From positions 1-57,330 of the forward strand of contig CAYQEJ010000004.1 of assembly GCA_964416505.1 (NCBI GenBank): a stretch of DNA of 57,330 nt. The letters are read 5' to 3'. Made by a program: the position numbers and the translations under genes. A model generated the notes under the pieces. It searched no databases. It saw nothing but the letters and a program-made list of their open reading frames with translations, and was not told the origin of the DNA. Positions 1 through 57,330 of this stretch are shown one piece after another. This stretch comes from an uncultured Gammaproteobacteria bacterium. GTDB lineage: Bacteria > Patescibacteriota > Microgenomatia > Levybacterales > UBA12049. Position 1 is the first letter of the stretch, and every line of letters starts with the position of its first letter.

Positions 1-65
1 GTTTCGAATTAGATGCAGTAATGTGTGCATTTGAAAATATTCCCGATTGGGAAAACCCCCTCTAA
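1..65 (+). CDS. 3' end of an upstream CDS (partial, ...FELDAVMCAFENIPDWENPL*)
   Basis: Open frame from position 3 to TAA at 63-65; too short to assign. Confidence 0.4.
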   Translation, partial: FELDAVMCAFENIPDWENPL

Positions 66-114
66 GACTATTAGTCGATAAAAAAATAATCTTAATTGTG
101 CTATATTTATGCGT

Positions 115-873
115 ATGCAAATTGTAATCCCCATGGCCGGAAGTGGTAATCGTTTTAAAAAAGCAGGATATAAAGAGCTTAAACCTTTGATAAAAATTGA
201 AAAAAAATATATCTTAGAACATGTGGTTGATTTATTTCCAGATGAAAATGAATTTCTATTTATTTGTAGTGTTGATCATCTTAAGAAATATAATTTAGAA
301 AAAATTATAAAAAAAATTAAACCTGGAGCGAAAATTGCAACAATCAAATCTCATAAATTAGGCCCAGTTGAAACAATACTCCGCGCAAAAGATTTTATAA
401 AAAAGGATGAAGAAATAATCATAAACTACTGTGACTTTTCAATGATCTGGAATTTTAAAGACTTTAAAAAAAAAGTGAAATCCAAAAATATCCATGGAGC
501 AATTGTTTGCTATAAAGGTTTTCATCCTCATTTATTAAGAGATAATTTTTACGCAGGAGTAAAAACAGACAAAAAAAATAATCTTATAGAAACAAAAGAA
601 AAGTATTCCTATACAAAAAATAAAATGGAGTCATGGCATTCATCAGGAACTTACTATTTTAAAAATGGCGAGATTGCAGTAAAATACCTTGAGCAAATAA
701 AAAAGAGCAACCTAATTACTAATAACGAATTCTATGTTCCTTGGGCTTATAATTTGATGAAAAATGACAAATTAAATTCGATTGCTTACCCTGCAGATTA
801 TTTCTGCCAGTGGGGCACCCCAGAAGATTTAGAAGAATATTTATATTGGTCAAGATATTTTTATGAAAGTTAA
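115..873 (+). CDS. Sugar-phosphate nucleotidyltransferase-like protein (NTP transferase/GT-A fold)
   Basis: N-terminal IPMAGSGNRF..AGY..LKPLI, C-terminal WGTPEDL. Start moved from 109 to ATG 115 because an extended -10 (TGcTATATT, 99-107) lies 7 nt upstream. Confidence 0.8.
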   Translation: MQIVIPMAGSGNRFKKAGYKELKPLIKIEKKYILEHVVDLFPDENEFLFICSVDHLKKYNLEKIIKKIKPGAKIATIKSHKLGPVETILRAKDFIKKDEEIIINYCDFSMIWNFKDFKKKVKSKNIHGAIVCYKGFHPHLLRDNFYAGVKTDKKNNLIETKEKYSYTKNKMESWHSSGTYYFKNGEIAVKYLEQIKKSNLITNNEFYVPWAYNLMKNDKLNSIAYPADYFCQWGTPEDLEEYLYWSRYFYES

Positions 874-1633
874 TTTAATTCCACTTGCTGGAAAAGGGCA
901 GAGATTTTTAAATGAAGGTTATAAGCTACCCAAACCTTTGATTTCAGTTGATGGAATACCAATGGTTATTAAAGCCACTAAAAGCTTACCCACTGCAAAT
1001 AAATATATCTTCCTATGCCTCCAAGAGCATATTGAAGAATATAAAATAGATAAAAAAATTAAAAAATACTATCCAAAAGCAATTATAGTACCCATAAAAA
1101 AGATCACCGAAGGACAGGCAAGCACATGTATTTTAGCTCAAGAATTTATTAACCCAGAAGACGAGCTTACCATTGGAGCATGTGACAATGGCATGGCTTA
1201 TGATCAGAAAGATTTTAGTAAATTAATGAATAAAAAAAATACCGATGCAATAATTTGGACCTTCAGAAATAATCCAAATGTAAAAAGAAATCCTGAACAC
1301 TGGGGATGGGTAAAAGTGGAAAAAAATAATAATGTAAAAAAAGTCTCAGTTAAAATACCAATAAGTAATTCGCCTATAAACGATCACGCTATCGTAGGAA
1401 GTTTTAGTTTCAAAAAGGCAAAGTATTTTTTTGAAAATGCAAATCAAATGATAAGGGAAAATAAAAGAATAAACAATGAATTTTATAACGATGAGTGCAT
1501 GAATTTCTTAGTAAAAAACAAATTAAATGTAAAAGTTTTTGAAATTGATACTTATCTAGGATGGGGTACTCCAGCTGATTTAAAAACATACGAATACTGG
1601 AGTTCATTTTTTAAGAAAAAAAATGCAAAGTAA
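863..1633 (+). CDS. Second nucleotidyltransferase-like paralog
   Basis: IPLAGKGQRF..EGY..PKPLI and WGTPADL motifs; same architecture as the previous gene. Confidence 0.8.
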   Translation: MKVNLIPLAGKGQRFLNEGYKLPKPLISVDGIPMVIKATKSLPTANKYIFLCLQEHIEEYKIDKKIKKYYPKAIIVPIKKITEGQASTCILAQEFINPEDELTIGACDNGMAYDQKDFSKLMNKKNTDAIIWTFRNNPNVKRNPEHWGWVKVEKNNNVKKVSVKIPISNSPINDHAIVGSFSFKKAKYFFENANQMIRENKRINNEFYNDECMNFLVKNKLNVKVFEIDTYLGWGTPADLKTYEYWSSFFKKKNAK

Positions 1634-2330
1634 TCTTCTTTCTATCATTACACCCTCATATAATGAAAAAAATAATATTGAAAACATACTTAAAGAATAT
1701 GCAAAATTTAAAAAATATAATTTTGAATTAATATTTGTAAATAACGGCTCGACGGATGGAACTGAAAAAATTCTAGCTAAGTTTTCTAAGAATGAAAATT
1801 ATAAATTCTTAAAAATTATTAATGTCAAAAAAAATATTGGTTATGGTCATGGAATAATGACTGGTGTTAATGAAGCAAAAGGGGAAATAATCTCATGGAC
1901 TCACGCTGATTTACAAACTCCTCCAAAAGACGTTTTTAAAGCATACGAAAAATACAAAAAGTTTAATAATAAAAAGTATCTAATCAAAGGAATCAGAAAG
2001 GGAAGAAAAACTTCTGACTCGATAATATCTATGTCTATGGCGGTGATTGCATCAGCGTTTCTTAAAATGCAACTTTCCGAAATAAATGCGCAGCCTAAAT
2101 TATTTCATAGAGACTTAAAAAAATATTTAAGTAATTATCCAAATGATTTTACACTAGATTTATTTTTACTATACCGGGCTAAAAAAAATGGCTTTAAAAT
2201 TAAAAACATAGAAGTGAATTTTTTAAAAAGAGTTCATGGTAAATCAAAATGGGCATATTCTTTTTCCTCTAAGCTAAAAACCATCTTAAAAACATTCAAC
2301 TACATAATCAAACTTTCTCGTTCAAATTGA
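1623..2330 (+). CDS. Glycosyltransferase family 2 (DPM synthase-like)
   Basis: IITPSYNE, VNNGSTDGT, GYG, HADLQ (DxD-like) motifs. Confidence 0.9.
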   Translation: MQSNLLSIITPSYNEKNNIENILKEYAKFKKYNFELIFVNNGSTDGTEKILAKFSKNENYKFLKIINVKKNIGYGHGIMTGVNEAKGEIISWTHADLQTPPKDVFKAYEKYKKFNNKKYLIKGIRKGRKTSDSIISMSMAVIASAFLKMQLSEINAQPKLFHRDLKKYLSNYPNDFTLDLFLLYRAKKNGFKIKNIEVNFLKRVHGKSKWAYSFSSKLKTILKTFNYIIKLSRSN

Positions 2331-2361
2331 AATGAATTTATTTTTTTGAGAGAATTTCATA

Positions 2362-3501
2362 GTGAAATCAATTTTTTTAAAAATTTTTTTATTTACATTT
2401 AGCTTATTAATTGGGTTGTTAATTTGTGAATTAATTCTTAAACAGTTTACAGTAAAAAATATCATTTCCATTGATCCAAATAAATCATTCGCAAATGACA
2501 ATTTTACTTACTCCTCGTCTCTTAAATACAGAGTCAAACCTTATTTAGTTAGAAATTGCACAGCTATTCCAAACCCAAAAGCAATTTGCTATTCAAACTA
2601 CTTAGGTTTTCGAGACAAAGATCATAGCTTTAATAAACCAAATGACACTTATAGAATTCTTTTACTAGGAGATTCACTTACTTATGGCCCCGGAGTAAAT
2701 ACAGATGAAACATATCCTAAAAAATTTGAAAAAATATTAAACAAAGAATATAAAAATAAAAAAATAGAAATTATAAATATGGGTATGATATTTTATGGGC
2801 CAGAACAATATTACAATCTATATGAAGAATATGGAAAAAAATATAATCCTGATCTAGTAGTAGTAAGTTATCATTTGCTTACTGACCCTTATGATGCTTA
2901 TGAATATGATTTAAATCGTAAAAGCTACTTTTACAAATCTATTCCAGATTTTGTACCATATAAAGTTAATCAATTCCTGAAGGAGAAGTCTCTTTTATAT
3001 AGAGCATTTCTTTCAGGATATTATGGTTGGGCAAATAGACAACAAGTAAACGTAGAAAAAATTGTTTTCAATGGAAAGAATAATCGATATCAGTATGACA
3101 CTCAGCTTAATACAAGTTCTCCTTCAATGAAAAAAGGATGGGAAATATCTGAAAAATACATGAATCTTTTAATAAATTCTGCAAAATCTAATAATTCGAA
3201 AATCTCTGTTATTATTTTTCCTACTCCGGCTCAGATTTTACCTAACGAATGGGAGAAAATGAAAAAAGAGGGATATTTATCGGATCAAAGATTATACTCC
3301 CAATCTAAAACTCGTGAAAAAATGCTTCAACTATGTAGAAAATATTCTTGGAAGTGTCTTGATCTTCAAGATCCATTCAGAAAATCTAAAAATATTGATA
3401 AACTTTTTTTGAAAAAAGATATTCACCTGACGGGTTATGGAAATGAGATTACCGCAAATGCGCTTTTAAATTATCTAAAACAAAGCTCACTTATTAATTA
3501 A
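2362..3501 (+). CDS. Membrane-anchored SGNH/GDSL hydrolase-family protein
   Basis: N-terminal TM helix, NYLGFRD, LGDSLTYG (block I Ser), DIHLTGYGN (DxH). Confidence 0.85.
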   Translation: MKSIFLKIFLFTFSLLIGLLICELILKQFTVKNIISIDPNKSFANDNFTYSSSLKYRVKPYLVRNCTAIPNPKAICYSNYLGFRDKDHSFNKPNDTYRILLLGDSLTYGPGVNTDETYPKKFEKILNKEYKNKKIEIINMGMIFYGPEQYYNLYEEYGKKYNPDLVVVSYHLLTDPYDAYEYDLNRKSYFYKSIPDFVPYKVNQFLKEKSLLYRAFLSGYYGWANRQQVNVEKIVFNGKNNRYQYDTQLNTSSPSMKKGWEISEKYMNLLINSAKSNNSKISVIIFPTPAQILPNEWEKMKKEGYLSDQRLYSQSKTREKMLQLCRKYSWKCLDLQDPFRKSKNIDKLFLKKDIHLTGYGNEITANALLNYLKQSSLIN

Positions 3502-5190
3502 ATAATTTCCAACTACTAAAGCATCTATACCTGATTTATTAAAAGTATTAAGCGCTTCCAAAGTAGTATTAACAATTGGCTCACCTTTTAGATTGAAAGA
3601 AGTATTTAGAATAACATTAACTTCAGTTTTTTTTCCAAAACTCTTAATAACCTTATAATATTTAGAATTAATATCCTTATCCACACTTTGAGGTCTTGCG
3701 GTACCATCAACATGGGCGACAGCACCTAAATTACTAATTTTTTCTTTGCTAACCGGGACAACAAACAACATGAAATTAAAAGGAAGAAGATTCTTACTCC
3801 TTCCAACATTAAAGTATTTTCCCAAATCCTCTTTTAAAACGGAAGGCGCAAAAGGTCTAAATGCTTCTCTAAATTTAATCTTACTATTAACTTTATTTTT
3901 CATTTCAAATGAACGTGGATCAGCTAAAATACTCCTATGCCCGAGCGCTCTTGGTCCCCATTCAAATTCATCCTGAACCCATCCAATTACTTTTCCATTC
4001 TTCATCTTTTCCGTTACTTGGTCAACTAACTTATCTTCGTCTTTAAAGTATTTATATTTTATATTTTCATCTTCTAAAGTTTTTCTTATTTCATATTCAG
4101 TTTCTGAAGCACCGTAGTAAGAATGAATCATAATAAAATTTCTTTTATTTTTAAGCACTCCGTAATAGGCCCAAAGAGCTGCACCTAAAGCCCCACCAGA
4201 ATCTCCTGCAGCAGGCTGAATATATATATCTTTAAAATTACTTTTTTTTAAAATTTCCCAATTTGCTTTGCTATTAAGTGCGACGCCACCAGCATAACAA
4301 ATTGATTTGAGATTAGTTTTTTCATAAATATAATTAGTAATTCTAATAACTTCTCCTTCTAAGAATAGCTGAATACTCGAAGCAATATCAGCATAATAAT
4401 TTATTACTTTATCTGGAGTATTATTTTTTTTACCAAAGATGTTTTCAAATTTTTTTGTATATATTCCTTTCAAATCGTATTGGTATGAAAAGTAACTAAG
4501 ATCAAGAGAGAAACTACCATCTTTTTTTATATCAACAATTTTATATATAAGATCTAAATATTTAGGTTTTCCGTAAGGCGCAAGACCCATTAACTTATAT
4601 TCTCCTTCATTAGCTTCAAAACCAGCGAAAACCGTAAAGGCACTGTACAAAAGTCCTAAGGAATTCGGAAATCTAATCTCCTCTTTTATTTCTATATTAT
4701 TTCCTTTTCCCACACCCCAGCTAGCAGTAGCCCACTCCCCAACTCCATCTATACTAAGAATTGCTGATTCATCAAAAGGAGAAGAAAAAAAACTACTGGA
4801 TAAATGAGATAGATGATGTTCTGAAAAAATAATTTTTTTGGGGCTAACTTTTAATTCTTTTGAGATGTGACTCTTTATCCATAATTTATCAAAAAACCAT
4901 TCTTTCATTGATTCTTTAAAAAATCTAAAATTTTTAGGGGCATATGAAAAAGAATTTAAAAATATTCTTTCAAATTTTAAAAATGGTTTTTCGTAAAAGA
5001 CTACATAACTTAAATCTGTAGACTTGATTCCCGCTTTTTCCAAACAGAAGTTTATTGAATTTATCGGAAAAGAGGAATCATGTTTTTTTCTTGAAAATCT
5101 TTCTTCTTCTGCAGCTGCAATCAAGATTCCGTCTTTTAAAATTACCGCAGCACTATCGTGATAGAAACAGGAGATTCCTAATATATACAT
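3487..5190 (-). CDS. O-carbamoyltransferase (NodU/CmcH/SxtI family)
   Basis: ILGISCFYHDSAA, EEERFSRKKHD, EHHLSH, PAAGDSGGALGAA, EWGPRALGHRSILADP, FRPFAP, NTSFN. Confidence 0.95.
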   Translation of the reverse strand: MYILGISCFYHDSAAVILKDGILIAAAEEERFSRKKHDSSFPINSINFCLEKAGIKSTDLSYVVFYEKPFLKFERIFLNSFSYAPKNFRFFKESMKEWFFDKLWIKSHISKELKVSPKKIIFSEHHLSHLSSSFFSSPFDESAILSIDGVGEWATASWGVGKGNNIEIKEEIRFPNSLGLLYSAFTVFAGFEANEGEYKLMGLAPYGKPKYLDLIYKIVDIKKDGSFSLDLSYFSYQYDLKGIYTKKFENIFGKKNNTPDKVINYYADIASSIQLFLEGEVIRITNYIYEKTNLKSICYAGGVALNSKANWEILKKSNFKDIYIQPAAGDSGGALGAALWAYYGVLKNKRNFIMIHSYYGASETEYEIRKTLEDENIKYKYFKDEDKLVDQVTEKMKNGKVIGWVQDEFEWGPRALGHRSILADPRSFEMKNKVNSKIKFREAFRPFAPSVLKEDLGKYFNVGRSKNLLPFNFMLFVVPVSKEKISNLGAVAHVDGTARPQSVDKDINSKYYKVIKSFGKKTEVNVILNTSFNLKGEPIVNTTLEALNTFNKSGIDALVVGNYLINK

Positions 5191-5420
5191 TATTGAAGTT
5201 TTGCAAAATTAATATCATATTTAACTTTTTCTTTTTTAACCCAATAACTTCCTTTTTTAGCTAATGCATTATGACCAAGAAGAGAATCTTTGGAAAAAAC
5301 TTTTATTAAATAACTAAATGGAACTATCAGAACAAAAAAAATAATAAATAAAAAAATATTTGCCCAAATATGCATAATTTTTTTTGTAATTTTTATCCAT
5401 TTTTTCCAAGCGTTTTTCAT
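5190..5420 (-). CDS. Small membrane protein, SxtJ-like partner of carbamoyltransferase
   Basis: One hydrophobic stretch (IFLFIIFFVLIVPFSYLI) followed by D.L and SYWVKK; TAATG overlap with the carbamoyltransferase; start taken at ATG 5420. Confidence 0.65.
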   Translation of the reverse strand: MKNAWKKWIKITKKIMHIWANIFLFIIFFVLIVPFSYLIKVFSKDSLLGHNALAKKGSYWVKKEKVKYDINFAKLQ

Positions 5421-5421
5421 T

Positions 5422-5607
5422 CTAAAATATTGGATATATAATTGCTGCAACCCCAGTATGACCTGCAACAAAAAGTAAAACCATAACTAATAAGAGGACA
5501 AGAATTATTGGGAAACTCCACCATAGCTTATATTTCCAGAGAGTGGACATAAATTCTTTTAAAGTGGCTGTCTTTACAATCAAATCATGGAAAATCTCTG
5601 AGAACAT
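5422..5607 (-). CDS. DUF5989/SxtK-like small membrane protein
   Basis: EF...LWKYKLWWSFPIILVLLL...AAIIYPIF pattern; TATAAT 6 nt upstream of ATG 5607. Confidence 0.8.
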   Translation of the reverse strand: MFSEIFHDLIVKTATLKEFMSTLWKYKLWWSFPIILVLLLVMVLLFVAGHTGVAAIIYPIF

Positions 5608-5652
5608 TTCAATATTATATAGCAAATTAAGACGTGTATAAAGATGAATTTC

Positions 5653-6486
5653 CTATAAATCTATTTCAAATTTTTTCTTGAAAATCCTATTAGATACCCC
5701 TGATATAAAATATACAAATGTTAGTATCTCTAAACCAAAAAAGAGATATCCTAAATATCCAAGTATTGGCATCTCAAATACTTTGAAAAAACCTAAATAA
5801 GGAATCGTGTAATTCCATTTAGGAAGTGAATAATAGTTCCACATTTCCCACCAAAATCCAGTAAAAAGTGTTGCCAGCATTACAGAATATATATTAACCT
5901 TTATGCCCTGAGAAATTTGCTTAAGAATAGAAGGAAAACCCAATAGATAATTGATTGGATCAATTACAAATATTCCTGCTATCCAGACCAAAGGAAAAGT
6001 TTGATTCGGAAAAATCGGCATAATTATAAAAATAAGGATTCCAAAAATTAAGATTAAAATCGGAAAAAATTTATTTATTTTTATATTCATAGGTTTTTTC
6101 GCTATTACCTTATCCAGAATGTTTTTTATTAAATATGAAGTAGACAAAACTGCTGGAATTACGGTAGAAAAATCTATACTTGCTCGAAGATTATATTCTA
6201 AAATAGAAACATCTTTTCCTAAAACATAGTGCCAATTTTGCAAAAATGAATTACAAAATTCAAAAAACCACCAGACCGGAACTGATAAAAAAAATAACAA
6301 GATAAATCTATATTTTAGATTTGAAATAAGGGATTTCTTAAATAAATACATGGAAATTCCATTTATAGTTAATATATATCCTAACCAAAGGGGGAAAAAC
6401 GCATGTTCGTAAACAACGGGAATCCTTGTCCAAGATATTATCCAACTAATAATAGTCAAAGACAGTCCAAGAACTAAAACATTCAC
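5653..6486 (-). CDS. Multi-pass membrane protein of unknown function
   Basis: About 7-8 hydrophobic segments; WWFFEFCN..LQNWHY, WEMWNYYSLPKWNYTIPY, FEMPILGYLGY. Confidence 0.75.
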   Translation of the reverse strand: MNVLVLGLSLTIISWIISWTRIPVVYEHAFFPLWLGYILTINGISMYLFKKSLISNLKYRFILLFFLSVPVWWFFEFCNSFLQNWHYVLGKDVSILEYNLRASIDFSTVIPAVLSTSYLIKNILDKVIAKKPMNIKINKFFPILILIFGILIFIIMPIFPNQTFPLVWIAGIFVIDPINYLLGFPSILKQISQGIKVNIYSVMLATLFTGFWWEMWNYYSLPKWNYTIPYLGFFKVFEMPILGYLGYLFFGLEILTFVYFISGVSNRIFKKKFEIDL

Positions 6487-6513
6487 GTGATTATAATATT
6501 ACCAACTCTTGCT

Positions 6514-7359
6514 CTAGTCAACCTTAGATGATAAAAATTCTTTTATAATCCTTGCAGTTTCCTTTGGTTGCTCATAAGCAGGACTATGCCCTGCATTGTT
6601 AATAATTTCCAAATATAAATTTTTTTTAGAAATTTTATTTATAAAATTCTTTGCTGTATTTGTAGGTACATATTTATCATGTGAACCAAAAATCAATAAT
6701 GTTTGATTTTTTATACTTTTCAATTCCTCATCCATAACATATCCCATCATAGAAACACCAAGCTGAATGTATGACTTTCCTGTTACTCTTTTTCTTCCTG
6801 GCACAAAATAAAGATCCACGAGTCTTTTATTAAATTTGTAGGCATTCAGATATTTTTCTACTAAGTACGCGCTGTATTTATTTTTTATTACTTGTTCAAA
6901 TGCCTCGTGTGCTATTGGAGAATTTGCAGACAAACTTAAAAATCTTGAATAAATTTCTTTTATAATTTTTGTTTTTCTTCTATGAAGAACTGTGCCAATT
7001 AAAATTAAATGAAAATTGAAATTACTCAAAACAGCTAAATGGACAGTAAGGAATGTTCCAGCAGAAGCACCAACGACTGCAACTGTGTTGGGAGCATAAA
7101 TTTTTATAAATTCTGAAATATAATTGTTAATAATTTCCAATGAATATGTCGGCAGCGAATCAGAATCTCCAAATCCAGGAACATCAATCATATATAGCTT
7201 ATAATCCTTATATAATTCCTTTGCTAAAAGAGTCCAGCCAATCCATGAATTCGCCCATCCGTGAATAAAAATTATTGGCTTCCCTTTGCCTACCTCGGCA
7301 ACATTCAAATAAATATCATTAACTTTATATTTTTTTGTCTTTATCTGAAATTCCTTCAT
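6514..7359 (-). CDS. Alpha/beta hydrolase
   Basis: FIHGW, DVPGFGDS, GASAG nucleophile elbow, GSHD, GHSP. Confidence 0.85.
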   Translation of the reverse strand: MKEFQIKTKKYKVNDIYLNVAEVGKGKPIIFIHGWANSWIGWTLLAKELYKDYKLYMIDVPGFGDSDSLPTYSLEIINNYISEFIKIYAPNTVAVVGASAGTFLTVHLAVLSNFNFHLILIGTVLHRRKTKIIKEIYSRFLSLSANSPIAHEAFEQVIKNKYSAYLVEKYLNAYKFNKRLVDLYFVPGRKRVTGKSYIQLGVSMMGYVMDEELKSIKNQTLLIFGSHDKYVPTNTAKNFINKISKKNLYLEIINNAGHSPAYEQPKETARIIKEFLSSKVD

Positions 7360-7360
7360 T

Positions 7361-8755
7361 TTATTTTATTCTAGCCTTGAGGTTTTCGAGGATTTGGTCT
7401 CGACCTTCAATCTTTACCATTGTCTCAATTAATGGCAATCCTTGCTCTTTTCCTGTTATTAAAAAATAAATTATTTTCATTGAAACCGATTCCTGATCTC
7501 TAAAATTTTTAAGATGATTTAGTATAATCTCTTCTCTCCAATCTGAATGATTTATTTTTTCCAATAGATTTAACAACTTTTTCCCTGATTCCTTTTCTTC
7601 AAGAGTAAATTCTCTTTGCTTATTGGGTGTATTAACAAGATCTCTAAACTCTGTTAATTTTTTTATCCTTGACTGTGCCAGTCCTATTAAAAGATCCGAG
7701 TGCTTACTATCAAAAATTGCAGAAAATTCTTTATCGTCCCGATAGAATCTTTCAAGTCTTTTCCTTAAATCTTCTAAGCTCAAATTCCTAATCCAGAGTC
7801 CATTTATCCATTCCAACTTCGATAAATCAAAAATAGGCCCGACTGGCTTTAAATCTTTTGGATCAAAAAGAGAAATAAACTCATTTATATCAAAAATTTC
7901 TTTCTGCTCTGGATGACTCCATCCCATAAGAGCTAAGAAGTTTAAAATTGCTTCGGGCAAAAAACCTTCATTTCTATACCAATCCACGGACGCATGACCA
8001 TGCCTCTTGGAAAGTTTTGATTTATCCGGATTTCTTAAAACTGGCGTATGATAAAACTTGGGCTTTTCCCAACCAAAATACTCATAAAGCAGAATATGCT
8101 TTGGAAGACTAGAAAGCCACTCTTCACCCCTAACAACATCTGTAACCTCCATAAGATGGTCATCAATAATTACTGCAAGATGATATGTAGGAAAGCCATC
8201 AGATTTAATAAGAACGGTATCCTCAATTAAAGTGGAATCAAATTCCACATCTCCTCGTATTTCATCCCTTCCTATAAGTTTTGTATTTTCTGGAACCCTA
8301 AGACGGAGAACATGTGGCTCATCAAGTCTTTTTTTCGAATCTTCAATATCCAAGCTCCTACAGTGGCCATCATACATTGTTGGCTGATGACTTGCAGTTT
8401 GACTCGCTCTAAGGGCATCTAACCTCTCTTTCGTACAAAAACAATAATAAGCTCCACCTTTTTCTACCAATTCCAAGGCATATTTGGCATAGATTTCAAG
8501 TCTTTCCGACTGACGATATGGGCCAAAATCTCCGCCTTTTCTTACGCTTTCATCCTCCGAAAGAGAAAACCAATCAATTGCTTCAAAAATTTTATCTTCA
8601 GATCCTTCTACAAATCTTCCTCTATCTGTATCTTCAATTCTTACTAAAAACTTCCCCTTATTTCTTTTGGCATAAGCATAATCAAACAAAGCTTGATAAA
8701 CAGTGCCTATATGAGGAAATCCCGTTGGACTTGGCGCGACTCTAGTTCTTACCAT
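7361..8755 (-). CDS. gltX: Glutamate--tRNA ligase
   Basis: VRTRVAPSPTGFPHIG (HIGH), RIEDTD, VVRGEEW, KLSKR (KMSKS). Start likely ATG 8755 rather than TTG 8794. Confidence 0.97.
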   Translation of the reverse strand: MVRTRVAPSPTGFPHIGTVYQALFDYAYAKRNKGKFLVRIEDTDRGRFVEGSEDKIFEAIDWFSLSEDESVRKGGDFGPYRQSERLEIYAKYALELVEKGGAYYCFCTKERLDALRASQTASHQPTMYDGHCRSLDIEDSKKRLDEPHVLRLRVPENTKLIGRDEIRGDVEFDSTLIEDTVLIKSDGFPTYHLAVIIDDHLMEVTDVVRGEEWLSSLPKHILLYEYFGWEKPKFYHTPVLRNPDKSKLSKRHGHASVDWYRNEGFLPEAILNFLALMGWSHPEQKEIFDINEFISLFDPKDLKPVGPIFDLSKLEWINGLWIRNLSLEDLRKRLERFYRDDKEFSAIFDSKHSDLLIGLAQSRIKKLTEFRDLVNTPNKQREFTLEEKESGKKLLNLLEKINHSDWREEIILNHLKNFRDQESVSMKIIYFLITGKEQGLPLIETMVKIEGRDQILENLKARIK

Positions 8756-8797
8756 ACTTCCTTGCATTGTAGCTAAAATCTCCTTTATACTCAATAT

Positions 8798-9844
8798 ATG
8801 CCCACCACTTTAAGCAAATTTAAAAGTGAGTTTATACTTGCGGTCAAATGGGCCGCTATTATTTTAGGAATTATTATTGGAATTTTTATTCTTATAAAAA
8901 CACTATCCTTTGTAAAAGAATTAGTTTTCCCCACTCCTGCAGCACCTCCAAATGCATCATTTGGAAAACTTCCACCCATTTTATTCCCTGAAAGTATAAA
9001 CAAAAAATACAATTATAAAATTGACACATTGAAAGGAGGGCTACCCAACCTCCCAGACAGAACAAAAGTCTATGAAATGATTAAACCTAGCCCCGATTTA
9101 CTAGCTGTTAAAAGGGCGAGTGAAAAAGTATCAACGCTTGGTTTTATCGATAAACCAGAACAACTGTCAGAAAGTATCTTCAGATGGAACAGCGAGCAGG
9201 AATTAGCTAAAAGCTTAGTTTTAAATGTAAACATGGCATCTTTTACGCTTTACTCTCCATATTTAACAGACCCCTCTGTTATATCGGCAGCATATTTGAA
9301 AGATGAGGAAAATGCTATATCAGTCGCCAGAGAATTCCTAACAACACTTGGCATTCTTCCAGAGGATTTAGATGAACAAAAAACAAGAACTGAACTTTTT
9401 ACTATAAATGATGAATTAGTAGGACCTGTAAATAGCTTGTCTCAAGCGAAACTTATTAGTGTTTATTTTTTTCAGAAAAACATAGAGGATACACCCATAG
9501 TTTATCCAAGTGGACTCAACTCAAATATGAATCTTGTAATCGGGTCCGGAAGAAATGAAGCAGAAGTGGTAAATGCTAGATTTTTCTATCAAAAAATCTC
9601 CGACAAATCTTCTACGTATGCCATCAAAACATCCGATGAAGCATTTGACGAGCTTAAAAAAGGTGAAGGAAAAATTGTTTCATATAACGGTAAAGGTGAT
9701 AATGTAACTTTAAAGAAAATTTATATCGCATTATATTCCGAGGGGAAAGAACAAAAATATCTTATGCCTGTAATTGTTTTTGAAGGAAACGAAAATTTTG
9801 TAGCTTATGTATCAGCAATTAAGGACGACTGGATAAAAAAGTAA
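8798..9844 (+). CDS. Hypothetical membrane-anchored extracytoplasmic protein
   Basis: 348-aa ORF with N-terminal TM helix; TATACT 6 nt before the ATG; no recognised family. Confidence 0.8.
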   Translation: MPTTLSKFKSEFILAVKWAAIILGIIIGIFILIKTLSFVKELVFPTPAAPPNASFGKLPPILFPESINKKYNYKIDTLKGGLPNLPDRTKVYEMIKPSPDLLAVKRASEKVSTLGFIDKPEQLSESIFRWNSEQELAKSLVLNVNMASFTLYSPYLTDPSVISAAYLKDEENAISVAREFLTTLGILPEDLDEQKTRTELFTINDELVGPVNSLSQAKLISVYFFQKNIEDTPIVYPSGLNSNMNLVIGSGRNEAEVVNARFFYQKISDKSSTYAIKTSDEAFDELKKGEGKIVSYNGKGDNVTLKKIYIALYSEGKEQKYLMPVIVFEGNENFVAYVSAIKDDWIKK

Positions 9845-10751
9845 TATTATTATTTAAATAATTAAGAAGATATTCTGTGTCTCTAAATCTATCTTGACTT
9901 TGCATCACTACAAATATTAAATCTTTGCCATTATTAATCTTCTGCGAAGTTACTAAAACCTGACCTGCGCCCTCCGTATATCCGGTTTTTACACCATTAA
10001 CTCCTGGGTAGTTAAGCATTATATTTATGTTTGGGAAAGTATACTTATTTCCAGATTCAGTTGTTATGGTTTTTATTTTAGTTGCAACTATTTTCGCAAA
10101 TTCCGGATTTTCCAAAGCATAAGAAGTGAGTCTTGCGAGTTCAATTGATGTTGTGTAATCTTCTCTATCTAAAAGCCCAATTGGCTCAGCAAAATGCGTA
10201 TTATCCAAGTATAACTCCTTTGCCTTCTTATTCATCATTGCCACAAATGCACTTTCTCCTCCAGGAAAATTGTCTGCTATTGCCTGCGCAGCATCGTTTG
10301 AAGAAGGAAGCATCATAGCATAAAGCAAATCCTCAAGTTTAATTTTTTCGTTAAGCATAAGCTTCTGATTTGTTCCTTCAACATTGGATTTATAAACAGT
10401 AAGCGTATCATCCAAATTATAATTTTCTAAAGCTAAAATCGCAGTCATAATTTTAGTTGTAGAAGCGGGTGAAAATCGAAGTTTTGAATTTTTTTCATAA
10501 AGAACAACTTGCGAAGATTTATCTATTACTACTGCTCCCTGAGCTGAAATATAAGGCTCATAAGGATAAATAACTTTTGGATAACTTTCAGGCTTAAAAT
10601 CAATTGGGTTTTTATAAGTTTCAACTAAAGAGATCTGTTTTTTTAATTCAATATTTAAGAAAGCCAAAAAACTAAAAGCAGAAAAAATAATAACTAAAAC
10701 TATAAATTGAAGAAATTTAATTTTTGAAATTTTTGAAGAGAGATAGCTCAT
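9819..10751 (-). CDS. D-alanyl-D-alanine carboxypeptidase (peptidase S11)
   Basis: PASTTK (SxxK), SSN (SxN), VKTG (KTG); N-terminal TM anchor. Confidence 0.93.
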   Translation of the reverse strand: MSYLSSKISKIKFLQFIVLVIIFSAFSFLAFLNIELKKQISLVETYKNPIDFKPESYPKVIYPYEPYISAQGAVVIDKSSQVVLYEKNSKLRFSPASTTKIMTAILALENYNLDDTLTVYKSNVEGTNQKLMLNEKIKLEDLLYAMMLPSSNDAAQAIADNFPGGESAFVAMMNKKAKELYLDNTHFAEPIGLLDREDYTTSIELARLTSYALENPEFAKIVATKIKTITTESGNKYTFPNINIMLNYPGVNGVKTGYTEGAGQVLVTSQKINNGKDLIFVVMQSQDRFRDTEYLLNYLNNNITFLSSRP

Positions 10752-10756
10752 TCATT

Positions 10757-12178
10757 TTAAGATACAATTTTGATTCCCAAATCTTTTAGAAGACTTTCGG
10801 AGATTCCTGTTGGACCATCCATAACTGCTGTTCTACCAGTCGAGGTCATAGGAAAAGCCATTGTCTCTTTAATTGATGCCTCACCTTGAAGTAGCGCGAT
10901 ATGACGATCCAAACCTAGCGCAATACCTCCATGAGGCGGAGCTCCAAAAGAAAATGCTTCAAGCATATGTCCAATGCTTTCTTGAATTTGCGAATCAGTA
11001 TAACCCATTATCTTGTAAGTTGCTTTCAGAAGCTCAGGAGTGTGTGCTCTTATACTTCCTCCTCCTGCCTCAAGACCATTACACACTAAGTCATATTGTG
11101 TTGTTAAGATTTGATCAACATTTTCTCCTTTTTTAAGCCATTCAACATGCTCTGGAATCGGCATGCTGAAAGGATTATGAGTAAAGGTCCATTCGCTTTT
11201 ACTGTCTAGACTATCTGAAACTTCAGTTTTGCTTACTTTTCTGAAGAATGGAAAATTAATAACCCACGCAAAAGCAAGCGTACCATTTTTCTTTTCCTCA
11301 TCACTTCTCAAATCAAATTTATCAGCACCAAACTTCTCCATCGCTTCCTGATATGTAAAAACAGGAAAGTTTTCATCTTTTAACTTTCCCCCAACCTCTT
11401 TAACAGCAATCTTAACCACATCTTCTACTGTTTCCATTACATCTTCTCTACTAGCAAAACTCATTTCCAAATCTAACTGAGCAAATTCAAATCCCCTATC
11501 CGCTCGTAAATCCTCATCTCTAAAACATTTTGGAAATTGAAAATATCTTTCGAATCCTGCCACCATTAAAAGCTGCTTGTATTGCTGAGGACTCTGAGGA
11601 AGAGCATAAAATTTACCTGGTTGAAAACGTGAAGGCACTATGAAATCTCTTGCTCCTTCCATAGTAGCCTTTGAAAGAACAGGAGTTTCAATTTCTACGA
11701 AATCTTTTTTAAGTAGTGCTCCACGAAGAGACTGCATATAATTATTTCGAAGCCTTATGTTTTTCTGCATTCTTGGGCGACGTAGATCTAGATATCTGTA
11801 TTTAAGTCTAATTTCTTCATTTACATCAAGCCCCGAGTCTAAAACATCGAATGGTGGTGTCTCTGCTCGACTTAAAATATCCAAATCCAAAACTTCCAGC
11901 TCTACGGCACCTGTCTCCAAATCTTTGTTTACGTTTTTTTCTGGTCTTTGATTTATTTTTCCTTTAACTTCTACAACAAATTCTGTTCTCAGCTCTTGTG
12001 CTTTTTTGTGAGCTTCCGGAGAACTTGCGGGAATAACTACTGCCTGAATCACGCCAGTTCTATCTCGAAGGTCTAAAAATATCAATTTTCCATGATCGCG
12101 TCTGACGCTAACCCAGCCATTTATAAAAACTTCTTCACCTATCTTTTCTACTGTATCCTTGATTAGAGTTCTTTGCAT
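10757..12178 (-). CDS. aspS: Aspartate--tRNA ligase, short form lacking the GAD insertion domain
   Basis: OB-fold GWV..RRDHG..FLDLRD, LRYRYLDLRR, ALPQSPQ, CFRDEDLRADR, YDLVCNG.E.GGGSIR, PPHGGIALGLDR. Confidence 0.96.
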   Translation of the reverse strand: MQRTLIKDTVEKIGEEVFINGWVSVRRDHGKLIFLDLRDRTGVIQAVVIPASSPEAHKKAQELRTEFVVEVKGKINQRPEKNVNKDLETGAVELEVLDLDILSRAETPPFDVLDSGLDVNEEIRLKYRYLDLRRPRMQKNIRLRNNYMQSLRGALLKKDFVEIETPVLSKATMEGARDFIVPSRFQPGKFYALPQSPQQYKQLLMVAGFERYFQFPKCFRDEDLRADRGFEFAQLDLEMSFASREDVMETVEDVVKIAVKEVGGKLKDENFPVFTYQEAMEKFGADKFDLRSDEEKKNGTLAFAWVINFPFFRKVSKTEVSDSLDSKSEWTFTHNPFSMPIPEHVEWLKKGENVDQILTTQYDLVCNGLEAGGGSIRAHTPELLKATYKIMGYTDSQIQESIGHMLEAFSFGAPPHGGIALGLDRHIALLQGEASIKETMAFPMTSTGRTAVMDGPTGISESLLKDLGIKIVS

Positions 12179-12222
12179 ATGCGTATTGTAATATTTTGCC
12201 TGAAAGTTAACAACCCTTAAGC

Positions 12223-12251
12223 TTGAAAAATACTATAAGATTTGTTAAAAT
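12223..12251 (+). promoter_or_regulatory. Sigma70-type promoter TTGAAA-17 bp-TAAAAT for the 12261 ORF
   Basis: -35 at 12223-12228, 17-nt spacer, -10 at 12246-12251, 9 nt before the ATG. Confidence 0.7.
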
Positions 12252-12260
12252 TTCAGACCT

Positions 12261-13664
12261 ATGGCAACCCTAGAAAGACTCTACAAACCTCCTGTTGGAG
12301 AAGTTACAAAAGACATGAAGCATATTGAATTAATGCTCTCAGAAAAAGGGCCTTATTCAGTGCTCCCCTGGCGTTCAATTCCTGGATTCTATGGATCAAA
12401 TGCAACTGTACAGGGTCAATTTTTAAGTGATTTAAATTTACTTGGAAACTTGGTAGGAACCTACGGAGTTATGGAAATGGCTCAGGCAGTTAACACCGAA
12501 ACAAAAAGAGAAAATGTTCGAGGGAGAGCAAATAAAAGAGCCGTGAGGATTTATTCAAAAGAGTATGATCAAATGGATTCTGCAAGACGCGAACAAGAAG
12601 TAGCTTCATATGCAAGTATCGCAAATGCATTTATTAACGATTATTTCAGGACTGGCGTTTGGTCACCTTTAGCAGACAGAACTGACCTTCATGAAGAAGT
12701 AGAGCTAGCAAACTCAATTCCGCAATTAGTAGATATTATGTTCAGTAATCCAAGAGCAAGAATAAGATTTGAGGCAAAAAGAAAACTGGTTCTTATGCAA
12801 TTAGCTGCGACTACAATTGCTAGAGGAAGAGAAATAAATGAAAAAGAAGGTATTCCACGCATTACAGAAATTTTAAATGATGGCTTCTGGTTTGGTGATG
12901 AAGTCATCTCAACAAGAGGTAAAAAAAGAATTAAAACAAAAAGAATAAGAATAAGATCTACAGATGTTGAAAGTCATCATAGCTATGAAACCCTTGAATG
13001 CATAGGACAACCAACAGAAATCACTGATCAGGATAGAATAGGAACTCTAAAGAGAATTCGTGAACATGTCCCCGAGCCTGGAGGTTATTACATAAAAACT
13101 ACACATTATGAGCAAAGACTTATTAGCTATGATGGTGAACTTATTCCTGTCTACCAAGATAGTAGGCCTAAAAGAATCTTAGCAAGAATGGCTAAGATGA
13201 TGAGAAAAGAAGAAGAAGATCCAGCAATTGCAGTACAGGACACAACGGGATTAAAATTTGTTGTAAAAGACATAAGAGATGCATATAAATTATTAGATTT
13301 TTTCACAAAAGGAGGAGAAAATGGAGCACTAACAATTAAGGTTGGCGACCTGGAAGATACACTTAGCGGAACCGAAGAATACAGCGCAGATAACGAAGGC
13401 AGCTCACCTAAAACAAGGCAACTTAAATTTATAGCCACAATCGAAGGTCATTCAGTCGAAGTAATAATAGGAACTTTCGCTACTGACCAAATTAATGAAC
13501 TAGCACATGAAGTAGCGCACGAAGAATATGAATTGAGGAGAAATGCAAAAGTTTTCAAACAAAATTTTCCTCAAGAAATTTACCATGTTAACGTCGATGA
13601 GGAGATTCCACAGATGATTGATAGGCTTAGGAGAAGAAGACGCGCATCAGCTTTTGAGAGCTAA
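12261..13664 (+). CDS. Hypothetical protein with C-terminal RelA/SpoT synthetase-like (nucleotidyltransferase) domain
   Basis: SRPK...AK..RK...QDTTGLKFV, VEVIIGT, AHEEY align in order with RSH synthetase motifs; N-terminal ~290 aa unassigned. Confidence 0.6.
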   Translation: MATLERLYKPPVGEVTKDMKHIELMLSEKGPYSVLPWRSIPGFYGSNATVQGQFLSDLNLLGNLVGTYGVMEMAQAVNTETKRENVRGRANKRAVRIYSKEYDQMDSARREQEVASYASIANAFINDYFRTGVWSPLADRTDLHEEVELANSIPQLVDIMFSNPRARIRFEAKRKLVLMQLAATTIARGREINEKEGIPRITEILNDGFWFGDEVISTRGKKRIKTKRIRIRSTDVESHHSYETLECIGQPTEITDQDRIGTLKRIREHVPEPGGYYIKTTHYEQRLISYDGELIPVYQDSRPKRILARMAKMMRKEEEDPAIAVQDTTGLKFVVKDIRDAYKLLDFFTKGGENGALTIKVGDLEDTLSGTEEYSADNEGSSPKTRQLKFIATIEGHSVEVIIGTFATDQINELAHEVAHEEYELRRNAKVFKQNFPQEIYHVNVDEEIPQMIDRLRRRRRASAFES

Positions 13665-15311
13665 ATCTTTAATTTTTAAATCTATTTTTCTATTTCCATT
13701 CCATTCGTTAACATCCAAAGAATAAACAACATCCACAACATTTCCTACTTTAAGATTTAATTCAGTATCAAAATTAAATAAGATTCCGCTTATTATTTTC
13801 CCTCCATGAATAAAATCAATTTTTAAATGGTTTGAATTTTTTCCTACAAATTTTAAATTTTTTATTTCCAGACCTTTACTTAAAAAAACAGGAATAGGAT
13901 TCTTCATTCCAAAAGGAGAAAGTTTTTGGATTTCGTTAAATAAATTTAGATCAATTATTTCAATCGGAATCTCGCAATCAATTTTTAATTTTTTTATCAA
14001 ATATTCTTCAAGAATTAATTTTTTAGCTAATTCTTCAAATCTTTTTTCAAGTTCAGGAATTTTTTCTGTTTCTACGGTAAATCCAGCAGCCATAGGATGC
14101 CCTCCAGCATCAACCAGAAATTCCGATGCTGATCTTATAAATTCAATAATGTTCAAACCACTAACAGAACGCGCTGAAGCCTTACTATATTTCTCCCCTT
14201 TCGAAAGAACTATTGAGGGAAGATAATATTCCTCCGTTAATCTTCCTGCTACAAGTCCAATTACACCAGGTTGATATGATTCATGATAGATAAATAAATG
14301 CTTTTTTGAAATTTTGGGAATTGCTAAATCTTTAGCATGTTCAAATGTCTCAAATGTAATTTGCTGCCTCGCTCTATTCATTTCTCCTAATCTTCCTGCT
14401 AATTCTTTTGCTTTTTTTTCATTTGTTGTACAAAGAAGTCTTAAGCTATCCATGGCATCTTCAAGTCGACCCATTGCATTAAGACGGGGCGCTATGATAT
14501 GTCCAATTTCATATGTATCAATTTTCTCCGAATCAATTCCTGATTCTTTGTAGAGCTCAATAAGTCCAAGTCTCTTTGTATTTCTTAAATATTTAAGCCC
14601 AAGTTTTACCAAAATCCTACTTTCATTTGTCAACGGAACGAGATCCGCAATAGTAGCAATAGTAACCAAATCTAGATGTTTTGTTAAATTAACTTCTCCT
14701 TTTATTTTTTCCGTTAAATATTTTGATAAAAACCATCCGACCGCAGATCCACAAACTTTCGTTGAATGGATTATTGAAAAAGCTTCTGGAAGTTTTTCTG
14801 AAGGCACATGATGATCTGTTACTATTACATCTATTCCTTTGCTATCTGCAAATTTCGTCCCATCAAAGGCTACGATTCCATTATCAACAGTAATAATGAG
14901 TTTTGTTTCGGGATATTTTTCCAGCATCCCTAAAACTCCTTTCTCAGAAAGTCCATATCCCTCAGATATCCTATTTGGAATATAAGGCATAACATTTACA
15001 TTAAGTGCTTTTAAAGATTCCCAAAGAATGGCAGCGCCTGTAATTCCGTCTGCATCATAATCACCGAAAATAATTACGAGTTCTTTTTCTTTAATCGCTT
15101 TTACAATTCTTTTTAACGTCTTCGCAAGTTCTTTTTTATCTATCCCCAAACCATCAATTCTAAGATCTTCAATTTTTGGATTTAAAAAAATTTCAGTTTC
15201 CTTTTTAGAAGAAATTTCTCTATTTTCAAGAAGAAGCTTAATAAGCTTTATGGAATCAAAATTTTTAATATCAAACTCAATATCACTTCGTATATCCCAT
15301 TTTTTGGTCAT
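13647..15311 (-). CDS. recJ: Single-stranded-DNA-specific exonuclease RecJ
   Basis: GDYDADG, ITVDNGI, TDHH, APRLNAMGR, GGHPMAAG, PFGMKNP. Confidence 0.96.
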   Translation of the reverse strand: MTKKWDIRSDIEFDIKNFDSIKLIKLLLENREISSKKETEIFLNPKIEDLRIDGLGIDKKELAKTLKRIVKAIKEKELVIIFGDYDADGITGAAILWESLKALNVNVMPYIPNRISEGYGLSEKGVLGMLEKYPETKLIITVDNGIVAFDGTKFADSKGIDVIVTDHHVPSEKLPEAFSIIHSTKVCGSAVGWFLSKYLTEKIKGEVNLTKHLDLVTIATIADLVPLTNESRILVKLGLKYLRNTKRLGLIELYKESGIDSEKIDTYEIGHIIAPRLNAMGRLEDAMDSLRLLCTTNEKKAKELAGRLGEMNRARQQITFETFEHAKDLAIPKISKKHLFIYHESYQPGVIGLVAGRLTEEYYLPSIVLSKGEKYSKASARSVSGLNIIEFIRSASEFLVDAGGHPMAAGFTVETEKIPELEKRFEELAKKLILEEYLIKKLKIDCEIPIEIIDLNLFNEIQKLSPFGMKNPIPVFLSKGLEIKNLKFVGKNSNHLKIDFIHGGKIISGILFNFDTELNLKVGNVVDVVYSLDVNEWNGNRKIDLKIKDLALKS

Positions 15312-15340
15312 ATGTTGCTATACTATAACAAAGAGAGTTT

Positions 15341-16702
15341 TTGCAAACAATGAACAAAAATATTCCTTCTAAAGTACTCGATATTTATAAAGAAATTCAG
15401 AAAAATAATATTGATATTTACTTTGTAGGTGGATGCGTAAGAAATATTCTTATGAATATTGCAGTTAAGGACTGGGACTTAACATCAAACGCAACTCCGC
15501 AGGAAATATTAAAAATTTTTCCAGACGGTTTCTACAATAATGACTTTGGTACAGTTGGACTTCCCATTGATGATAATTCCATAATAGAAATAACTACATT
15601 TAGAACGGAACAGGGATTCTCCAATAAAAGACACCCTGATAAAGTTTCATGGGGAAAAACAATTCAGGAAGATCTAAGTAGGCGAGATTTCACCATGAAT
15701 GCAATTGCTTTAAAATTCGTTAATGATCATGAGGAAATTGTTGATCCATATGGTGGAAAAATAGATATAGAAAACAGGATTATCAGATGCGTTGGGAATC
15801 CTAGTGAAAGATTCAAAGAAGACGCCCTTCGGCTTTTAAGAGCGATAAGATTTGCCACCGTACTATCATTTAATATTGATGAAAAAACCGGCAAAGAAAT
15901 TGTTTCCGATGCTCCTCTCATCCAACAAATATCTTTTGAAAGAATAAGAGATGAGCTTCTAAAAATCCTTGATAGCGAAAATCCTTATAAAGGAATTCTC
16001 CTTTTAAAAGATTCCGGACTTTTAAAATATATAATTCCTGAACTTCTAGAAGGAATCAATGTTTCTCAGGTACGTCCCGGAAGACATCATACGACTGACG
16101 TATTTACTCATAATCTACTCGCTTTGAAATTCTGCCCATCCAAAGATCCAATTGTTAGATTCGCAACTCTAATTCATGATGCCGGAAAACCAAGAGTTAA
16201 AGGCGAGGATGAGCACGGCTTAGTAACTTTTTACAATCACGAAGTAGCAGGAGCAAAACTTGCGTATGAGATTTGTGAAAGACTTAAGTTTTCAAAAAAA
16301 GACAGAGAAAGAGTAGTAAGCATGATACGTTGGCATATGTTTACAGTTGATGAAAACATTACCGATGCAGCAATAAGAAGATTTATAAGAAGGATCGGAG
16401 TAAAAAATGTAAAAGATTTAATTGATCTAAGGATTGGTGACAGACTTGGATCAGGAACTGAAACAGCAGAGTCGTGGAGATTGAAAAAATTCAAGGAAAG
16501 AATAGAAAAAGAATTAGCACCTGCTGCGTTTTCTATTAATGATTTGGCAATTGATGGAAATGATATTATGAAAATATTAAACATAAAACCAGGACCTGAA
16601 ATTGGAAAAATTCTACAAGAAATTTTTGACGAGATAGATCAAGATCAGTCTAGAAATACTAAAGAGTATCTAGAAAACCGCGTAAAAGAAATCCACAAAT
16701 AA
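15341..16702 (+). CDS. cca: CCA tRNA nucleotidyltransferase with HD domain
   Basis: VGGCVRN..M...KDWDL, EDLSRRDFTMNA, ERFKEDALRLLRAIRF, HD motif (LIHDAGKP). Start may be ATG 15350. Confidence 0.93.
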   Translation: MQTMNKNIPSKVLDIYKEIQKNNIDIYFVGGCVRNILMNIAVKDWDLTSNATPQEILKIFPDGFYNNDFGTVGLPIDDNSIIEITTFRTEQGFSNKRHPDKVSWGKTIQEDLSRRDFTMNAIALKFVNDHEEIVDPYGGKIDIENRIIRCVGNPSERFKEDALRLLRAIRFATVLSFNIDEKTGKEIVSDAPLIQQISFERIRDELLKILDSENPYKGILLLKDSGLLKYIIPELLEGINVSQVRPGRHHTTDVFTHNLLALKFCPSKDPIVRFATLIHDAGKPRVKGEDEHGLVTFYNHEVAGAKLAYEICERLKFSKKDRERVVSMIRWHMFTVDENITDAAIRRFIRRIGVKNVKDLIDLRIGDRLGSGTETAESWRLKKFKERIEKELAPAAFSINDLAIDGNDIMKILNIKPGPEIGKILQEIFDEIDQDQSRNTKEYLENRVKEIHK

Positions 16703-16741
16703 TTTTTTTGCTTCATTTTATTTATATGCTATCATTAGCTA

Positions 16742-17674
16742 ATGAAGCAAAACGTTTTAGAGGTTAAAAATTTAAGAAAAACTTTTGGAAAATTCAACGC
16801 TGTAGATGACATCTCTTTTTCATTAAAAGAGGGAGAAATTTTAGGATTTTTAGGACCTAACGGTGCTGGAAAAACTACAACAATTTACATGCTTTTGGAT
16901 GTAATGGAACCGTCCAGCGGAAGCATCAAATATTTTGGAAAAGATTTCAAATCAAATCGTAGCGAAATATTAAAAAAGGTAAATTACTCATCCGCATATA
17001 TTTCTTTACCTTGGTTTTTTAAACTTGATGAAGTATTGTCAGTTTATGCAGATCTTTATGAAATACCAAACAAAAAGAAAAGAATAGATAAGCTTTTACA
17101 AGAATTTGAAATTGAGCATTTAAGAAAAAAAGCAGTTCATACTCTTTCCGCAGGAGAAAGAGCAAGACTCTTGCTAACTAAAGCATTTTTAAATTATCCT
17201 GAGATTATCTTACTGGATGAACCAACAGCTTCTCTAGATCCTGATATAGCAGTAAAAATAAGACAATTTTTAAAAAAAGAGCAAAAAGAATATAACGTCA
17301 GCATGCTATTTACTTCTCACAACATGAACGAAGTAGAAGAGATGTGCGATAGAGTTATTTTCTTGAACCATGGAAAAATAAAAGCTGAAAATTCTCCCGA
17401 AAACTTAGCTAAAGAATTAGGCGATTCAAAAATTGAACTTTTAATAAAGGATCATGTACATGCTCAAAACTATTTTGAGAAAGAAAAATTTGAATTTATT
17501 AGAGAAAAAAATATTTTTAAGATTGAAATGAAAACAGAAAATATTTCAGAATTTTTAAATAAATTAGTTTTGGAAAAAATAGAATTTCAAGATATTACAA
17601 TTAATAAGCCAGATCTTGAAGATTTTTTTCTCAAGCATTCAAAAGATCTTAGATCTGAAGGAGATAAATTATGA
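16742..17674 (+). CDS. ABC exporter ATP-binding protein
   Basis: GPNGAGKTT Walker A, LSAGE signature, ILLDEP Walker B, SH switch. Confidence 0.95.
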   Translation: MKQNVLEVKNLRKTFGKFNAVDDISFSLKEGEILGFLGPNGAGKTTTIYMLLDVMEPSSGSIKYFGKDFKSNRSEILKKVNYSSAYISLPWFFKLDEVLSVYADLYEIPNKKKRIDKLLQEFEIEHLRKKAVHTLSAGERARLLLTKAFLNYPEIILLDEPTASLDPDIAVKIRQFLKKEQKEYNVSMLFTSHNMNEVEEMCDRVIFLNHGKIKAENSPENLAKELGDSKIELLIKDHVHAQNYFEKEKFEFIREKNIFKIEMKTENISEFLNKLVLEKIEFQDITINKPDLEDFFLKHSKDLRSEGDKL

Positions 17675-18456
17675 GCATAAGAAGAATTTACGCAATGAAT
17701 AAAAGATATTTCTTTACGCTTACCCATAGCTATGACAGATTATCAGATATGTTTTATTGGCCAGTAATGGATATCCTAATTTGGGGACTTACTGGATTAT
17801 ATTTTGCAAAGCTAAGCTCTGATCCAAAATTAACAACCACAGTTCTTTTAACGGGGCTTATTTTTTGGATTATTACCTGGAGATCTCAATACGAAATTAC
17901 AGTAAATCTTTTAACTGAAATGTGGGACAGAAATTTAGTTAACATTTTCTCATCGCCCTTAAAACTATCTGAATGGATTATTTCAGTTATGATCTATGGA
18001 GGATCAAAAATGGTCGTGAGCCTTTTCTTCTCTGCATTAACTGCATTTATTCTATATGGGTTTCACTTCTTTCAATTCGGGTGGTGGTTAATACCTGTAT
18101 CAATTAATCTTTGTATAAGCGGTTGGGCGATAGGCTTCACAGTTGCCGCTCTTATAATAAGATACGGACAGAAAGTTCAGACGATGGCATGGACTGGAGC
18201 ATATATAATTGTCCCTTTTTCAGCAATATATTACCCTCTAACTATTTTACCAGACTGGGCACAAAAGATTTCAAAGATTATTCCAACAAGCTATATCTTC
18301 GAAGCAATGAGACAACATATTGCATCTGGCACAATTGATATAAATAAAATATTAATAAGCTTTGCATTAAATGCGCTATATCTGGTATTATCAGTTTTAT
18401 TATTCACTAAGGCTTTTAGAATTAGTAAGAAAAAAGGCTTGGGAAGATTAATTTAA
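17671..18456 (+). CDS. ABC-2 type permease
   Basis: About 6 TM segments, YYPLTILPDWAQ..S..IP..Y; ATGA overlap with the ATPase gene. Confidence 0.9.
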   Translation: MSIRRIYAMNKRYFFTLTHSYDRLSDMFYWPVMDILIWGLTGLYFAKLSSDPKLTTTVLLTGLIFWIITWRSQYEITVNLLTEMWDRNLVNIFSSPLKLSEWIISVMIYGGSKMVVSLFFSALTAFILYGFHFFQFGWWLIPVSINLCISGWAIGFTVAALIIRYGQKVQTMAWTGAYIIVPFSAIYYPLTILPDWAQKISKIIPTSYIFEAMRQHIASGTIDINKILISFALNALYLVLSVLLFTKAFRISKKKGLGRLI

Positions 18457-18457
18457 T

Positions 18458-18907
18458 ATGGATAAGAATAAATTACAACAAGAACTAATCGGCGCAATGA
18501 AGGCTCAAGATGAGGTTAAAAAATCAACCATCAGAATGCTTATATCTGCAATTAATTATTATGAGATTGAAAAAGGCGGCGCAGGATATGAGGCAACTTC
18601 GGAAGACGTCTTAACAGTTATTGGAAAGGAAGCAAAAAAAAGAAAAGACTCTATTACTGAATATGAAAAAGCTGGACGACAAGATCTAGTTGATAAAGAA
18701 ACTGAAGAATTAAAAATTCTTGAGACCTATCTTCCTGAGCAAATGGGAGAAGAAGAAATAAAAACCGTAATTGATCAAACAATTACCGAAACCGGAGTAA
18801 GCGGAATACAAGACATGGGAAAACTTATGGGCGCACTCACTGGAAAACTTAAAGGAAAAGCAGACATGGGATTGGTCTCTTTTATTGTTCGTCAAAAACT
18901 ACAATAA
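18458..18907 (+). CDS. GatB/YqeY domain protein
   Basis: AMKA.D...IRML, KEAKKRKDSI..Y..AGR.DL...E..E, YLPEQM, DMGKLMG. Confidence 0.92.
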   Translation: MDKNKLQQELIGAMKAQDEVKKSTIRMLISAINYYEIEKGGAGYEATSEDVLTVIGKEAKKRKDSITEYEKAGRQDLVDKETEELKILETYLPEQMGEEEIKTVIDQTITETGVSGIQDMGKLMGALTGKLKGKADMGLVSFIVRQKLQ

Positions 18908-18919
18908 CCTATAATCTTT

Positions 18920-18941
18920 GCCTCGCAAGGCCTGGCCTTGC
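18920..18941. repeat. REP-like palindrome copy 1 (GCCTCGCAAGGCC-T-GGCCTTGC)
   Basis: 8-bp inverted arms at 18925-18932 and 18934-18941; matches the left 22 nt of the 50363 element except the central base; between convergent yqeY and secF. Confidence 0.8.
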
Positions 18942-18961
18942 ATGCCTGAATCTATATGAGC

Positions 18962-19873
18962 CTACTTATTCTTATTTCTAGTATGTCTTAAACTCCACTC
19001 GTGCCAGACAACGAGAATTGGGGAAGCATTAAATATTGATGAATATGTTCCTGAAATCATTCCCACAATGAGTGCCACCACAAACCAGCGAATACTTTCT
19101 CCTCCAAAAATTAGTAGAGCAAACAAAACCAAAAGTACTGTGATTGAAGTATTTAGTGATCTACCAATCGTTTGAAGAATTGAATCATTAACTGTTTTTT
19201 CAAAATTAGTTCCCCCATTTTTGGAAAGATTTTCTCTAATTCTATCAAAGACAACAATCGTATCATGAACTGAAAATCCAATAATTGTTAGAACTGCTGT
19301 AACAAAAAGACTGTCTATCTCAACATGCAGGAAGTGACCTAATAAAGAGAACACCCCCACAACTACCAATACGTCGTGCATCAAAGCAATGACTGTGGAA
19401 ACTCCAAATCTTATTGAGCTTGCTGGTTTTGGAACTTTTCTAAATACCAAGCTAATATATATAACTACCAAAAGCGAAGCTACCAAAACAGCTTTAACAG
19501 CATTCTTTGTTGTTTCTCCTCCTATCGTTGGTCCAATTGTTGAAAATTCCTGCTGCTTAGCATCTTTGTATTTTGTCTTCAATTCTTTTACAAATTTGTC
19601 ATCCTGTTCCTGAGTCATCTGGCTTGTCCTGGCGATTGCGAGTTTTTTTGAACTTTCTATGGAATAAACTTTAATATTATTTTTTTCTAGTGTTTGTTTT
19701 ATGAAATCTTTTTCCGAAACAGAAATTTCATTAGCAAAAAGAACAGACATTCTGGATCCACCAGTAAATTCAATTGACAAATTCAAACCATAAAGCAAAA
19801 GGGAGATTATTCCAGGAATCATCACTAAAAGCGATATTGCAAAATATAGATATTTTCTACCAATTATATTCAT
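18962..19873 (-). CDS. secF: Protein translocase subunit SecF
   Basis: LSIEFTGGS, TIGPTIG, ALMHDV, GFSVHDTIVVFDRIREN, GTYSSIF. Confidence 0.96.
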   Translation of the reverse strand: MNIIGRKYLYFAISLLVMIPGIISLLLYGLNLSIEFTGGSRMSVLFANEISVSEKDFIKQTLEKNNIKVYSIESSKKLAIARTSQMTQEQDDKFVKELKTKYKDAKQQEFSTIGPTIGGETTKNAVKAVLVASLLVVIYISLVFRKVPKPASSIRFGVSTVIALMHDVLVVVGVFSLLGHFLHVEIDSLFVTAVLTIIGFSVHDTIVVFDRIRENLSKNGGTNFEKTVNDSILQTIGRSLNTSITVLLVLFALLIFGGESIRWFVVALIVGMISGTYSSIFNASPILVVWHEWSLRHTRNKNK

Positions 19874-19874
19874 A

Positions 19875-21221
19875 TTATTTATAAACCAACTTTAATATCG
19901 TACGCGTTACTGTTATTGCTGAAAACATTGAAATTACTACACCAATCGCTAGGACCAATGCAAAACCTCTAATAATACCAGTTCCAAATGAATATAATAT
20001 TATGCAAGTAATAAGAGTTGAAACATTTGAGTCTCTAATCGACATCCAAGCATGAGAAAATCCTAATTCAATTGCAGTGGATTTACTTTTTCCATGCCTT
20101 AATTCTTCTTTTATGCGTTCAAAAATAAGAATATTTGCATCAACCGCCATTCCAATAGATAAAATAAGACCTGCTATTCCCGCAAGAGTTAATGTAATTC
20201 CATAAGGCGTAAGACTACTTAATTTAAAAACTGCTAAATTAAAGAGCGTGTACATGAGAAGAGCTACGCTTGCAATGATTCCAAGACGCCCATAAAGAAA
20301 AATCATAAATATAACTACCGTAAGAAATCCAATAAAACCTGCTATTAAGCTTTTATGAAGAGACTCTAAACCAAGAGTAGGTCCTACTACATGCTGCTCC
20401 ATAACGGTTAATTTTACAGGAAGTGCTCCAGCATTTAGTTGAGTACTCAGCTCCTTTGCATCAGCCTGCGTAAATCCACCCGAAATAATTGCATCTCCAG
20501 TAAGAATTGCATCATTTACATTTGGTGCTGTAATAATTTGATTATCAAGAACAATTGCTACTGGTTTTTGTAAATTTCTTTTTGTAATTTCTCCAAATTT
20601 TTTCGCGCCATTTGAATCAAACTTCAATTGCACAACAGGTGCACCCGTATTTGGATCAAATGAAACAGAAGAAGAGCTTAAATCTGATCCTGATAAGTTT
20701 GTCTTTTTGAGTGGACCCAGCCCCAACAATTCTGCATTGATCGGATATTCTCCGGAGGCAATTAACTCAGCAGAAATAGAAGCTGCGGGCTCCCAAAAGG
20801 TAAGCTGTGCTGTAGCTCCAATTAAGTCAATTGCCTGCTTTACATCGGTTACTCCAGGCAGCTCCACAATTATTCTGGAATCGTTATTGACTTTAGCAGT
20901 TTGAATTAAAGGTTCAGATACTCCATAAAGATTTATTCTTCTATCAATTACTTCCCTAGCGCTCTCAAGAGCCTTGTCACGCTCCCCTGCAGGCAACTTT
21001 TCAACTTCGGCTTTGAAAGTGAGACTTACCCCACCTTTAAGATCTAAGCCTTGCCTAAAATCAATTACTTTATTAAGCCCTAATTTCTGTGACAAAAAAG
21101 TAGCATTGTATTTAATTTCTTTACTTTTTCCAAATAATTCAATTTTTCCAGGCAAAGTTATAAAAATTGAAGCGATAGTGAGCAGAAATATAAAAGCAAA
21201 AAGTAATCGTGGATTTTTCAT
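19875..21221 (-). CDS. secD: Protein translocase subunit SecD
   Basis: GLDLKGG, RRINLYGVSEP, AGALPV, VGPTLG, GMAVDANILIFERIKEE. Confidence 0.96.
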   Translation of the reverse strand: MKNPRLLFAFIFLLTIASIFITLPGKIELFGKSKEIKYNATFLSQKLGLNKVIDFRQGLDLKGGVSLTFKAEVEKLPAGERDKALESAREVIDRRINLYGVSEPLIQTAKVNNDSRIIVELPGVTDVKQAIDLIGATAQLTFWEPAASISAELIASGEYPINAELLGLGPLKKTNLSGSDLSSSSVSFDPNTGAPVVQLKFDSNGAKKFGEITKRNLQKPVAIVLDNQIITAPNVNDAILTGDAIISGGFTQADAKELSTQLNAGALPVKLTVMEQHVVGPTLGLESLHKSLIAGFIGFLTVVIFMIFLYGRLGIIASVALLMYTLFNLAVFKLSSLTPYGITLTLAGIAGLILSIGMAVDANILIFERIKEELRHGKSKSTAIELGFSHAWMSIRDSNVSTLITCIILYSFGTGIIRGFALVLAIGVVISMFSAITVTRTILKLVYK

Positions 21222-21793
21222 GCCAGTAAGGATTCTTCGTCTCCTATTAGCATAACCCTGGATCCGAAAAGAATTGAAAGTATAAAGGGATCTCTTTTCT
21301 TTTTTCTAAAATCAAATTCTTCCTCTGTCATAACTGTATAATTTATCTCAGTATCAAGCCTTTTCTCTTCTTCACGAACTAAAAGAGCTAGCTCAGGTAA
21401 AACCACAGCACCTACTACTATAAGATCCACCTCTTCTGGTCCTTTTGGAAGACGTCTTGCAAATTTTCCAGAAAAAGATGCATATTTAATTCTTCCAAGC
21501 TTAACTCTATTCTTAAGAATTCCTTCTCCAAGCCCAATAGTTTTTGATCCAATTCTAAGAAGATCAAAATAAAATTCGTAATTTTTATTTAAATAGTAAT
21601 AAACTCTATTCGCACGTGGTTCTTTAGATAAGATTCCTTTTTTCTCCAAATATGCTAGCTCACGTCGCACTGCATTTATTTCGTCACCAGTTCGCCTAAC
21701 CAGCTCTCTAACATGAAACATTTCCGAAGGATAAGATAAGAAAACATTTATAAGTTTTACGCGAGATTTTGAAGTAATAATATCTGATAACAT
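21218..21793 (-). CDS. Winged-HTH protein with a nucleotidyltransferase-like C-terminal region
   Basis: N-terminal HVRELVRR......AVRREL..L...GIL; C-terminal FSGKFAR......EVDLIVVG and EINYTVMT.EEF resemble Pol-beta/MNT folds. Confidence 0.65.
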   Translation of the reverse strand: MLSDIITSKSRVKLINVFLSYPSEMFHVRELVRRTGDEINAVRRELAYLEKKGILSKEPRANRVYYYLNKNYEFYFDLLRIGSKTIGLGEGILKNRVKLGRIKYASFSGKFARRLPKGPEEVDLIVVGAVVLPELALLVREEEKRLDTEINYTVMTEEEFDFRKKKRDPFILSILFGSRVMLIGDEESLLA

Positions 21794-21853
21794 AAACCAA
21801 AAATATTAACAGTTATTTTACTCGATATTTGAAGATTAGTAAACTATCTCAAA

Positions 21854-23023
21854 CTATTTCACTTCTAGGACGCCTTCTGGAGGAATTATGTGGAACCAAA
21901 TTTTACCTCTTGTAAATTCTATCTCCTTACCACTTTCATCAGTAATAATTGTTCTGTCTGTTCTTGTTTTCTTACTCCATTTACCTTCAATCTTTTCTCC
22001 ATTCATAAATATAACAGCATCTCCCGATCCTTTTGTTTTATATAGTAGATGTGCATTGTTTTCATATCCATCGTTTGCGCTATTCTCAATTTGATACATA
22101 ACCACTATATTTTTTGCAGTTAATTGCTTACCTGTATTTTTATCTAAATGAGGAGCTCCACCATTACTTCTCTTATATTCATTAGATGCTTTATCATATG
22201 CCCAATCAATAAAGTAATCACCATCACTATCCCAGTGCTCTATATGAATTGATTTAGTAGATCCTCTCTCTCCAGAAGGAGCTTCATCCTGAAATGTATA
22301 TGGAACAAAACCTTCATCCCATGGCGTGCCATCTTTTCCTTTTACTCCTAATTCTCTTTCCTTCTGCGCAAAATCCCAAAGCTTAGAAGTCGTGGAATAC
22401 ATAGTGTGCTCCGTAGCCGTAGCATGACCTAAACGATTATAATCCCTCCAAAAAGTTGGGAAACCAATAGAAAATTGATTTAAGTCATTATAACCACCCC
22501 AGCCATAATCATTTATTTGAGATAACGCATCTGCTGGCCCAGGAGTATTTGCGCCTCCCACATGAGCATACAGAGGGCTATCGCCATATTCTGATATCCA
22601 GTCGAGGAAATAAGTTCTTGCACTTCTTACTGGTCCCACCTGAACGGGAGCATTACAGTAAAAAATATTTAATGTTCTAGTTATTCCACCTTCTGCAACC
22701 GCTTCATATGTTACGTCAGCTGAATTGATTCCAGACTGAGGCCTAGCATTTTCATGATTTTCTATCATCACACCAAGCGGTCTGTGTTTTTCCCACCATG
22801 ATTTTTGTTGCTTTGAATATTTTGCTCCATTCATTGGACATTCTTCAGTTTTTGGAAGCGAATCATCAAATACTATTTCTCCATTAGAATTGGTTGATGG
22901 AGGTGGAACTGGAGAAGCGAATCTTTGACCCAAAGAAGATTTTGCAAATAAAAAATATGAACCGCCGGTTGCTAAAAGATAAACTATTAAGGCTACTAAA
23001 ATTGTCTTCTTGTTCTTAAGCAT
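21854..23023 (-). CDS. DUF3048-type extracytoplasmic protein
   Basis: RPLGVMIEN...ARPQSG...AD..YE..AEGGITR, GPVRSAR.YF, HVGG; N-terminal TM helix. Confidence 0.85.
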   Translation of the reverse strand: MLKNKKTILVALIVYLLATGGSYFLFAKSSLGQRFASPVPPPSTNSNGEIVFDDSLPKTEECPMNGAKYSKQQKSWWEKHRPLGVMIENHENARPQSGINSADVTYEAVAEGGITRTLNIFYCNAPVQVGPVRSARTYFLDWISEYGDSPLYAHVGGANTPGPADALSQINDYGWGGYNDLNQFSIGFPTFWRDYNRLGHATATEHTMYSTTSKLWDFAQKERELGVKGKDGTPWDEGFVPYTFQDEAPSGERGSTKSIHIEHWDSDGDYFIDWAYDKASNEYKRSNGGAPHLDKNTGKQLTAKNIVVMYQIENSANDGYENNAHLLYKTKGSGDAVIFMNGEKIEGKWSKKTRTDRTIITDESGKEIEFTRGKIWFHIIPPEGVLEVK

Positions 23024-23029
23024 AAATGA

Positions 23030-23494
23030 TTATTTTATAGTTCCAGCTTCTTTCAAAGCTTTCTTTTCATCATCGGACAGTTCATGCTCAGTACCCTTAC
23101 CGTTTATAACTCGCTTAGCGTACCATCTTAAGCCCGATCTTGAATACAATCCAGAAATTATTACTCCAGAATCATTTTTATCTAAAAGAGATAAAATAAA
23201 ACTCTGATCTCCTCCTATATCCTTAAAAGGATTAAACCTTAAAAGGCCCACTTTCTGTATATGAAAATGGCCTTCTTTATCTATTCTATCACAGATAGTT
23301 CGTAACATTTCAATATCTTTTTTATTTTGAGCTTGTGACTTTAAAACATCCTCTAAGATTCCTCTAAGCCCTACCCTTCCCGTATCATCTGCGAGCCTAT
23401 TGAAGTGAATTAACATACGCCTGAAAAGAATAGTTAAAAAAACGGTCCAAATAAAAATAGCCGCTAGTAAAATGAGCACAAGGTAGTCAAACAT
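23030..23494 (-). CDS. DUF4446-type membrane protein
   Basis: N-terminal TM helix, QKVGLLRFNPF...GGDQSF..SLLD...SG..IS.L..R...R.YAK, LS.DEKKAL. Confidence 0.85.
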   Translation of the reverse strand: MFDYLVLILLAAIFIWTVFLTILFRRMLIHFNRLADDTGRVGLRGILEDVLKSQAQNKKDIEMLRTICDRIDKEGHFHIQKVGLLRFNPFKDIGGDQSFILSLLDKNDSGVIISGLYSRSGLRWYAKRVINGKGTEHELSDDEKKALKEAGTIK

Positions 23495-23513
23495 TGATAC
23501 TCATTGTTACTCC

Positions 23514-23532
23514 TTGACACGCATCGTGTCAA
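23514..23532. promoter_or_regulatory. Inverted repeat TTGACAC-N5-GTGTCAA in a divergent promoter (back-to-back -35 hexamers or operator)
   Basis: Perfect 7-bp arms, each containing TTGACA on its own strand. Confidence 0.5.
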
Positions 23533-23579
23533 TAGTGTATCTTGCCTTATGTAGCTTTAAATCAAGGCTAAATTCTAAA

Positions 23580-23843
23580 ATGGCAAAGAAGAAAACAAGA
23601 AAACAAAAAATTCTTGCCGATTCACGACATATCACATATCACCTTGAAACAAATTACTCTGCTCAAGTAAGTCACCCTACTGAGAAAAAATCTAAATTCA
23701 ATCTTGAGCAAATTTCGACTCCGACTACTGTCATAGCTAATTCTTATGCACATGTTGCTGCAGATATTAAAAAAACTGCATTCATAACCGGCGCCATACT
23801 TACAGCACAGATAATTCTTTTTATATTAATTAATAAGGTATAG
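23580..23843 (+). CDS. Small basic protein with C-terminal TM helix
   Basis: MAKKKTRKQK start (ATG 23580), C-terminal hydrophobic helix. Confidence 0.7.
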   Translation: MAKKKTRKQKILADSRHITYHLETNYSAQVSHPTEKKSKFNLEQISTPTTVIANSYAHVAADIKKTAFITGAILTAQIILFILINKV

Positions 23844-23867
23844 TTATTTGAAAGGGGGTGAATTTAA

Positions 23868-24011
23868 ATGGCAGAAATGTATTGCGTAAAATGCAGAGCT
23901 AAAAGAGACGATCCAAGTGCGACACCTGTTACCATGAAAAATGGTAAACCTGCAATGAAAGGAAAGTGTCCAGTTTGTGGTACAGGAATGTACAAAATCG
24001 GTAAAGCTTAA
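23868..24011 (+). CDS. 47-aa C4 zinc-binding protein, DUF5679-like (not in ORF track)
   Basis: MAEMYCVKCRAKRDDPSATPVTMKNGKPAMKGKCPVCGTGMYKIGKA; SD AAGGGGGTGA at 23852-23861; terminator downstream. Confidence 0.9.
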   Translation: MAEMYCVKCRAKRDDPSATPVTMKNGKPAMKGKCPVCGTGMYKIGKA

Positions 24012-24062
24012 ATTGCAGATTAATTTCTTGGATCACTTTTTGGAATCCAAGAAACACAATCG

Positions 24063-24100
24063 AAAAATCCCCTTTAATGGGGATTTTTCTTTTTTTATTT
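24063..24100. terminator. Intrinsic terminator, probably bidirectional
   Basis: AAAAATCCCC-TTTAAT-GGGGATTTTT hairpin followed by a T-run, between convergent genes. Confidence 0.85.
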
Positions 24101-24487
24101 GACAATAGCGTAAACGGGTTTTCCGGGAAGCTTTTTCCTAAATCCAGCTTTTGCATTTAATCTTGGAAAATTAATCCATGGATCCATCCAACCTTTTTCT
24201 GTAAATAAAAGGTAATGTCCTACAGGATGAACTTCTGTTTTACCTATAAATACAATGGTTCCAATTGGATAAATGTGGCTCTTTTTTCTTTTTACATATT
24301 TCAATGAATAATTAAATCCCATTTTTTCAAGCGAATCAATTATCTCTCTACAATAAAATCCCCTAAACTTAGCCCATTCATTTCCGTTAGTAAAATTTTT
24401 AATTGCTTTTCTATAACTAGAATTTGAAACGGATGCTACGCATGCAACTGCACATCCTGAAAAATGCTCTTGTCTAATTGCTTTCAT
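24095..24487 (-). CDS. Stand-alone C39-like cysteine peptidase domain protein
   Basis: Q-x5-C (QEHFSGCAVAC), GHY, MDP; 130 aa, no signal peptide; TACAAT 6 nt upstream of the start. Confidence 0.65.
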   Translation of the reverse strand: MKAIRQEHFSGCAVACVASVSNSSYRKAIKNFTNGNEWAKFRGFYCREIIDSLEKMGFNYSLKYVKRKKSHIYPIGTIVFIGKTEVHPVGHYLLFTEKGWMDPWINFPRLNAKAGFRKKLPGKPVYAIVK

Positions 24488-24625
24488 GCATTGATTGTAG
24501 AATTTAAAAAAATATATACAAGCGTGTATTTCAATACTCTGTCAATAGGCAATCTAAATCCATTCTGAAGCTATTAAATATATATAAATTTCTATAAATA
24601 TTAAGGGTATATAATTCCCACCTAT

Positions 24626-25090
24626 ATGCACGAAAGACACGAAAGAGAACAAAGATTAATTTCATTAGCTGAAAATAGAGGATTTAAATCCGGGCTAACA
24701 ATGGGGTTATTGGCTGGGAGCCTAGCTCTTGGTCTTTCAAATACATTATTAAGACCTAAGAACGTAGATCCACTAATTGATTGCGAAGGAGGACCTAGAA
24801 ATGGAGCTATTAATCTTTTTGTTAGAAAAAATGAAGTTTTCTCTACAAGAGCTATTACAGGAGGCGATCAAATTACCATAACTGGAGAGAATCCTGGATC
24901 ACTAAGAATTGAGGTTACTGAAAATGTAATCGTAACTTTTTCAGATCAACGAATTACAGGAGGAACTACAATTAATTTAAACCCAGATTCAACTGTATCT
25001 CTGGAGACGAATGGAATTATCATGAATGCTACAGGAAAATTAAGCGGTGATTCAACCGCTGTTTCCATCTCGACTAGCTGCAAAATTTAG
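24626..25090 (+). CDS. Hypothetical membrane-anchored beta-rich protein
   Basis: Hydrophobic helix at about aa 22-42, Thr/Gly/Ile-rich alternation, two Cys bracketing the domain. Confidence 0.7.
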   Translation: MHERHEREQRLISLAENRGFKSGLTMGLLAGSLALGLSNTLLRPKNVDPLIDCEGGPRNGAINLFVRKNEVFSTRAITGGDQITITGENPGSLRIEVTENVIVTFSDQRITGGTTINLNPDSTVSLETNGIIMNATGKLSGDSTAVSISTSCKI

Positions 25091-25091
25091 T

Positions 25092-25226
25092 CTATTCACA
25101 GCAAGGATCTTTGAAACCACAATTGTGACAAACAGCGTCGCGGCTTCCTGGCATATCTCCCATTTTCTCTTTACAAACTGGGCAAGATTGCGTTCTTAAA
25201 GTATTTTCATGTCCTTCAGTTTTCAT
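25092..25226 (-). CDS. 44-aa zinc-ribbon microprotein (not in ORF track)
   Basis: MKTEGHENTLRTQSCPVCKEKMGDMPGSRDAVCHNCGFKDPCCE; start overlaps the end of the HAD gene. Confidence 0.7.
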   Translation of the reverse strand: MKTEGHENTLRTQSCPVCKEKMGDMPGSRDAVCHNCGFKDPCCE

Positions 25227-25866
25227 CTTCTAAAACTTTAATAACGTCTCTTAAATCATCAACCCTTTTCCATGCATGGTTTTCTAGATCAAATCTAGAT
25301 CCATACAAAATACCGTGTTTTGTAAAATCAAATGCGCTTAAGTCGTTATCTGAATCTCCAATAAAAATAGCATCTTGGGGATTAATATCTAAAAGCTTAC
25401 AAATTTGATTAATTTGATCTACTTTTACTTGCGGATCTTCTCCGAAAGTTTCAAGACTAGTAAAATTTCCATCTTTATCAAAATTTAAAATGGTATTTAC
25501 TTTAAAATATTTAATTCCTAAGTGATGCGCTACACCCGAAACATATTCTGCGCTCCCAGAAGAAATTATTGCAATTTCGTATCCTTTTTTCTTTAAATAA
25601 CTAACTAAATCTTCTGCTTCTTCATTTATTTTGTAATTTTTATAATTCATCATCTGTTCATAATAATTCTTTTTTAACCCAACCTTCTTATAGAGTCTTT
25701 CAATATTATCGACCCAATCCTGAAAGCCTAAATTACCTTTATAATAGGCTCCCATTTGCTCTGTGATTTCAATGCTTATATCTAGCTTTTTTTCTAGCTG
25801 CGTTAGCGGATGGCCAAAGAGAAGAACTCCATCGCAATCAAAGAAGATTATTTTAAATTTATTCAT
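25216..25866 (-). CDS. HAD-superfamily phosphatase (SerB-like)
   Basis: FFDCDGVL (DxDxV), ISSG, K, FIGDSDND. Confidence 0.88.
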   Translation of the reverse strand: MNKFKIIFFDCDGVLLFGHPLTQLEKKLDISIEITEQMGAYYKGNLGFQDWVDNIERLYKKVGLKKNYYEQMMNYKNYKINEEAEDLVSYLKKKGYEIAIISSGSAEYVSGVAHHLGIKYFKVNTILNFDKDGNFTSLETFGEDPQVKVDQINQICKLLDINPQDAIFIGDSDNDLSAFDFTKHGILYGSRFDLENHAWKRVDDLRDVIKVLEDEN

Positions 25867-27451
25867 CAGCTCTATAATGAATTAATTTGTAAACTTTTAG
25901 AACAGAGACATCCCATTGCCCAGCTATTTCTGCTCTTCCAAACCCTGCAATCTCCTGACGCGATTCTCCTAAGGGAGAACATGGATTTGTTTCGCAAACT
26001 ACAAACAATTGATCAGTTACACTTTTTCTATCGGGATCTTTATCAAGACCTAAAATAGTAACTGGCTCTCTCCCATCAAGCTTAAAGAAATACCTATATG
26101 CATGATCAGAATTCCCAATTCCACTTATAGAAAAATTGTAAGGTTTTCCCTCTGCTTTGGAGATTACAAAATCTGATATTTCCTTTACCTGCCTTACCTG
26201 ATTATTTCCGGGAACTGAAATAGGACTAAATTTGAGGTTTAAGAAAAATAAAATAAATAAAATTGAGAAAACAATAACCTTTCCTGTTTTTTTAAGAATT
26301 AAAATTAATTCTGAAAAGAAAAGACCAACAAGGAGAAATGGAATTGGGAATATAAATCCCAAATAATAATCATAAATTGATTTATTGTAAAATCCAAAAA
26401 GACCGATCCCAACAAATGTCCAAATTAAAATTAAAAGAAATTTCCTAAATAAACCATGATCATTTTTTTCTTTCCAAAAAATAACAAGAAAAAAGATTAT
26501 AGATAATAATCCTAAAAATATTGCTGCAACAAGCCACAACTGCAAAATTGTTGGATTAAATTTATAGAATTTAAATAAATCCGGGTAGCTCATAACCAGA
26601 CCTCCAAACAATCTAACAAACACGTGCTCTATGTTCGGTATGAAACTTCCAGTTGCTCCAGTCTCAGGAGAGTTAAAAATAAATTTCAAAATATTTTGGG
26701 TATTTAAAAATTGGTGTCTTACTTCAAATGCCAAAAAAGGAGAAAATCCAATTAAAAATCCAATTATTAAACTTACATATCTTTTGATTAAATTTTTAAA
26801 AAAATCTAATCTAAATTTAAAATCGACTAAAGTTGTATAGAAAAAAATAATTGCTCCTACAAAAGTTGCCAAATAATGAATTTGAAGATTTATTCCCATT
26901 AAGAATCCTGCTAAAAGAAACAATTTTAATTTATTTTTTTCAACTGCTTTATATAAAACATAAAGACTTGAAATTGTAAAAAAAGGAAAAACATTTGGAT
27001 TCCATGAAGAACGAGAATATGTAATTACTACTGGAGAAATTGCATAAAGAAATGCAGCTATTAACCCGGCAATAGGGTTAAAAAATTCTTTTCCGACCTT
27101 ATAAACTAAATAAATTGTCGCAACCCCAAACAAAACTACCATAATTGCAGGCCCAATCGGATCAAAGCGCGAGAGAAACATAAAAGGAGTCATGAGGTAA
27201 TAATAAATAGGACCTAGAAAAAAACCTCCCACTGAAGAAGTAGGACCTAACAGGGTTAGATTCCCATGCAAAATGTTATAGACAACGAGCGCGTCTCTCC
27301 CTTCATCTCCAAGAAAAACAATATAGTCTCTTACCCTATAAATACGTAAGAAAAGTCCTAAAAGGATTATCGCAAAGATAGGAAACCAGGACGGCTTTAG
27401 CCCAATTTTTCCTGTAGTTTTGAAATGGAGGAAATGTGCCACCTTTTCCAT
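25859..27451 (-). CDS. GT-C glycosyltransferase (family 39, ArnT/PMT-like)
   Basis: Many TM helices, GDEGRD acidic loop, GPIYYYL, SRSSWNPN, QIHY. Confidence 0.88.
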   Translation of the reverse strand: MEKVAHFLHFKTTGKIGLKPSWFPIFAIILLGLFLRIYRVRDYIVFLGDEGRDALVVYNILHGNLTLLGPTSSVGGFFLGPIYYYLMTPFMFLSRFDPIGPAIMVVLFGVATIYLVYKVGKEFFNPIAGLIAAFLYAISPVVITYSRSSWNPNVFPFFTISSLYVLYKAVEKNKLKLFLLAGFLMGINLQIHYLATFVGAIIFFYTTLVDFKFRLDFFKNLIKRYVSLIIGFLIGFSPFLAFEVRHQFLNTQNILKFIFNSPETGATGSFIPNIEHVFVRLFGGLVMSYPDLFKFYKFNPTILQLWLVAAIFLGLLSIIFFLVIFWKEKNDHGLFRKFLLILIWTFVGIGLFGFYNKSIYDYYLGFIFPIPFLLVGLFFSELILILKKTGKVIVFSILFILFFLNLKFSPISVPGNNQVRQVKEISDFVISKAEGKPYNFSISGIGNSDHAYRYFFKLDGREPVTILGLDKDPDRKSVTDQLFVVCETNPCSPLGESRQEIAGFGRAEIAGQWDVSVLKVYKLIHYRADE

Positions 27452-28566
27452 ATAAAAATATTATACATGCTATAGCTATATGGGATTACAAAAAGAGCAA
27501 TCGCTATCACCAATGCAATTTGCCTTACTACAATCGTATTTCCAAAAAGATGGGTTCCAACAAAAACTGTCGAAGAAATTAATACTAACGAACCTAAAGA
27601 TACCAAATTAAACTGCGGAAACTTGATTAAAACTTTCCATGGACTTGTAATTTTTTGACTTCCAAAAGCCCAATAATTATTAACAAAAAAGTTGAAAATT
27701 ATTGATAATTCCGCGGAAAGAGACGCAGAAGGAATAGGATGCATCTTAAAATAATCTGCAAAAATTTCGAGTGAAATTGCATTAATTAAATATCCTATAA
27801 ATCCTGTAATCGCATATTTCATAAACGGCGAATGAACTAACTCGATGATTCTTGCTTTTATTACAAAATATAACGTTTGAATGATGGTTTGTCTTGCGGG
27901 AATTTTTGATCTTCCTGCGACTCTATCCTTAGCATCAAATGGAACTTCAGCCACTTTAAATCCATCCTGAATAGCGGATAACAAGAATCCTACTTGAAAA
28001 ATATAACCCTTAAAAGCCTTAAGTTTTTCTTTCTCTTTTAAAAATACTTCTTTTTTAATTGCTCTATATCCACCTGTCCAATCATGAATATAAAATCTCA
28101 TAAGAACCCATCTAATGATCATATTTCCAAACACAGAAAGAATCTTTCTATGAATTCCCCAATTCTTAGGGATTGATCCGCCACCACTATATCTTGTGCC
28201 AATTATAAAATCATGTCCTTCATCAATTTTTTTTAGAAAATCTGGAATTTTATTTGGATCATGAAAAAAATCTGCATCCATTTCAAAAACTACATCAGCA
28301 TTCATTTTGTTAATTGCGTAATCCATTCCTCTTATGTATGCTGCTCCAAGACCTTCTTTTTTACCGAGAATAATCTCCAAATTTTTCCATTTCTTCATTA
28401 AATCTTTTACAATATCCGAGGTTCCATCAGGAGAATTATCATCAGCAACAAGTATCCCCATTTCATACCCCTTAACCTTAGGGAATACATCTTCTTCTAA
28501 GACATTGATTAATTTATCAATGTTTCCTTTTTCATTATATGTGGGAATTATTACAACAGCCTTCAT
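27397..28566 (-). CDS. Polyprenol-phosphate glycosyltransferase (GT2) fused to a GtrA-like domain
   Basis: IIPTYNE, DDNSPDGT, GLGAAY, EMDADF.HDP, D.TGGYR; C-terminal 4-TM region starting KYAITG. Confidence 0.9.
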   Translation of the reverse strand: MKAVVIIPTYNEKGNIDKLINVLEEDVFPKVKGYEMGILVADDNSPDGTSDIVKDLMKKWKNLEIILGKKEGLGAAYIRGMDYAINKMNADVVFEMDADFFHDPNKIPDFLKKIDEGHDFIIGTRYSGGGSIPKNWGIHRKILSVFGNMIIRWVLMRFYIHDWTGGYRAIKKEVFLKEKEKLKAFKGYIFQVGFLLSAIQDGFKVAEVPFDAKDRVAGRSKIPARQTIIQTLYFVIKARIIELVHSPFMKYAITGFIGYLINAISLEIFADYFKMHPIPSASLSAELSIIFNFFVNNYWAFGSQKITSPWKVLIKFPQFNLVSLGSLVLISSTVFVGTHLFGNTIVVRQIALVIAIALFVIPYSYSMYNIFIWKRWHISSISKLQEKLG

Positions 28567-29516
28567 ACACTCTTAAAATATTGTATAGTTTTTAAGAGGC
28601 CTTCTTCAAGCGACACTTTAGCACTCCATCCCAAAATGTTTTTTGCTTTAGTAAGCTCTGGCTTTCTTTCTTTAGGATCATCCTGAGGAAGATCTTCATT
28701 TATTACTTCCGAAGAAGAATTGGTAAGACTAACTACCATATCAGCAATCTCTTTAATTGTTCTCTCATCATCATTTCCAAGATTAATAACTTCCCCTTTT
28801 GCTTGATCTGTAAACATAGCTTTTTTAAGCCCATCTACCATATCATCTATATAACAAAAGCTTCTAGTTTGAGATCCGTCTCCATATACAGTAATCGCTG
28901 CGCCACTTAGGGCCTGCATTATGAAATTTGAAACAACTCTACCATCATCTTTTCTCATTTTTGGACCATAAGTATTAAAAATTCTTACTATTCTTGCATC
29001 TACTCCAAATTCTCTTTCATATGCGCTCGTTATAGCTTCACCAAATCTTTTTCCTTCGTCATATACTGCCCTTATTCCGTTTGGATTTACATTTCCGAAG
29101 TAACTCTCAGGCTGTGGCGAAACCGAAGGATCTCCATAAACTTCAGAAGTTGATGCAAATAAAAATTTTGATCCAAATTTTTTTGCTGCCTCAAGCAGAT
29201 TATATGTACCACGAGAATTAACAAGAAGTGTTTCTATGGGAAATGCCATATAACTTCTGGAGCTTTTAGCGTTTGGTGAGGCAGGACTAGCTAGATGAAA
29301 AATAAAATCAGCAGGAGAGAGATCATCAGAAGATAATTCAATTACATCCTTCTGAATAAAAGAAAAGTTTTCGTTTTCTAAAAGCTTAGAGATATTTTCC
29401 TTGTCGCTTGTCAAAAAGTTATCGACACAGATTATCTTATATCCCTCATTAAGAAGTGATTCGCAAAGATGAGCACCTATAAAACCTGCTCCACCTGCTA
29501 CAACTACCGTCTGCAT
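28563..29516 (-). CDS. UDP-glucuronate decarboxylase-like SDR
   Basis: GGAGFIG, FHLASPASP, ASTSEVYGDP, YFGNVNPNG.RAVYDEGKR, RIFNTYGP.M...DGRVVSNF. Confidence 0.9.
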   Translation of the reverse strand: MQTVVVAGGAGFIGAHLCESLLNEGYKIICVDNFLTSDKENISKLLENENFSFIQKDVIELSSDDLSPADFIFHLASPASPNAKSSRSYMAFPIETLLVNSRGTYNLLEAAKKFGSKFLFASTSEVYGDPSVSPQPESYFGNVNPNGIRAVYDEGKRFGEAITSAYEREFGVDARIVRIFNTYGPKMRKDDGRVVSNFIMQALSGAAITVYGDGSQTRSFCYIDDMVDGLKKAMFTDQAKGEVINLGNDDERTIKEIADMVVSLTNSSSEVINEDLPQDDPKERKPELTKAKNILGWSAKVSLEEGLLKTIQYFKSV

Positions 29517-30491
29517 TTAACTCTCGTTCCTTTTTTCTCTTTCAATATCAGCATCAACCATCATCTTTACTAATTCTTCAAAGCTTGTTTTTGGTTTCCA
29601 ACCGAGTTTTTCATGAGCTTTTGTTGCGTCACCGATCAAATGATCAACCTCTGCAGGCCTAAGATGAGCGCTCACATTTGAAATTACATATTTTTCCCAA
29701 TCAGAAATACCTACGTGCTTAAATGCAATTTCCACGAATTCTTTAACTGAGTGGGTTTCTCCCATAGCAACTACATAATCATCAGGCGTATCCTGTTGAA
29801 GCATCATCCACATTGCTTCCACATAATCTCCTGCAAAACCCCAGTCCCTCTTAGAATCCAGATTTCCCAGCTCCAATTTATCCTGTTTTCCTAAATGAAT
29901 TCTTGCAACTGCATGACTAATTTTTCTAGTTACAAATTCAAGACCTCTCCTCGGTGATTCATGATTAAAAAGAATTCCAGAACAAGCAAACATATCATAG
30001 CTTTCACGATAATTCAGAGTTATATAGTGCCCATAAACTTTTGCCACACCATATGGGCTTCTTGGATAAAATCTAGTTGTTTCTTTCTGTGGAACCTCAA
30101 CCACTTTTCCAAACATCTCAGATGATGATGCTTGATAAAACTTAATTTTAGAATTTACAGTTTTTATAGCTTCCAAAATTCTCGTAACACCGATTCCAGT
30201 AAATTCTCCTGTTAAAACAGGCTGATCCCATGAAGCTTTTACGAAAGATTGTGCTGCCAAATTATAAACTTCATCTGGTTGTGATGACTGAATAGCCGAC
30301 ACTAGGGAACTTTGATCTAAAAGATCCGCTGATATAATATGGATCTTATCTTCAATATGCTTTATTCTTTCATTATTAACTGTACTCGATCTTCTGGTAG
30401 TTCCATAAACCTCATATCCCTTGTCTAGAAGAAATTCTGCGAGATAAGATGCATCTTGGCCCGTTATTCCCGTAATAAGTGCTTTTGGCAT
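29517..30491 (-). CDS. gmd: GDP-mannose 4,6-dehydratase
   Basis: [58 protein letters not shown]. Confidence 0.96.
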
Positions 30492-30493
30492 AA

Positions 30494-31447
30494 TTAGACT
30501 GTCCCTCTAAAGTATTCTAGTGTATCTTCGAGTGTTTTTTCAATTGGTATTTCTGGCTTCCATCCAGTCAAATTTGCAAATTTTGAAAAATCACACAAAA
30601 GCTCCGGATCATCTGATGGCCTAATTAAAGACGGATCATTTTCTACGTTTATTTCGTCATTACTCATTCCTCGCATCATGTCTAAAATCTCAGAAATTCT
30701 ATGAGACTCTCCACTTCCTAAATTATAAACTTCTCCGCTTTCTCCTTTTTCTAAAGCTAAGAGATATGCTCTAACTATATCTCTAACATCAGTAAAATCT
30801 CTTTTTGATTCGAGATTTCCTACCTTCATCACTTTTTCTTTTCCTTTTTCTATCTCAGCAATCCTTTTTGCAAAAGCTGCAATCACAAACTGAGGAGACT
30901 GCCTCGGTCCAACATGGTTAAACGGCCTAACCCTAACAATATTAAGCTTATGAGACAAATGGTATTGAAGTGCTAAAAAATCTTGCGACAATTTAGAAAC
31001 AGCATAGGGATTAGTTGGTCTTAAAGGAGTATCCTCATCGATCGGAAGATCTTCTTTAGAGACAAGACCATAAACCTCAGCTGAAGATACTACTAAAATC
31101 CTTGTGTTATTTAATTCATTATTTTTTATAGCCTCAAGAAGATTTATTTGAGCAGATACATTATTTACAAATGTCTCTCTTGGACTTCCAAAACTAAGCT
31201 TCGCTGAAGTTAATGCTGCCAGATGAAAAATCATTTCCGGTTTTTCATAAGCAATCATTTTATTGGTTGCGTCTTCGTCCAGAAGATTAACCTTATAGAG
31301 TTTTAGGGAATCTTTATTCTCTAGATTTTTAAGTCCATCGTCACTAACATAAGTCCCACTGACTTCAAATTGATTTTGTTTTAAGAGGTGGTCTGCTAAA
31401 TATCCTCCCGCAAATCCAGTAATCCCAGTAATAAGTGCTTTCGTCAT
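30494..31447 (-). CDS. GDP-4-keto-6-deoxy-mannose reductase (Rmd-like SDR)
   Basis: [52 protein letters not shown]; adjacent to gmd. Confidence 0.8.
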
Positions 31448-32733
31448 CTTCCTACTCCGACATAGGAGAAGCCTAATTTTTTCGCTTCTTGTGGATCATA
31501 AATATTTCTTCCATCAATTATATTTGGAGACTTCATCATAGTTTTTACTTTTTCTAGATCAATTTCTTTAAACTCATTCCAATCAGTTAATACAATTAAA
31601 AGATCTGCATCTTTTATTGCACCATATATTTCTTCCGCAAACTCTATGTCATCAATAAGTCTTTTTGCATTTTCACTTGCCTGTGGATCAAAGGCTGAAA
31701 TTTTTGCACCCTGTTGCTTCAAGAGCTCAATAATATCAATAGACGGGGCGTCTCTCATGTCGTCAGTGTTGGGTTTAAATGCGAGACCCAAAACCGCAAT
31801 CTTCTTACCTGTCATGTCATCCAAAACTTTTCTAGCTTTTCTAACTATGTCTCTTTTTGCCTGCTTATTAATTTCTTCTACCTGATCTAAAAGAGAAAAA
31901 TCATAATCATGATCTGATGCAATCGAAATTAATGCCTTAACATCTTTTGGAAAACAACTTCCACCATAGCCTGCTCCAGGATATAAGAAATGCCTACCAA
32001 TTCTTTTATCAATCCCAATTCCATCTAAGACCCTTAATCCATCAGCATTAACTGCTTCAGAAAGCTTTGCAATTGCATTTGCAAAAGAAATCTTTGTAGC
32101 TAAGAAGGAATTCGCTGCATATTTAATTAGTTCTGCTGTTTCAAGATTTGTATGAATAAATGGAGCGTTAATTGGCTTATGCAAAGAAACTAAAAGATCT
32201 TTTGCTTTTTCACTATTTGTTCCAATCACAATTCTATCTGGCTTAAGAGTGTCTTCGATTGCCGTTCCTTCTCTTAAAAATTCTGGAACAGAAGCAATGT
32301 CAAACTTTGCATCTTTATCTTTATTTTCATTTATTATTTTTTCAATTCTCTTATTTGTACCTACCGGAACAGTACTTTTTGTAGCTACAACAGTATAATT
32401 TTTAAGATTTTTTGCTAGTTTTTCAGCAACCTCAAATACAGTAGAAAGCTCTGCATCGCCAGTTTTCTGAGGAGGCGTTCCAACAGCTATAAAAACAATT
32501 TCTGAATCTGAGACGGAAGGAGAGTAATCAAGAGTAAAAAGAAGCCTACCAGCGTCTACGTTTTTCTTTACCATTTCAGAAAGTCCAGGCTCAAAAATAG
32601 GAATAATACCTTTTTTAAGTTTTTCGATTTTTTCTGGGGTGTGTCCAATCACATAGACAGTGTTACCAAATTCTGCAAAAACAGTAGCTGTAACTAATCC
32701 CACATAACCATGTCCAATAAAAGTAATTGTCAT
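31444..32733 (-). CDS. ugd: UDP-glucose 6-dehydrogenase
   Basis: GHGYVG, IAVGTP, KSTVPVGT, PEFLREG, GYGGSCFPKD, GLAFKPNTDD.R, DGRN. Confidence 0.95.
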   Translation of the reverse strand: MTITFIGHGYVGLVTATVFAEFGNTVYVIGHTPEKIEKLKKGIIPIFEPGLSEMVKKNVDAGRLLFTLDYSPSVSDSEIVFIAVGTPPQKTGDAELSTVFEVAEKLAKNLKNYTVVATKSTVPVGTNKRIEKIINENKDKDAKFDIASVPEFLREGTAIEDTLKPDRIVIGTNSEKAKDLLVSLHKPINAPFIHTNLETAELIKYAANSFLATKISFANAIAKLSEAVNADGLRVLDGIGIDKRIGRHFLYPGAGYGGSCFPKDVKALISIASDHDYDFSLLDQVEEINKQAKRDIVRKARKVLDDMTGKKIAVLGLAFKPNTDDMRDAPSIDIIELLKQQGAKISAFDPQASENAKRLIDDIEFAEEIYGAIKDADLLIVLTDWNEFKEIDLEKVKTMMKSPNIIDGRNIYDPQEAKKLGFSYVGVGR

Positions 32734-33617
32734 AGAGGTTGCATTTGAGATTTTATAGAGATTAATCCCTCTTCAAATCCCTTCATTTCCACTCCTAATT
32801 CACCTATTCTAGCATTTCTTAGAGCTAAATTAAATGGTCTTGGAGCTCTGTCTTTAAAAAACTCTTCCCGTGTTATTGGAACTATCAAATTTGTATCCAA
32901 ATTAAATTCACTAGCTATTATTTTAGTCGCCTCAAAGGGAGTTAAAGCCTGCCCTCCCACGGTATGAAATACTCCTGAAGCATCATTTTTTATTAATTTT
33001 TCCAAAGCAAAAGCAAAATCATCAATAAATGTCGGACAAAACACATGATCTGTTATTGCTTTCACTTGGTTTCCGTTTTTGAGATTATCTAAAATAGCTC
33101 TTAAGAAATCTTTTTTTGGCTCAAAATTAGCTCTATAAGGATAAGCTAAGCGAAGAATCATATATGGAGCACCGCTTTTCTCTATTAATTTTTCTCCTTC
33201 ATATTTAGTTTTTGAATACCAGTTAATTGGATTCGGAGAGTCTTTCTCTGTATAAAATTCTCCTTTTTCTTTTTCGCCATCAAAAACAAAATCAGTTGAA
33301 ATATAAATTATTTTTTTTCCTAAATCTCTACAATACTCCGCAACATTGCTTGCGCCTAAAACATTTATTCTCCAGGCCTCTCCGTCTTCGCCTAAATTTT
33401 TATCATCTTCACATCCATCCACATCCGTTTTAGCAGATAAAAGTAGAACAAATTTTGCTTCTTCATGATCCTTTAGAATTTCTAAGCTTTTTTTATCTCT
33501 AATATCTACTCCAGTTGACCTACTTAAAGAAATGAATTCAAAATTCTCTGTTAAAAGCTCAGAAATTCTACTTCCAACTAATCCATTAAGTCCAATTCCA
33601 ATTATTTTTGGTTTCAT
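32730..33617 (-). CDS. rfbD: dTDP-4-dehydrorhamnose reductase
   Basis: G.NGLVG, AKTDVDGCE, YISTDFVFDG, PINWYSKTK. Confidence 0.88.
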   Translation of the reverse strand: MKPKIIGIGLNGLVGSRISELLTENFEFISLSRSTGVDIRDKKSLEILKDHEEAKFVLLLSAKTDVDGCEDDKNLGEDGEAWRINVLGASNVAEYCRDLGKKIIYISTDFVFDGEKEKGEFYTEKDSPNPINWYSKTKYEGEKLIEKSGAPYMILRLAYPYRANFEPKKDFLRAILDNLKNGNQVKAITDHVFCPTFIDDFAFALEKLIKNDASGVFHTVGGQALTPFEATKIIASEFNLDTNLIVPITREEFFKDRAPRPFNLALRNARIGELGVEMKGFEEGLISIKSQMQPL

Positions 33618-34093
33618 ATTTTTCCAATTACTGGTATTTCAAATTTCTGTTTTCTGTATTTTAAATAAAGATTCACATTTTCGAAATGATCAAATGCAAA
33701 ATCTTCTTGACTTGGTAAGTTATCAAAGTTAAACCATTTCATTTCAGTATTTTCATCATCCATTTCCCCTGTTTTTTCTAACGCTTTAGAAATATAAATG
33801 AATGCAACATTTTGTCGATCTTCTTTTGGCCTATCTGGATTTTCTGCGATTCTTAAAAGCAGACCTACTTCTGATTCGTAACCTGTTTCTTCTTTTATTT
33901 CTCTCATGCAAGCTTTTCTTGTATCTTCATCACGATCTAAAAAACCTCCAACCAAAGTCCATTTTTCACCATTTAACAAATGCTTTGCTCTTTTTACTAA
34001 AAGAATCTGATCTTTACCATTAAGAAGAATTGTATTCACTACTACGTGCCGAAGACTTGCGGGACTTCCATTTTCAAAAGTACAATTAATCAT
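33614..34093 (-). CDS. NUDIX hydrolase
   Basis: Complete Nudix box G-x5-E-x7-REIKEETG; AFDH. Confidence 0.92.
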   Translation of the reverse strand: MINCTFENGSPASLRHVVVNTILLNGKDQILLVKRAKHLLNGEKWTLVGGFLDRDEDTRKACMREIKEETGYESEVGLLLRIAENPDRPKEDRQNVAFIYISKALEKTGEMDDENTEMKWFNFDNLPSQEDFAFDHFENVNLYLKYRKQKFEIPVIGKI

Positions 34094-35099
34094 TTCCGTA
34101 CTGCTTAGCGTAGTAGTTTTGATAATCTCCGCTTTTCACATCTTTCCACCAGGATTCATTTTCCTGATACCACTTAACAGTTAATTCAAGCCATTCATCA
34201 AATGTGTGTTTTGGCTCCCAACCAAGCTCATTTTTTATTTTCGAAAAATCGATTGCATAGCGTCTATCGTGACCCGGTCTATCTTTAACGAATTCAATCA
34301 TTTCTTCTCCTTTTCCCATAATTTTTAAAATCTTTTTTATAACTTCCAAATTATTAACATCTTGAGTTAAACTTCCAACACAATAAGTTTCTCCTACTTT
34401 CCCTTTAGACAAAACAAGATCTATTGCACGACAGTGATCCTCTACATAAAGCCAATCCCTAACGTAAAGCCCATCACCATATACAGGAACTTTTTTTCCT
34501 TCTATTAAATTAGTAATAGCAAGTGGAATTAATTTTTCAGGAAAATGAAATGGACCATAATTATTTGCGCAATTTGTAATAGTTATTGGTAAACCAAAAG
34601 TATCAAAGTATGCTCTGACTAAATGATCAGAACCAGCCTTACTTGCAGAATATGGACTATGAGGATCGTAAGGAGTTCCTTCATTAAACTTTTCTGTAGA
34701 ATCTAAAGCTAATGCACCAAAAACCTCGTCAGTTGAAACATGATGGAATCTTTTAATATTATTCTTAAGTGCCGAATCAAGCAAAACTTGAGTTCCAACA
34801 ACATTTGTTAAAACGAAACCTGCTGGCTCCATTATCGAGCGGTCGACATGCGATTCTGCTGCAAAATGAACAACAGTATCGATCCCAACCATAGATGCAT
34901 TAACTTCCACTGCATTAGTGATATCTCCTTTAACAAATTTATAATTTGGATTTGACTCAATAGACTTAAGATTTTCTAAATTTCCAGCATATGTAAGCTT
35001 ATCAAAATTAACGATATGATCATCCGGATGATTTTTAAGCCAATAGAGGATAAAATTCGAGCCAATAAATCCGGCCCCACCTGTTACAAGTAATTTCAT
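34086..35099 (-). CDS. rfbB: dTDP-glucose 4,6-dehydratase
   Basis: GGAGFIGS, HFAAESHVDRSI, HVSTDEVFG, SPYSASKA, DRPGHDRRYAID. Confidence 0.96.
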   Translation of the reverse strand: MKLLVTGGAGFIGSNFILYWLKNHPDDHIVNFDKLTYAGNLENLKSIESNPNYKFVKGDITNAVEVNASMVGIDTVVHFAAESHVDRSIMEPAGFVLTNVVGTQVLLDSALKNNIKRFHHVSTDEVFGALALDSTEKFNEGTPYDPHSPYSASKAGSDHLVRAYFDTFGLPITITNCANNYGPFHFPEKLIPLAITNLIEGKKVPVYGDGLYVRDWLYVEDHCRAIDLVLSKGKVGETYCVGSLTQDVNNLEVIKKILKIMGKGEEMIEFVKDRPGHDRRYAIDFSKIKNELGWEPKHTFDEWLELTVKWYQENESWWKDVKSGDYQNYYAKQYGND

Positions 35100-35102
35100 T
35101 AT

Positions 35103-35858
35103 TTATTTTTCAAGAACTGGAATAATTCCTTCTTTTACTTTTTCTGCCACCTGATTACTTGCTTTCAAAAGCTCGTCAAATGATGTTCCTGCATCAATCC
35201 ACCAGTCAATTATTTTACATTTAACTTTTCCATCTTTTACGTACAAATTATTAAGATCTGTTACTTCAAGCTCACCTCTTGCAGATGGACTTAATTTTCT
35301 AATTCTGTCAAAAACAGAACTGTCATACATATAAATTCCTGTTTGAGCAATATTCGATTTGGGATTTTGAGGTTTTTCTTCAATAGAAATCACTTTGCCA
35401 TCTGAATCAAGCTCTATAATTCCATATTGACTTGCATTTTGCGAAACCTCTACTCCAAAAACTCTTGCCCCATCATTTCCTTGTTCGAATTCTCTAACTG
35501 TCTCACTAAGATCGTATCCAAATATATTATCCCCCAAAACTACACACAGTGGTCCTTCATCTGCAAATGACTCTGCTAAAGAAAGCGCATCTGAAATTCC
35601 TCCATCCGGCTTTTCTTGATAAGCGTACTCTAAATGTTTTAATCCGAATTGATCTCCATTTTTAAGAATTCCTAAAAAGTGACCCACATGTGGTCCAGAA
35701 GTAACAATTAGGAGATCTGTAATTCCAGCTTTTACCATTGCTTGAATTGGATAATAAATCATGGGTCTGTCGTAAACAGGAATCAGATGCTTATTAGTAA
35801 CGTGAGTAAGAGGATATAATCTTGTTCCGAGACCTCCAGCTAAAATTACGCCTTTCAT
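35103..35858 (-). CDS. rfbA: Glucose-1-phosphate thymidylyltransferase (short RfbA/SpsI type)
   Basis: MKGVILAGGLGTRLYPLT...NKHLIPVYDRPMI, LGDN, PSARGELEVTD; start at ATG 35858. Confidence 0.9.
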   Translation of the reverse strand: MKGVILAGGLGTRLYPLTHVTNKHLIPVYDRPMIYYPIQAMVKAGITDLLIVTSGPHVGHFLGILKNGDQFGLKHLEYAYQEKPDGGISDALSLAESFADEGPLCVVLGDNIFGYDLSETVREFEQGNDGARVFGVEVSQNASQYGIIELDSDGKVISIEEKPQNPKSNIAQTGIYMYDSSVFDRIRKLSPSARGELEVTDLNNLYVKDGKVKCKIIDWWIDAGTSFDELLKASNQVAEKVKEGIIPVLEK

Positions 35859-35863
35859 ATTAT

Positions 35864-36130
35864 TTAAATTCCAAATCCTCCTTTGAATATAAAGAAGGCT
35901 GCTGCTATACCTAAACAAGCAACAAGAACATATTCTATCACAATTTTAGCTACTAAATCATGATTAATCAAATGATGAATTACACCAATTAAGACATATG
36001 AAGCTGCCATACCTAATACTATAAGCATTTGCATAGCTCGGTCTTGAGAAGCAGAAAAAATTAAAATTAAGCCTCCAATCAAAACAGCACTGAGTAAAAA
36101 ATAATAAATTAAATGATTTTTTTCTTTCAC
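35864..36130 (-). CDS. Small 3-TM membrane protein
   Basis: 88 aa, three hydrophobic helices, in operon. Confidence 0.7.
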   Translation of the reverse strand: MKEKNHLIYYFLLSAVLIGGLILIFSASQDRAMQMLIVLGMAASYVLIGVIHHLINHDLVAKIVIEYVLVACLGIAAAFFIFKGGFGI

Positions 36131-36954
36131 ACAACGGCTCCTTTGCTTAAAACTCCAATTATTATTGTAATCGTAAAGAGAAAAAGTGCATGATCTATAT
36201 TATGCCCAACAAATCTTACTATTTTTTTTCTTTCAATAATAACTAAATCTATAAGAAGAATCGAAATAAAACCAAGAAGCATAAGTATCACTATTTCTGA
36301 AGAACGAGAAAATCCCCCTACATATGAAATATTAGATACATCAAATCCTAGAACTTTCTTTACTGGTTTTTTTGGTGTAATTTTCGTAGGAACCGCATAT
36401 GTTTTACTTCCAAATTCCTGAACAACCAGAAAAGTTTCTTCTCCATTTAATCTCCCGGATTTAACAGCAAAACCAACATCCTTATAATTCGATGATAAAA
36501 TATTACTCCTGTGTGAGGGACTCGCCATCCAAGCATTTACCACATCATTAGCGCTACTGAATCCTCTTGCCAAATTTTCTCCGGCATATACATATTCGTA
36601 GCCAGCGCCTTTTATAAATACCCATGGCGTAGTACCGTCCGGTGCGTTATGAGCCCAATAATTTTTCGCAAACATATCATCTGCTTTTCTACTCGCAGCC
36701 TCCGTTAACTGAGAATTAGTTGATAAAGGAGAAAGTCCATTTTCTACTCTTTTTTGATTGGTATAAGTTAAGAGCTCTTTAAGAGAAACATCTGCATATG
36801 CTTTTATTTTTCCCGCAACTGGAAATGAAGAAAAAAACAAAGAACTAAAAATAAAAAAAGAAATTACTAAAATTAATGATTTCGGATGAAGGAGATGTGC
36901 TCTGTGATTATTACGAGGATGAGGAAAGACTAGGCAGTATAAAAAATCTCTCAT
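36127..36954 (-). CDS. CAP (SCP) domain membrane protein
   Basis: TNQKR.ENGL, KADDM...YWAH..PDG..PW, AGENLA, WMASPSHRSN; C-terminal TM helices. Confidence 0.9.
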   Translation of the reverse strand: MRDFLYCLVFPHPRNNHRAHLLHPKSLILVISFFIFSSLFFSSFPVAGKIKAYADVSLKELLTYTNQKRVENGLSPLSTNSQLTEAASRKADDMFAKNYWAHNAPDGTTPWVFIKGAGYEYVYAGENLARGFSSANDVVNAWMASPSHRSNILSSNYKDVGFAVKSGRLNGEETFLVVQEFGSKTYAVPTKITPKKPVKKVLGFDVSNISYVGGFSRSSEIVILMLLGFISILLIDLVIIERKKIVRFVGHNIDHALFLFTITIIIGVLSKGAVV

Positions 36955-36966
36955 AAATTGAGTATA

Positions 36967-37275
36967 TCATGAGTATTTAGGAAGAGCCTGTTCGTCTTTT
37001 CTACCATTTACTTTTACACCCAATGAAAAACCTAATGCATTTGCGATTGACACACCAACTCTTGTACCCGTGAAAGACCCAGGGCCAGTATTAACCAAGA
37101 TTTCATCAAGCTTTGATGGGGAAATATTATTTCTCTTAAGAATTTTTTCTATAAGTATTAGTGCTGTTTGAGACTTTGGTTTTGATTCTTCCGAAATTTC
37201 GTCGATTATAGATTCTGTCTCTAGTTTTATAACAGTTTTTTTATTGTCAGTAGTGTCTATTACAAGCTTAGTCAT
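36967..37275 (-). CDS. tsaB: Half-length TsaB (t6A biosynthesis)
   Basis: IDTT, VNTGPGSFTGTRVG.S.AN.L motifs; only 102 aa; ATGA overlap with tsaC. Confidence 0.8.
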   Translation of the reverse strand: MTKLVIDTTDNKKTVIKLETESIIDEISEESKPKSQTALILIEKILKRNNISPSKLDEILVNTGPGSFTGTRVGVSIANALGFSLGVKVNGRKDEQALPKYS

Positions 37276-37850
37276 AAATCGATCTTTAAAGATCCCTGCC
37301 TGAGAATTTTCCAGGGCTCCTCTGAGCAATCTACAACGGTTGATGCAAGATTTTCTCCGCGAGTTTTACCTTCTATAACTAAGTCTACAAGTTTTATTAG
37401 TGATTTATCAAGATCTTCAAATTTATAAGGAGTTTTTTCACCATGAAAATTTGCAGAGGGCCCTAAAATAGGAAGCCCTAATCCACTAATCAAGGCTTGA
37501 GGAATTTCATGATCCGGAACTCTAACTCCAAGATTAGGCCCATCCCCTCTAACAAGTGAAGGAATTTTAGAAACTTTACTAGGAATTACGATTGTTAAAG
37601 CACCAGGCCAATATTTATCCATTAGTAATTCTATTTTCCCATTAATAGGTAAAACAAAATCCTTTAGTCTTTCTTTAGAGTCAAAAAGAACAGGAGTTGC
37701 TTGACTAAACGGCCTTTTTCTAATTTCAAAAAGTTTTCTGATCGCCTTTTCATCATCAACTCTGCATCCTATACCAAACGCAGTATCAGTCGGATAAATA
37801 ACAATTCCTCCTTGTTCTAGAACCTTAATCGCTTCATTTATTTTATTCAT
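37272..37850 (-). CDS. tsaC: Threonylcarbamoyl-AMP synthase (YrdC/TsaC)
   Basis: YPTDT.FG, IRKRP, WPGALT, GVRVPDH, SANFHG, STVVD. Confidence 0.93.
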   Translation of the reverse strand: MNKINEAIKVLEQGGIVIYPTDTAFGIGCRVDDEKAIRKLFEIRKRPFSQATPVLFDSKERLKDFVLPINGKIELLMDKYWPGALTIVIPSKVSKIPSLVRGDGPNLGVRVPDHEIPQALISGLGLPILGPSANFHGEKTPYKFEDLDKSLIKLVDLVIEGKTRGENLASTVVDCSEEPWKILRQGSLKIDL

Positions 37851-38278
37851 AATTCTTCAATTGTAATTTCTCTTTTATCATTTTCTAAATATTTGAATTT
37901 TATTCTATAACCTTTTGATGGATTAAATCCCAAAAGTCTTTCTGCCCATTCAATTACGGTTAATGAGTCCTCTTCACCAACAAATTCTTCAATTCCTAAT
38001 TTATCAATTTCAGTTGGCTCTTCAATTCGATACAAATCAATGTGATTCAATTTTTTAATGTTATTAACAAAAACATTGTGATTTCTAACTAAAACAAAAG
38101 TTGGCGAAAGAATTCTATCCTTTATCCCGAGCCCTTTTGCAATTCCCTGAACAAAAGTTGTTTTTCCAGCACCTAAATTTCCAAATAAAAGAAGCGTATC
38201 CCCTGGCATCAAATTCTTTGCGAATTGCAAACCCACATCCTTTGTTTCCAATGAATTATTTGTCAAAAATTTTTTCAT
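37847..38278 (-). CDS. tsaE: t6A biosynthesis ATPase TsaE
   Basis: GNLGAGKTT, SPTF, HIDLYRI, IEWAE. Confidence 0.95.
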   Translation of the reverse strand: MKKFLTNNSLETKDVGLQFAKNLMPGDTLLLFGNLGAGKTTFVQGIAKGLGIKDRILSPTFVLVRNHNVFVNNIKKLNHIDLYRIEEPTEIDKLGIEEFVGEEDSLTVIEWAERLLGFNPSKGYRIKFKYLENDKREITIEEL

Positions 38279-39080
38279 ATATTTCCTTGAAGGTAAAATA
38301 CTTTAATAGTATTTTACCAGTTGCTAATAGTATTAGTAAAAATCCCCCGACTAGAAACACGGAAGGAATTTTTTCATCTTTTGCACCTAAGACTTCAGTC
38401 TTATTCTTAACTTCCGAAGGCGCGCTAGTACTATTTACTCTAGTAAAATTACTAGAAACTTTAAATTTAGGGGTTATTTTAACAGAATTATTTGATTTTA
38501 AGGAGGGAGAATTTGAAATTTTAAAAGACGTAGGAGCTCTGGTTGGAACTTGTGAGATATATTTAGAAACCGTAGACGATTTCATAGAAATTGGAGTTTT
38601 CGTTGGTGTTGGACTAGGAGGGATAATAACACTTGAGGAGTTATTTGATAGATTTCTTGAAGGATTTGAAAAAATATTCCAACTAGAGCTTCCATCAGGA
38701 AGCCTACCCATTGAACCAGGAGAATCTGTAGTACTCAGCCCTCCTTTATCTCCATAAGAAACTTGATCCACTATGGATTCATCTAAAATTAAAACAAGTT
38801 TTAAGATATCTCCCCCATTGTTTAATTTATTAGACCAATCAAAAGTTAAAAATCCCTGGGGAGGTAAACTTCCTGATAAATCGAGTTTATTTTTTTCAGA
38901 TGAATCCCTTAATTTATATAAATTTAAATCTATCGTTTCTGTTCCAGAATTATAAATCTCTATCCAGTCTTCAGATGTACTCGAGGAAAATTCATTGATA
39001 ACTGGGGCTGAAAATGCGGTTTTGGCAATAGAAAAACTAACTAAAAGAATAGTAACAAAAGCAAAAAATTGCTTTTTCAT
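38256..39080 (-). CDS. Lamin-tail-domain surface protein
   Basis: Signal peptide, VINEF.....DWIEIYN, KLNNGGD, S.GR.PDG, Ser/Pro/Thr linker, VLGA followed by C-terminal TM helix. Confidence 0.82.
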   Translation of the reverse strand: MKKQFFAFVTILLVSFSIAKTAFSAPVINEFSSSTSEDWIEIYNSGTETIDLNLYKLRDSSEKNKLDLSGSLPPQGFLTFDWSNKLNNGGDILKLVLILDESIVDQVSYGDKGGLSTTDSPGSMGRLPDGSSSWNIFSNPSRNLSNNSSSVIIPPSPTPTKTPISMKSSTVSKYISQVPTRAPTSFKISNSPSLKSNNSVKITPKFKVSSNFTRVNSTSAPSEVKNKTEVLGAKDEKIPSVFLVGGFLLILLATGKILLKYFTFKEIYEKIFDK

Positions 39081-39089
39081 TTAATAAAT

Positions 39090-40211
39090 TTATGGTATAT
39101 GCCAATATAAACTTACAAGTCCATTTTTGTGATCTATAATTATTCCCTTTCCTAAAGATCCGTTATAACTGCAAACTGCGGAAGTTGCATATGCTTCTCC
39201 TGAATCCATGGCTCTAATGGGAGTACCAAATGGATTTGCAATATCAATTCCTGTATGAGTACCCAAGAAATAAACTTCTCCGTACCAAGTCGTAACGCTT
39301 CCTGGATATCCTGGAACTGGCTTCTCATAGGAAGAGTTTTCAAGGTATGGCTTAGGATCTACTCTATTTCCTATAACTCTATTATTTTCTACGTGAGCAT
39401 TTGTATAAACCTCAAAATGAAGATGTGGTCCTGTTGAACAACCGCTAGATCCCACTCCGGCAATTACATCCCCTTTATTTACCGGCCCAATTTTTTCCGA
39501 AATGCTTCCTAAAGCAGCATTTATGGAAGCTGCATCTGCTTTAAGTCTTGCTAAGAGCTCCTGAAATTTATCCTCATCATTTTTAGTAACTGATAAAAGT
39601 TGTTCTTTTCCAGCTTTATCTTGATCCAATTGAGCTTTATAGCCTTCAAGTTCTCGATTTAATCTTTGAATTTCAGCTTTTTTATCTTGAAAAATATCTT
39701 TTTGATTCGCATAGTCATTTCTCGCTTGGACTGTATCGTATATTAATCTTTTATCATGAGCCTGAGCAATTCTTAGATAATTTGCTTTTTTAATAAAATC
39801 ATCTACATTTCCAGAAGAAAGTAAAATCTGAAAAGAAGAAGCATTTCCAGCTTTATATGTTTCCTGAACTCTATTTATAAGTATTTCTGAAATAGAATCG
39901 AGAGAATTCTCAAGCTTACCAATTTTTTTATCTGCAGTATCAATGTCTAAAGTTAAGTCTGAAATTTGAGCTTCTGCAGAGTCTATCTTAAGAGTTGTAA
40001 GCTTAATATTATTATCAATGACACTTATCTGTGAAGACAAAGTCTTTTCCTGTCCTTGAAGCTCAGATATTTTTGCTTGAGTTTCCGCAATTTGCCTTAG
40101 GATTTCGGACTGGTTCTTACTATTTGTTGGAGAAGGCGTTTGAGCATAAGATATACCAGGAAAAACCAAAAGAAAAGTTAAGATTGAGACGAAAAATAGC
40201 CTAATTTTCAT
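39090..40211 (-). CDS. Secreted coiled-coil protein with a circularly permuted M23 peptidase domain
   Basis: Signal peptide, long heptad region, GCSTGPHLHFEV (HxH) located before HTGIDIA (HxxxD). Confidence 0.88.
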   Translation of the reverse strand: MKIRLFFVSILTFLLVFPGISYAQTPSPTNSKNQSEILRQIAETQAKISELQGQEKTLSSQISVIDNNIKLTTLKIDSAEAQISDLTLDIDTADKKIGKLENSLDSISEILINRVQETYKAGNASSFQILLSSGNVDDFIKKANYLRIAQAHDKRLIYDTVQARNDYANQKDIFQDKKAEIQRLNRELEGYKAQLDQDKAGKEQLLSVTKNDEDKFQELLARLKADAASINAALGSISEKIGPVNKGDVIAGVGSSGCSTGPHLHFEVYTNAHVENNRVIGNRVDPKPYLENSSYEKPVPGYPGSVTTWYGEVYFLGTHTGIDIANPFGTPIRAMDSGEAYATSAVCSYNGSLGKGIIIDHKNGLVSLYWHIP

Positions 40212-40244
40212 AGGAAATCTAAGCCTATTGTAGCTTAGTTTTTT

Positions 40245-41468
40245 CTAGAAAACCACTTTTTCTACTTCTACAATTCTCGCTGTTGGATATCTTCCTCTAA
40301 AATCAATATTATTTCCGTTTGGAGTAAACGGATCTTTCATTGTGTAATTTCCATTTGAACCGCTTACGAATACGACAAAATGATCCGCTAAGGGACCCCC
40401 ATCGTAAGAAATTCCTATCACTACAGGATTTCCACTTGATAAAACTGAGTCTATTGAATCATATACGCGAGATGAAGTTGCTCCATCTGCTGAAATAACT
40501 TTAAGTAAAAATGCTGGATAATATGACGCGAAATTAGAAGAATTTGAATTAATAGTCTGAGGATTTACTCCGCGATGTCCATAATGGGTATAAATCATAG
40601 CCATAGATGTAACTAGACATCCATCCGATGCTAACGTATAACCTGTTCCGTTTAATGCATTATTTCCCCACTGTGAATCACGCTGGTTATAGTAACATCC
40701 CCAATCATCACACTGGGTTTGCCCAGAAAGAATCGAGGCTCCTCCCTGAACCTGCGTAAAATTAGTAAATCCAGCCAACTGAGCTTTCGCTTGAGCCAAA
40801 AGTCTTTGATAATTATCCTCACTTCCCTGCGTCTCAGCTAGAAGCCTGTTCTTAGCCTGTTTTTCTATTTCAATCTGAGATTGATAATTTGCGAGCTCTA
40901 CCCCAAGTCTCTCTGCCTTTGTCTTCTGATCTTCAAAAATATCCTTCTGATTTGCATAATCATTTCTCGCTTGGACAGTATCATAAATTAATTTTTTGTC
41001 ATGCGCCTGAGCAAGACGCAGATAATTTGCCCTCTCTACAAAATCTTCAGCATTTTTTGATGAAAGTAAAACTTGAAATCCAGAAGCAGATCCAACCACA
41101 TATGTTGCCTTTATTCTATTAATTAAAACCTCTGATAGTTTATCTAAAGAATTTTCAAGTTTTACAATTTTTTTATCAGCTGTATCAATATCTAAAGTTA
41201 AGTCTGAAATTTGTTTTTCAGTAGAATCAATTCTAAGCTGCGTTAAATTAATCTGATTATCCATAACAGCTATCTGAGATGTTAAAGTTGATTCCTCACT
41301 TTTCAATTTAGATATTTTCGCTTGAAGATCATTAATTTTATTTTGAAGATCATTTGTTTCTGCAGTTTTATCAGGAGTGGGCGTTGGTGTTGTAGTTTGA
41401 GCTTTTGAACTAACCGAAAAAACCAAACTAAAAACAATTATTAGAAGAAAAAAGGACAGCTTTCTCAT
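40245..41468 (-). CDS. Secreted coiled-coil protein with C39-like cysteine peptidase domain (PcsB/CwlO-like architecture)
   Basis: Same coiled coil as its neighbour; YYNQRDSQWG, GCLVTSMAM, HFVV, KDPF. Confidence 0.85.
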   Translation of the reverse strand: MRKLSFFLLIIVFSLVFSVSSKAQTTTPTPTPDKTAETNDLQNKINDLQAKISKLKSEESTLTSQIAVMDNQINLTQLRIDSTEKQISDLTLDIDTADKKIVKLENSLDKLSEVLINRIKATYVVGSASGFQVLLSSKNAEDFVERANYLRLAQAHDKKLIYDTVQARNDYANQKDIFEDQKTKAERLGVELANYQSQIEIEKQAKNRLLAETQGSEDNYQRLLAQAKAQLAGFTNFTQVQGGASILSGQTQCDDWGCYYNQRDSQWGNNALNGTGYTLASDGCLVTSMAMIYTHYGHRGVNPQTINSNSSNFASYYPAFLLKVISADGATSSRVYDSIDSVLSSGNPVVIGISYDGGPLADHFVVFVSGSNGNYTMKDPFTPNGNNIDFRGRYPTARIVEVEKVVF

Positions 41469-41474
41469 AGGAAA

Positions 41475-42341
41475 TTATTTAAGATATCTTAACACAGCGA
41501 GATAACTTGAGAAAGCTCCCAAAAGAATTGCAACGATTATTTGTATTCCTAAAAGCTCGAGAAGAACAATAGGAGATATTGGAAAAACTGGAATACCCTT
41601 TAAAAAAGATGAAAGATAAGGAGTCACATATAAAAGAGCTACTACGGAAATAAGCCAGCCCACCACAGCCCCTACTAAACCATAAAAAATTCCTTCCATA
41701 ATAAAAGGCCATCTAATATACCAACTCCCCGCTCCGATAAGCCTCATTGTTTCAATATCAGATCTTTTTTGAGAAATTTTTATACCAATTATCGTAACCA
41801 TAATAAATACAGAAACCAAAGCAAGAATAACAACAACTGCCAACCCAATCTTCCTAATCGCTCCCGTCCAAGCGCTTAATGTAGATACCACATCCTTCTG
41901 AAATACAACCTCCTGTACGATTGAAGACTTTTTTAAAGTGTCAGAAACCAAACTTAAATCTTCTATCTTATAGGTAGAGATTTCAAGTGATGCTGGTAAA
42001 ATATCAGCAGTCACAAGATCTAGAAGAAGCGGATCATCCTTATTTTGCTCTTTGTAGATTTTTAAAGCTTCATCTTTTGAAACATATTTGACGCTTGAGA
42101 TTAAACCTGATTTTTGAAGTGAATCTCCTAAACCCTTAATTTCTTCTTGCTTTGCTTCGTCTTTGAAAAAAGCCGTTACCTGGGGCTTAGATTCAAAATA
42201 ATTTACTATTCTGGTTGAACTAAATATTATAAGACCAAACACAGAAAATGCCAAAAAAGTAAGCATCATTACGAAAATAGCCGCTATAGCTTGATACGGA
42301 GATCTTCTTACATTTTTCCACATAGTTCTAACAGATTTCAT
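41475..42341 (-). CDS. ftsX: Cell-division permease FtsX
   Basis: TM, then extracellular domain (YVSKDEAL, LPASLEI), then 3 TM; IETMRLIGAG..YIRWPFIMEG. Confidence 0.93.
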   Translation of the reverse strand: MKSVRTMWKNVRRSPYQAIAAIFVMMLTFLAFSVFGLIIFSSTRIVNYFESKPQVTAFFKDEAKQEEIKGLGDSLQKSGLISSVKYVSKDEALKIYKEQNKDDPLLLDLVTADILPASLEISTYKIEDLSLVSDTLKKSSIVQEVVFQKDVVSTLSAWTGAIRKIGLAVVVILALVSVFIMVTIIGIKISQKRSDIETMRLIGAGSWYIRWPFIMEGIFYGLVGAVVGWLISVVALLYVTPYLSSFLKGIPVFPISPIVLLELLGIQIIVAILLGAFSSYLAVLRYLK

Positions 42342-43126
42342 TTCAAAGCCTCCTCAAAATCATCAGTTTTTATTTCTGATGATTCCTTTTTATCTTCTTT
42401 TTCATCGGTTTTTTCTTCATGCTCTTTCTTGTGTTCTTTTTTTTCGTGCTCCTCTTTCTTATGAGTTTTTTTATCATTTACAAGGGCTCCTTTGTTTAGC
42501 TCGATTATTCTTTTATTTAGTTTTTTGACGATCTCATTATTATGTGTTGCCATAATTATGGTAGTTCCTTTTTCGTTAATATTTTTCAAAAGCTCTACAA
42601 TTTCCCATGAGGTAGTATCATCTAGATTTCCTGTTGGCTCATCAGCTAATAAAATATCTGGTGAAAGAATAAGCGCACGTGCGATAGCTGCTCTCTGCAG
42701 CTCTCCTCCTGAAAGCTGTATAGGAAACTTATCTTTATGCTCCAGAATTCCAACCTGATTTAGTATTTCCATAGCTCGAGAAGTAGCATCTTTCTTATTT
42801 ACTCCAACCACTTCCAACGGAAGCATGGTATTCTCAAGTATTGTTCTATCTGTTAAAAGCTTAAGGTCCTGAAAAACTACTCCAATTTTCTTACGCAACT
42901 CAGGAACTTTTTTATTAGGCAGCTTTATTAAATCCCATGAATCGACAACTACAGTACCTTGAGTGGGAAGCATTTCACGAATAAGAAGTTTAAAAATCGT
43001 AGTTTTACCTGAACCAGTTGGGCCAATTAAGAAAACAAATTCACCTTTTTCAACCAGAAAGGAAATATCAGAGATAGCAAATACACCAGTACCAAATTTT
43101 TTTGAAACGTTTTCTAGGCTAATCAT
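42338..43126 (-). CDS. ftsE: Cell-division ATPase FtsE with a charged C-terminal tail
   Basis: GPTGSGKTT, VVFQD.KLL, LSGGE.QR, LADEPTGNLD, ATH; coupled to ftsX. Confidence 0.93.
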   Translation of the reverse strand: MISLENVSKKFGTGVFAISDISFLVEKGEFVFLIGPTGSGKTTIFKLLIREMLPTQGTVVVDSWDLIKLPNKKVPELRKKIGVVFQDLKLLTDRTILENTMLPLEVVGVNKKDATSRAMEILNQVGILEHKDKFPIQLSGGELQRAAIARALILSPDILLADEPTGNLDDTTSWEIVELLKNINEKGTTIIMATHNNEIVKKLNKRIIELNKGALVNDKKTHKKEEHEKKEHKKEHEEKTDEKEDKKESSEIKTDDFEEALK

Positions 43127-43149
43127 TTTTTAATAGATGGCGTGGGAGA

Positions 43150-43626
43150 CTATTCGAGTACCTCTACTCGTCCGACATCCATTAACCAGCCCGCATATTG
43201 GGCTTTTTGAGTCTGCCCCCACACCTTAACTTTTTTACCTTTAACTAAAGAAAGATCGACCGCTGATGATGTCAGATAAACAAATTGACTGTCTCCACCC
43301 GGACGCTCTAAATGATACTGACCTTCACCTTCAATTCCGCCTTCCTTCATTACTCCTTCTGCTGTATCTTTAAATGTGCTCGTATCATTTGATCCTAGAG
43401 ATGTACCTTTAGTTACTTGAGATTTGTCAGTTACTTGCTTTGTTGGTTCAAGTGATCCGCCTGAAACTCTTGCAATTAAAAATCCACTGCCAATTCCAAG
43501 AACTGCCATAACTAATACCACTAAAACCATGGCTAACGGAAATTTTTTCTGATTTGAGTCAAATTGCTGCACTAATTCTTCCTCTGTATTTTTGTTTTTT
43601 TCCATAACATGATGTTCTGGATACAT
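43150..43626 (-). CDS. Hypothetical single-TM protein with a small beta (OB-like) domain
   Basis: TM at about aa 30-52; GGIEGEG.YHL, YLTSS.VDL, GWLMDVGRV. Confidence 0.75.
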   Translation of the reverse strand: MYPEHHVMEKNKNTEEELVQQFDSNQKKFPLAMVLVVLVMAVLGIGSGFLIARVSGGSLEPTKQVTDKSQVTKGTSLGSNDTSTFKDTAEGVMKEGGIEGEGQYHLERPGGDSQFVYLTSSAVDLSLVKGKKVKVWGQTQKAQYAGWLMDVGRVEVLE

Positions 43627-43654
43627 CTTAGTAAAACATATTTGCTATCTTTTA

Positions 43655-44665
43655 TCAACCCTGGAGAGTACGAAGTTCTGCCTCAATAAATTTATCTAAT
43701 TCACCATCCAAAATACTATTCACATCTCCGGTTTCATGCTCAGTTCTTAAATCCTTAATCATTTTATATGGGTGAAGTACATAACTTCTTATTTGATTTC
43801 CCCAACCCGGGGTTTTGTATCCACCTTTTAAAGCTGCTTCTTGTTTTTTCCTCTCTTCTTCTTTTATTAACCAAAGTTTTCCTTTAAGGAGCTTTAAAGC
43901 ATATTCTCTATTTTGCCCCTGATATCTTTCGGATTGAGCAGAGACGATTATACCTGTAGGCTTATGCTTAAGCCTGACCGCTGTTGATACTTTATTTACG
44001 TTTTGCCCTCCGTGCCCACCCGATCTGTAAAAATCCCATTCAATATCCTCTTCCTTAATTTCCACATCAGGACTGTCTTCAATCTGAGGCATTACCTCCA
44101 CCAGCGCAAAAGAGGTTTGTCTTAACTTATCTGCGTTAAAGGGAGATTGCCTCACCAACCTATGCACGCCTGCCTCAAGCTTCAAGAGTCCATAAGCGTA
44201 CTGTCCATCTACCAAAAAAGTTATACTTTTAAGCCCCGCTTCTTCTCCTGGTGTTTCATCAATTGGCTCTAATTTGAAACCTTTTCGCTCAGCGTAACGC
44301 GAATACATCCTAAAAAGCATTTGCGTCCAATCCATCGCTTCAACTCCACCTTGACCTGCATGAATTGCAACAATTGCCGAGGAGTTATCATATTCACCTG
44401 AAAAATAAAGTAATGTTTCTAGCTCTTCAAGCAAGACTTCTGCCTCCACCAGCATATCTCGACTCATTAAGTCTTTTAGTTTTTTAGCATTATCAATATC
44501 TTTTTGAAGACTTGCCATTTCTTTCATTTTTTCCGTAGCTTTTTGAGGATCTTTCCAAAAATCAGGATTCGAAGATTCAATCTCAATTTCCTTTAGTAAT
44601 GATTCTTTTTCAGGAATATTTATTTTTTGGAGAATCTTTTCTACTCTTTCTTTTACCAAATCCAT
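43655..44665 (-). CDS. prfB: Peptide chain release factor 2 (no frameshift site)
   Basis: [11 protein letters not shown] (SPF), [12 protein letters not shown] (GGQ), WGNQIRSYV; single frame from ATG 44665. Confidence 0.95.
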
Positions 44666-44667
44666 AA

Positions 44668-45099
44668 TTATATTCCCTCGCAAATCTTTAAACAGGTATT
44701 TCTTGCTTCATTTGAAGGAAGATTTCTTATGCTTTCCATATCTTTTAGTACTTTCTGAATTTGAGGAGAAGATGATGCAACTTCTACAGGATCCAAGCCA
44801 TTAATATTTCTTTTTAACTCTTCTATTCTCGCTCCCACTTCGTTTGCCACATTTATTCTTGGTGTTTTTACGCTTGGCTTCTGAATGGGAGTTGGCACAA
44901 CTTCTACTGAATCTCCCAATATTTTCATTTCAGGAAAAAAAATAGTTTTCACCTCGTTTATAGCAAAGATAACGAATAGAAATAAAAAGGCAGTAATTAA
45001 AATCTTCTTTTTATCCCACTCAACATCTGAAACTTCCTCTTTCTTTTTAGGCTTTACTGGAGCCTCAAGCACTTCTTCTTTTTGCTTCCTAGAAAACAT
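44668..45099 (-). CDS. Hypothetical single-TM protein
   Basis: TM at about aa 31-50; TAAAAT 6 nt upstream of the ATG. Confidence 0.75.
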
Positions 45100-45185
45100 A
45101 AGTCAATTTTAGTGTCTGACACGCATATTTGCAAACAACAAACCTAACATGACAGATCAAGGAACAAGTGATAATATTAGCGTAT

Positions 45186-46154
45186 ATGTTTGATGTCCTA
45201 TGCGTTGGCAATGCTACAATTGATGTCTTCGTTTTACTTAAAAATCTTCAAAAATTTTCCTATGATAAATTTACAAATAGCATTACGTTTCCCCTAGGCG
45301 AAAAGATTCCACTAGATGAACATAAATTAACGCTTGGCGGAAATGCCGCAAACCTAGCAGTTGGATTAAGACGCTTAGGATTAAATAGCAGTCTAGCTGC
45401 AGAAACAGGAAGCGATGAATTTTCTGAAAAAATAATCAACACTCTTAGAAAAGAAAACATCGACCAAGCTTATATCAAAAGAGGAAATAGATCTACTCCA
45501 TTTTTTAATATTGTCTTAACTTATGGTGGAGACAGAACAATCTTGGATGAAAGAACACCAAGCGAAGAATTTCTAGAAATAGGCTCCGTAAATCCTAAAT
45601 ATTTTTATCTCACAGGATTGAATGGAAATTGGGAAAAAGCATATGAAGAAATTTTTAGAGATAATCCAGATTCATTATTTGCATTTAATCCCGGTTCGAG
45701 ACAACTTGGTGAAGGATTTGAAAAAACTTTAGAAATTCTTCCAAAAATAGAAATTCTTTTCGTAAATCTTGGAGAAGCTCAGAAAATCGTGGACACAAAA
45801 GAAACAGATATTAAATTGATCATGACAAAGCTTAAGGAATCAGGAGTAAGAATAGCAGTTGTGACTGATGGAATAAACGGATCATATTCTATAGACAAAA
45901 ATGGGAAAATATTTCATATAAACCCTATCACTAAAGATAAACCAATTGAAAGAACAGGCGCTGGAGATTCATATGCAGCAGGATTTTTATATGCAGTTAT
46001 TAGTGGAAAAAGAGTAGAAGAAGCTATGAAGTACGGAGCAGTTAATGCAGATAGTGTTATTAAAAAAGTAGGAGCACAAGACGGCTTATTGACCAAAGAG
46101 GAAATGGAACAGAATATACATGAAAAACCAGAATTTAAAGCTATAGAGATATGA
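45186..46154 (+). CDS. PfkB-family carbohydrate kinase
   Basis: GGNAAN.AVGL.RLG, FNPG, FVN..E, RTGAGDSY. Confidence 0.92.
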   Translation: MFDVLCVGNATIDVFVLLKNLQKFSYDKFTNSITFPLGEKIPLDEHKLTLGGNAANLAVGLRRLGLNSSLAAETGSDEFSEKIINTLRKENIDQAYIKRGNRSTPFFNIVLTYGGDRTILDERTPSEEFLEIGSVNPKYFYLTGLNGNWEKAYEEIFRDNPDSLFAFNPGSRQLGEGFEKTLEILPKIEILFVNLGEAQKIVDTKETDIKLIMTKLKESGVRIAVVTDGINGSYSIDKNGKIFHINPITKDKPIERTGAGDSYAAGFLYAVISGKRVEEAMKYGAVNADSVIKKVGAQDGLLTKEEMEQNIHEKPEFKAIEI

Positions 46155-46903
46155 CTGATTTATCTAAAATTACAAGAAATGGCAAAGCGCTTTTCCTTGC
46201 ATATGACCAGGGAATGGAACATGGGCCAAGTGATTTTGATGATGAAAATGCGGACCCACAGCATATCTTAAATATTGGTTTAAAAGGAGATTTTACAGGT
46301 GTAATTTTTCAAAAAGGAGTTGCAGAAAAATATTATAAAGAAGAATATAAAGAAAAACTTCCATTAATTGTAAAACTAAATGGCAAAACAAATCTGAATT
46401 CAGATCCTGATCCATACTCACCTCAGATTTGTGAAGTCTCAGAAGCAATAAGCATTGGTGCCTCGGCTGTAGGATACACAATTTATGTGGGAAGTCGTCA
46501 TGAATCAAAAATGTTTCAGGAATTTAGCAAGATTGAAAAAGATGCACACGTTGCAGGAATTCCCTTCATTGGCTGGATGTATATAAAAGGAAGCGGAGCA
46601 GAAGGAAAGGATATTAAAGAACTCACAGCTTATGCTGCAAGACTTGGATTAGAAATGGGCGCGGATATTATAAAAATTAAATATCCAGGAGATGAGAAAA
46701 GTCTTAGATGGGCAGTAGAAAATGCGGGAAAAACTGGCGTAGTAATTTCTGGAGGAGCAAAAGAAGATGAAGCAAGTTTTCTTGAAGTTGTTCAAACTGC
46801 AATAAATTCAGGATGCATTGGAATGGCAGTGGGTAGGAATATTTGGCAATCAAAAAATCCATTTGAAATAAGTCGAAAGGTTAAAGAAATAATATGGCCC
46901 TAA
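46151..46903 (+). CDS. Class I (DhnA-type) fructose-bisphosphate aldolase
   Basis: LAYDQGMEHGP, GASAVGYTIYVGS, ADIIKIKY (Schiff-base Lys), ISGG, GMAVGRNIWQ. Confidence 0.92.
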   Translation: MTDLSKITRNGKALFLAYDQGMEHGPSDFDDENADPQHILNIGLKGDFTGVIFQKGVAEKYYKEEYKEKLPLIVKLNGKTNLNSDPDPYSPQICEVSEAISIGASAVGYTIYVGSRHESKMFQEFSKIEKDAHVAGIPFIGWMYIKGSGAEGKDIKELTAYAARLGLEMGADIIKIKYPGDEKSLRWAVENAGKTGVVISGGAKEDEASFLEVVQTAINSGCIGMAVGRNIWQSKNPFEISRKVKEIIWP

Positions 46904-47397
46904 AAGTTTATCTTGCAACTGATCACGCAGGACTTGAAATAAAAAACAAAATATTAGATTACCTAAATGGTTTAGGCTATGACGCAGAAGACTGCGGAGC
47001 ATTTGAATATGACAAAAATGATGATTATCCTGATCTCATATCAAACGCTGCAAAAAAAGTATCAGAAAATCCACAGAATTTTGGAATTGTTTTCGGTGGC
47101 TCTGGGCAGGGTGAGCAAATAGTTGCAAATAAGTTCAAGGGTGTTAGATGCGCTCTTTTTTATTCTCTTGCTCTTCCTGCAGAAGCAATAGACATAAATG
47201 GAAATAAAAGCGAAGATCCATATGAAATGCTTAAGCTTACCCGCGCTCACAATAACTCAAATATGCTTTCTTTAGGAACAAGATTTTTAACAGAAGAGCA
47301 AATAAAAAAAGCAGTAAAAATATTTCTCGAAAGTCCTTTTCCAGAAGAAGAAAGACACGCTAGAAGAGTCGAAAAGATTAATGCCTTAGAATCCTAA
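46894..47397 (+). CDS. rpiB: Ribose-5-phosphate isomerase B family
   Basis: TDHAG, DDYPD, GGSGQGE.I.ANK.KG.R, HNNSN, RH.RRV.KI. Confidence 0.9.
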   Translation: MALKVYLATDHAGLEIKNKILDYLNGLGYDAEDCGAFEYDKNDDYPDLISNAAKKVSENPQNFGIVFGGSGQGEQIVANKFKGVRCALFYSLALPAEAIDINGNKSEDPYEMLKLTRAHNNSNMLSLGTRFLTEEQIKKAVKIFLESPFPEEERHARRVEKINALES

Positions 47398-48437
47398 GAG
47401 TTATTTCCCGCCATTAGAACTTCTTCTATCAAACGGTTCGCATATCCATACTCATTGTCATACCAGGCAATTACTTTAAGCATATTTCCGCCGACTACCT
47501 GAGTTAGGCCTAAATCGACAATTGCAGAATGGGCATTATGAACAATATCTGAAGATACAATTGGCTCTTCTGTCGCTTCTAGGATATTTTTAAAACTATT
47601 TTTTTTCACTGCTTCTTTAAATGCGCTGTTAACTTCCTCAACTGTTACATCTTTTTTCAATATAAAAGTAAAATCTGATAAGGAACCAACAGGAACCGGA
47701 ACTCTAATAGCTAACCCGTCAAAAATCCCTTCAAGCTCTGGGAGCGCTTTCGCAGCCGCCTTTGTGGCACCAGTAGATGTAGGCACTATATTTTCCGCTG
47801 CAGCTCGAGCACGCCTGTAATCTTCGTGTCCTCCGTCCTGTAAACGCTGATCCTGAGTATAACCATGAATTGTCGTCATCATGGCTTTTTCAATTCCAAA
47901 TGCATCTGCTATAACTTTCGCAACTGGAGTTATACAGTTTGTAGTACAAGAAGCATTACTTATTACATTTGCGCCGCTGTAATCAGAATCATTTACTGAT
48001 ACAACATATGTCTCTATGTTTCCTCCCTTTGCAGGAGCAGATAAGACAACATTTTTCGCTCCAGCCTTTATATGAAGATTCAGATCCTCAAGCTTTGTAA
48101 AATGACCTGTTGATTCAATAACCACATCAATCTTCAAATCCTCCCATGGAAGAAGCGATGGATCCTTCTGAGAATAAACAAATGTTTTTCTTCTTTTGTT
48201 TATTACTATTCTCCCCAGCAAATCCTTCTTTGATTCCCGGGATTTTTCAGTTGTAATTTCATCTTTTAATTTTCCATACACACTGTCATATTTAAGTAAA
48301 TACATCCATCCTTCTAAATCTGTGGATGAACCTGCATTGATTGCCACTACTTCGATCTTTCCTTTGTATTTCTCAAGAATCACTCGATGTGCCATTCGCC
48401 CTATTCTTCCATAACCATTTATTGCAACTCTAATCAT
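47394..48437 (-). CDS. gap: Type I glyceraldehyde-3-phosphate dehydrogenase
   Basis: INGYGRIGR, ESTG, SNASCTTNC, IVPTSTGA, WYDNEYGY. Confidence 0.97.
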   Translation of the reverse strand: MIRVAINGYGRIGRMAHRVILEKYKGKIEVVAINAGSSTDLEGWMYLLKYDSVYGKLKDEITTEKSRESKKDLLGRIVINKRRKTFVYSQKDPSLLPWEDLKIDVVIESTGHFTKLEDLNLHIKAGAKNVVLSAPAKGGNIETYVVSVNDSDYSGANVISNASCTTNCITPVAKVIADAFGIEKAMMTTIHGYTQDQRLQDGGHEDYRRARAAAENIVPTSTGATKAAAKALPELEGIFDGLAIRVPVPVGSLSDFTFILKKDVTVEEVNSAFKEAVKKNSFKNILEATEEPIVSSDIVHNAHSAIVDLGLTQVVGGNMLKVIAWYDNEYGYANRLIEEVLMAGNNS

Positions 48438-48441
48438 AAAT

Positions 48442-50271
48442 TTATATTAACAGTTCTTTCACTTTCTTAACAATTGCCACAGAATCAATTTGCTCATATG
48501 CGAGAAGCTCTTCAGGTTTTCCACTTCTTGGCTTTTTCGTAACAGATAAACTGTGAATTATTGCAGTATGCATACTTAAAGCAGAACGCACAGCTTCGGA
48601 AATTCCACCTTCAGGCCTATGATCTTCAATGACCAAAATTAACTTGCATTCGTCTGCAGCTTGCTCTAGTGTCGCAGAATCTATTGGCTTAATTGAATAC
48701 AAATCAATTACTCTCACATCAATTCCATCATTTTTTAATTCTTGATAAGCTTTCAAAGATTCATGAAGCGTTATACCAGCTCCAACAAGCGCAATTCTAT
48801 CCTTTTTAGAAGATTTTAAAACTTTACTTCCTCCAATCTCAAAATTTTCTCTTTCATGATAAATTACAGGAGTTTCCATGCGCGTTGTTCTAAGATAAAC
48901 AATTCCTTTATATTTCGCAGCTTCTTCAGTAAGTTTTTGAGCCGAGATTGCATCCGAAGGATATAAGACCACACTCTCTACTAATGAACGAAACATAGAA
49001 ATATCTTCAATTCCCATTTGCGATGCACCATCTTCGCCAATAGATACACCTGAATGCGATCCAACAAATTTTATATTTGCCCCAGCATATGCTGCCATTC
49101 TTATCTGGTCATGTGCCCTTGTCCAAAAAGCTGCAAATGTGGATATGAAAGGTATCTTTTCTCTTCTCGACAAACCAACAGCAACGGATACCATATTTTG
49201 TTCTGCGATGAACATTTCGAAATATTTTTCTGGATATTTTTTACCAAAAATTTCTGAATAAGTTGAATTTGAAGTTTCACCATCCATAACGACTAGGGAA
49301 GTGTGTAAGGGAAGAAGGTTGGGAAGAGTATCACCATAAGCCTTACGAGTTGCAATTAAATCTCCTGATTTATATTGTGCGACGTGATAAGTGTGTCGCG
49401 AAGAATTGCTATTTTCATCAATTATCATTCCTGGTCTTGCAATCCTTCCTCGAATTGATCTATCAATTTCACCAAGTGATTTCGTATTCTCCCCTAGTTC
49501 TTCGTAGGGGAGCGCTTTTCCGTGAAATCCCTCTTTATCTTCGACTTTAGGAATACCTTTTCCCTTTATCGTCTTCGCAATTATCATCACGGGTTTATCA
49601 TGGCTGGAAACAGCAAGAGAAAACGCTTGTGAAATTTCCTCCAAATTATGCCCATCCACAATATGACTATCCCAACCGAATGCTTCAAGTTTTTTCTGAT
49701 AATCTTTTACATTCCACCCATTCATCGTTTCACCGCTTTGCCCAAGCCTATTCACATCTATAATTCCAATTAGATTATTTAACTTGTAGTGACTTGCTAT
49801 TTCTATCGCTTCCCAAATTTGCCCTTCAGCGGTTTCACTATCACCCATCAAAACAAAGGTTTTATAATTTCTCCTATCCATTTTCGCAGCTAGCGCCATA
49901 CCTACGCCGACAGACAAACCCTGACCAAGCGAGCCCGTTGGAGCTTCCGTATATTTAAATTCCATTGTAGGATGCCCCTCTAAAGAACTCCCAAATTTTC
50001 TGTAATTTAAAAGTTCATTTTCCGATATTGCTCCCGCAGCAACCCAAAGTGAATAAAAAAGACTTGAAGCATGTCCTTTGGAAAAAATTATTCTGTCATT
50101 TTCTGGAAAATCTGGATTTTTCATATCGAATCTGAAAAATCCTCCAAAAAAAAGCACAGTCATAAGATCAGTTGCAGAAAGAGAGGAAGTAAGATGCCCT
50201 GAACCTGCTGAGGAAGTGGAAAGAAGACAGTAATATCTAATTAGCTTTGCTAACTTTTCCAGATTTTCCAT
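48442..50271 (-). CDS. tkt: Transketolase (single chain, 609 aa)
   Basis: SGHLTSS, SKGHA, EGHP, GSLGQG, GDSE...GQIWEA (TPP motif), EMFIAEQNM, GEDGASQ. Confidence 0.95.
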   Translation of the reverse strand: MENLEKLAKLIRYYCLLSTSSAGSGHLTSSLSATDLMTVLFFGGFFRFDMKNPDFPENDRIIFSKGHASSLFYSLWVAAGAISENELLNYRKFGSSLEGHPTMEFKYTEAPTGSLGQGLSVGVGMALAAKMDRRNYKTFVLMGDSETAEGQIWEAIEIASHYKLNNLIGIIDVNRLGQSGETMNGWNVKDYQKKLEAFGWDSHIVDGHNLEEISQAFSLAVSSHDKPVMIIAKTIKGKGIPKVEDKEGFHGKALPYEELGENTKSLGEIDRSIRGRIARPGMIIDENSNSSRHTYHVAQYKSGDLIATRKAYGDTLPNLLPLHTSLVVMDGETSNSTYSEIFGKKYPEKYFEMFIAEQNMVSVAVGLSRREKIPFISTFAAFWTRAHDQIRMAAYAGANIKFVGSHSGVSIGEDGASQMGIEDISMFRSLVESVVLYPSDAISAQKLTEEAAKYKGIVYLRTTRMETPVIYHERENFEIGGSKVLKSSKKDRIALVGAGITLHESLKAYQELKNDGIDVRVIDLYSIKPIDSATLEQAADECKLILVIEDHRPEGGISEAVRSALSMHTAIIHSLSVTKKPRSGKPEELLAYEQIDSVAIVKKVKELLI

Positions 50272-50362
50272 ATATTTATCTTATCAAATAAAATCCACTA
50301 ATATAATTTCTTGATTTTAAGGAATTTGGATCAAATCAATTTTATGTAGCCTTATAGTCTTC

Positions 50363-50393
50363 TAGCCTCGCAAGGCCAGGCCTTGCGAGGCTA
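50363..50393. repeat. REP-like perfect palindrome copy 2 (TAGCCTCGCAAGGCC-A-GGCCTTGCGAGGCTA)
   Basis: 15-bp perfect inverted arms around one base, GC-rich, in the AT-rich spacer between divergent tkt and uppP. Confidence 0.88.
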
Positions 50394-50453
50394 ATGTTAT
50401 AGGACATTGATTTAGTTGATCTTATAGCTAAAAATATTGATATAATTTTCCCC

Positions 50454-51230
50454 ATGAACTTATTACAAACATTAATATTATCTCTTATTGAAGGCATTAC
50501 GGAGTTTCTACCTATCTCTTCTACAGGGCATTTAATTCTTTCAACTCACGCACTTCAGATTCCTCAAACAGAATTCGTCAAAAGCTTTGAAATAATTATT
50601 CAACTTGGAGCAATCTTAGCAATATTTGTGCTCTATTTTAAAAAACTATTAAATACAAAGCTCTGGCCTACTCTTTTAGCCGCATTTATTCCAAGCGCAG
50701 CAGTAGGATTTGTATTCTATAAATTAATTAAAGAATCTTTAATTGGAAATAGTCTTATTACCGTAATTGCACTTTTCTTGGGAGGAGTGGCTTTCATTCT
50801 TATCGAAAACTGGCATAAAAATTTGAAAAATGAAAAACAAATCGAAAGTCTAGAAAAAATTTCACTAAAAAATGCTTTTGTAATTGGTCTTTTTCAATCC
50901 ATCTCCATAGTTCCCGGAGTATCTCGCGCAGGAGCTACGATTCTAGGGGCGATGATTCTTAAGACCAACAGAAAGGTTGCGGCAGAATTCTCATTTCTCC
51001 TTGCAGTCCCCACCATGTTTGCAGCTACCGGTTTAGACATAATGGAAACAAAATTAGATTTTTCATCATACGAACTTTTCTTGCTAACAATTGGGTTTAT
51101 AGCCTCTTTTATTTTCGCAATCTTATCCGTAAAGCTACTTATTAAATATTTGACAAATCATTCATTCACTTTTTTTGGAGTTTATAGAATAATTCTTGCT
51201 ATTATCTTCTGGCTTGTTTATTTAAGATGA
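50454..51230 (+). CDS. uppP: Undecaprenyl-diphosphate phosphatase (BacA)
   Basis: IEGITEFLPISSTGH, QLGA.LA, PGVSRAG, EFSFLLAVP. Confidence 0.96.
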   Translation: MNLLQTLILSLIEGITEFLPISSTGHLILSTHALQIPQTEFVKSFEIIIQLGAILAIFVLYFKKLLNTKLWPTLLAAFIPSAAVGFVFYKLIKESLIGNSLITVIALFLGGVAFILIENWHKNLKNEKQIESLEKISLKNAFVIGLFQSISIVPGVSRAGATILGAMILKTNRKVAAEFSFLLAVPTMFAATGLDIMETKLDFSSYELFLLTIGFIASFIFAILSVKLLIKYLTNHSFTFFGVYRIILAIIFWLVYLR

Positions 51231-51529
51231 ATACATTTGAGAAAGTTTATGAATTGGTTAAAAAAATCCCTTCTGGAAAGGTAACAACATACGGCGAGAT
51301 TGCTAAATCTATCGGCATAAAAAATCCACGCGTAGTTGGCTTTGCATTACACGTTAATCGCGATCCAGACAATATCCCCTGTCATAGAGTAGTGAATAAA
51401 GAGGGTGAACTTGCAAAAGGATACGCATTTGGAGGACTGGGAATTCAAAAAAAATTACTCATACAGGAAGGTGTAAAATTTGAAGGTGATAAAGTGGATT
51501 TTAGAGCTTCTTTCTTTTCCCTTACTTAG
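51227..51529 (+). CDS. MGMT-family alkylguanine DNA repair protein (C-terminal domain only)
   Basis: IPSGKVTTYGEIA, PR.VG.AL, PCHRVV (active Cys retained), QK.LL..EGV. Confidence 0.9.
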   Translation: MNTFEKVYELVKKIPSGKVTTYGEIAKSIGIKNPRVVGFALHVNRDPDNIPCHRVVNKEGELAKGYAFGGLGIQKKLLIQEGVKFEGDKVDFRASFFSLT

Positions 51530-51689
51530 CAAACTGAAATTTAGGAAAAGAAATCTTTTTTTCCTTAAAAGAAAAACCTACCCCTTTAAGAAGGTTAAAA
51601 CTGAGAGCAACCACTAAAAGTACTAGAGCTGCAAAAATACAGAGTACAAACCAACCAATCGCCGTTGAAAAGTCCAAAAAACTCTTCAT
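51522..51689 (-). CDS. Putative 55-aa single-TM protein (not in ORF track)
   Basis: MKSFLDFSTAIGWFVLCIFAALVLLVVALSFNLLKGVGFSFKEKKISFPKFQFAK; TATAAT 9 nt upstream of the ATG. Confidence 0.5.
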   Translation of the reverse strand: MKSFLDFSTAIGWFVLCIFAALVLLVVALSFNLLKGVGFSFKEKKISFPKFQFAK

Positions 51690-51862
51690 AAGCTACGAAT
51701 TATAGCTTAGATTAGCTTCAAAGTCAATGCTATAGGACTCTTTTTGACTTCTTGCAAAACTACTACATAAAATTCGTATAAAGCACTAAAAAAAGGTATA
51801 ATATTTGAAGAGTGAGAATAACGTTAAATAGCTTTGATAGCTTATGTTTTTTTGTTATTGAA

Positions 51863-51872
51863 AAGGAGGTGA
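51863..51872 (+). promoter_or_regulatory. Strong Shine-Dalgarno AAGGAGGTGA
   Basis: Full anti-SD complement immediately upstream of ATG 51876. Confidence 0.85.
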
Positions 51873-51875
51873 ATT

Positions 51876-52223
51876 ATGGATAATTCCCAAATCCCCCAAG
51901 AAATAAAAAATTTCCTTGAAAGCATACTAAATGATGCAAATATGAGCGCAGAAGGTACACTTCGTGAAGAAATGATTAAAGAGCTTTACGCACGTCTCGA
52001 TGAATATCTCACAAATGTAATCGTAGATAAAATGCCAGCAGAGCATTTAGAAGCATTTATAAAGATAAACGAAGAAGGAAAATCTAAAGAAGAAATTGAT
52101 ACATTCTTAAGAAGTAATTTACCAAATGCTCAAGAGGTTTTTACTAATGCTTTTGCTGATTTTAGAGATCTTTACTTAAATAACGTTTACGTTTCGAGAA
52201 ATGTACAAACGAAAGGAGAATAA
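51876..52223 (+). CDS. DUF5663-like acidic helical protein
   Basis: Acidic helical pattern EMIKELYARLDEYL...IVDKM...LEAF......EEIDTFL...LPN..EVF..A..DFRDLYL. Confidence 0.75.
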   Translation: MDNSQIPQEIKNFLESILNDANMSAEGTLREEMIKELYARLDEYLTNVIVDKMPAEHLEAFIKINEEGKSKEEIDTFLRSNLPNAQEVFTNAFADFRDLYLNNVYVSRNVQTKGE

Positions 52224-52225
52224 CT

Positions 52226-55200
52226 ATGACAGCCGAGACAGCTAATCCGACAACCGCTATTCCAGGCGGAGCTACAGAAAGTGCAACGCAAGTTGTAAGG
52301 ACTGAAACAAGAAGAAGACAGGAAAGAATTTACACTGCTGAAGAAGTAACACAAGCGGTAAGGGAGGGTTTTGAATTTTATAGGTCTGCAAGACTAGGAA
52401 GCAAAGAGCAGGAATTTTTGAGAGATTACGAATTGGAAACTTTTGAGCAAACTTTAGCTCAAGACCAAGAGACAAGAACGGAATCTGCAGTAGATGCTGC
52501 AGGCAATACTTATTTGATTAATGGACGAGCTCGAGTTAGTGGACTCATGACTGTACTTGCAGCATCAATCAAAGATCCAGAAAAATATTCTATAACTGCG
52601 GATGAAAGAACAAGATTCCAAGAAATTTATGACACATTATCCGATAACAGCTCTCCTTATTTAGATGGCAAAGCTATAAAAGCCGAAAAAAGAGGAAAAG
52701 GAACAGGCCGAAAAAGTAAAAAAAGCACTGATATTCGCGCATCTCTAATTGGGGATATGCTTCAGAAAATTGACGCAGACCCTAGATTTAAAGGAAAAAG
52801 CAAAAAAGCAAGATTAGAAAAAGCTACAGAAATTATTCAGGATCAAAGAGAAATTTACCTGCCTAAACCAAGAAAGACAAGTCAAACATCAACTGAACTC
52901 CCTGCTGAACCTACCACACCAAGCGCACCTAGTGAAATACCAGCTTGGGTTACTCGAAATGGAACTGGAGATATTCCTAGCCCTGTAAACACAAGCGGAA
53001 ATGCCCCCTGGCTAACTCAAACAACTCCGTTAACTTTTGAAGGTTTAGCAAACGGAAATGGATCAAGCGGATGGGAACCTAAAGCAAAACAAGATGAGGC
53101 ACCTTGGGGAAAACCTGATCTACCAAAAGGTGTTGAAGTAAGAACATCACAATTGCCGGAAGAAATTATTAGAGATGCACAGGCTAGAAAAGATGCAGCA
53201 GGCACTCCTCCACCCCCCGCTACGCCACCGGCAGCTGAAGGAGGAGCATCTGAACCAGAAGACAGAACAAGCCTTATGGACGAGGCTTTAATAAATTTTG
53301 AAAACAGATATGCAGATTTTGAGTATAGGAGTGATCCTGAAGTACAAAGAGAAATGCATGAAGCTTACGGAGAATCAATTCAAAGACTTATGGAACTCGC
53401 AGGTGACAGAAGCGCGGTAAGCGAATTCATTCAGGCAAGAGTTAGCAGGAGTATGCTTCAGTCCCAAAAAGATTTTGATGTTCCTGAAGAAAAACTAAAG
53501 GAAGCAAGAGATAGAGAAGAAGCTGCTAGAGACAAACTTTATGAATTAGTAAAAAACAAACCAGCTTCGCAAGACTTACAGTCTAAAGGCCTGGCCTTGA
53601 AGCCTGCGGCTGAAGCGGGAGGAACACCGACTTCAGGTCAAGAAGTTTCAGGATCTAGTATTTCTCCTATGGAAAGAGCTCTTATAGATTTAGAAGCTGA
53701 TGGGGATTCAACAGGAAGAATTGCAAGAACAATTAGAGAAAGAGGCGTTGACAACGCTTTAACAGATTCAATCCCAGTAGGAGAACGTATAAGAATAATA
53801 CAAGAAATAGCTGATCAAATCGGAGATATGCCAAAAATGCCAAATCCAACTGATTTTGATCATATAGCAGATGATAGCGAGTCTAATCAGGCTTATACTA
53901 CTGCTTTGGAACTAGCCAAAAAGCAAATTAGAGCCTGGGAAGATGAAGCGCAGTCTCAATACCTTGCGCACACAATGCCATCTGAAGGGGAAAACGGATT
54001 AGAGGCAATTGTTACCAAACTTTTTAAGGATTCCGATGCTATAAATGCTCCTATTTGGCGAAGAGCACTGGACATTCAAAAAACTATTAGACCTGGTGGA
54101 GCTCCTTCCGGAAGACAGATCCCTAATCCTCAAAGAACCGTAGAGGCTCCCGGACCTCAGCTTTCAGAAAAAGAACAGGCGGCAATCAAATTTATTGATT
54201 CTGCAACTCAGTCATATAAAACAGAAATCAATCTTTCAGAACTTAACAAAACCAGAATTAGACCTACTGAAGTAGTCCAACACGAAGCACAAGCTATAGA
54301 AAAACAAAAAGATTCGATTCTTTTATTAATCGGTGGTAACCAAGAAGCCTTTAATAGATATGACGCTATTGCCCGAAAAAGGCAAAAATTTGATCAAAAA
54401 ATAGAAGAAAAATATGGAATTGATCGCACTAATTTAACTTTTCAAGAAAAAGCAGAAGATCGGGCGATCTCAGATGAGCTTGCATCTTCACTAGATGAAC
54501 TTCGAAGACTTGCCATCGAAAAGGCAAATTCCACTTCCCTTGAAATCCCTCTTCCTATAGCGCCCCCGCCTGGAACCGAAGATAGTGCTTGGGCAGAGGT
54601 TTTGACAGGTGCCTTACCTGCTGAATTACCAGATTCCACTTCTCAAGATGCATGGATTCGAGCATTATCTCAAGCTCTTCCTGAAGGCCCGAGTGGATCA
54701 TTGCGACCTGAATCCATATTCTCAGATGAGAGATCTGAGACTGCCGCAAGAGAAATTTCTGAAAAATTAGATGTTCTTGAAATGACAATTGGGATGACAA
54801 GTATTTTTAGTACCACTGAAGGAGACAGAACCTCGCACCAAATTGAAAGTCTTGAGAAAATACGTCAAGAACTGGGTGAAGCTACAGGCTCTCAAGAATC
54901 AGTAGAGACGTATATAAAACTTATTGAAAGGATTAATGCTTTAAGTTCAGCAGATGTTTTAAACGAAGGTTTCCGTGCAGAATTAGATGATCTTAAGAGT
55001 GAAAAAGAACGAGTAAAAGCTGAGCTAATAAGATTAGCTCTAGAAAAAAATGGCCTAAGTGTCCCTCCAGAACCAGAAGCACCAGAAGCGGAAAACCCAC
55101 TTAGGCAAAGATTTGAAGCCGCAAAAAAATTAGTTGAACTAGATATTGATTCTGAAACTGATAAATATACGGAAGATATAGGAGATCTTACTAATCCTGA

Positions 55201-57330
55201 TGACCCATCAGATACAAGCACTTTAAAAAGGATCAAGCAATCTGCAGAAGAAGCAAAAGCAAATATAATCAACCTAACTGGTAGCGAAGAAGCTTTCGGT
55301 GAGTTCGATGCATCAATTAATGCTGTTCTTGAGTTCATCAAAGAGCATGGTCATGAAAAGAATATTTCGACAGAGCTACAGTTGCAATTTCAGGACCTAC
55401 AAAATGCTTATGATCAATCTAAGAGGAAATTAATAACCTTAGCTGTAGAGAGAGCCCACTTTAGAATGGCCGAAGACGATCTTAGGCCCGCTATAGATAA
55501 CTATGATGATACCCGTGATGAAATAATTACTGCAACAGGTGAGCAGAAAGAGCAGGCTCGTACCAGAAATCAGGAGACAATAGGTAAATTAATTGAGCTG
55601 ACTGGAAATAAAGATGCTGTAGAAAGATTTGAAAGATCTACAGATGCAGTAGTATCTGCCCTGCAGGCAATTAATCCAGATAATACATTAATTCACCTAA
55701 ATTATGAGATGGATGAAGCTCAAGAGGCTGAAAATCCAACACCCGCTCAATCTCAGCTTCTTGACGCGGTAAAAAACGAAGAAGGATATTTACAAGCACT
55801 TGTAAATCTCAGAGCTGAAATAATTAAGAGAGAATTGGATTCTGCAAATGTAGATTCTTCTTCCCCACCAACCCCTTTTGCCCCTTTGCCTTGGGAAGCT
55901 CCACTTCCAGAAGGTAGCAGTCCGAGGGAACCTGATGAAAGACCGATAATACCTGAATTTCCGGATGGAAGTGTACCAATTGGATACCCTGAGCCAGGCT
56001 TCATCGAACCAGAAGAAGCAGGTCCTCCAACTCCAGCTGAGGTAAGAAGATATCACATAACTATTGCCAGAAATGATGCAGAGCTTTCTGAAAGAGCTAG
56101 GAAAGAAGCAGAGAATTTTCTTCGGGAAGAGATGAAAAGAGGAAGCATATTTAATCCTTTTAATTGGAAAAGAAAAATAGGCTGGAGGCTTGTAGAACAT
56201 GGAAAACGCCACCAATTTGTTGAGCAGATTAGAGATGCAAGACTAAGATCGGGACTTGCTTATGCTGATGTTGATCTCTCCAAAAATGCAGCTTTAAGAA
56301 TAAAGGATGAACATAGAGAGGCGACGATCAGGGATCAAGCAGCTACATTGGAATCTATTGCGCTTGGGGAAGGAAGATCACAACTGATCGAAGATGGACG
56401 AGTAAAACAACTTGTATATGATGAGGTTATTAACCCTACGAGACAAAGATTGGCAGCTACGGGCATCACAGAATCTACGATGGCTGAAATGCAAAAACTT
56501 CTGGGTGATTTTGCAAAAAGACACAGAAAGGAAAAGGGAATTTCTGAAATCTTCGGCGCTGAAGGAAGCCCATATGGTGAAACTGCTTATTATTTCGCAA
56601 CTGATCTTCTAGATATTGCACAGCAAATAAATCGGGACGCTGCTTCCCATGAATTCTCACTAGACATGCTTGATATAAACATAGCTTCAGCAAAAAGCGT
56701 ATCAGAAGGCGAAGTAAAACTTGGTATCGCAGATAGAATAGTAAGATTCGGACAAACAAAAACAGGCGGTGCGCTTAATCCAGCAGTTGTTGGAGGTGCA
56801 ATCTCTCTTGCTCTAAATCCTGCAATTATGGGAGTAAATGCAGCTACTAGAATTCCGGGAGTAGGAATTTTATCAGGAGCATTATCAGGATCAGTTCTCG
56901 CAGCAGCAAGAAGAAATTATGATCTGAAAATGGACATGGCAGCACATCGAGTTGATGTAAAATATGGAGAAAAGACTCCCGAGGGAGCCAAAAGACGAGA
57001 AGCTCTTCAAAGTTTTTCATATAAAGTTGCACCTATTTCTGAAATTCTCTACAAAGATCGTGAGATCACGCCTGAATCCAGACATCCAAGTGCTATGGCA
57101 GCCGATGGAAGAAGCATGGCAACTCTTTTAGATTCTAGTAGAACTGATTTAACAAGCCCTGAAAATCAACAGGCACTTCTTCGAAGGATGGCAGAAATTA
57201 GAGCAAGACTGGATGCTTCTCCAGCGATAGGAATAAATCTTTTAGTTTTTGATACAAATCCTGGCACTTCCATGGGAAGACTCGAACTCGTAAGAGCCTT
57301 AGCAGAAGCAAAAAATAGACTCTCTGAATT
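52226..57330 (+). CDS. Giant hypothetical protein, >=1701 aa, open to the window end (missed by ORF track)
   Basis: Translated by hand from ATG 52226 (SD AAGGAG at 52213-52218) with no in-frame stop through 57328; helical repeats, Pro-rich linkers, late Gly/Ala hydrophobic segment. Confidence 0.9.
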   Translation, partial: MTAETANPTTAIPGGATESATQVVRTETRRRQERIYTAEEVTQAVREGFEFYRSARLGSKEQEFLRDYELETFEQTLAQDQETRTESAVDAAGNTYLINGRARVSGLMTVLAASIKDPEKYSITADERTRFQEIYDTLSDNSSPYLDGKAIKAEKRGKGTGRKSKKSTDIRASLIGDMLQKIDADPRFKGKSKKARLEKATEIIQDQREIYLPKPRKTSQTSTELPAEPTTPSAPSEIPAWVTRNGTGDIPSPVNTSGNAPWLTQTTPLTFEGLANGNGSSGWEPKAKQDEAPWGKPDLPKGVEVRTSQLPEEIIRDAQARKDAAGTPPPPATPPAAEGGASEPEDRTSLMDEALINFENRYADFEYRSDPEVQREMHEAYGESIQRLMELAGDRSAVSEFIQARVSRSMLQSQKDFDVPEEKLKEARDREEAARDKLYELVKNKPASQDLQSKGLALKPAAEAGGTPTSGQEVSGSSISPMERALIDLEADGDSTGRIARTIRERGVDNALTDSIPVGERIRIIQEIADQIGDMPKMPNPTDFDHIADDSESNQAYTTALELAKKQIRAWEDEAQSQYLAHTMPSEGENGLEAIVTKLFKDSDAINAPIWRRALDIQKTIRPGGAPSGRQIPNPQRTVEAPGPQLSEKEQAAIKFIDSATQSYKTEINLSELNKTRIRPTEVVQHEAQAIEKQKDSILLLIGGNQEAFNRYDAIARKRQKFDQKIEEKYGIDRTNLTFQEKAEDRAISDELASSLDELRRLAIEKANSTSLEIPLPIAPPPGTEDSAWAEVLTGALPAELPDSTSQDAWIRALSQALPEGPSGSLRPESIFSDERSETAAREISEKLDVLEMTIGMTSIFSTTEGDRTSHQIESLEKIRQELGEATGSQESVETYIKLIERINALSSADVLNEGFRAELDDLKSEKERVKAELIRLALEKNGLSVPPEPEAPEAENPLRQRFEAAKKLVELDIDSETDKYTEDIGDLTNPDDPSDTSTLKRIKQSAEEAKANIINLTGSEEAFGEFDASINAVLEFIKEHGHEKNISTELQLQFQDLQNAYDQSKRKLITLAVERAHFRMAEDDLRPAIDNYDDTRDEIITATGEQKEQARTRNQETIGKLIELTGNKDAVERFERSTDAVVSALQAINPDNTLIHLNYEMDEAQEAENPTPAQSQLLDAVKNEEGYLQALVNLRAEIIKRELDSANVDSSSPPTPFAPLPWEAPLPEGSSPREPDERPIIPEFPDGSVPIGYPEPGFIEPEEAGPPTPAEVRRYHITIARNDAELSERARKEAENFLREEMKRGSIFNPFNWKRKIGWRLVEHGKRHQFVEQIRDARLRSGLAYADVDLSKNAALRIKDEHREATIRDQAATLESIALGEGRSQLIEDGRVKQLVYDEVINPTRQRLAATGITESTMAEMQKLLGDFAKRHRKEKGISEIFGAEGSPYGETAYYFATDLLDIAQQINRDAASHEFSLDMLDINIASAKSVSEGEVKLGIADRIVRFGQTKTGGALNPAVVGGAISLALNPAIMGVNAATRIPGVGILSGALSGSVLAAARRNYDLKMDMAAHRVDVKYGEKTPEGAKRREALQSFSYKVAPISEILYKDREITPESRHPSAMAADGRSMATLLDSSRTDLTSPENQQALLRRMAEIRARLDASPAIGINLLVFDTNPGTSMGRLELVRALAEAKNRLSE
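53586..53599. repeat. REP-like palindrome core copy 3 (AAGGCC-T-GGCCTTG) inside the giant ORF
   Basis: 14-nt match to the core of copies 1 and 2; read in frame as K-G-L-A-L. Confidence 0.55.

Follow-up and report, generated by a model that had tools for sequence, protein, structure and literature searches.

Most work on REPs (repetitive extragenic palindromes) and the RAYTs, or REP-associated tyrosine transposases, has dealt with Proteobacteria, and the way in which REPs spread is not settled yet. Another kind of palindromic repeat, of about 100–150 bp, lies in frame in housekeeping genes of Rickettsia, a host-dependent bacterium with a small genome; these Rickettsia palindromic elements (RPEs) give the protein an additional peptide segment and are not known to have a transposase. 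In Escherichia coli, TnpA-REP cleaves at a CT located 5' or 3' of the REP and strictly needs GTAG (PMC8266576). E. coli REPs also need a bulge in the stem, and restored pairing there abolished activity (PMC3733652, PMC8266576). Intragenic REPs, and REPs whose TAG serves as a stop codon, have already been reported (PMC3733652).

We analyzed a window of 57,330 nucleotides, the whole stretch of DNA presented above, which belongs to the 1.01-Mb genome of a Levybacteria bacterium (CPR/Patescibacteria). This genome (G000; the related genomes compared with it carry other G-numbers) is about 93% coding by an ORF-based estimate. A sequence-only reading had proposed that three sites of the window belong to a lineage-specific family of miniature repeats. 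We consider, with a probability of about 0.88, that each of these sites holds a copy of a REP-type hairpin that belongs to a Levybacteria REP/RAYT system. Records of the close relatives bear the title "uncultured Gammaproteobacteria" and the other matches are Patescibacteria; the former titles look like mislabels.

Unit, number and range of the repeat family

The family consensus is a 31-nt perfect palindrome, TAGCCTCGCAAGGCCWGGCCTTGCGAGGCTA, and the unit reaches about 45–55 nt with its flanks. A Hamming scan of the genome found 33 sites with 0–8 mismatches to this 31-mer, and the mismatch counts were bimodal, with zero sites at 9–10 and a background from 11 upward; a profile search with nhmmer gave 36 family sites. 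The genome-wide count thus came to 33–36 copies against about none by chance, a short GC-rich palindrome dispersed in many copies as REP/RAYT systems have it. The core AAGGCCNGGCCTT occurs in the window at 18927, 50372 and 53586, with 0.07 matches expected, and at least three matches were found in 0 of 100 shuffles; the sequence-only reading had described all three sites correctly (Table 1).

Table 1. Repeat copies of the window and the genes around them
Feature	Position	Strand	Remarks
yqeY-like gene	18458..18907	+	Pfam YqeY, E = 3e-50; stops 10 nt short of copy 1
Left flank motif of copy 1, CCTATAATCT	18908..18917	+	recurrent CCTATAAYNT
REP copy 1, TTGCCTCGCAAGGCCTGGCCTTGCATGCCTG	18918..18948	.	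5 mismatches to consensus
secF-like gene	18962..19873	-	Pfam SecD_SecF_C, E = 2.2e-58; ends 13 nt past copy 1
tkt (transketolase), left of copy 2	48442..50271	-	Pfam Transketolase_N, Transket_pyr, Transketolase_C
Extended element round copy 2	50350..50404	.	left CCTTATAG(tcttc), right (atg)TTATAGGA
REP copy 2, TAGCCTCGCAAGGCCAGGCCTTGCGAGGCTA	50363..50393	.	0 mismatches to consensus
uppP/bacA, right of copy 2	50454..51230	+	Pfam BacA, E = 3.6e-70
Giant ORF, host gene of copy 3	52226..57330, continuing to C4:59176	+	2316 aa, acidic, linker-rich
REP copy 3, in-frame variant	53563..53605	+	core 53586-53599

The consensus often has CCTATAAYNT as its flank at one end and N3-5-CTATAAG at the opposite end. 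About 12 of the 33 copies show CCTATAAYNT directly next to the left arm, CCTATAA/TTATAGG lies at most 20 nt from 11 REPs (0.19 expected), and CTATAAG/CTTATAG lies near 8 REPs (0.16 expected). The 5' tag is YTAG, with an invariant TAG preceded mostly by T or C; GTAG appears in few copies only, for example C1:73975 and the copy inside the RAYT gene of G006, and the conserved GTAG at the hairpin end that marks the GTAG-tagged REP superfamily was not found.

Among species of the same genus, copies of the G000-type variant number from 0 to about 33 per genome, and related variants are sporadic across the class. The repeats do form a family, as had been claimed, but not one restricted to the lineage. 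Across species, 95% of the stem cells are paired and 7 of the 14 pairs changed on both sides, the varying positions being unconstrained Ns in the search pattern; the covariation score was reached in 0 of 500 shuffles. The stem is maintained by compensatory changes across species. An adaptor or assembly artefact and cross-phylum transfer were both ruled out: the repeat occurs as degenerate copies, in frame and at specific sites, and for GatA, Tgt and RAYT alike the best homologs with a name belong to Levybacteria/Patescibacteria.

Copies in spacers and copies inside genes

Copy 2 proved to be what had been described, a perfect 15+1+15 palindrome between divergent tkt and uppP/BacA. As single-stranded DNA it folds into a 14-bp stem (dG -17.8 kcal/mol, z = -6.65), and TTATAG flanks it on both sides as a direct repeat. 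The tkt/uppP spacer measures 182 nt in G000 versus 60–74 nt, free of repeats, in G005, G008, G003, G013 and G015; copy 2 lies within about 120 nt of extra sequence, and there is no clean insertion of 31–45 nt. Copy 2 is intact, recently gained and specific to G000.

Copy 1 occupies most of the 54-nt spacer between the convergent yqeY-like and secF-like genes. Four of its five mismatches fall in the right arm and its hairpin is reduced to 7 bp (dG -7.4 kcal/mol), in accordance with the description of a retained left arm and a decayed right arm. At the same site G005 and G009 carry the repeat, and in G009 the stop codon of the yqeY-like gene is the TAG of the repeat; G002, G003, G004 and G014 have related hairpins with other centres, and G007 and G008 have no repeat or hairpin there. 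Altogether, spacers were read in 13 genomes of the genus, and 7 of these have the repeat or a related hairpin at this site. Copy 1 is thus old and half decayed, at a site common to several relatives, and this site, like that in GatA, is not a recent insertion. Copies have been gained at some orthologous sites and are absent at others. The intergenic flanks are too diverged for insertion boundaries or target duplications to be seen (C6:27.7 kb and the tkt/uppP spacer), identity between the genomes compared at intergenic sites being about 75% even in genes.

Copy 3 lies in a Pro/Ala/Gly/Ser-rich linker of the giant ORF, and its core is translated as KGLAL, as had been noted. It consists of the left arm AGCTTCGCAAG, a 15-nt insert, GCCTGGCCTTG and a decayed right arm, with the translation ASQ-DLQSK-GLAL-KP; the insert, at about 53574–53588, is itself a small palindrome, AGACT-TAC-AGTCT. 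The reading of this copy as a chance match in a GC-richer ORF, outside the family, in line with the earlier suspicion of coincidence, could draw on its ungapped distance from the 31-mer (13 mismatches by our own count, within the background), on the nhmmer E-value of 0.087 for the core alone and on the linkers of the orthologs, which are not alignable: only the helical domain before the linker, ending in ...KLYEL, is conserved in congeners, which precludes an empty-site comparison. However, the 13-nt core is otherwise confined to family copies (30 of 31 genome-wide), and the nearly family-exclusive 11-nt left arm stands 15 nt upstream of the core in the same reading phase (AGCYTCGCAAG has 45 occurrences in the genome, with only one other copy outside the family). 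The 15-nt in-frame insert is common to only one other copy, C1:198450-198491, whose architecture is identical, TCGCAA-(A/G)ACT..CAGTCTAA-AGGCCWGGCCTTG, and which is translated as ASQ-NSQSK-GQAL. Moreover, the giant-ORF ortholog of G005 has a canonical in-frame copy in its linker, LASQGLASGS, with a CCTATAAC flank. Coincidence is accordingly very unlikely here; copy 3 is a genuine family member, a variant of some age that carries its 15-nt insert in frame and lies in a disordered linker.

In all, 11 of the 36 copies (31%) lie inside long ORFs, so that confinement to intergenic DNA, as a repetitive extragenic palindrome strictly implies, was not found; 10 of the 11 are read in the phase that gives ASQGQAL, and two of the three phases of the repeat are open. 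The genes with in-frame copies, named by Pfam, are GatA, GlmS, DHFR, Tgt, MurT, ribosomal protein L1, DUF763 and the giant ORF. About one third of the copies are therefore translated as a peptide of about 10 residues inside real, often essential, proteins, and (L/I)ASQG(Q/L)AL segments stand in GatA, Tgt and RAYT proteins that can be aligned elsewhere along their length; the proposal that the repeat colonizes spacers and contributes peptide segments to proteins was supported, and the four checks suggested with it all gave results in its favour. In Tgt, comparison with empty orthologs shows the repeat as a clean 30-nt in-frame insertion. Of 16 congeners, 4 have it and a fifth matches in part, and deeper relatives are without it; together with copy 2 it provides the presence/absence at orthologous loci that the sequence-only reading had asked to see. 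The repeat adds a net 12 nt to GatA and between 24 and 30 nt to Tgt, and such unequal gains do not agree with a cut-and-paste unit of fixed size. In other Microgenomates the palindrome lies in frame in UvrC-like (from a Daviesbacteria genome), aminoacyl-tRNA synthetase-like, P-type ATPase-like and glycosyltransferase-like genes, names that come from reading the translations and have no database match behind them. For annotation, caution is advisable, as the repeat supplies some stop codons and adds LASQGQAL-type segments to proteins.

Most intergenic copies lie 3–30 nt 3' of a gene end, and by the orientation of their neighbours 16 stand between genes of the same direction, 5 between convergent and 3 between divergent genes. 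The repeats might accordingly be host-selected structural signals (terminators, attenuators, stabilizers of mRNA 3' ends or protein-binding sites), inherited vertically and immobile, and the compensatory changes in the stem and the shared hairpins at the copy 1 site would suit this; REPs elsewhere have been reported to influence mRNA stability (PMC3733652). But no T-run of the terminator kind follows any window copy, copies 1 and 2 gave 0 terminator-like sites and no T-run was seen in the flanks of the remaining copies, so that the repeat is not an intrinsic (Rho-independent) terminator, hairpin plus T-run, in keeping with the doubt already expressed about such a role for copy 2. Three copies, copy 2 among them, separate the starts of divergent genes, 11 are located within ORFs, the number varies from 0 to 33 among congeners, five of which are without copy 2, and a transposase gene has the repeat on both sides in eight genomes (see below). 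We regard immobile host signals as unlikely, and the hairpins of a mobile REP family may have a secondary role at the RNA level.

The RAYT gene and a possible concerted evolution

G000 has a single intact RAYT gene, encoding an HUH/Y1 transposase, at C5:27460-28137. It is the sole one of the genome and lies on contig C5, in agreement with the remark that the window holds no cognate transposase, and the suggested search for a RAYT gene flanked by the repeat found it: a half copy precedes the gene by 34 nt, and a perfect copy follows its stop codon at a distance of 10 nt. The protein, of about 220 aa with an extra helical segment, has the HUH motif NHFHF and the catalytic tyrosine in KYIHKQ, and it scores 39.8 bits against Pfam Y1_Tnp (cut-off 23) and only 31.9 bits against NCBIfam REP_Tyr_transpos (cut-off 80). 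Its AlphaFold model (mean pLDDT 86) has as best PDB match in a fold search 4ER8_A (E = 9e-5, probability 1.00), the E. coli REP-associated tyrosine transposase in complex with a REP hairpin, and next in rank come the IS200, IS608 and ISDra2 transposases; phmmer against PDB sequences gave nothing useful.

RAYT matches number one in G000, a single-copy gene, and 0–7 in the congeners. The order REP-RAYT-REP is found in eight genomes, G000, G005, G009, G001, G006, G002, G014 and G010, every one of which has a variant of its own, and a variant also lies directly downstream of a Gottesmanbacteria RAYT. Many members of the RAYT family have an in-frame copy inside the gene, just after the catalytic tyrosine, and in G006, G002 and G010 this internal copy matches the flanking variant of the same genome. 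Many RAYT homologs are on contigs of 1–2 kb, which would fit contig breaks at the repeat.

If the adjacency to RAYT were incidental, the repeats could be RPE-like or be MITEs of another transposon (of the DDE type or with a lost enzyme). RPEs are reportedly inserted in frame in genes, which the one-phase insertion into housekeeping genes recalls, and RAYT presence does not track copy number: RAYT is found in 14 of 16 congeners, many with only 0–5 copies of the G000-type variant. A 31-nt unit is, however, far below the length of RPEs or MITEs and has no terminal inverted repeats apart from the hairpin; the variant that flanks a RAYT is in each case precisely the dominant one of its genome, and three RAYTs hold it within their own ORF. 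Such matching is hard to explain without a functional link, and we consider this alternative very unlikely.

For a REP/RAYT system, analogy with E. coli TnpA-REP and IS608 suggests that RAYT would bind the hairpin formed on single-stranded DNA and would cut at a CT beside it, for which the recurrent CTATAA flanks would offer a site on both sides; strand joining would then make or replace copies. In a coding-dense genome, copies survive mainly in short spacers just 3' of genes and, within genes, only as a stop-free, tolerated loop.

Where species share a site, in-frame sites and one inside the RAYT gene included, the copy in each of them is of that species' variant, which suggests concerted evolution. 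The in-frame copies in GatA and Tgt of G006 bear the G006 compensatory variant (TTCCAAGG...CCTTGGAA), and the GatA copy of G008 bears the G008 centre (GGGGACGCC); on the GatA+Tgt tree, each of two variant types at the GatA site has at least two origins. It is possible, and we propose it tentatively, that RAYT repeatedly replaces or re-templates copies with the current master variant, so that the REPs evolve in concert. The pattern would be no different if copies had re-inserted independently at identical sites or if species had recombined with one another. If replacement does take place, a segment of about 10 residues, (L/I)ASQGxAL, would be continually rewritten in essential proteins, GatA and Tgt for example, and in RAYT itself, and through the RAYT-internal copy the enzyme could also act on the gene or the mRNA that encodes it.

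Comparison with known systems

A literature search for RAYTs in CPR bacteria gave no relevant paper and no description of a CPR REP/RAYT system, and the HUH survey PMC6006769 does not mention CPR groups. The kind of system, intragenic REPs included, is already known; the host group is new, with ultra-small CPR genomes that have almost no intergenic space. Here a third of the copies must live in genes, where they become visible as peptide insertions in essential enzymes. Dozens of species, each with its own compensatory variant and with shared insertion sites, make a natural experiment in which those sites could separate transposition from copy replacement by comparative genomics alone. There is a biochemical puzzle as well, with a substrate that is a perfect palindrome without bulge or GTAG, and many RAYT genes that contain their own substrate.

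The Levybacteria repeats resemble RPEs in their in-frame insertion into protein-coding genes, but differ in the 31-nt unit, well outside 100–150 bp, in the cognate RAYT and in having no sequence in common. With IS200/IS605 elements (IS608, ISDra2) and their transposase-less derivatives they appear to share a Y1 HUH enzyme, hairpins on single-stranded DNA and cleavage outside the hairpin, and the direct CTATAA on both sides resembles the left and right cleavage sites of these elements, if the sites are as we infer; unlike them, they have no tnpB and no distinct left and right ends, and a single symmetric hairpin would serve as both.

The intragenic GTAG REPs (Di Nocera et al. 2013, PMC3733652) are similar in that whole REPs lie within ORFs, some of them of DNA-repair genes, as with the UvrC-like gene of Daviesbacteria, and in that REP termini supply TAG stops. 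In Levybacteria, by contrast, a far larger part of the copies is intragenic, nearly all of these use a single phase (10/11), and the same in-frame site is occupied by different species-specific variants. Finally, E. coli REP/BIME with TnpA-REP (4ER8) and Pseudomonas REPINs with RAYTs, systems also called REPtrons, likewise combine a short GC-rich hairpin, repeated tens of times and usually placed close behind a gene, with a single-copy Y1/HUH gene flanked by the repeat and with species-own variants of both, and the TAG of the repeat is sometimes a stop codon (PMC3733652). Against the REP reading, the Levybacteria palindrome is perfect (15+1+15, without bulge) and its foot is YTAG, not GTAG, unlike the E. 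coli TnpA-REP substrate. What further sets the Levybacteria system apart from known REP/RAYT systems is its CPR host, the 31% of copies in genes, the many RAYT genes with an in-frame copy and a RAYT of about 220 aa that has an extra helical segment and a score below the NCBIfam RayT cut-off.

A dispersed hairpin repeat family

The source genome (G000) carries a REP family with a conserved 31-nt hairpin and a cognate REP-associated Y1/HUH transposase (RAYT). Some copies lie in frame within coding sequence, and copies have been gained in some species and are absent from others. In the window (C4:1-57330), the core AAGGCCNGGCCTT was confirmed at all three sites marked in the sequence-only reading, where 0.07 were expected, and none of 100 shuffles contained three or more. 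As single-stranded DNA, copy 2 folds into a 14-bp stem (dG -17.8 kcal/mol, z = -6.65), while copy 1 has 7 bp left and copy 3 forms two hairpins of 5 bp each. The dispersed palindrome family proposed in that reading is in fact genome-wide (assembly of 1.01 Mb, 15 contigs, ~34% GC): mismatches to the consensus TAGCCTCGCAAGGCCWGGCCTTGCGAGGCTA are bimodal, with 33 sites at 0–8 mismatches, none at 9–10 and background from 11, and a profile search returned 36 sites, of which one is a half copy and two are variants. A primary role of the hairpins as terminators is unlikely, as they have no T-runs and copies also lie between divergent gene starts and inside ORFs; for copy 2, between divergent tkt and uppP, such a role had already been thought to make little sense. 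They may have a secondary effect at the RNA level.

Coordinates and sequence variants of the repeat copies and associated features (C1, C2, C4 and C5, contigs of the source genome unless stated; G001–G015, congeners)
Feature	Position	Description
Copy 1	window 18918-18948, core 18927	left arm intact, right arm decayed; nearly fills the 54-nt spacer of convergent yqeY/secF
Copy 2	window 50363-50393, core 50372	perfect 31-nt palindrome; between divergent starts of tkt and uppP/bacA
Copy 3	window, core 53586	in linker of the giant ORF; translated KGLAL
tkt/uppP spacer	window 50272-50453	insertion hot spot
Giant ORF	window 52226-57330, on to C4:59176	2316 aa; meets a 100-N assembly gap close to the 3' end; true end uncertain
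Copy sharing the insert of copy 3	C1:198450	
RAYT gene	C5:27460-28137, minus strand	
Gene ending on a REP TAG	C1:102817-103986	
Paired copies	C2:42279-42309 and C2:43206-43236	reciprocal single changes GGCCAGACC and GGTCTGGCC
ORF between paired copies	C2:42299-43132	277 aa
Box TTAGCCTCA, examples	C2:55955, 56383, 56755	
Tgt copy of G011	C1:31793-32254 (G011)	15 nt duplicated within hairpin, TTCCAAGGCGAGGCC twice, yielding LTFQGEAFQGEALRG
RAYT-flanking variant, G006		TAGCCTTCCAAGGCCAGGCCTTGGAAGGCTA
RAYT-flanking variant, G002		TAGCCTCAAAAGGTGAGACCTTTTGAGGCTA
RAYT-flanking variant, G014		TAGCCTCGCAAGG(C/T)CTCCCCTTGCGAGGCTA
GatA site, G000, G005, G009, G013		centre GGCCAGGCC
GatA site, G006		TTAGCCTTCCAAGGCCAGGCCTTGGAAGCT, own compensatory arms
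GatA site, G008, G004, G012		centre GGGGACGCC, the master (dominant) variant of G008
GatA site, G002, G011		centre GGAGAGACC

Two copies on C2, about 900 nt apart, bracket an ORF, and together they look like a second REP-gene-REP unit. The box TTAGCCTCA, whose first 8 nt are the same as the REP foot TTAGCCTC, has 24 sites in the genome versus ~7 expected from base composition; it may be a lone foot recognised by RAYT or have no relation to REP.

The exact variant of the source genome is present in 32 copies there, 27 in G005, 19 in G009, 8 in G001, 5 in G010 and 0–2 in the other congeners. GCAAGG-N5-CCTTGC hairpins with species-specific centres were found across the genus and the order, and the frame TAGCC-N4-AAGG-N5-CCTT-N4-GGCTA in 11 of the 121 genomes sampled across the class, from 11 genera, with 1–5 copies outside the source genome; the reversed control pattern gave none. 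The nearest public contigs are titled “uncultured Gammaproteobacteria”, which is probably wrong for these MAGs (CAZWXQ01, CAZMGC01, CAZBFH01, CAYIXE01 and CAZXEC01), because their proteins are most similar to those of Candidatus Levybacteria. For GatA, Tgt and RAYT, the best homologs with a taxon name come from Candidatus Levybacteria or Patescibacteria (63–80% identity), and genome size and gene content (e.g. MurT) are consistent with CPR. On these similarities, we took the host to be a CPR bacterium of the Levybacteria type.

The cognate transposase and the repeat flanks

A single ORF of the source genome matched Pfam Y1_Tnp, and it lies on C5, in agreement with the earlier statement that the window holds no cognate transposase. 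The protein is 219–226 aa long, according to which start is used, and contains the HUH motif NHFHF plus a tyrosine within KYIHKQ; the gene is flanked by a perfect REP 10 nt past the stop and a half REP 34 nt upstream of the start. Its AlphaFold model, built with 56 homologs (mean pLDDT 86, pTM 0.82), had as its best PDB match 4ER8_A, which is the REP-associated tyrosine transposase of E. coli with bound REP hairpin (E = 9e-5, probability 1.00), followed by the IS200, IS608 and ISDra2 transposases. Against the NCBIfam RayT model, the protein scored 31.9 bits, below the cut-off of 80. Orthologous RAYT genes with a hairpin on both sides are found in G005, G009, G001, G006, G002, G014 and G010, and the variant differs per species. 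This hairpin-RAYT-hairpin order is the REPtron arrangement (PMC3733652, PMC8266576). The stop codon of RAYT is often the TAG of the hairpin; the terminal TAG of REP is the stop of the upstream gene in several cases, among them four RAYT genes, yqeY of G009 and one C1 gene of the source genome. Among 15 variants, 95% of stem cells are paired and both sides have changed in 7 of 14 pairs, with 0 of 500 shuffles as good, the varying stem positions being the unconstrained Ns of the search pattern.

We found CCTATAA/TTATAGG within 20 nt of 11 copies (0.19 expected) and CTATAAG/CTTATAG near 8 copies (0.16 expected). The best reading of these sequences is a direct CTATAA on each side, 3–5 nt outside the hairpin. 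The flank is also present inside ORFs, namely MurT (..SYN-ISFARPGLARL) and the giant ORF of G005, which argues that at least some events move the flank with the hairpin. TnpA-REP of E. coli and Marinomonas cleaves at CT or CA on the 5' or 3' side of its hairpin (PMC8266576); by analogy, the CT in CTATAA is a putative cleavage site.

Copies at orthologous loci and inside genes

Occupancy varies between genomes at the copy 1, copy 2 and Tgt sites. The tkt/uppP spacer is 182 nt long in the source genome; in five congeners it has no REP and measures only 60 nt (G005, G008, G003, G013) or 74 nt (G015). The remaining congeners whose spacer was read have longer spacers of different content, with unrelated insertions in at least G006, G009, G010 and G014. 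As the congeners lack the repeat or have other content there, copy 2 is a gain specific to the source genome in an insertion-prone spacer. The extra sequence is ~250 nt in G010 and ~1.2 kb in G009, and G006 and G014 have another palindromic element, GTCATTCTGAAC...GATCCCGAAATAAATTCGGGATGACAAT. At the copy 1 site, REP is also present in G005 and G009, related hairpins with other centres occur in G002, G003, G004 and G014, and the 6–12-nt spacers of G007 and G008 have no hairpin.

The linker around copy 3 could not be aligned between species, and this copy had been suspected to be coincidental. The left arm AGCTTCGCAAG is 15 nt upstream of the core and in the same reading phase, and the intervening (A/G)ACT..CAGTCTAA is common to the one other such copy, on C1 (ASQ-DLQSK-GLAL in copy 3, ASQ-NSQSK-GQAL in the other). 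Moreover, the giant-ORF ortholog of G005 has a canonical in-frame copy with CCTATAAC flank in its linker. These three points speak against chance, and copy 3 is a member of the family.

The predicted contribution of in-frame copies to proteins was also borne out: 11 of the 36 copies are in long ORFs, ten of them in the phase translated (L/I/V)ASQGQAL and the MurT copy in the second open phase (ISFARPGLARL); the remaining phase opens with TAG. Database matches named the hosts as GatA, GlmS, DHFR, Tgt, MurT, ribosomal protein L1, DUF763 and the giant ORF, and assigned no function to three more. Insertions of the (L/I)ASQG(Q/L)AL type are visible in aligned Tgt and GatA. In Tgt the polymorphism is clean: ...LKAQ-KRxDQL is the form in most Levybacteria, the deepest among them, and a subset reads ...LKTH-LASQGLAL-QGWDQL, the insert being a 30-nt unit, T-TAGCC...GAGGC, between “cat” and “aaa”. 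In G011, the original KRPN is kept after the insert, which has an internal 15-nt tandem duplication. The GatA segment is present in 12 of 14 congeners, with a short form (ATA GCT AAA GGT GAA GAT CTT CCT) in G001 and G015; the site is old, since many more distant Levybacteria share LASQGxxL there. In other Microgenomates, the identical palindrome is in frame in UvrC-, aminoacyl-tRNA synthetase-, P-type ATPase- and glycosyltransferase-like genes, as named from translated sequences.

RAYT itself is a host. More than half of the 56 aligned homologs have LASQG(Q/E)AL(R)(G/S)(Y/W) in frame directly after YIHKQA, and in many RAYTs of this CPR family, e.g. Gottesmanbacteria MFJD01000003, the gene's own REP stands in frame directly behind the catalytic motif (YIHKQA or YIHRNP). 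In G006 (where it is a perfect 31-mer), G002 and G010, the internal copy agrees at nucleotide level with the variant on either side of that gene; the G000, G005 and G009 proteins have no internal REP and are ~9 residues shorter at that point.

Variant switching, proposed mechanism and known systems

The in-frame GatA site has in each genome that genome's own master variant, and the Tgt copy of G006 has G006 arms as well. On a GatA+Tgt tree with repeat columns removed (288 columns, a first look only), two clades had 100/99 support, and variant types A and B at the GatA site require at least two origins each. Concerted evolution by copy replacement or conversion is one possible reading of this pattern, with the odds somewhat against it; recurrent insertion at the same positions or interspecies recombination would also fit.

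For the movement itself, RAYT would act on the hairpin once formed in single-stranded DNA, cut at CT sites in the flanks, and copy or replace elements. Selection would retain copies mostly directly 3' of genes, and in-gene copies in tolerated loops and in a stop-free phase. Simple transposition of a fixed unit agrees poorly with a net gain that varies by site (+12 nt in GatA, +24 to +30 nt in Tgt), with a foot that is YTAG, not GTAG, and with a perfect stem, whereas E. coli TnpA-REP requires a bulge in the hairpin (PMC3733652, PMC8266576).

As in E. coli and other REPtrons, RAYT has REP on both sides in the source genome and likewise in seven congeners. REP/RAYT is known as a kind, and intragenic REPs and REP TAGs serving as stop codons have already been reported in other bacteria (PMC3733652). 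What sets this system apart within that kind is its CPR host, the large proportion of copies inside genes, the REP within the RAYT gene itself and the switching of variants at individual sites.

What the first reader, a model, noticed from the sequence alone, without database searches (positions are those of the whole stretch)
39090..39510. Circularly permuted M23 (LytM) metallopeptidase domain
Seen: after the coiled coil the order is VNKGDVIAGVGSSGCSTGPHLHFEV...VDPKPYL, then P..GSVTTWYG....HTGIDIANPFGTPIRAMDSG...GKGIIIDHKNGLVSLYWHIP-stop. Known: canonical M23 domains run HxxxD, then YxH, then GxVxxG...HxH, then DP. Here the C-terminal half comes first and the protein ends at the YxH, while all zinc ligands appear intact. 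Inference: an active, permuted M23 whose new N-terminus attaches the coiled coil at a different face, which could change how FtsEX gates it.
Basis: partly seen in the sequence, partly recalled or inferred. Interest (0 to 1): 0.7.

Follow-up and report, generated by a model that had tools for sequence, protein, structure and literature searches.

The report
Circularly permuted M23 cell-wall peptidase
The cell-division wall-cutting enzyme next to ftsEX in this ultrasmall (CPR) bacterium has its M23 zinc-peptidase domain encoded back half first, and the same rearrangement is found in hundreds of related genomes but not in any paper I could search.

Summary
Window 39090-40211 (minus strand) encodes a 373-aa secreted protein: signal peptide, an EnvC/PcsB-like coiled coil (30-235), then an M23 domain (236-373). 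In that domain the HxH half (H263, H265) precedes the HxxxD half (H319, D323), and the chain stops two residues after the third conserved histidine (YWH371-IP).

Pfam and PDB alignments match the two halves in reversed order, abutting exactly. Re-joining them in silico restores one contiguous PF01551 match. AlphaFold2 gives one compact domain (pLDDT 92, pTM 0.87).

The order is conserved in Microgenomates, WWE3 and Saccharibacteria proteins, almost always directly downstream of ftsE-ftsX. All five catalytic or zinc residues are at least 90% conserved. Parcubacteria, Firmicutes and Actinobacteria keep the canonical order.

Best reading: an active, FtsEX-controlled septal peptidoglycan endopeptidase whose permutation puts both chain ends, and the coiled-coil attachment, beside the catalytic centre. 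Activity, zinc-site geometry and gating were not measured. Seven literature searches found no description. I rate it a new variant of a known kind.

The parts
39090..40211 (-). Whole gene: 373-aa secreted coiled-coil protein with a circularly permuted M23 peptidase domain (cpM23). The stop codon is at 39090-39092.
   Evidence: ORF list and translation. Homologues cover 100% of its length.
40143..40211 (-). Signal peptide, residues 1-23 (MKIRLFFVSILTFLLVFPGISYA).
   Evidence: Read directly from the sequence. AlphaFold2 gives helix 2-16 followed by a low-confidence stretch at 17-30.
39507..40124 (-). EnvC/PcsB-like coiled-coil module, residues 30-235. Helices are 30-52, 58-122, 136-209 and 213-235. 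This is the presumed FtsX-binding and force-transmitting part.
   Evidence: AlphaFold2 secondary structure. Foldseek hits to EnvC in FtsEX complexes (8tzl_E, 6tpi_A), to RipC (8idc_E) and to PcsB (4cgk). PF24568 CC_PcsB scores 21.7 bits, below its cut-off of 27.
39507..39575 (-). Last, alanine-rich helix, residues 213-235. It runs straight into the first strand of the peptidase domain and is a candidate autoinhibitory element.
   Evidence: DSSP gives H213-235 then E237-244. S229, I230 and A233 are invariant in the 54-sequence alignment. The analogy to the EnvC restraining arm comes from PMC7668044 and is inference.
39342..39506 (-). First half of the domain, equivalent to the canonical C-terminal half: residues 236-290, GDVIAGVGSSGCSTGPHLHFEV...VDPKPYL.
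   Evidence: Matches PF01551 profile positions 62-92. Aligns to the C-terminal halves of solved M23 domains.
39417..39425 (-). HxH motif, H263-L-H265. By homology the first His is catalytic and the second is a zinc ligand.
   Evidence: Invariant and at least 90% conserved in 258 relatives. Roles are taken from Csd3/LytM (PMC4356371).
39321..39341 (-). Short linker ENSSYEK, residues 291-297, joining the former C-terminus to the former N-terminus.
   Evidence: Lies between the two profile matches. HxH-to-HxxxD spacing varies from 47 to 73 residues among relatives, as expected for a surface join.
39093..39320 (-). Second half of the domain, equivalent to the canonical N-terminal half: residues 298-373, PVPGYPGSVTTWYG...HTGID...IIIDH...LYWHIP.
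   Evidence: Matches PF01551 profile positions 2-52. Aligns to the N-terminal halves of solved M23 domains.
39243..39257 (-). HxxxD motif, H319-TGI-D323. Both are zinc ligands by homology.
   Evidence: Invariant and at least 90% conserved in 258 relatives. Roles from PMC4356371.
39093..39107 (-). C-terminal YWHIP, residues 369-373. It carries the third conserved His (H371, equivalent to Csd3 His306), and the chain ends two residues later.
   Evidence: 118 of 120 close homologues end in LYWH[ILM]P. H371 is at least 90% conserved.
39438..39440 (-). Cys258, at the loop III position equivalent to LytM Asn286. Probable disulfide partner of Cys347.
   Evidence: Co-occurrence pattern. Positional equivalence read from the motif GxxG-x-STxPHxH and from PMC4356371.
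39171..39173 (-). Cys347, at least 90% conserved in all permuted clades. It is paired either with Cys258 or with a Cys in a C-terminal tail.
41475..42341 (-). ftsX: FtsX extracellular domain plus permease domain.
   Evidence: PF18075 at 3.6e-17 and PF02687 at 2e-14.
42338..43126 (-). ftsE, the ABC ATPase.
   Evidence: PF00005 at 1.1e-33. The position is conserved in related loci.
40245..41468 (-). Paralogue with the same coiled coil but a C39_2-like cysteine-peptidase head, inserted between ftsX and cpM23.
   Evidence: 57% identity over residues 1-228, then no similarity. PF13529 at 1.5e-6. Present only in the window, L008, L011 and L068.

Best explanation
The gene encodes the FtsEX-coupled septal peptidoglycan hydrolase of a Microgenomates (Levybacteria-like) bacterium. 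Its head is an intact zinc M23 endopeptidase whose chain is circularly permuted.

Proposed mechanism, with the basis for each step:
1. The protein is exported by its signal peptide. This is read directly from the sequence.
2. Its EnvC/PcsB-type coiled-coil hairpin docks on the extracellular domain of FtsX. This is inferred from fold similarity and conserved gene order.
3. ATP binding by FtsE moves FtsX and the coiled coil, which relieves autoinhibition of the head. This is inferred by analogy with EnvC, PcsB, RipC and CwlO.
4. The head binds zinc through H319, D323 and H265 and cleaves peptidoglycan peptide links with help from H263 and H371. Conservation of these residues is shown here. Their chemistry is inferred from LytM and Csd3.

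Because the domain starts at the hairpin that normally follows the catalytic YxH strand, and ends two residues after that histidine, both chain ends sit next to the catalytic centre. The coiled coil's last helix is joined to the domain through a single residue. Mechanical input from FtsEX would therefore act beside the active site, not at the distal canonical N-terminus. This follows from topology; the geometry was not measured.

A conserved cysteine pair, C258-C347, probably staples the two halves together near the break.
For: Permutation:
- The two halves match PF01551 in reversed order and cover complementary parts of the profile.
- In alignments to solved M23 domains the halves abut exactly.
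- The re-joined sequence gives a single match to profile positions 2-92 at 79.6 bits.

One domain:
- AlphaFold2 on the domain alone gives pLDDT 91.7 and pTM 0.87.
- An all-or-none cysteine pattern links a loop of the second half to the first half or to the C-terminal tail: 138 + 113 + 7 of 258 sequences, with no unpaired case.

Likely activity:
- H263, H265, H319, D323 and H371 are at least 90% conserved at a weighted effective sequence number (Neff) of about 99.
- Their roles are known in Csd3 and LytM (PMC4356371).

FtsEX coupling:
- ftsE and ftsX lie upstream on the same strand, separated from each other and from the following genes by gaps or overlaps of a few bases to 33 bases.
- The order prfB - membrane protein - ftsE - ftsX - cpM23 is conserved in nearly all of the 80 loci that have enough flank.
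- The same adjacency is seen in a third lineage and in Saccharibacteria.
- The full-length model hits EnvC from FtsEX-EnvC complexes, RipC from the FtsEX-RipC complex, and PcsB.
- The EnvC mechanism is described in PMC7668044.

Origin:
- A canonical-order coiled-coil M23 protein (P0196) is 46-47% identical in one half and 67-69% identical in the other.
- Its relatives in Falkowbacteria, Magasanikbacteria, Firmicutes and Actinobacteria are all in canonical order.
Against: - There are no biochemical data for any family member.
- Foldseek with the confident domain model found no M23 structure in the PDB at all. I attribute this to its sequence-order dependence, but that is not proven.
- The last helix is only moderately more conserved than the rest of the coiled coil, so a restraining-arm role is weakly supported.
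- In this particular genome a paralogue sits between ftsX and the gene, so which hydrolase FtsEX serves here is open.
- The cysteine pattern reflects only two or three independent lineages.
Confidence: 0.75

Rival explanations
1. It is a catalytically silent adaptor like E. coli EnvC. The permuted LytM-type domain would only recruit and activate a separate amidase, and the conserved histidines would serve structure or binding.
For: The overall architecture and the FtsEX linkage are those of EnvC. JGI pipelines label Saccharibacteria relatives 'septal ring factor EnvC (AmiA/AmiB activator)'. EnvC's LytM domain is a non-enzymatic activator (PMC7668044).
Against: EnvC lacks the catalytic residues. 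Here all five are at least 90% conserved across 258 proteins. The NCBIfam EnvC equivalog scores 44.5 bits against a cut-off of 270, and matches only the coiled coil.
Confidence: 0.1
2. The two half-domains do not fold together within one chain. They complement in trans, so that the first half of one chain pairs with the second half of another, giving an obligate domain-swapped dimer held by the coiled coil.
For: PcsB, a relative in architecture, crystallised as a dimer (4cgk appears among the hits; Cook et al., PMC7668044, raise the possibility that PcsB engages FtsEX as a monomer). The linker between the halves can be very short in some relatives, with 47 residues between HxH and HxxxD.
Against: AlphaFold2 folds the single chain into one compact domain with pTM 0.87. 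EnvC engages FtsEX as a monomer.
Confidence: 0.07
3. It is an artefact or a decaying gene: a mis-assembly, or a truncated remnant of a tandem M23-M23 gene that no longer makes a functional domain.
For: Tandem M23-M23 proteins exist, and the query spans their B1-linker-A2 junction. This is the expected raw material for such a remnant.
Against: The same order, the same end point and intact motifs recur in more than 250 distinct proteins from independent assemblies and three CPR lineages. The reading frame is full length with strong purifying conservation. There are only 9 bases between the stop codon and the next gene, so no leftover half lies downstream.
Confidence: 0.02

Closest known systems
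Canonical-order coiled-coil M23 proteins next to ftsEX (named 'EnvC family / peptidoglycan DD-metalloendopeptidase' in Firmicutes, Actinobacteria and Parcubacteria; for example P0196, P0392 from Falkowbacteria, P0395 from Firmicutes)
   Same: Signal peptide, PcsB/EnvC-type coiled coil, and a C-terminal M23 head with intact HxxxD, YxH and HxH motifs. Half-by-half identity to the permuted proteins is 46-69%.
   Different: The motif order is HxxxD, then YxH, then HxH. In the one example read, P0196, a Pro/Gly-containing stretch separates the coiled coil from the domain. In the window protein the order is HxH, then HxxxD, then YxH followed by the chain end, and the helix joins the domain directly.
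E. coli / V. cholerae EnvC (FtsEX-EnvC-AmiA/B; PDB 6tpi, 8tzl)
   Same: Coiled-coil hairpin, LytM-type head and FtsEX coupling. These are the best Foldseek matches of the full-length model. The mechanism of helix-mediated autoinhibition is in PMC7668044.
   Different: EnvC's LytM domain is in canonical order and catalytically dead, and it activates amidases. It has a restraining arm of about 50 residues. Here the head keeps all catalytic residues, is permuted, and is preceded by a helix of only 23 residues.
PcsB (S. pneumoniae), and RipC / CwlO (Mycobacterium, Bacillus)
   Same: Direct FtsEX-controlled hydrolases of monoderm-type envelopes, built as a coiled coil plus a C-terminal catalytic head.
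   Different: Their heads are CHAP or NlpC/P60 cysteine peptidases, not M23. The window's own paralogue at 40245-41468 is the PcsB-like version.
Circularly permuted NlpC/P60 families (YaeF/poxvirus G6R and LRAT-like)
   Same: A precedent for a natural circular permutation of a cell-wall peptidase catalytic domain that swaps the order of the catalytic residues (PMC6403190).
   Different: They have a different fold (papain-like) and different chemistry. There is no known link to FtsEX.
Hybrid barrel-sandwich (HABAS) fold class, to which M23 belongs
   Same: Topologies related by circular permutation are described between families of this fold class (PMC11515920). The fold is therefore known to tolerate re-connection.
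   Different: Those permutations distinguish distant families such as NusG and RNAP inserts. No permuted M23 peptidase is described there.

Membership tests
Peptidase M23 (Pfam PF01551, LytM/lysostaphin type) | Significant match to the family profile above the curated cut-off | tested here: met
   68.3 bits against a cut-off of 28.7, E=6.8e-19. PDB M23 chains match down to E=6.9e-11.
Peptidase M23 (Pfam PF01551, LytM/lysostaphin type) | HxxxD motif (two zinc ligands) | tested here: met
   H319-TGI-D323 is invariant. Its role is described in PMC4356371.
Peptidase M23 (Pfam PF01551, LytM/lysostaphin type) | HxH motif (catalytic His plus third zinc ligand) | tested here: met
   H263-L-H265 is invariant.
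Peptidase M23 (Pfam PF01551, LytM/lysostaphin type) | Additional conserved His in the YxH strand (Csd3 His306) | tested here: met
   Y369-W-H371 is at least 90% conserved.
Peptidase M23 (Pfam PF01551, LytM/lysostaphin type) | Canonical linear order HxxxD, YxH, HxH as one contiguous domain | tested here: not met
   The order here is HxH (263), HxxxD (319), YxH (371). Profile positions 62-92 precede positions 2-52. It is therefore homologous to M23 but a topological variant.
Peptidase M23 (Pfam PF01551, LytM/lysostaphin type) | M23 three-dimensional fold with the five residues around one zinc site | tested here: inconclusive
   AlphaFold2 gives one compact beta domain, pLDDT 91.7 and pTM 0.87. 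Foldseek, which depends on sequence order, found no PDB M23 hit. BFVD hits reached TMq 0.46-0.57; I read only the weakest of the three (phage P60, TMq 0.46), and its sequence shows the same permuted order.
Peptidase M23 (Pfam PF01551, LytM/lysostaphin type) | Zinc-dependent peptidoglycan endopeptidase activity | not testable with these tools
   Needs an enzyme assay.
Circular permutant of a known domain | The two segments match complementary, non-overlapping parts of the parent profile in swapped order, and re-joining restores one contiguous match | tested here: met
   Segment matches to positions 62-92 and 2-52. The re-joined sequence matches positions 2-92 of 96 at 79.6 bits. The junction falls at the same residue of 3slu.
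Circular permutant of a known domain | The permuted order is heritable and conserved, with canonical-order homologues in sister lineages | tested here: met
   118 of 120 close relatives and all 117 Saccharibacteria relatives are permuted. Relatives of P0196 in Parcubacteria, Firmicutes and Actinobacteria are canonical: 79 scored A then B by motif, 40 had only the HxxxD motif found, and none was permuted.
FtsEX-coupled coiled-coil cell-wall hydrolases/activators (EnvC, PcsB, RipC, CwlO class) | Secreted protein with a long antiparallel coiled coil N-terminal to a hydrolase-type head | tested here: met
   AlphaFold2 helices 58-122 and 136-209. Foldseek hits to EnvC, RipC, RipA-N and PcsB.
FtsEX-coupled coiled-coil cell-wall hydrolases/activators (EnvC, PcsB, RipC, CwlO class) | Genomic linkage to ftsE-ftsX | tested here: met
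   Seen in the window, in nearly all of the 80 GTDB loci that have enough flank, and in L082-L084.
FtsEX-coupled coiled-coil cell-wall hydrolases/activators (EnvC, PcsB, RipC, CwlO class) | Physical binding to the FtsX extracellular domain and ATP-dependent activation | not testable with these tools
   Needs pull-down, structural and ATPase-coupled assays.
EnvC proper (amidase activator, NCBIfam NF008644) | Degenerate LytM active site and an equivalog-level profile score | tested here: not met
   The active-site residues are intact. The score is 44.5 bits against a cut-off of 270, and the match covers only the coiled coil.

The most novel reading that the evidence does not exclude
An ancient circular permutation, arising once or a few times, re-wired the FtsEX-controlled M23 hydrolase in one large branch of the CPR (Microgenomates, WWE3 and Saccharibacteria, but not Parcubacteria/ABY1). 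As a result the force-transmitting coiled coil is fused rigidly to the strand beside the catalytic histidine. This would be a new way of gating a cell-wall hydrolase, by pulling directly on or plugging the active site instead of using a long restraining arm. It would also be a rare genomic change usable as a deep phylogenetic marker within Patescibacteria. A related permuted M23-like module may also exist in cyanophage ejection proteins.
Probability: 0.3. Interest if true: 0.8.

Novelty: new variant of a known kind. Interest (0 to 1): 0.62.

Why it matters
- **Cell division in the CPR.** FtsEX-controlled hydrolases are central to bacterial cell separation and are studied as models of transmembrane mechanotransmission. 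This appears to be the standard FtsEX partner of a large part of the CPR/Patescibacteria, whose cell biology is almost unexplored, and it is built differently from every characterised example.
- **A natural experiment.** The permutation puts both chain ends at the catalytic centre. That offers a way to see how coiled-coil movement is converted into enzyme activation.
- **Annotation.** Pipelines currently call these proteins 'EnvC', 'CwlO-like' or generic M23, and sequence-order-dependent structure search misses the fold.
- **Phylogeny.** The canonical-versus-permuted split may be a useful marker inside the CPR.
- **Testability.** Saccharibacteria carry the same variant and are genetically tractable (PMC10633639), so the idea can be tested.

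Tried and rejected
- **Foldseek against the PDB.** The confident domain model (pLDDT 92) gave no hit at E<=1e-3 and no M23 among the 50 best matches listed. I do not take this as evidence against the fold. phmmer finds the same PDB M23 chains at 1e-10, and Foldseek depends on sequence order. The discrepancy is still unexplained.
- **Zinc-site geometry.** Measuring it was impossible.
- **Phage search.** tblastn of the domain against phage genomes gave joined hits covering most of the query. The only single-piece hit spanning both halves, H4 (a Staphylococcus phage tape measure), was read and is a canonical M23. The two-piece joins H1-H3 were not read, and their length fits canonical M23.
- **Single origin.** A neighbour-joining tree of re-joined halves put 48 of 50 permuted units in a 54-tip clade with 6 canonical units, but did not give clean monophyly. 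The domain is too short to decide, so I make no claim.
- **Duplication intermediates.** I looked for a coiled coil followed by tandem M23 domains. Every representative with a matching coiled coil is either permuted or canonical, and none is tandem.
- **Last helix as restraining arm.** Its conservation is only slightly above the rest of the coiled coil, so I kept this as a weak inference.
- **Literature.** Seven full-text searches completed; two further attempts failed. None of the five that targeted a permuted M23 or the FtsEX partner of CPR bacteria found one. The Patescibacteria genetics paper does not mention FtsX, EnvC or M23 in its main text.
Full report
**1. What is in the sequence**

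Window 39090-40211 on the minus strand is an ATG-started ORF of 373 codons. It reads as follows.
- Residues 1-23 are a signal peptide.
- Residues 30-235 are a long helical region.
- Next comes ...GPVNKGDVIAGVGSSGCSTGPHLHFEV...VDPKPYL, then the short linker ENSSYEK.
- Then PVPGYPGSVTTWYGEVYFLGTHTGIDIANPFGTPIRAMDSG...GKGIIIDHKNGLVSLYWHIP, followed by the stop codon.

Their coordinates (39090-39510) cover residues 235-373, the whole peptidase domain.

**2. Is it really a permuted M23 domain?**

The sequence evidence is consistent on every test.
- Pfam PF01551 matches at E=6.8e-19 and 68.3 bits (cut-off 28.7), in two stretches.
- Scanned separately, the first segment matches profile positions 62-92 and the second matches positions 2-52.
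- phmmer against all PDB chains aligns query 318-372 to the N-terminal halves of solved M23 domains and query 234-275 to their C-terminal halves.
- In 3slu both pieces meet at chain residue 295, so the halves abut with nothing lost or duplicated.
- When I re-joined the halves in silico in the canonical order, Pfam gave one contiguous match to positions 2-92 of 96, at 79.6 bits.

In canonical enzymes the order is HxxxD, then a conserved His, then HxH. The HxxxD His and Asp and the second His of HxH bind zinc (PMC4356371). Here the order is H263-x-H265, then H319-xxx-D323, then YWH371 followed by the chain end.

**3. One domain or two fragments?**

- AlphaFold2 on residues 230-373, with a 54-sequence alignment, gives a single compact all-beta domain: mean pLDDT 91.7 and pTM 0.87.
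- The full-length model has pLDDT 81. It shows helices 30-52, 58-122, 136-209 and 213-235, and the last helix runs into strand 237-244 with one intervening residue.
- Foldseek with the domain model found no M23 structure in the PDB, although sequence search finds those chains easily. I attribute this to order dependence, but it remains unexplained.
- In BFVD the model aligned over its full length, with TMq 0.46-0.57, to three phage virion proteins. I read one of them, Synechococcus phage P60 gp33. Its C-terminus reads GSTGPHLD ... FGVDFATPDG ... YAFVHG followed by the end, which is the same swapped order.

Independent support for packing of the halves comes from cysteines. The counts among 258 full-length permuted proteins are:

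| Pattern | Proteins |
|---|---|
| C347 + C258, two-residue tail | 138 |
| C347 + a Cys in an 11-18-residue C-terminal tail | 113 |
| None of the three | 7 |
| Any unpaired Cys among these positions | 0 |

C258 occupies the loop III position of LytM Asn286, next to the active site. This pattern suggests a disulfide that staples the region of the new chain ends. It reflects only two or three independent lineages.

**4. Is it conserved?**

- 118 of the 120 closest database proteins have the same order and end in LYWH[ILM]P. Those that carry a source name are from Levy-, Woese-, Roizman- and Curtissbacteria.
- 215 stretches in GTDB species representatives encode relatives.
- A search of 1.84 billion cluster representatives with the domain alone returned about 45 single-stretch, full-length permuted hits among the best 150.
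- It also returned tandem M23-M23 proteins in which the query spans the B1-linker-A2 junction. These are the classical raw material for permutation by duplication and loss.
- Further permuted clades are candidate division WWE3, Saccharibacteria (117 proteins, all permuted on inspection) and an unnamed lineage (P0270).
- H263, H265, H319, D323 and H371 are each at least 90% conserved after weighting, with an effective sequence number (Neff) of about 99.

**5. Where the canonical form persists**

A canonical-order coiled-coil M23 protein (P0196) is 46-47% identical in the HxxxD half and 67-69% identical in the HxH half to the permuted proteins. Its 119 listed relatives include Falkowbacteria, Magasanikbacteria, a 'Patescibacteria group' MAG, Firmicutes and Actinobacteria. 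By motif order 79 are canonical, 40 had only the HxxxD motif found, and none is permuted.

The permutation therefore separates Microgenomates, WWE3 and Saccharibacteria from Parcubacteria/ABY1 and from non-CPR phyla. A neighbour-joining tree of re-joined halves is compatible with one or a few origins but cannot decide.

**6. Genomic context**

On the same strand, separated from one another by gaps or overlaps of a few bases to 33 bases, lie these genes:
- prfB
- a 158-aa single-pass membrane protein
- ftsE
- ftsX, with its extracellular domain
- a coiled-coil protein with a C39_2-like cysteine-peptidase head
- the permuted M23 gene
- an LTD surface protein
- tsaE and sua5

In nearly all of the 80 related loci that have enough flank, the order is prfB - membrane protein - ftsE - ftsX - cpM23, with cpM23 directly after ftsX. 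The same ftsE-ftsX-cpM23 adjacency holds in the P0270 lineage and in Saccharibacteria.

The extra paralogue occurs only in the window genome and three relatives. It shares 57% identity with cpM23 over residues 1-228 and then diverges completely, so it is a recent swap of the catalytic head.

The full-length model's best structural matches are EnvC in FtsEX-EnvC complexes (8tzl_E, 6tpi_A), the RipA N-terminal domain, RipC in FtsEX-RipC (8idc_E) and PcsB.

**7. How it most likely works**

Shown here:
- homology to M23
- the permuted order
- conservation of the catalytic and zinc residues
- a compact predicted domain
- an EnvC-like coiled coil
- conserved linkage to ftsEX

Inferred from established knowledge of EnvC, PcsB, RipC and CwlO (PMC7668044):
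- The coiled coil binds the FtsX extracellular domain.
- ATP binding by FtsE drives a conformational change that releases an autoinhibited head.

Inferred from Csd3 and LytM (PMC4356371):
- H319, D323 and H265 hold the zinc.
- The first His of HxH (H263 here) is the catalytic residue, and H371 matches a further conserved active-site His.

Inferred from topology only:
- The domain begins at the hairpin that canonically follows the YxH strand and ends two residues after that His.
- The coiled coil is therefore attached next to the catalytic centre through a helix-to-strand junction of one residue. EnvC instead has a restraining arm of about 50 residues.
- FtsEX movement could thus act directly on the active-site region.

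I put 0.75 on the overall reading (an active, FtsEX-coupled, permuted M23 endopeptidase) and about 0.3 on the specific new gating idea.

**8. Rival explanations**

- **An EnvC-like silent activator.** This is disfavoured by the intact, conserved active site and by the failed EnvC equivalog score.
- **Trans-complementing half-domains in a dimer.** This cannot be excluded, but it is not what the monomer prediction shows.
- **An artefact or decaying remnant.** This is excluded by conservation across independent assemblies.

**9. Comparison with what is known, and novelty**

It works like the FtsEX-coupled hydrolases and is homologous to M23. It fails one defining feature of the M23 domain as catalogued, namely the linear order.

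Circular permutation is known for NlpC/P60 cell-wall peptidases (PMC6403190). It is also known between distant families of the hybrid barrel-sandwich fold class that includes M23 (PMC11515920).

The five searches that targeted it and the Patescibacteria genetics paper turned up no description of a permuted M23 peptidase or of the CPR FtsEX partner. No NCBIfam model reaches its cut-off.

I rate it a new variant of a known kind. It is of real interest to people working on cell-wall hydrolases and on the CPR. It is testable because Saccharibacteria carry the same variant and can be manipulated genetically (PMC10633639).

Noticed in passing
window 39438-39440 (C258) and 39171-39173 (C347); alignment of 258 relatives: There is an all-or-none cysteine pattern. 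C347 is always accompanied either by C258 (138 proteins with a 2-residue tail) or by a Cys in an 11-18-residue C-terminal tail (113 proteins, mostly Saccharibacteria). Seven proteins have none of the three. This suggests a disulfide stapling the region of the new chain ends. C258 sits at the LytM Asn286 position in loop III.
   Followed up: partly
window 40245-41468 (-): A paralogue has the same signal peptide and coiled coil (57% identity over residues 1-228) but a C39_2-like cysteine-peptidase head, so it is PcsB-like. It is inserted between ftsX and cpM23 only in this genome and in L008, L011 and L068. It is a recent swap of the catalytic head that gives one FtsEX two candidate hydrolases.
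   Followed up: partly
window 43150-43626 (-): A 158-aa single-pass membrane protein with no Pfam or NCBIfam match is conserved between prfB and ftsE in almost all Microgenomates loci examined. It may be an unrecognised part of the division operon.
   Followed up: partly
window 38256-39080 (-): A lamin-tail-domain (LTD) protein with a signal peptide, a Ser/Thr/Pro-rich region and a C-terminal membrane anchor recurs immediately downstream of cpM23. It is seen in many Microgenomates loci and in the P0270 lineage (L082, L083).
   Followed up: no
L086 5328-5777 (Synechococcus phage P60 gp33 C-terminus); BFVD entries A0A510E7V3_3, H6WFX6, L0CQF1: The C-terminal domain of a cyanophage virion/ejection protein reads GSTGPHLD ... 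FGVDFATPDG ... YAFVHG followed by the end. This is the same swapped order, with some ligands replaced. It aligns colinearly with the window domain: Foldseek TMq 0.46-0.57 and BLASTP 28% identity over 76 residues. Pfam does not recognise it as M23. It may be a second home of the permuted topology.
   Followed up: partly
P0145, P0148, P0150, P0161 and about 15 others (one search list): Proteins with two canonical M23 domains in tandem are common among the distant hits. The permuted query aligns across their B1-linker-A2 junction. They are plausible analogues of the duplication intermediate, but none carries the coiled coil.
   Followed up: partly
L001-L011 and many other loci from genome contigs: Many records titled 'uncultured Gammaproteobacteria bacterium' carry this Microgenomates-type operon at 70-85% protein identity to the window. 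Sister records are titled Levyibacteriota. The titles of these MAG records are evidently generic or wrong.
   Followed up: no
domain model m6c5e2db5236e (window 39093-39524): Foldseek against the PDB returned no M23 match, not even to one half, for a model with pLDDT 92. Sequence search hits the same PDB chains at 1e-10. Sequence-order-dependent structure search appears blind to this permutant.
   Followed up: partly
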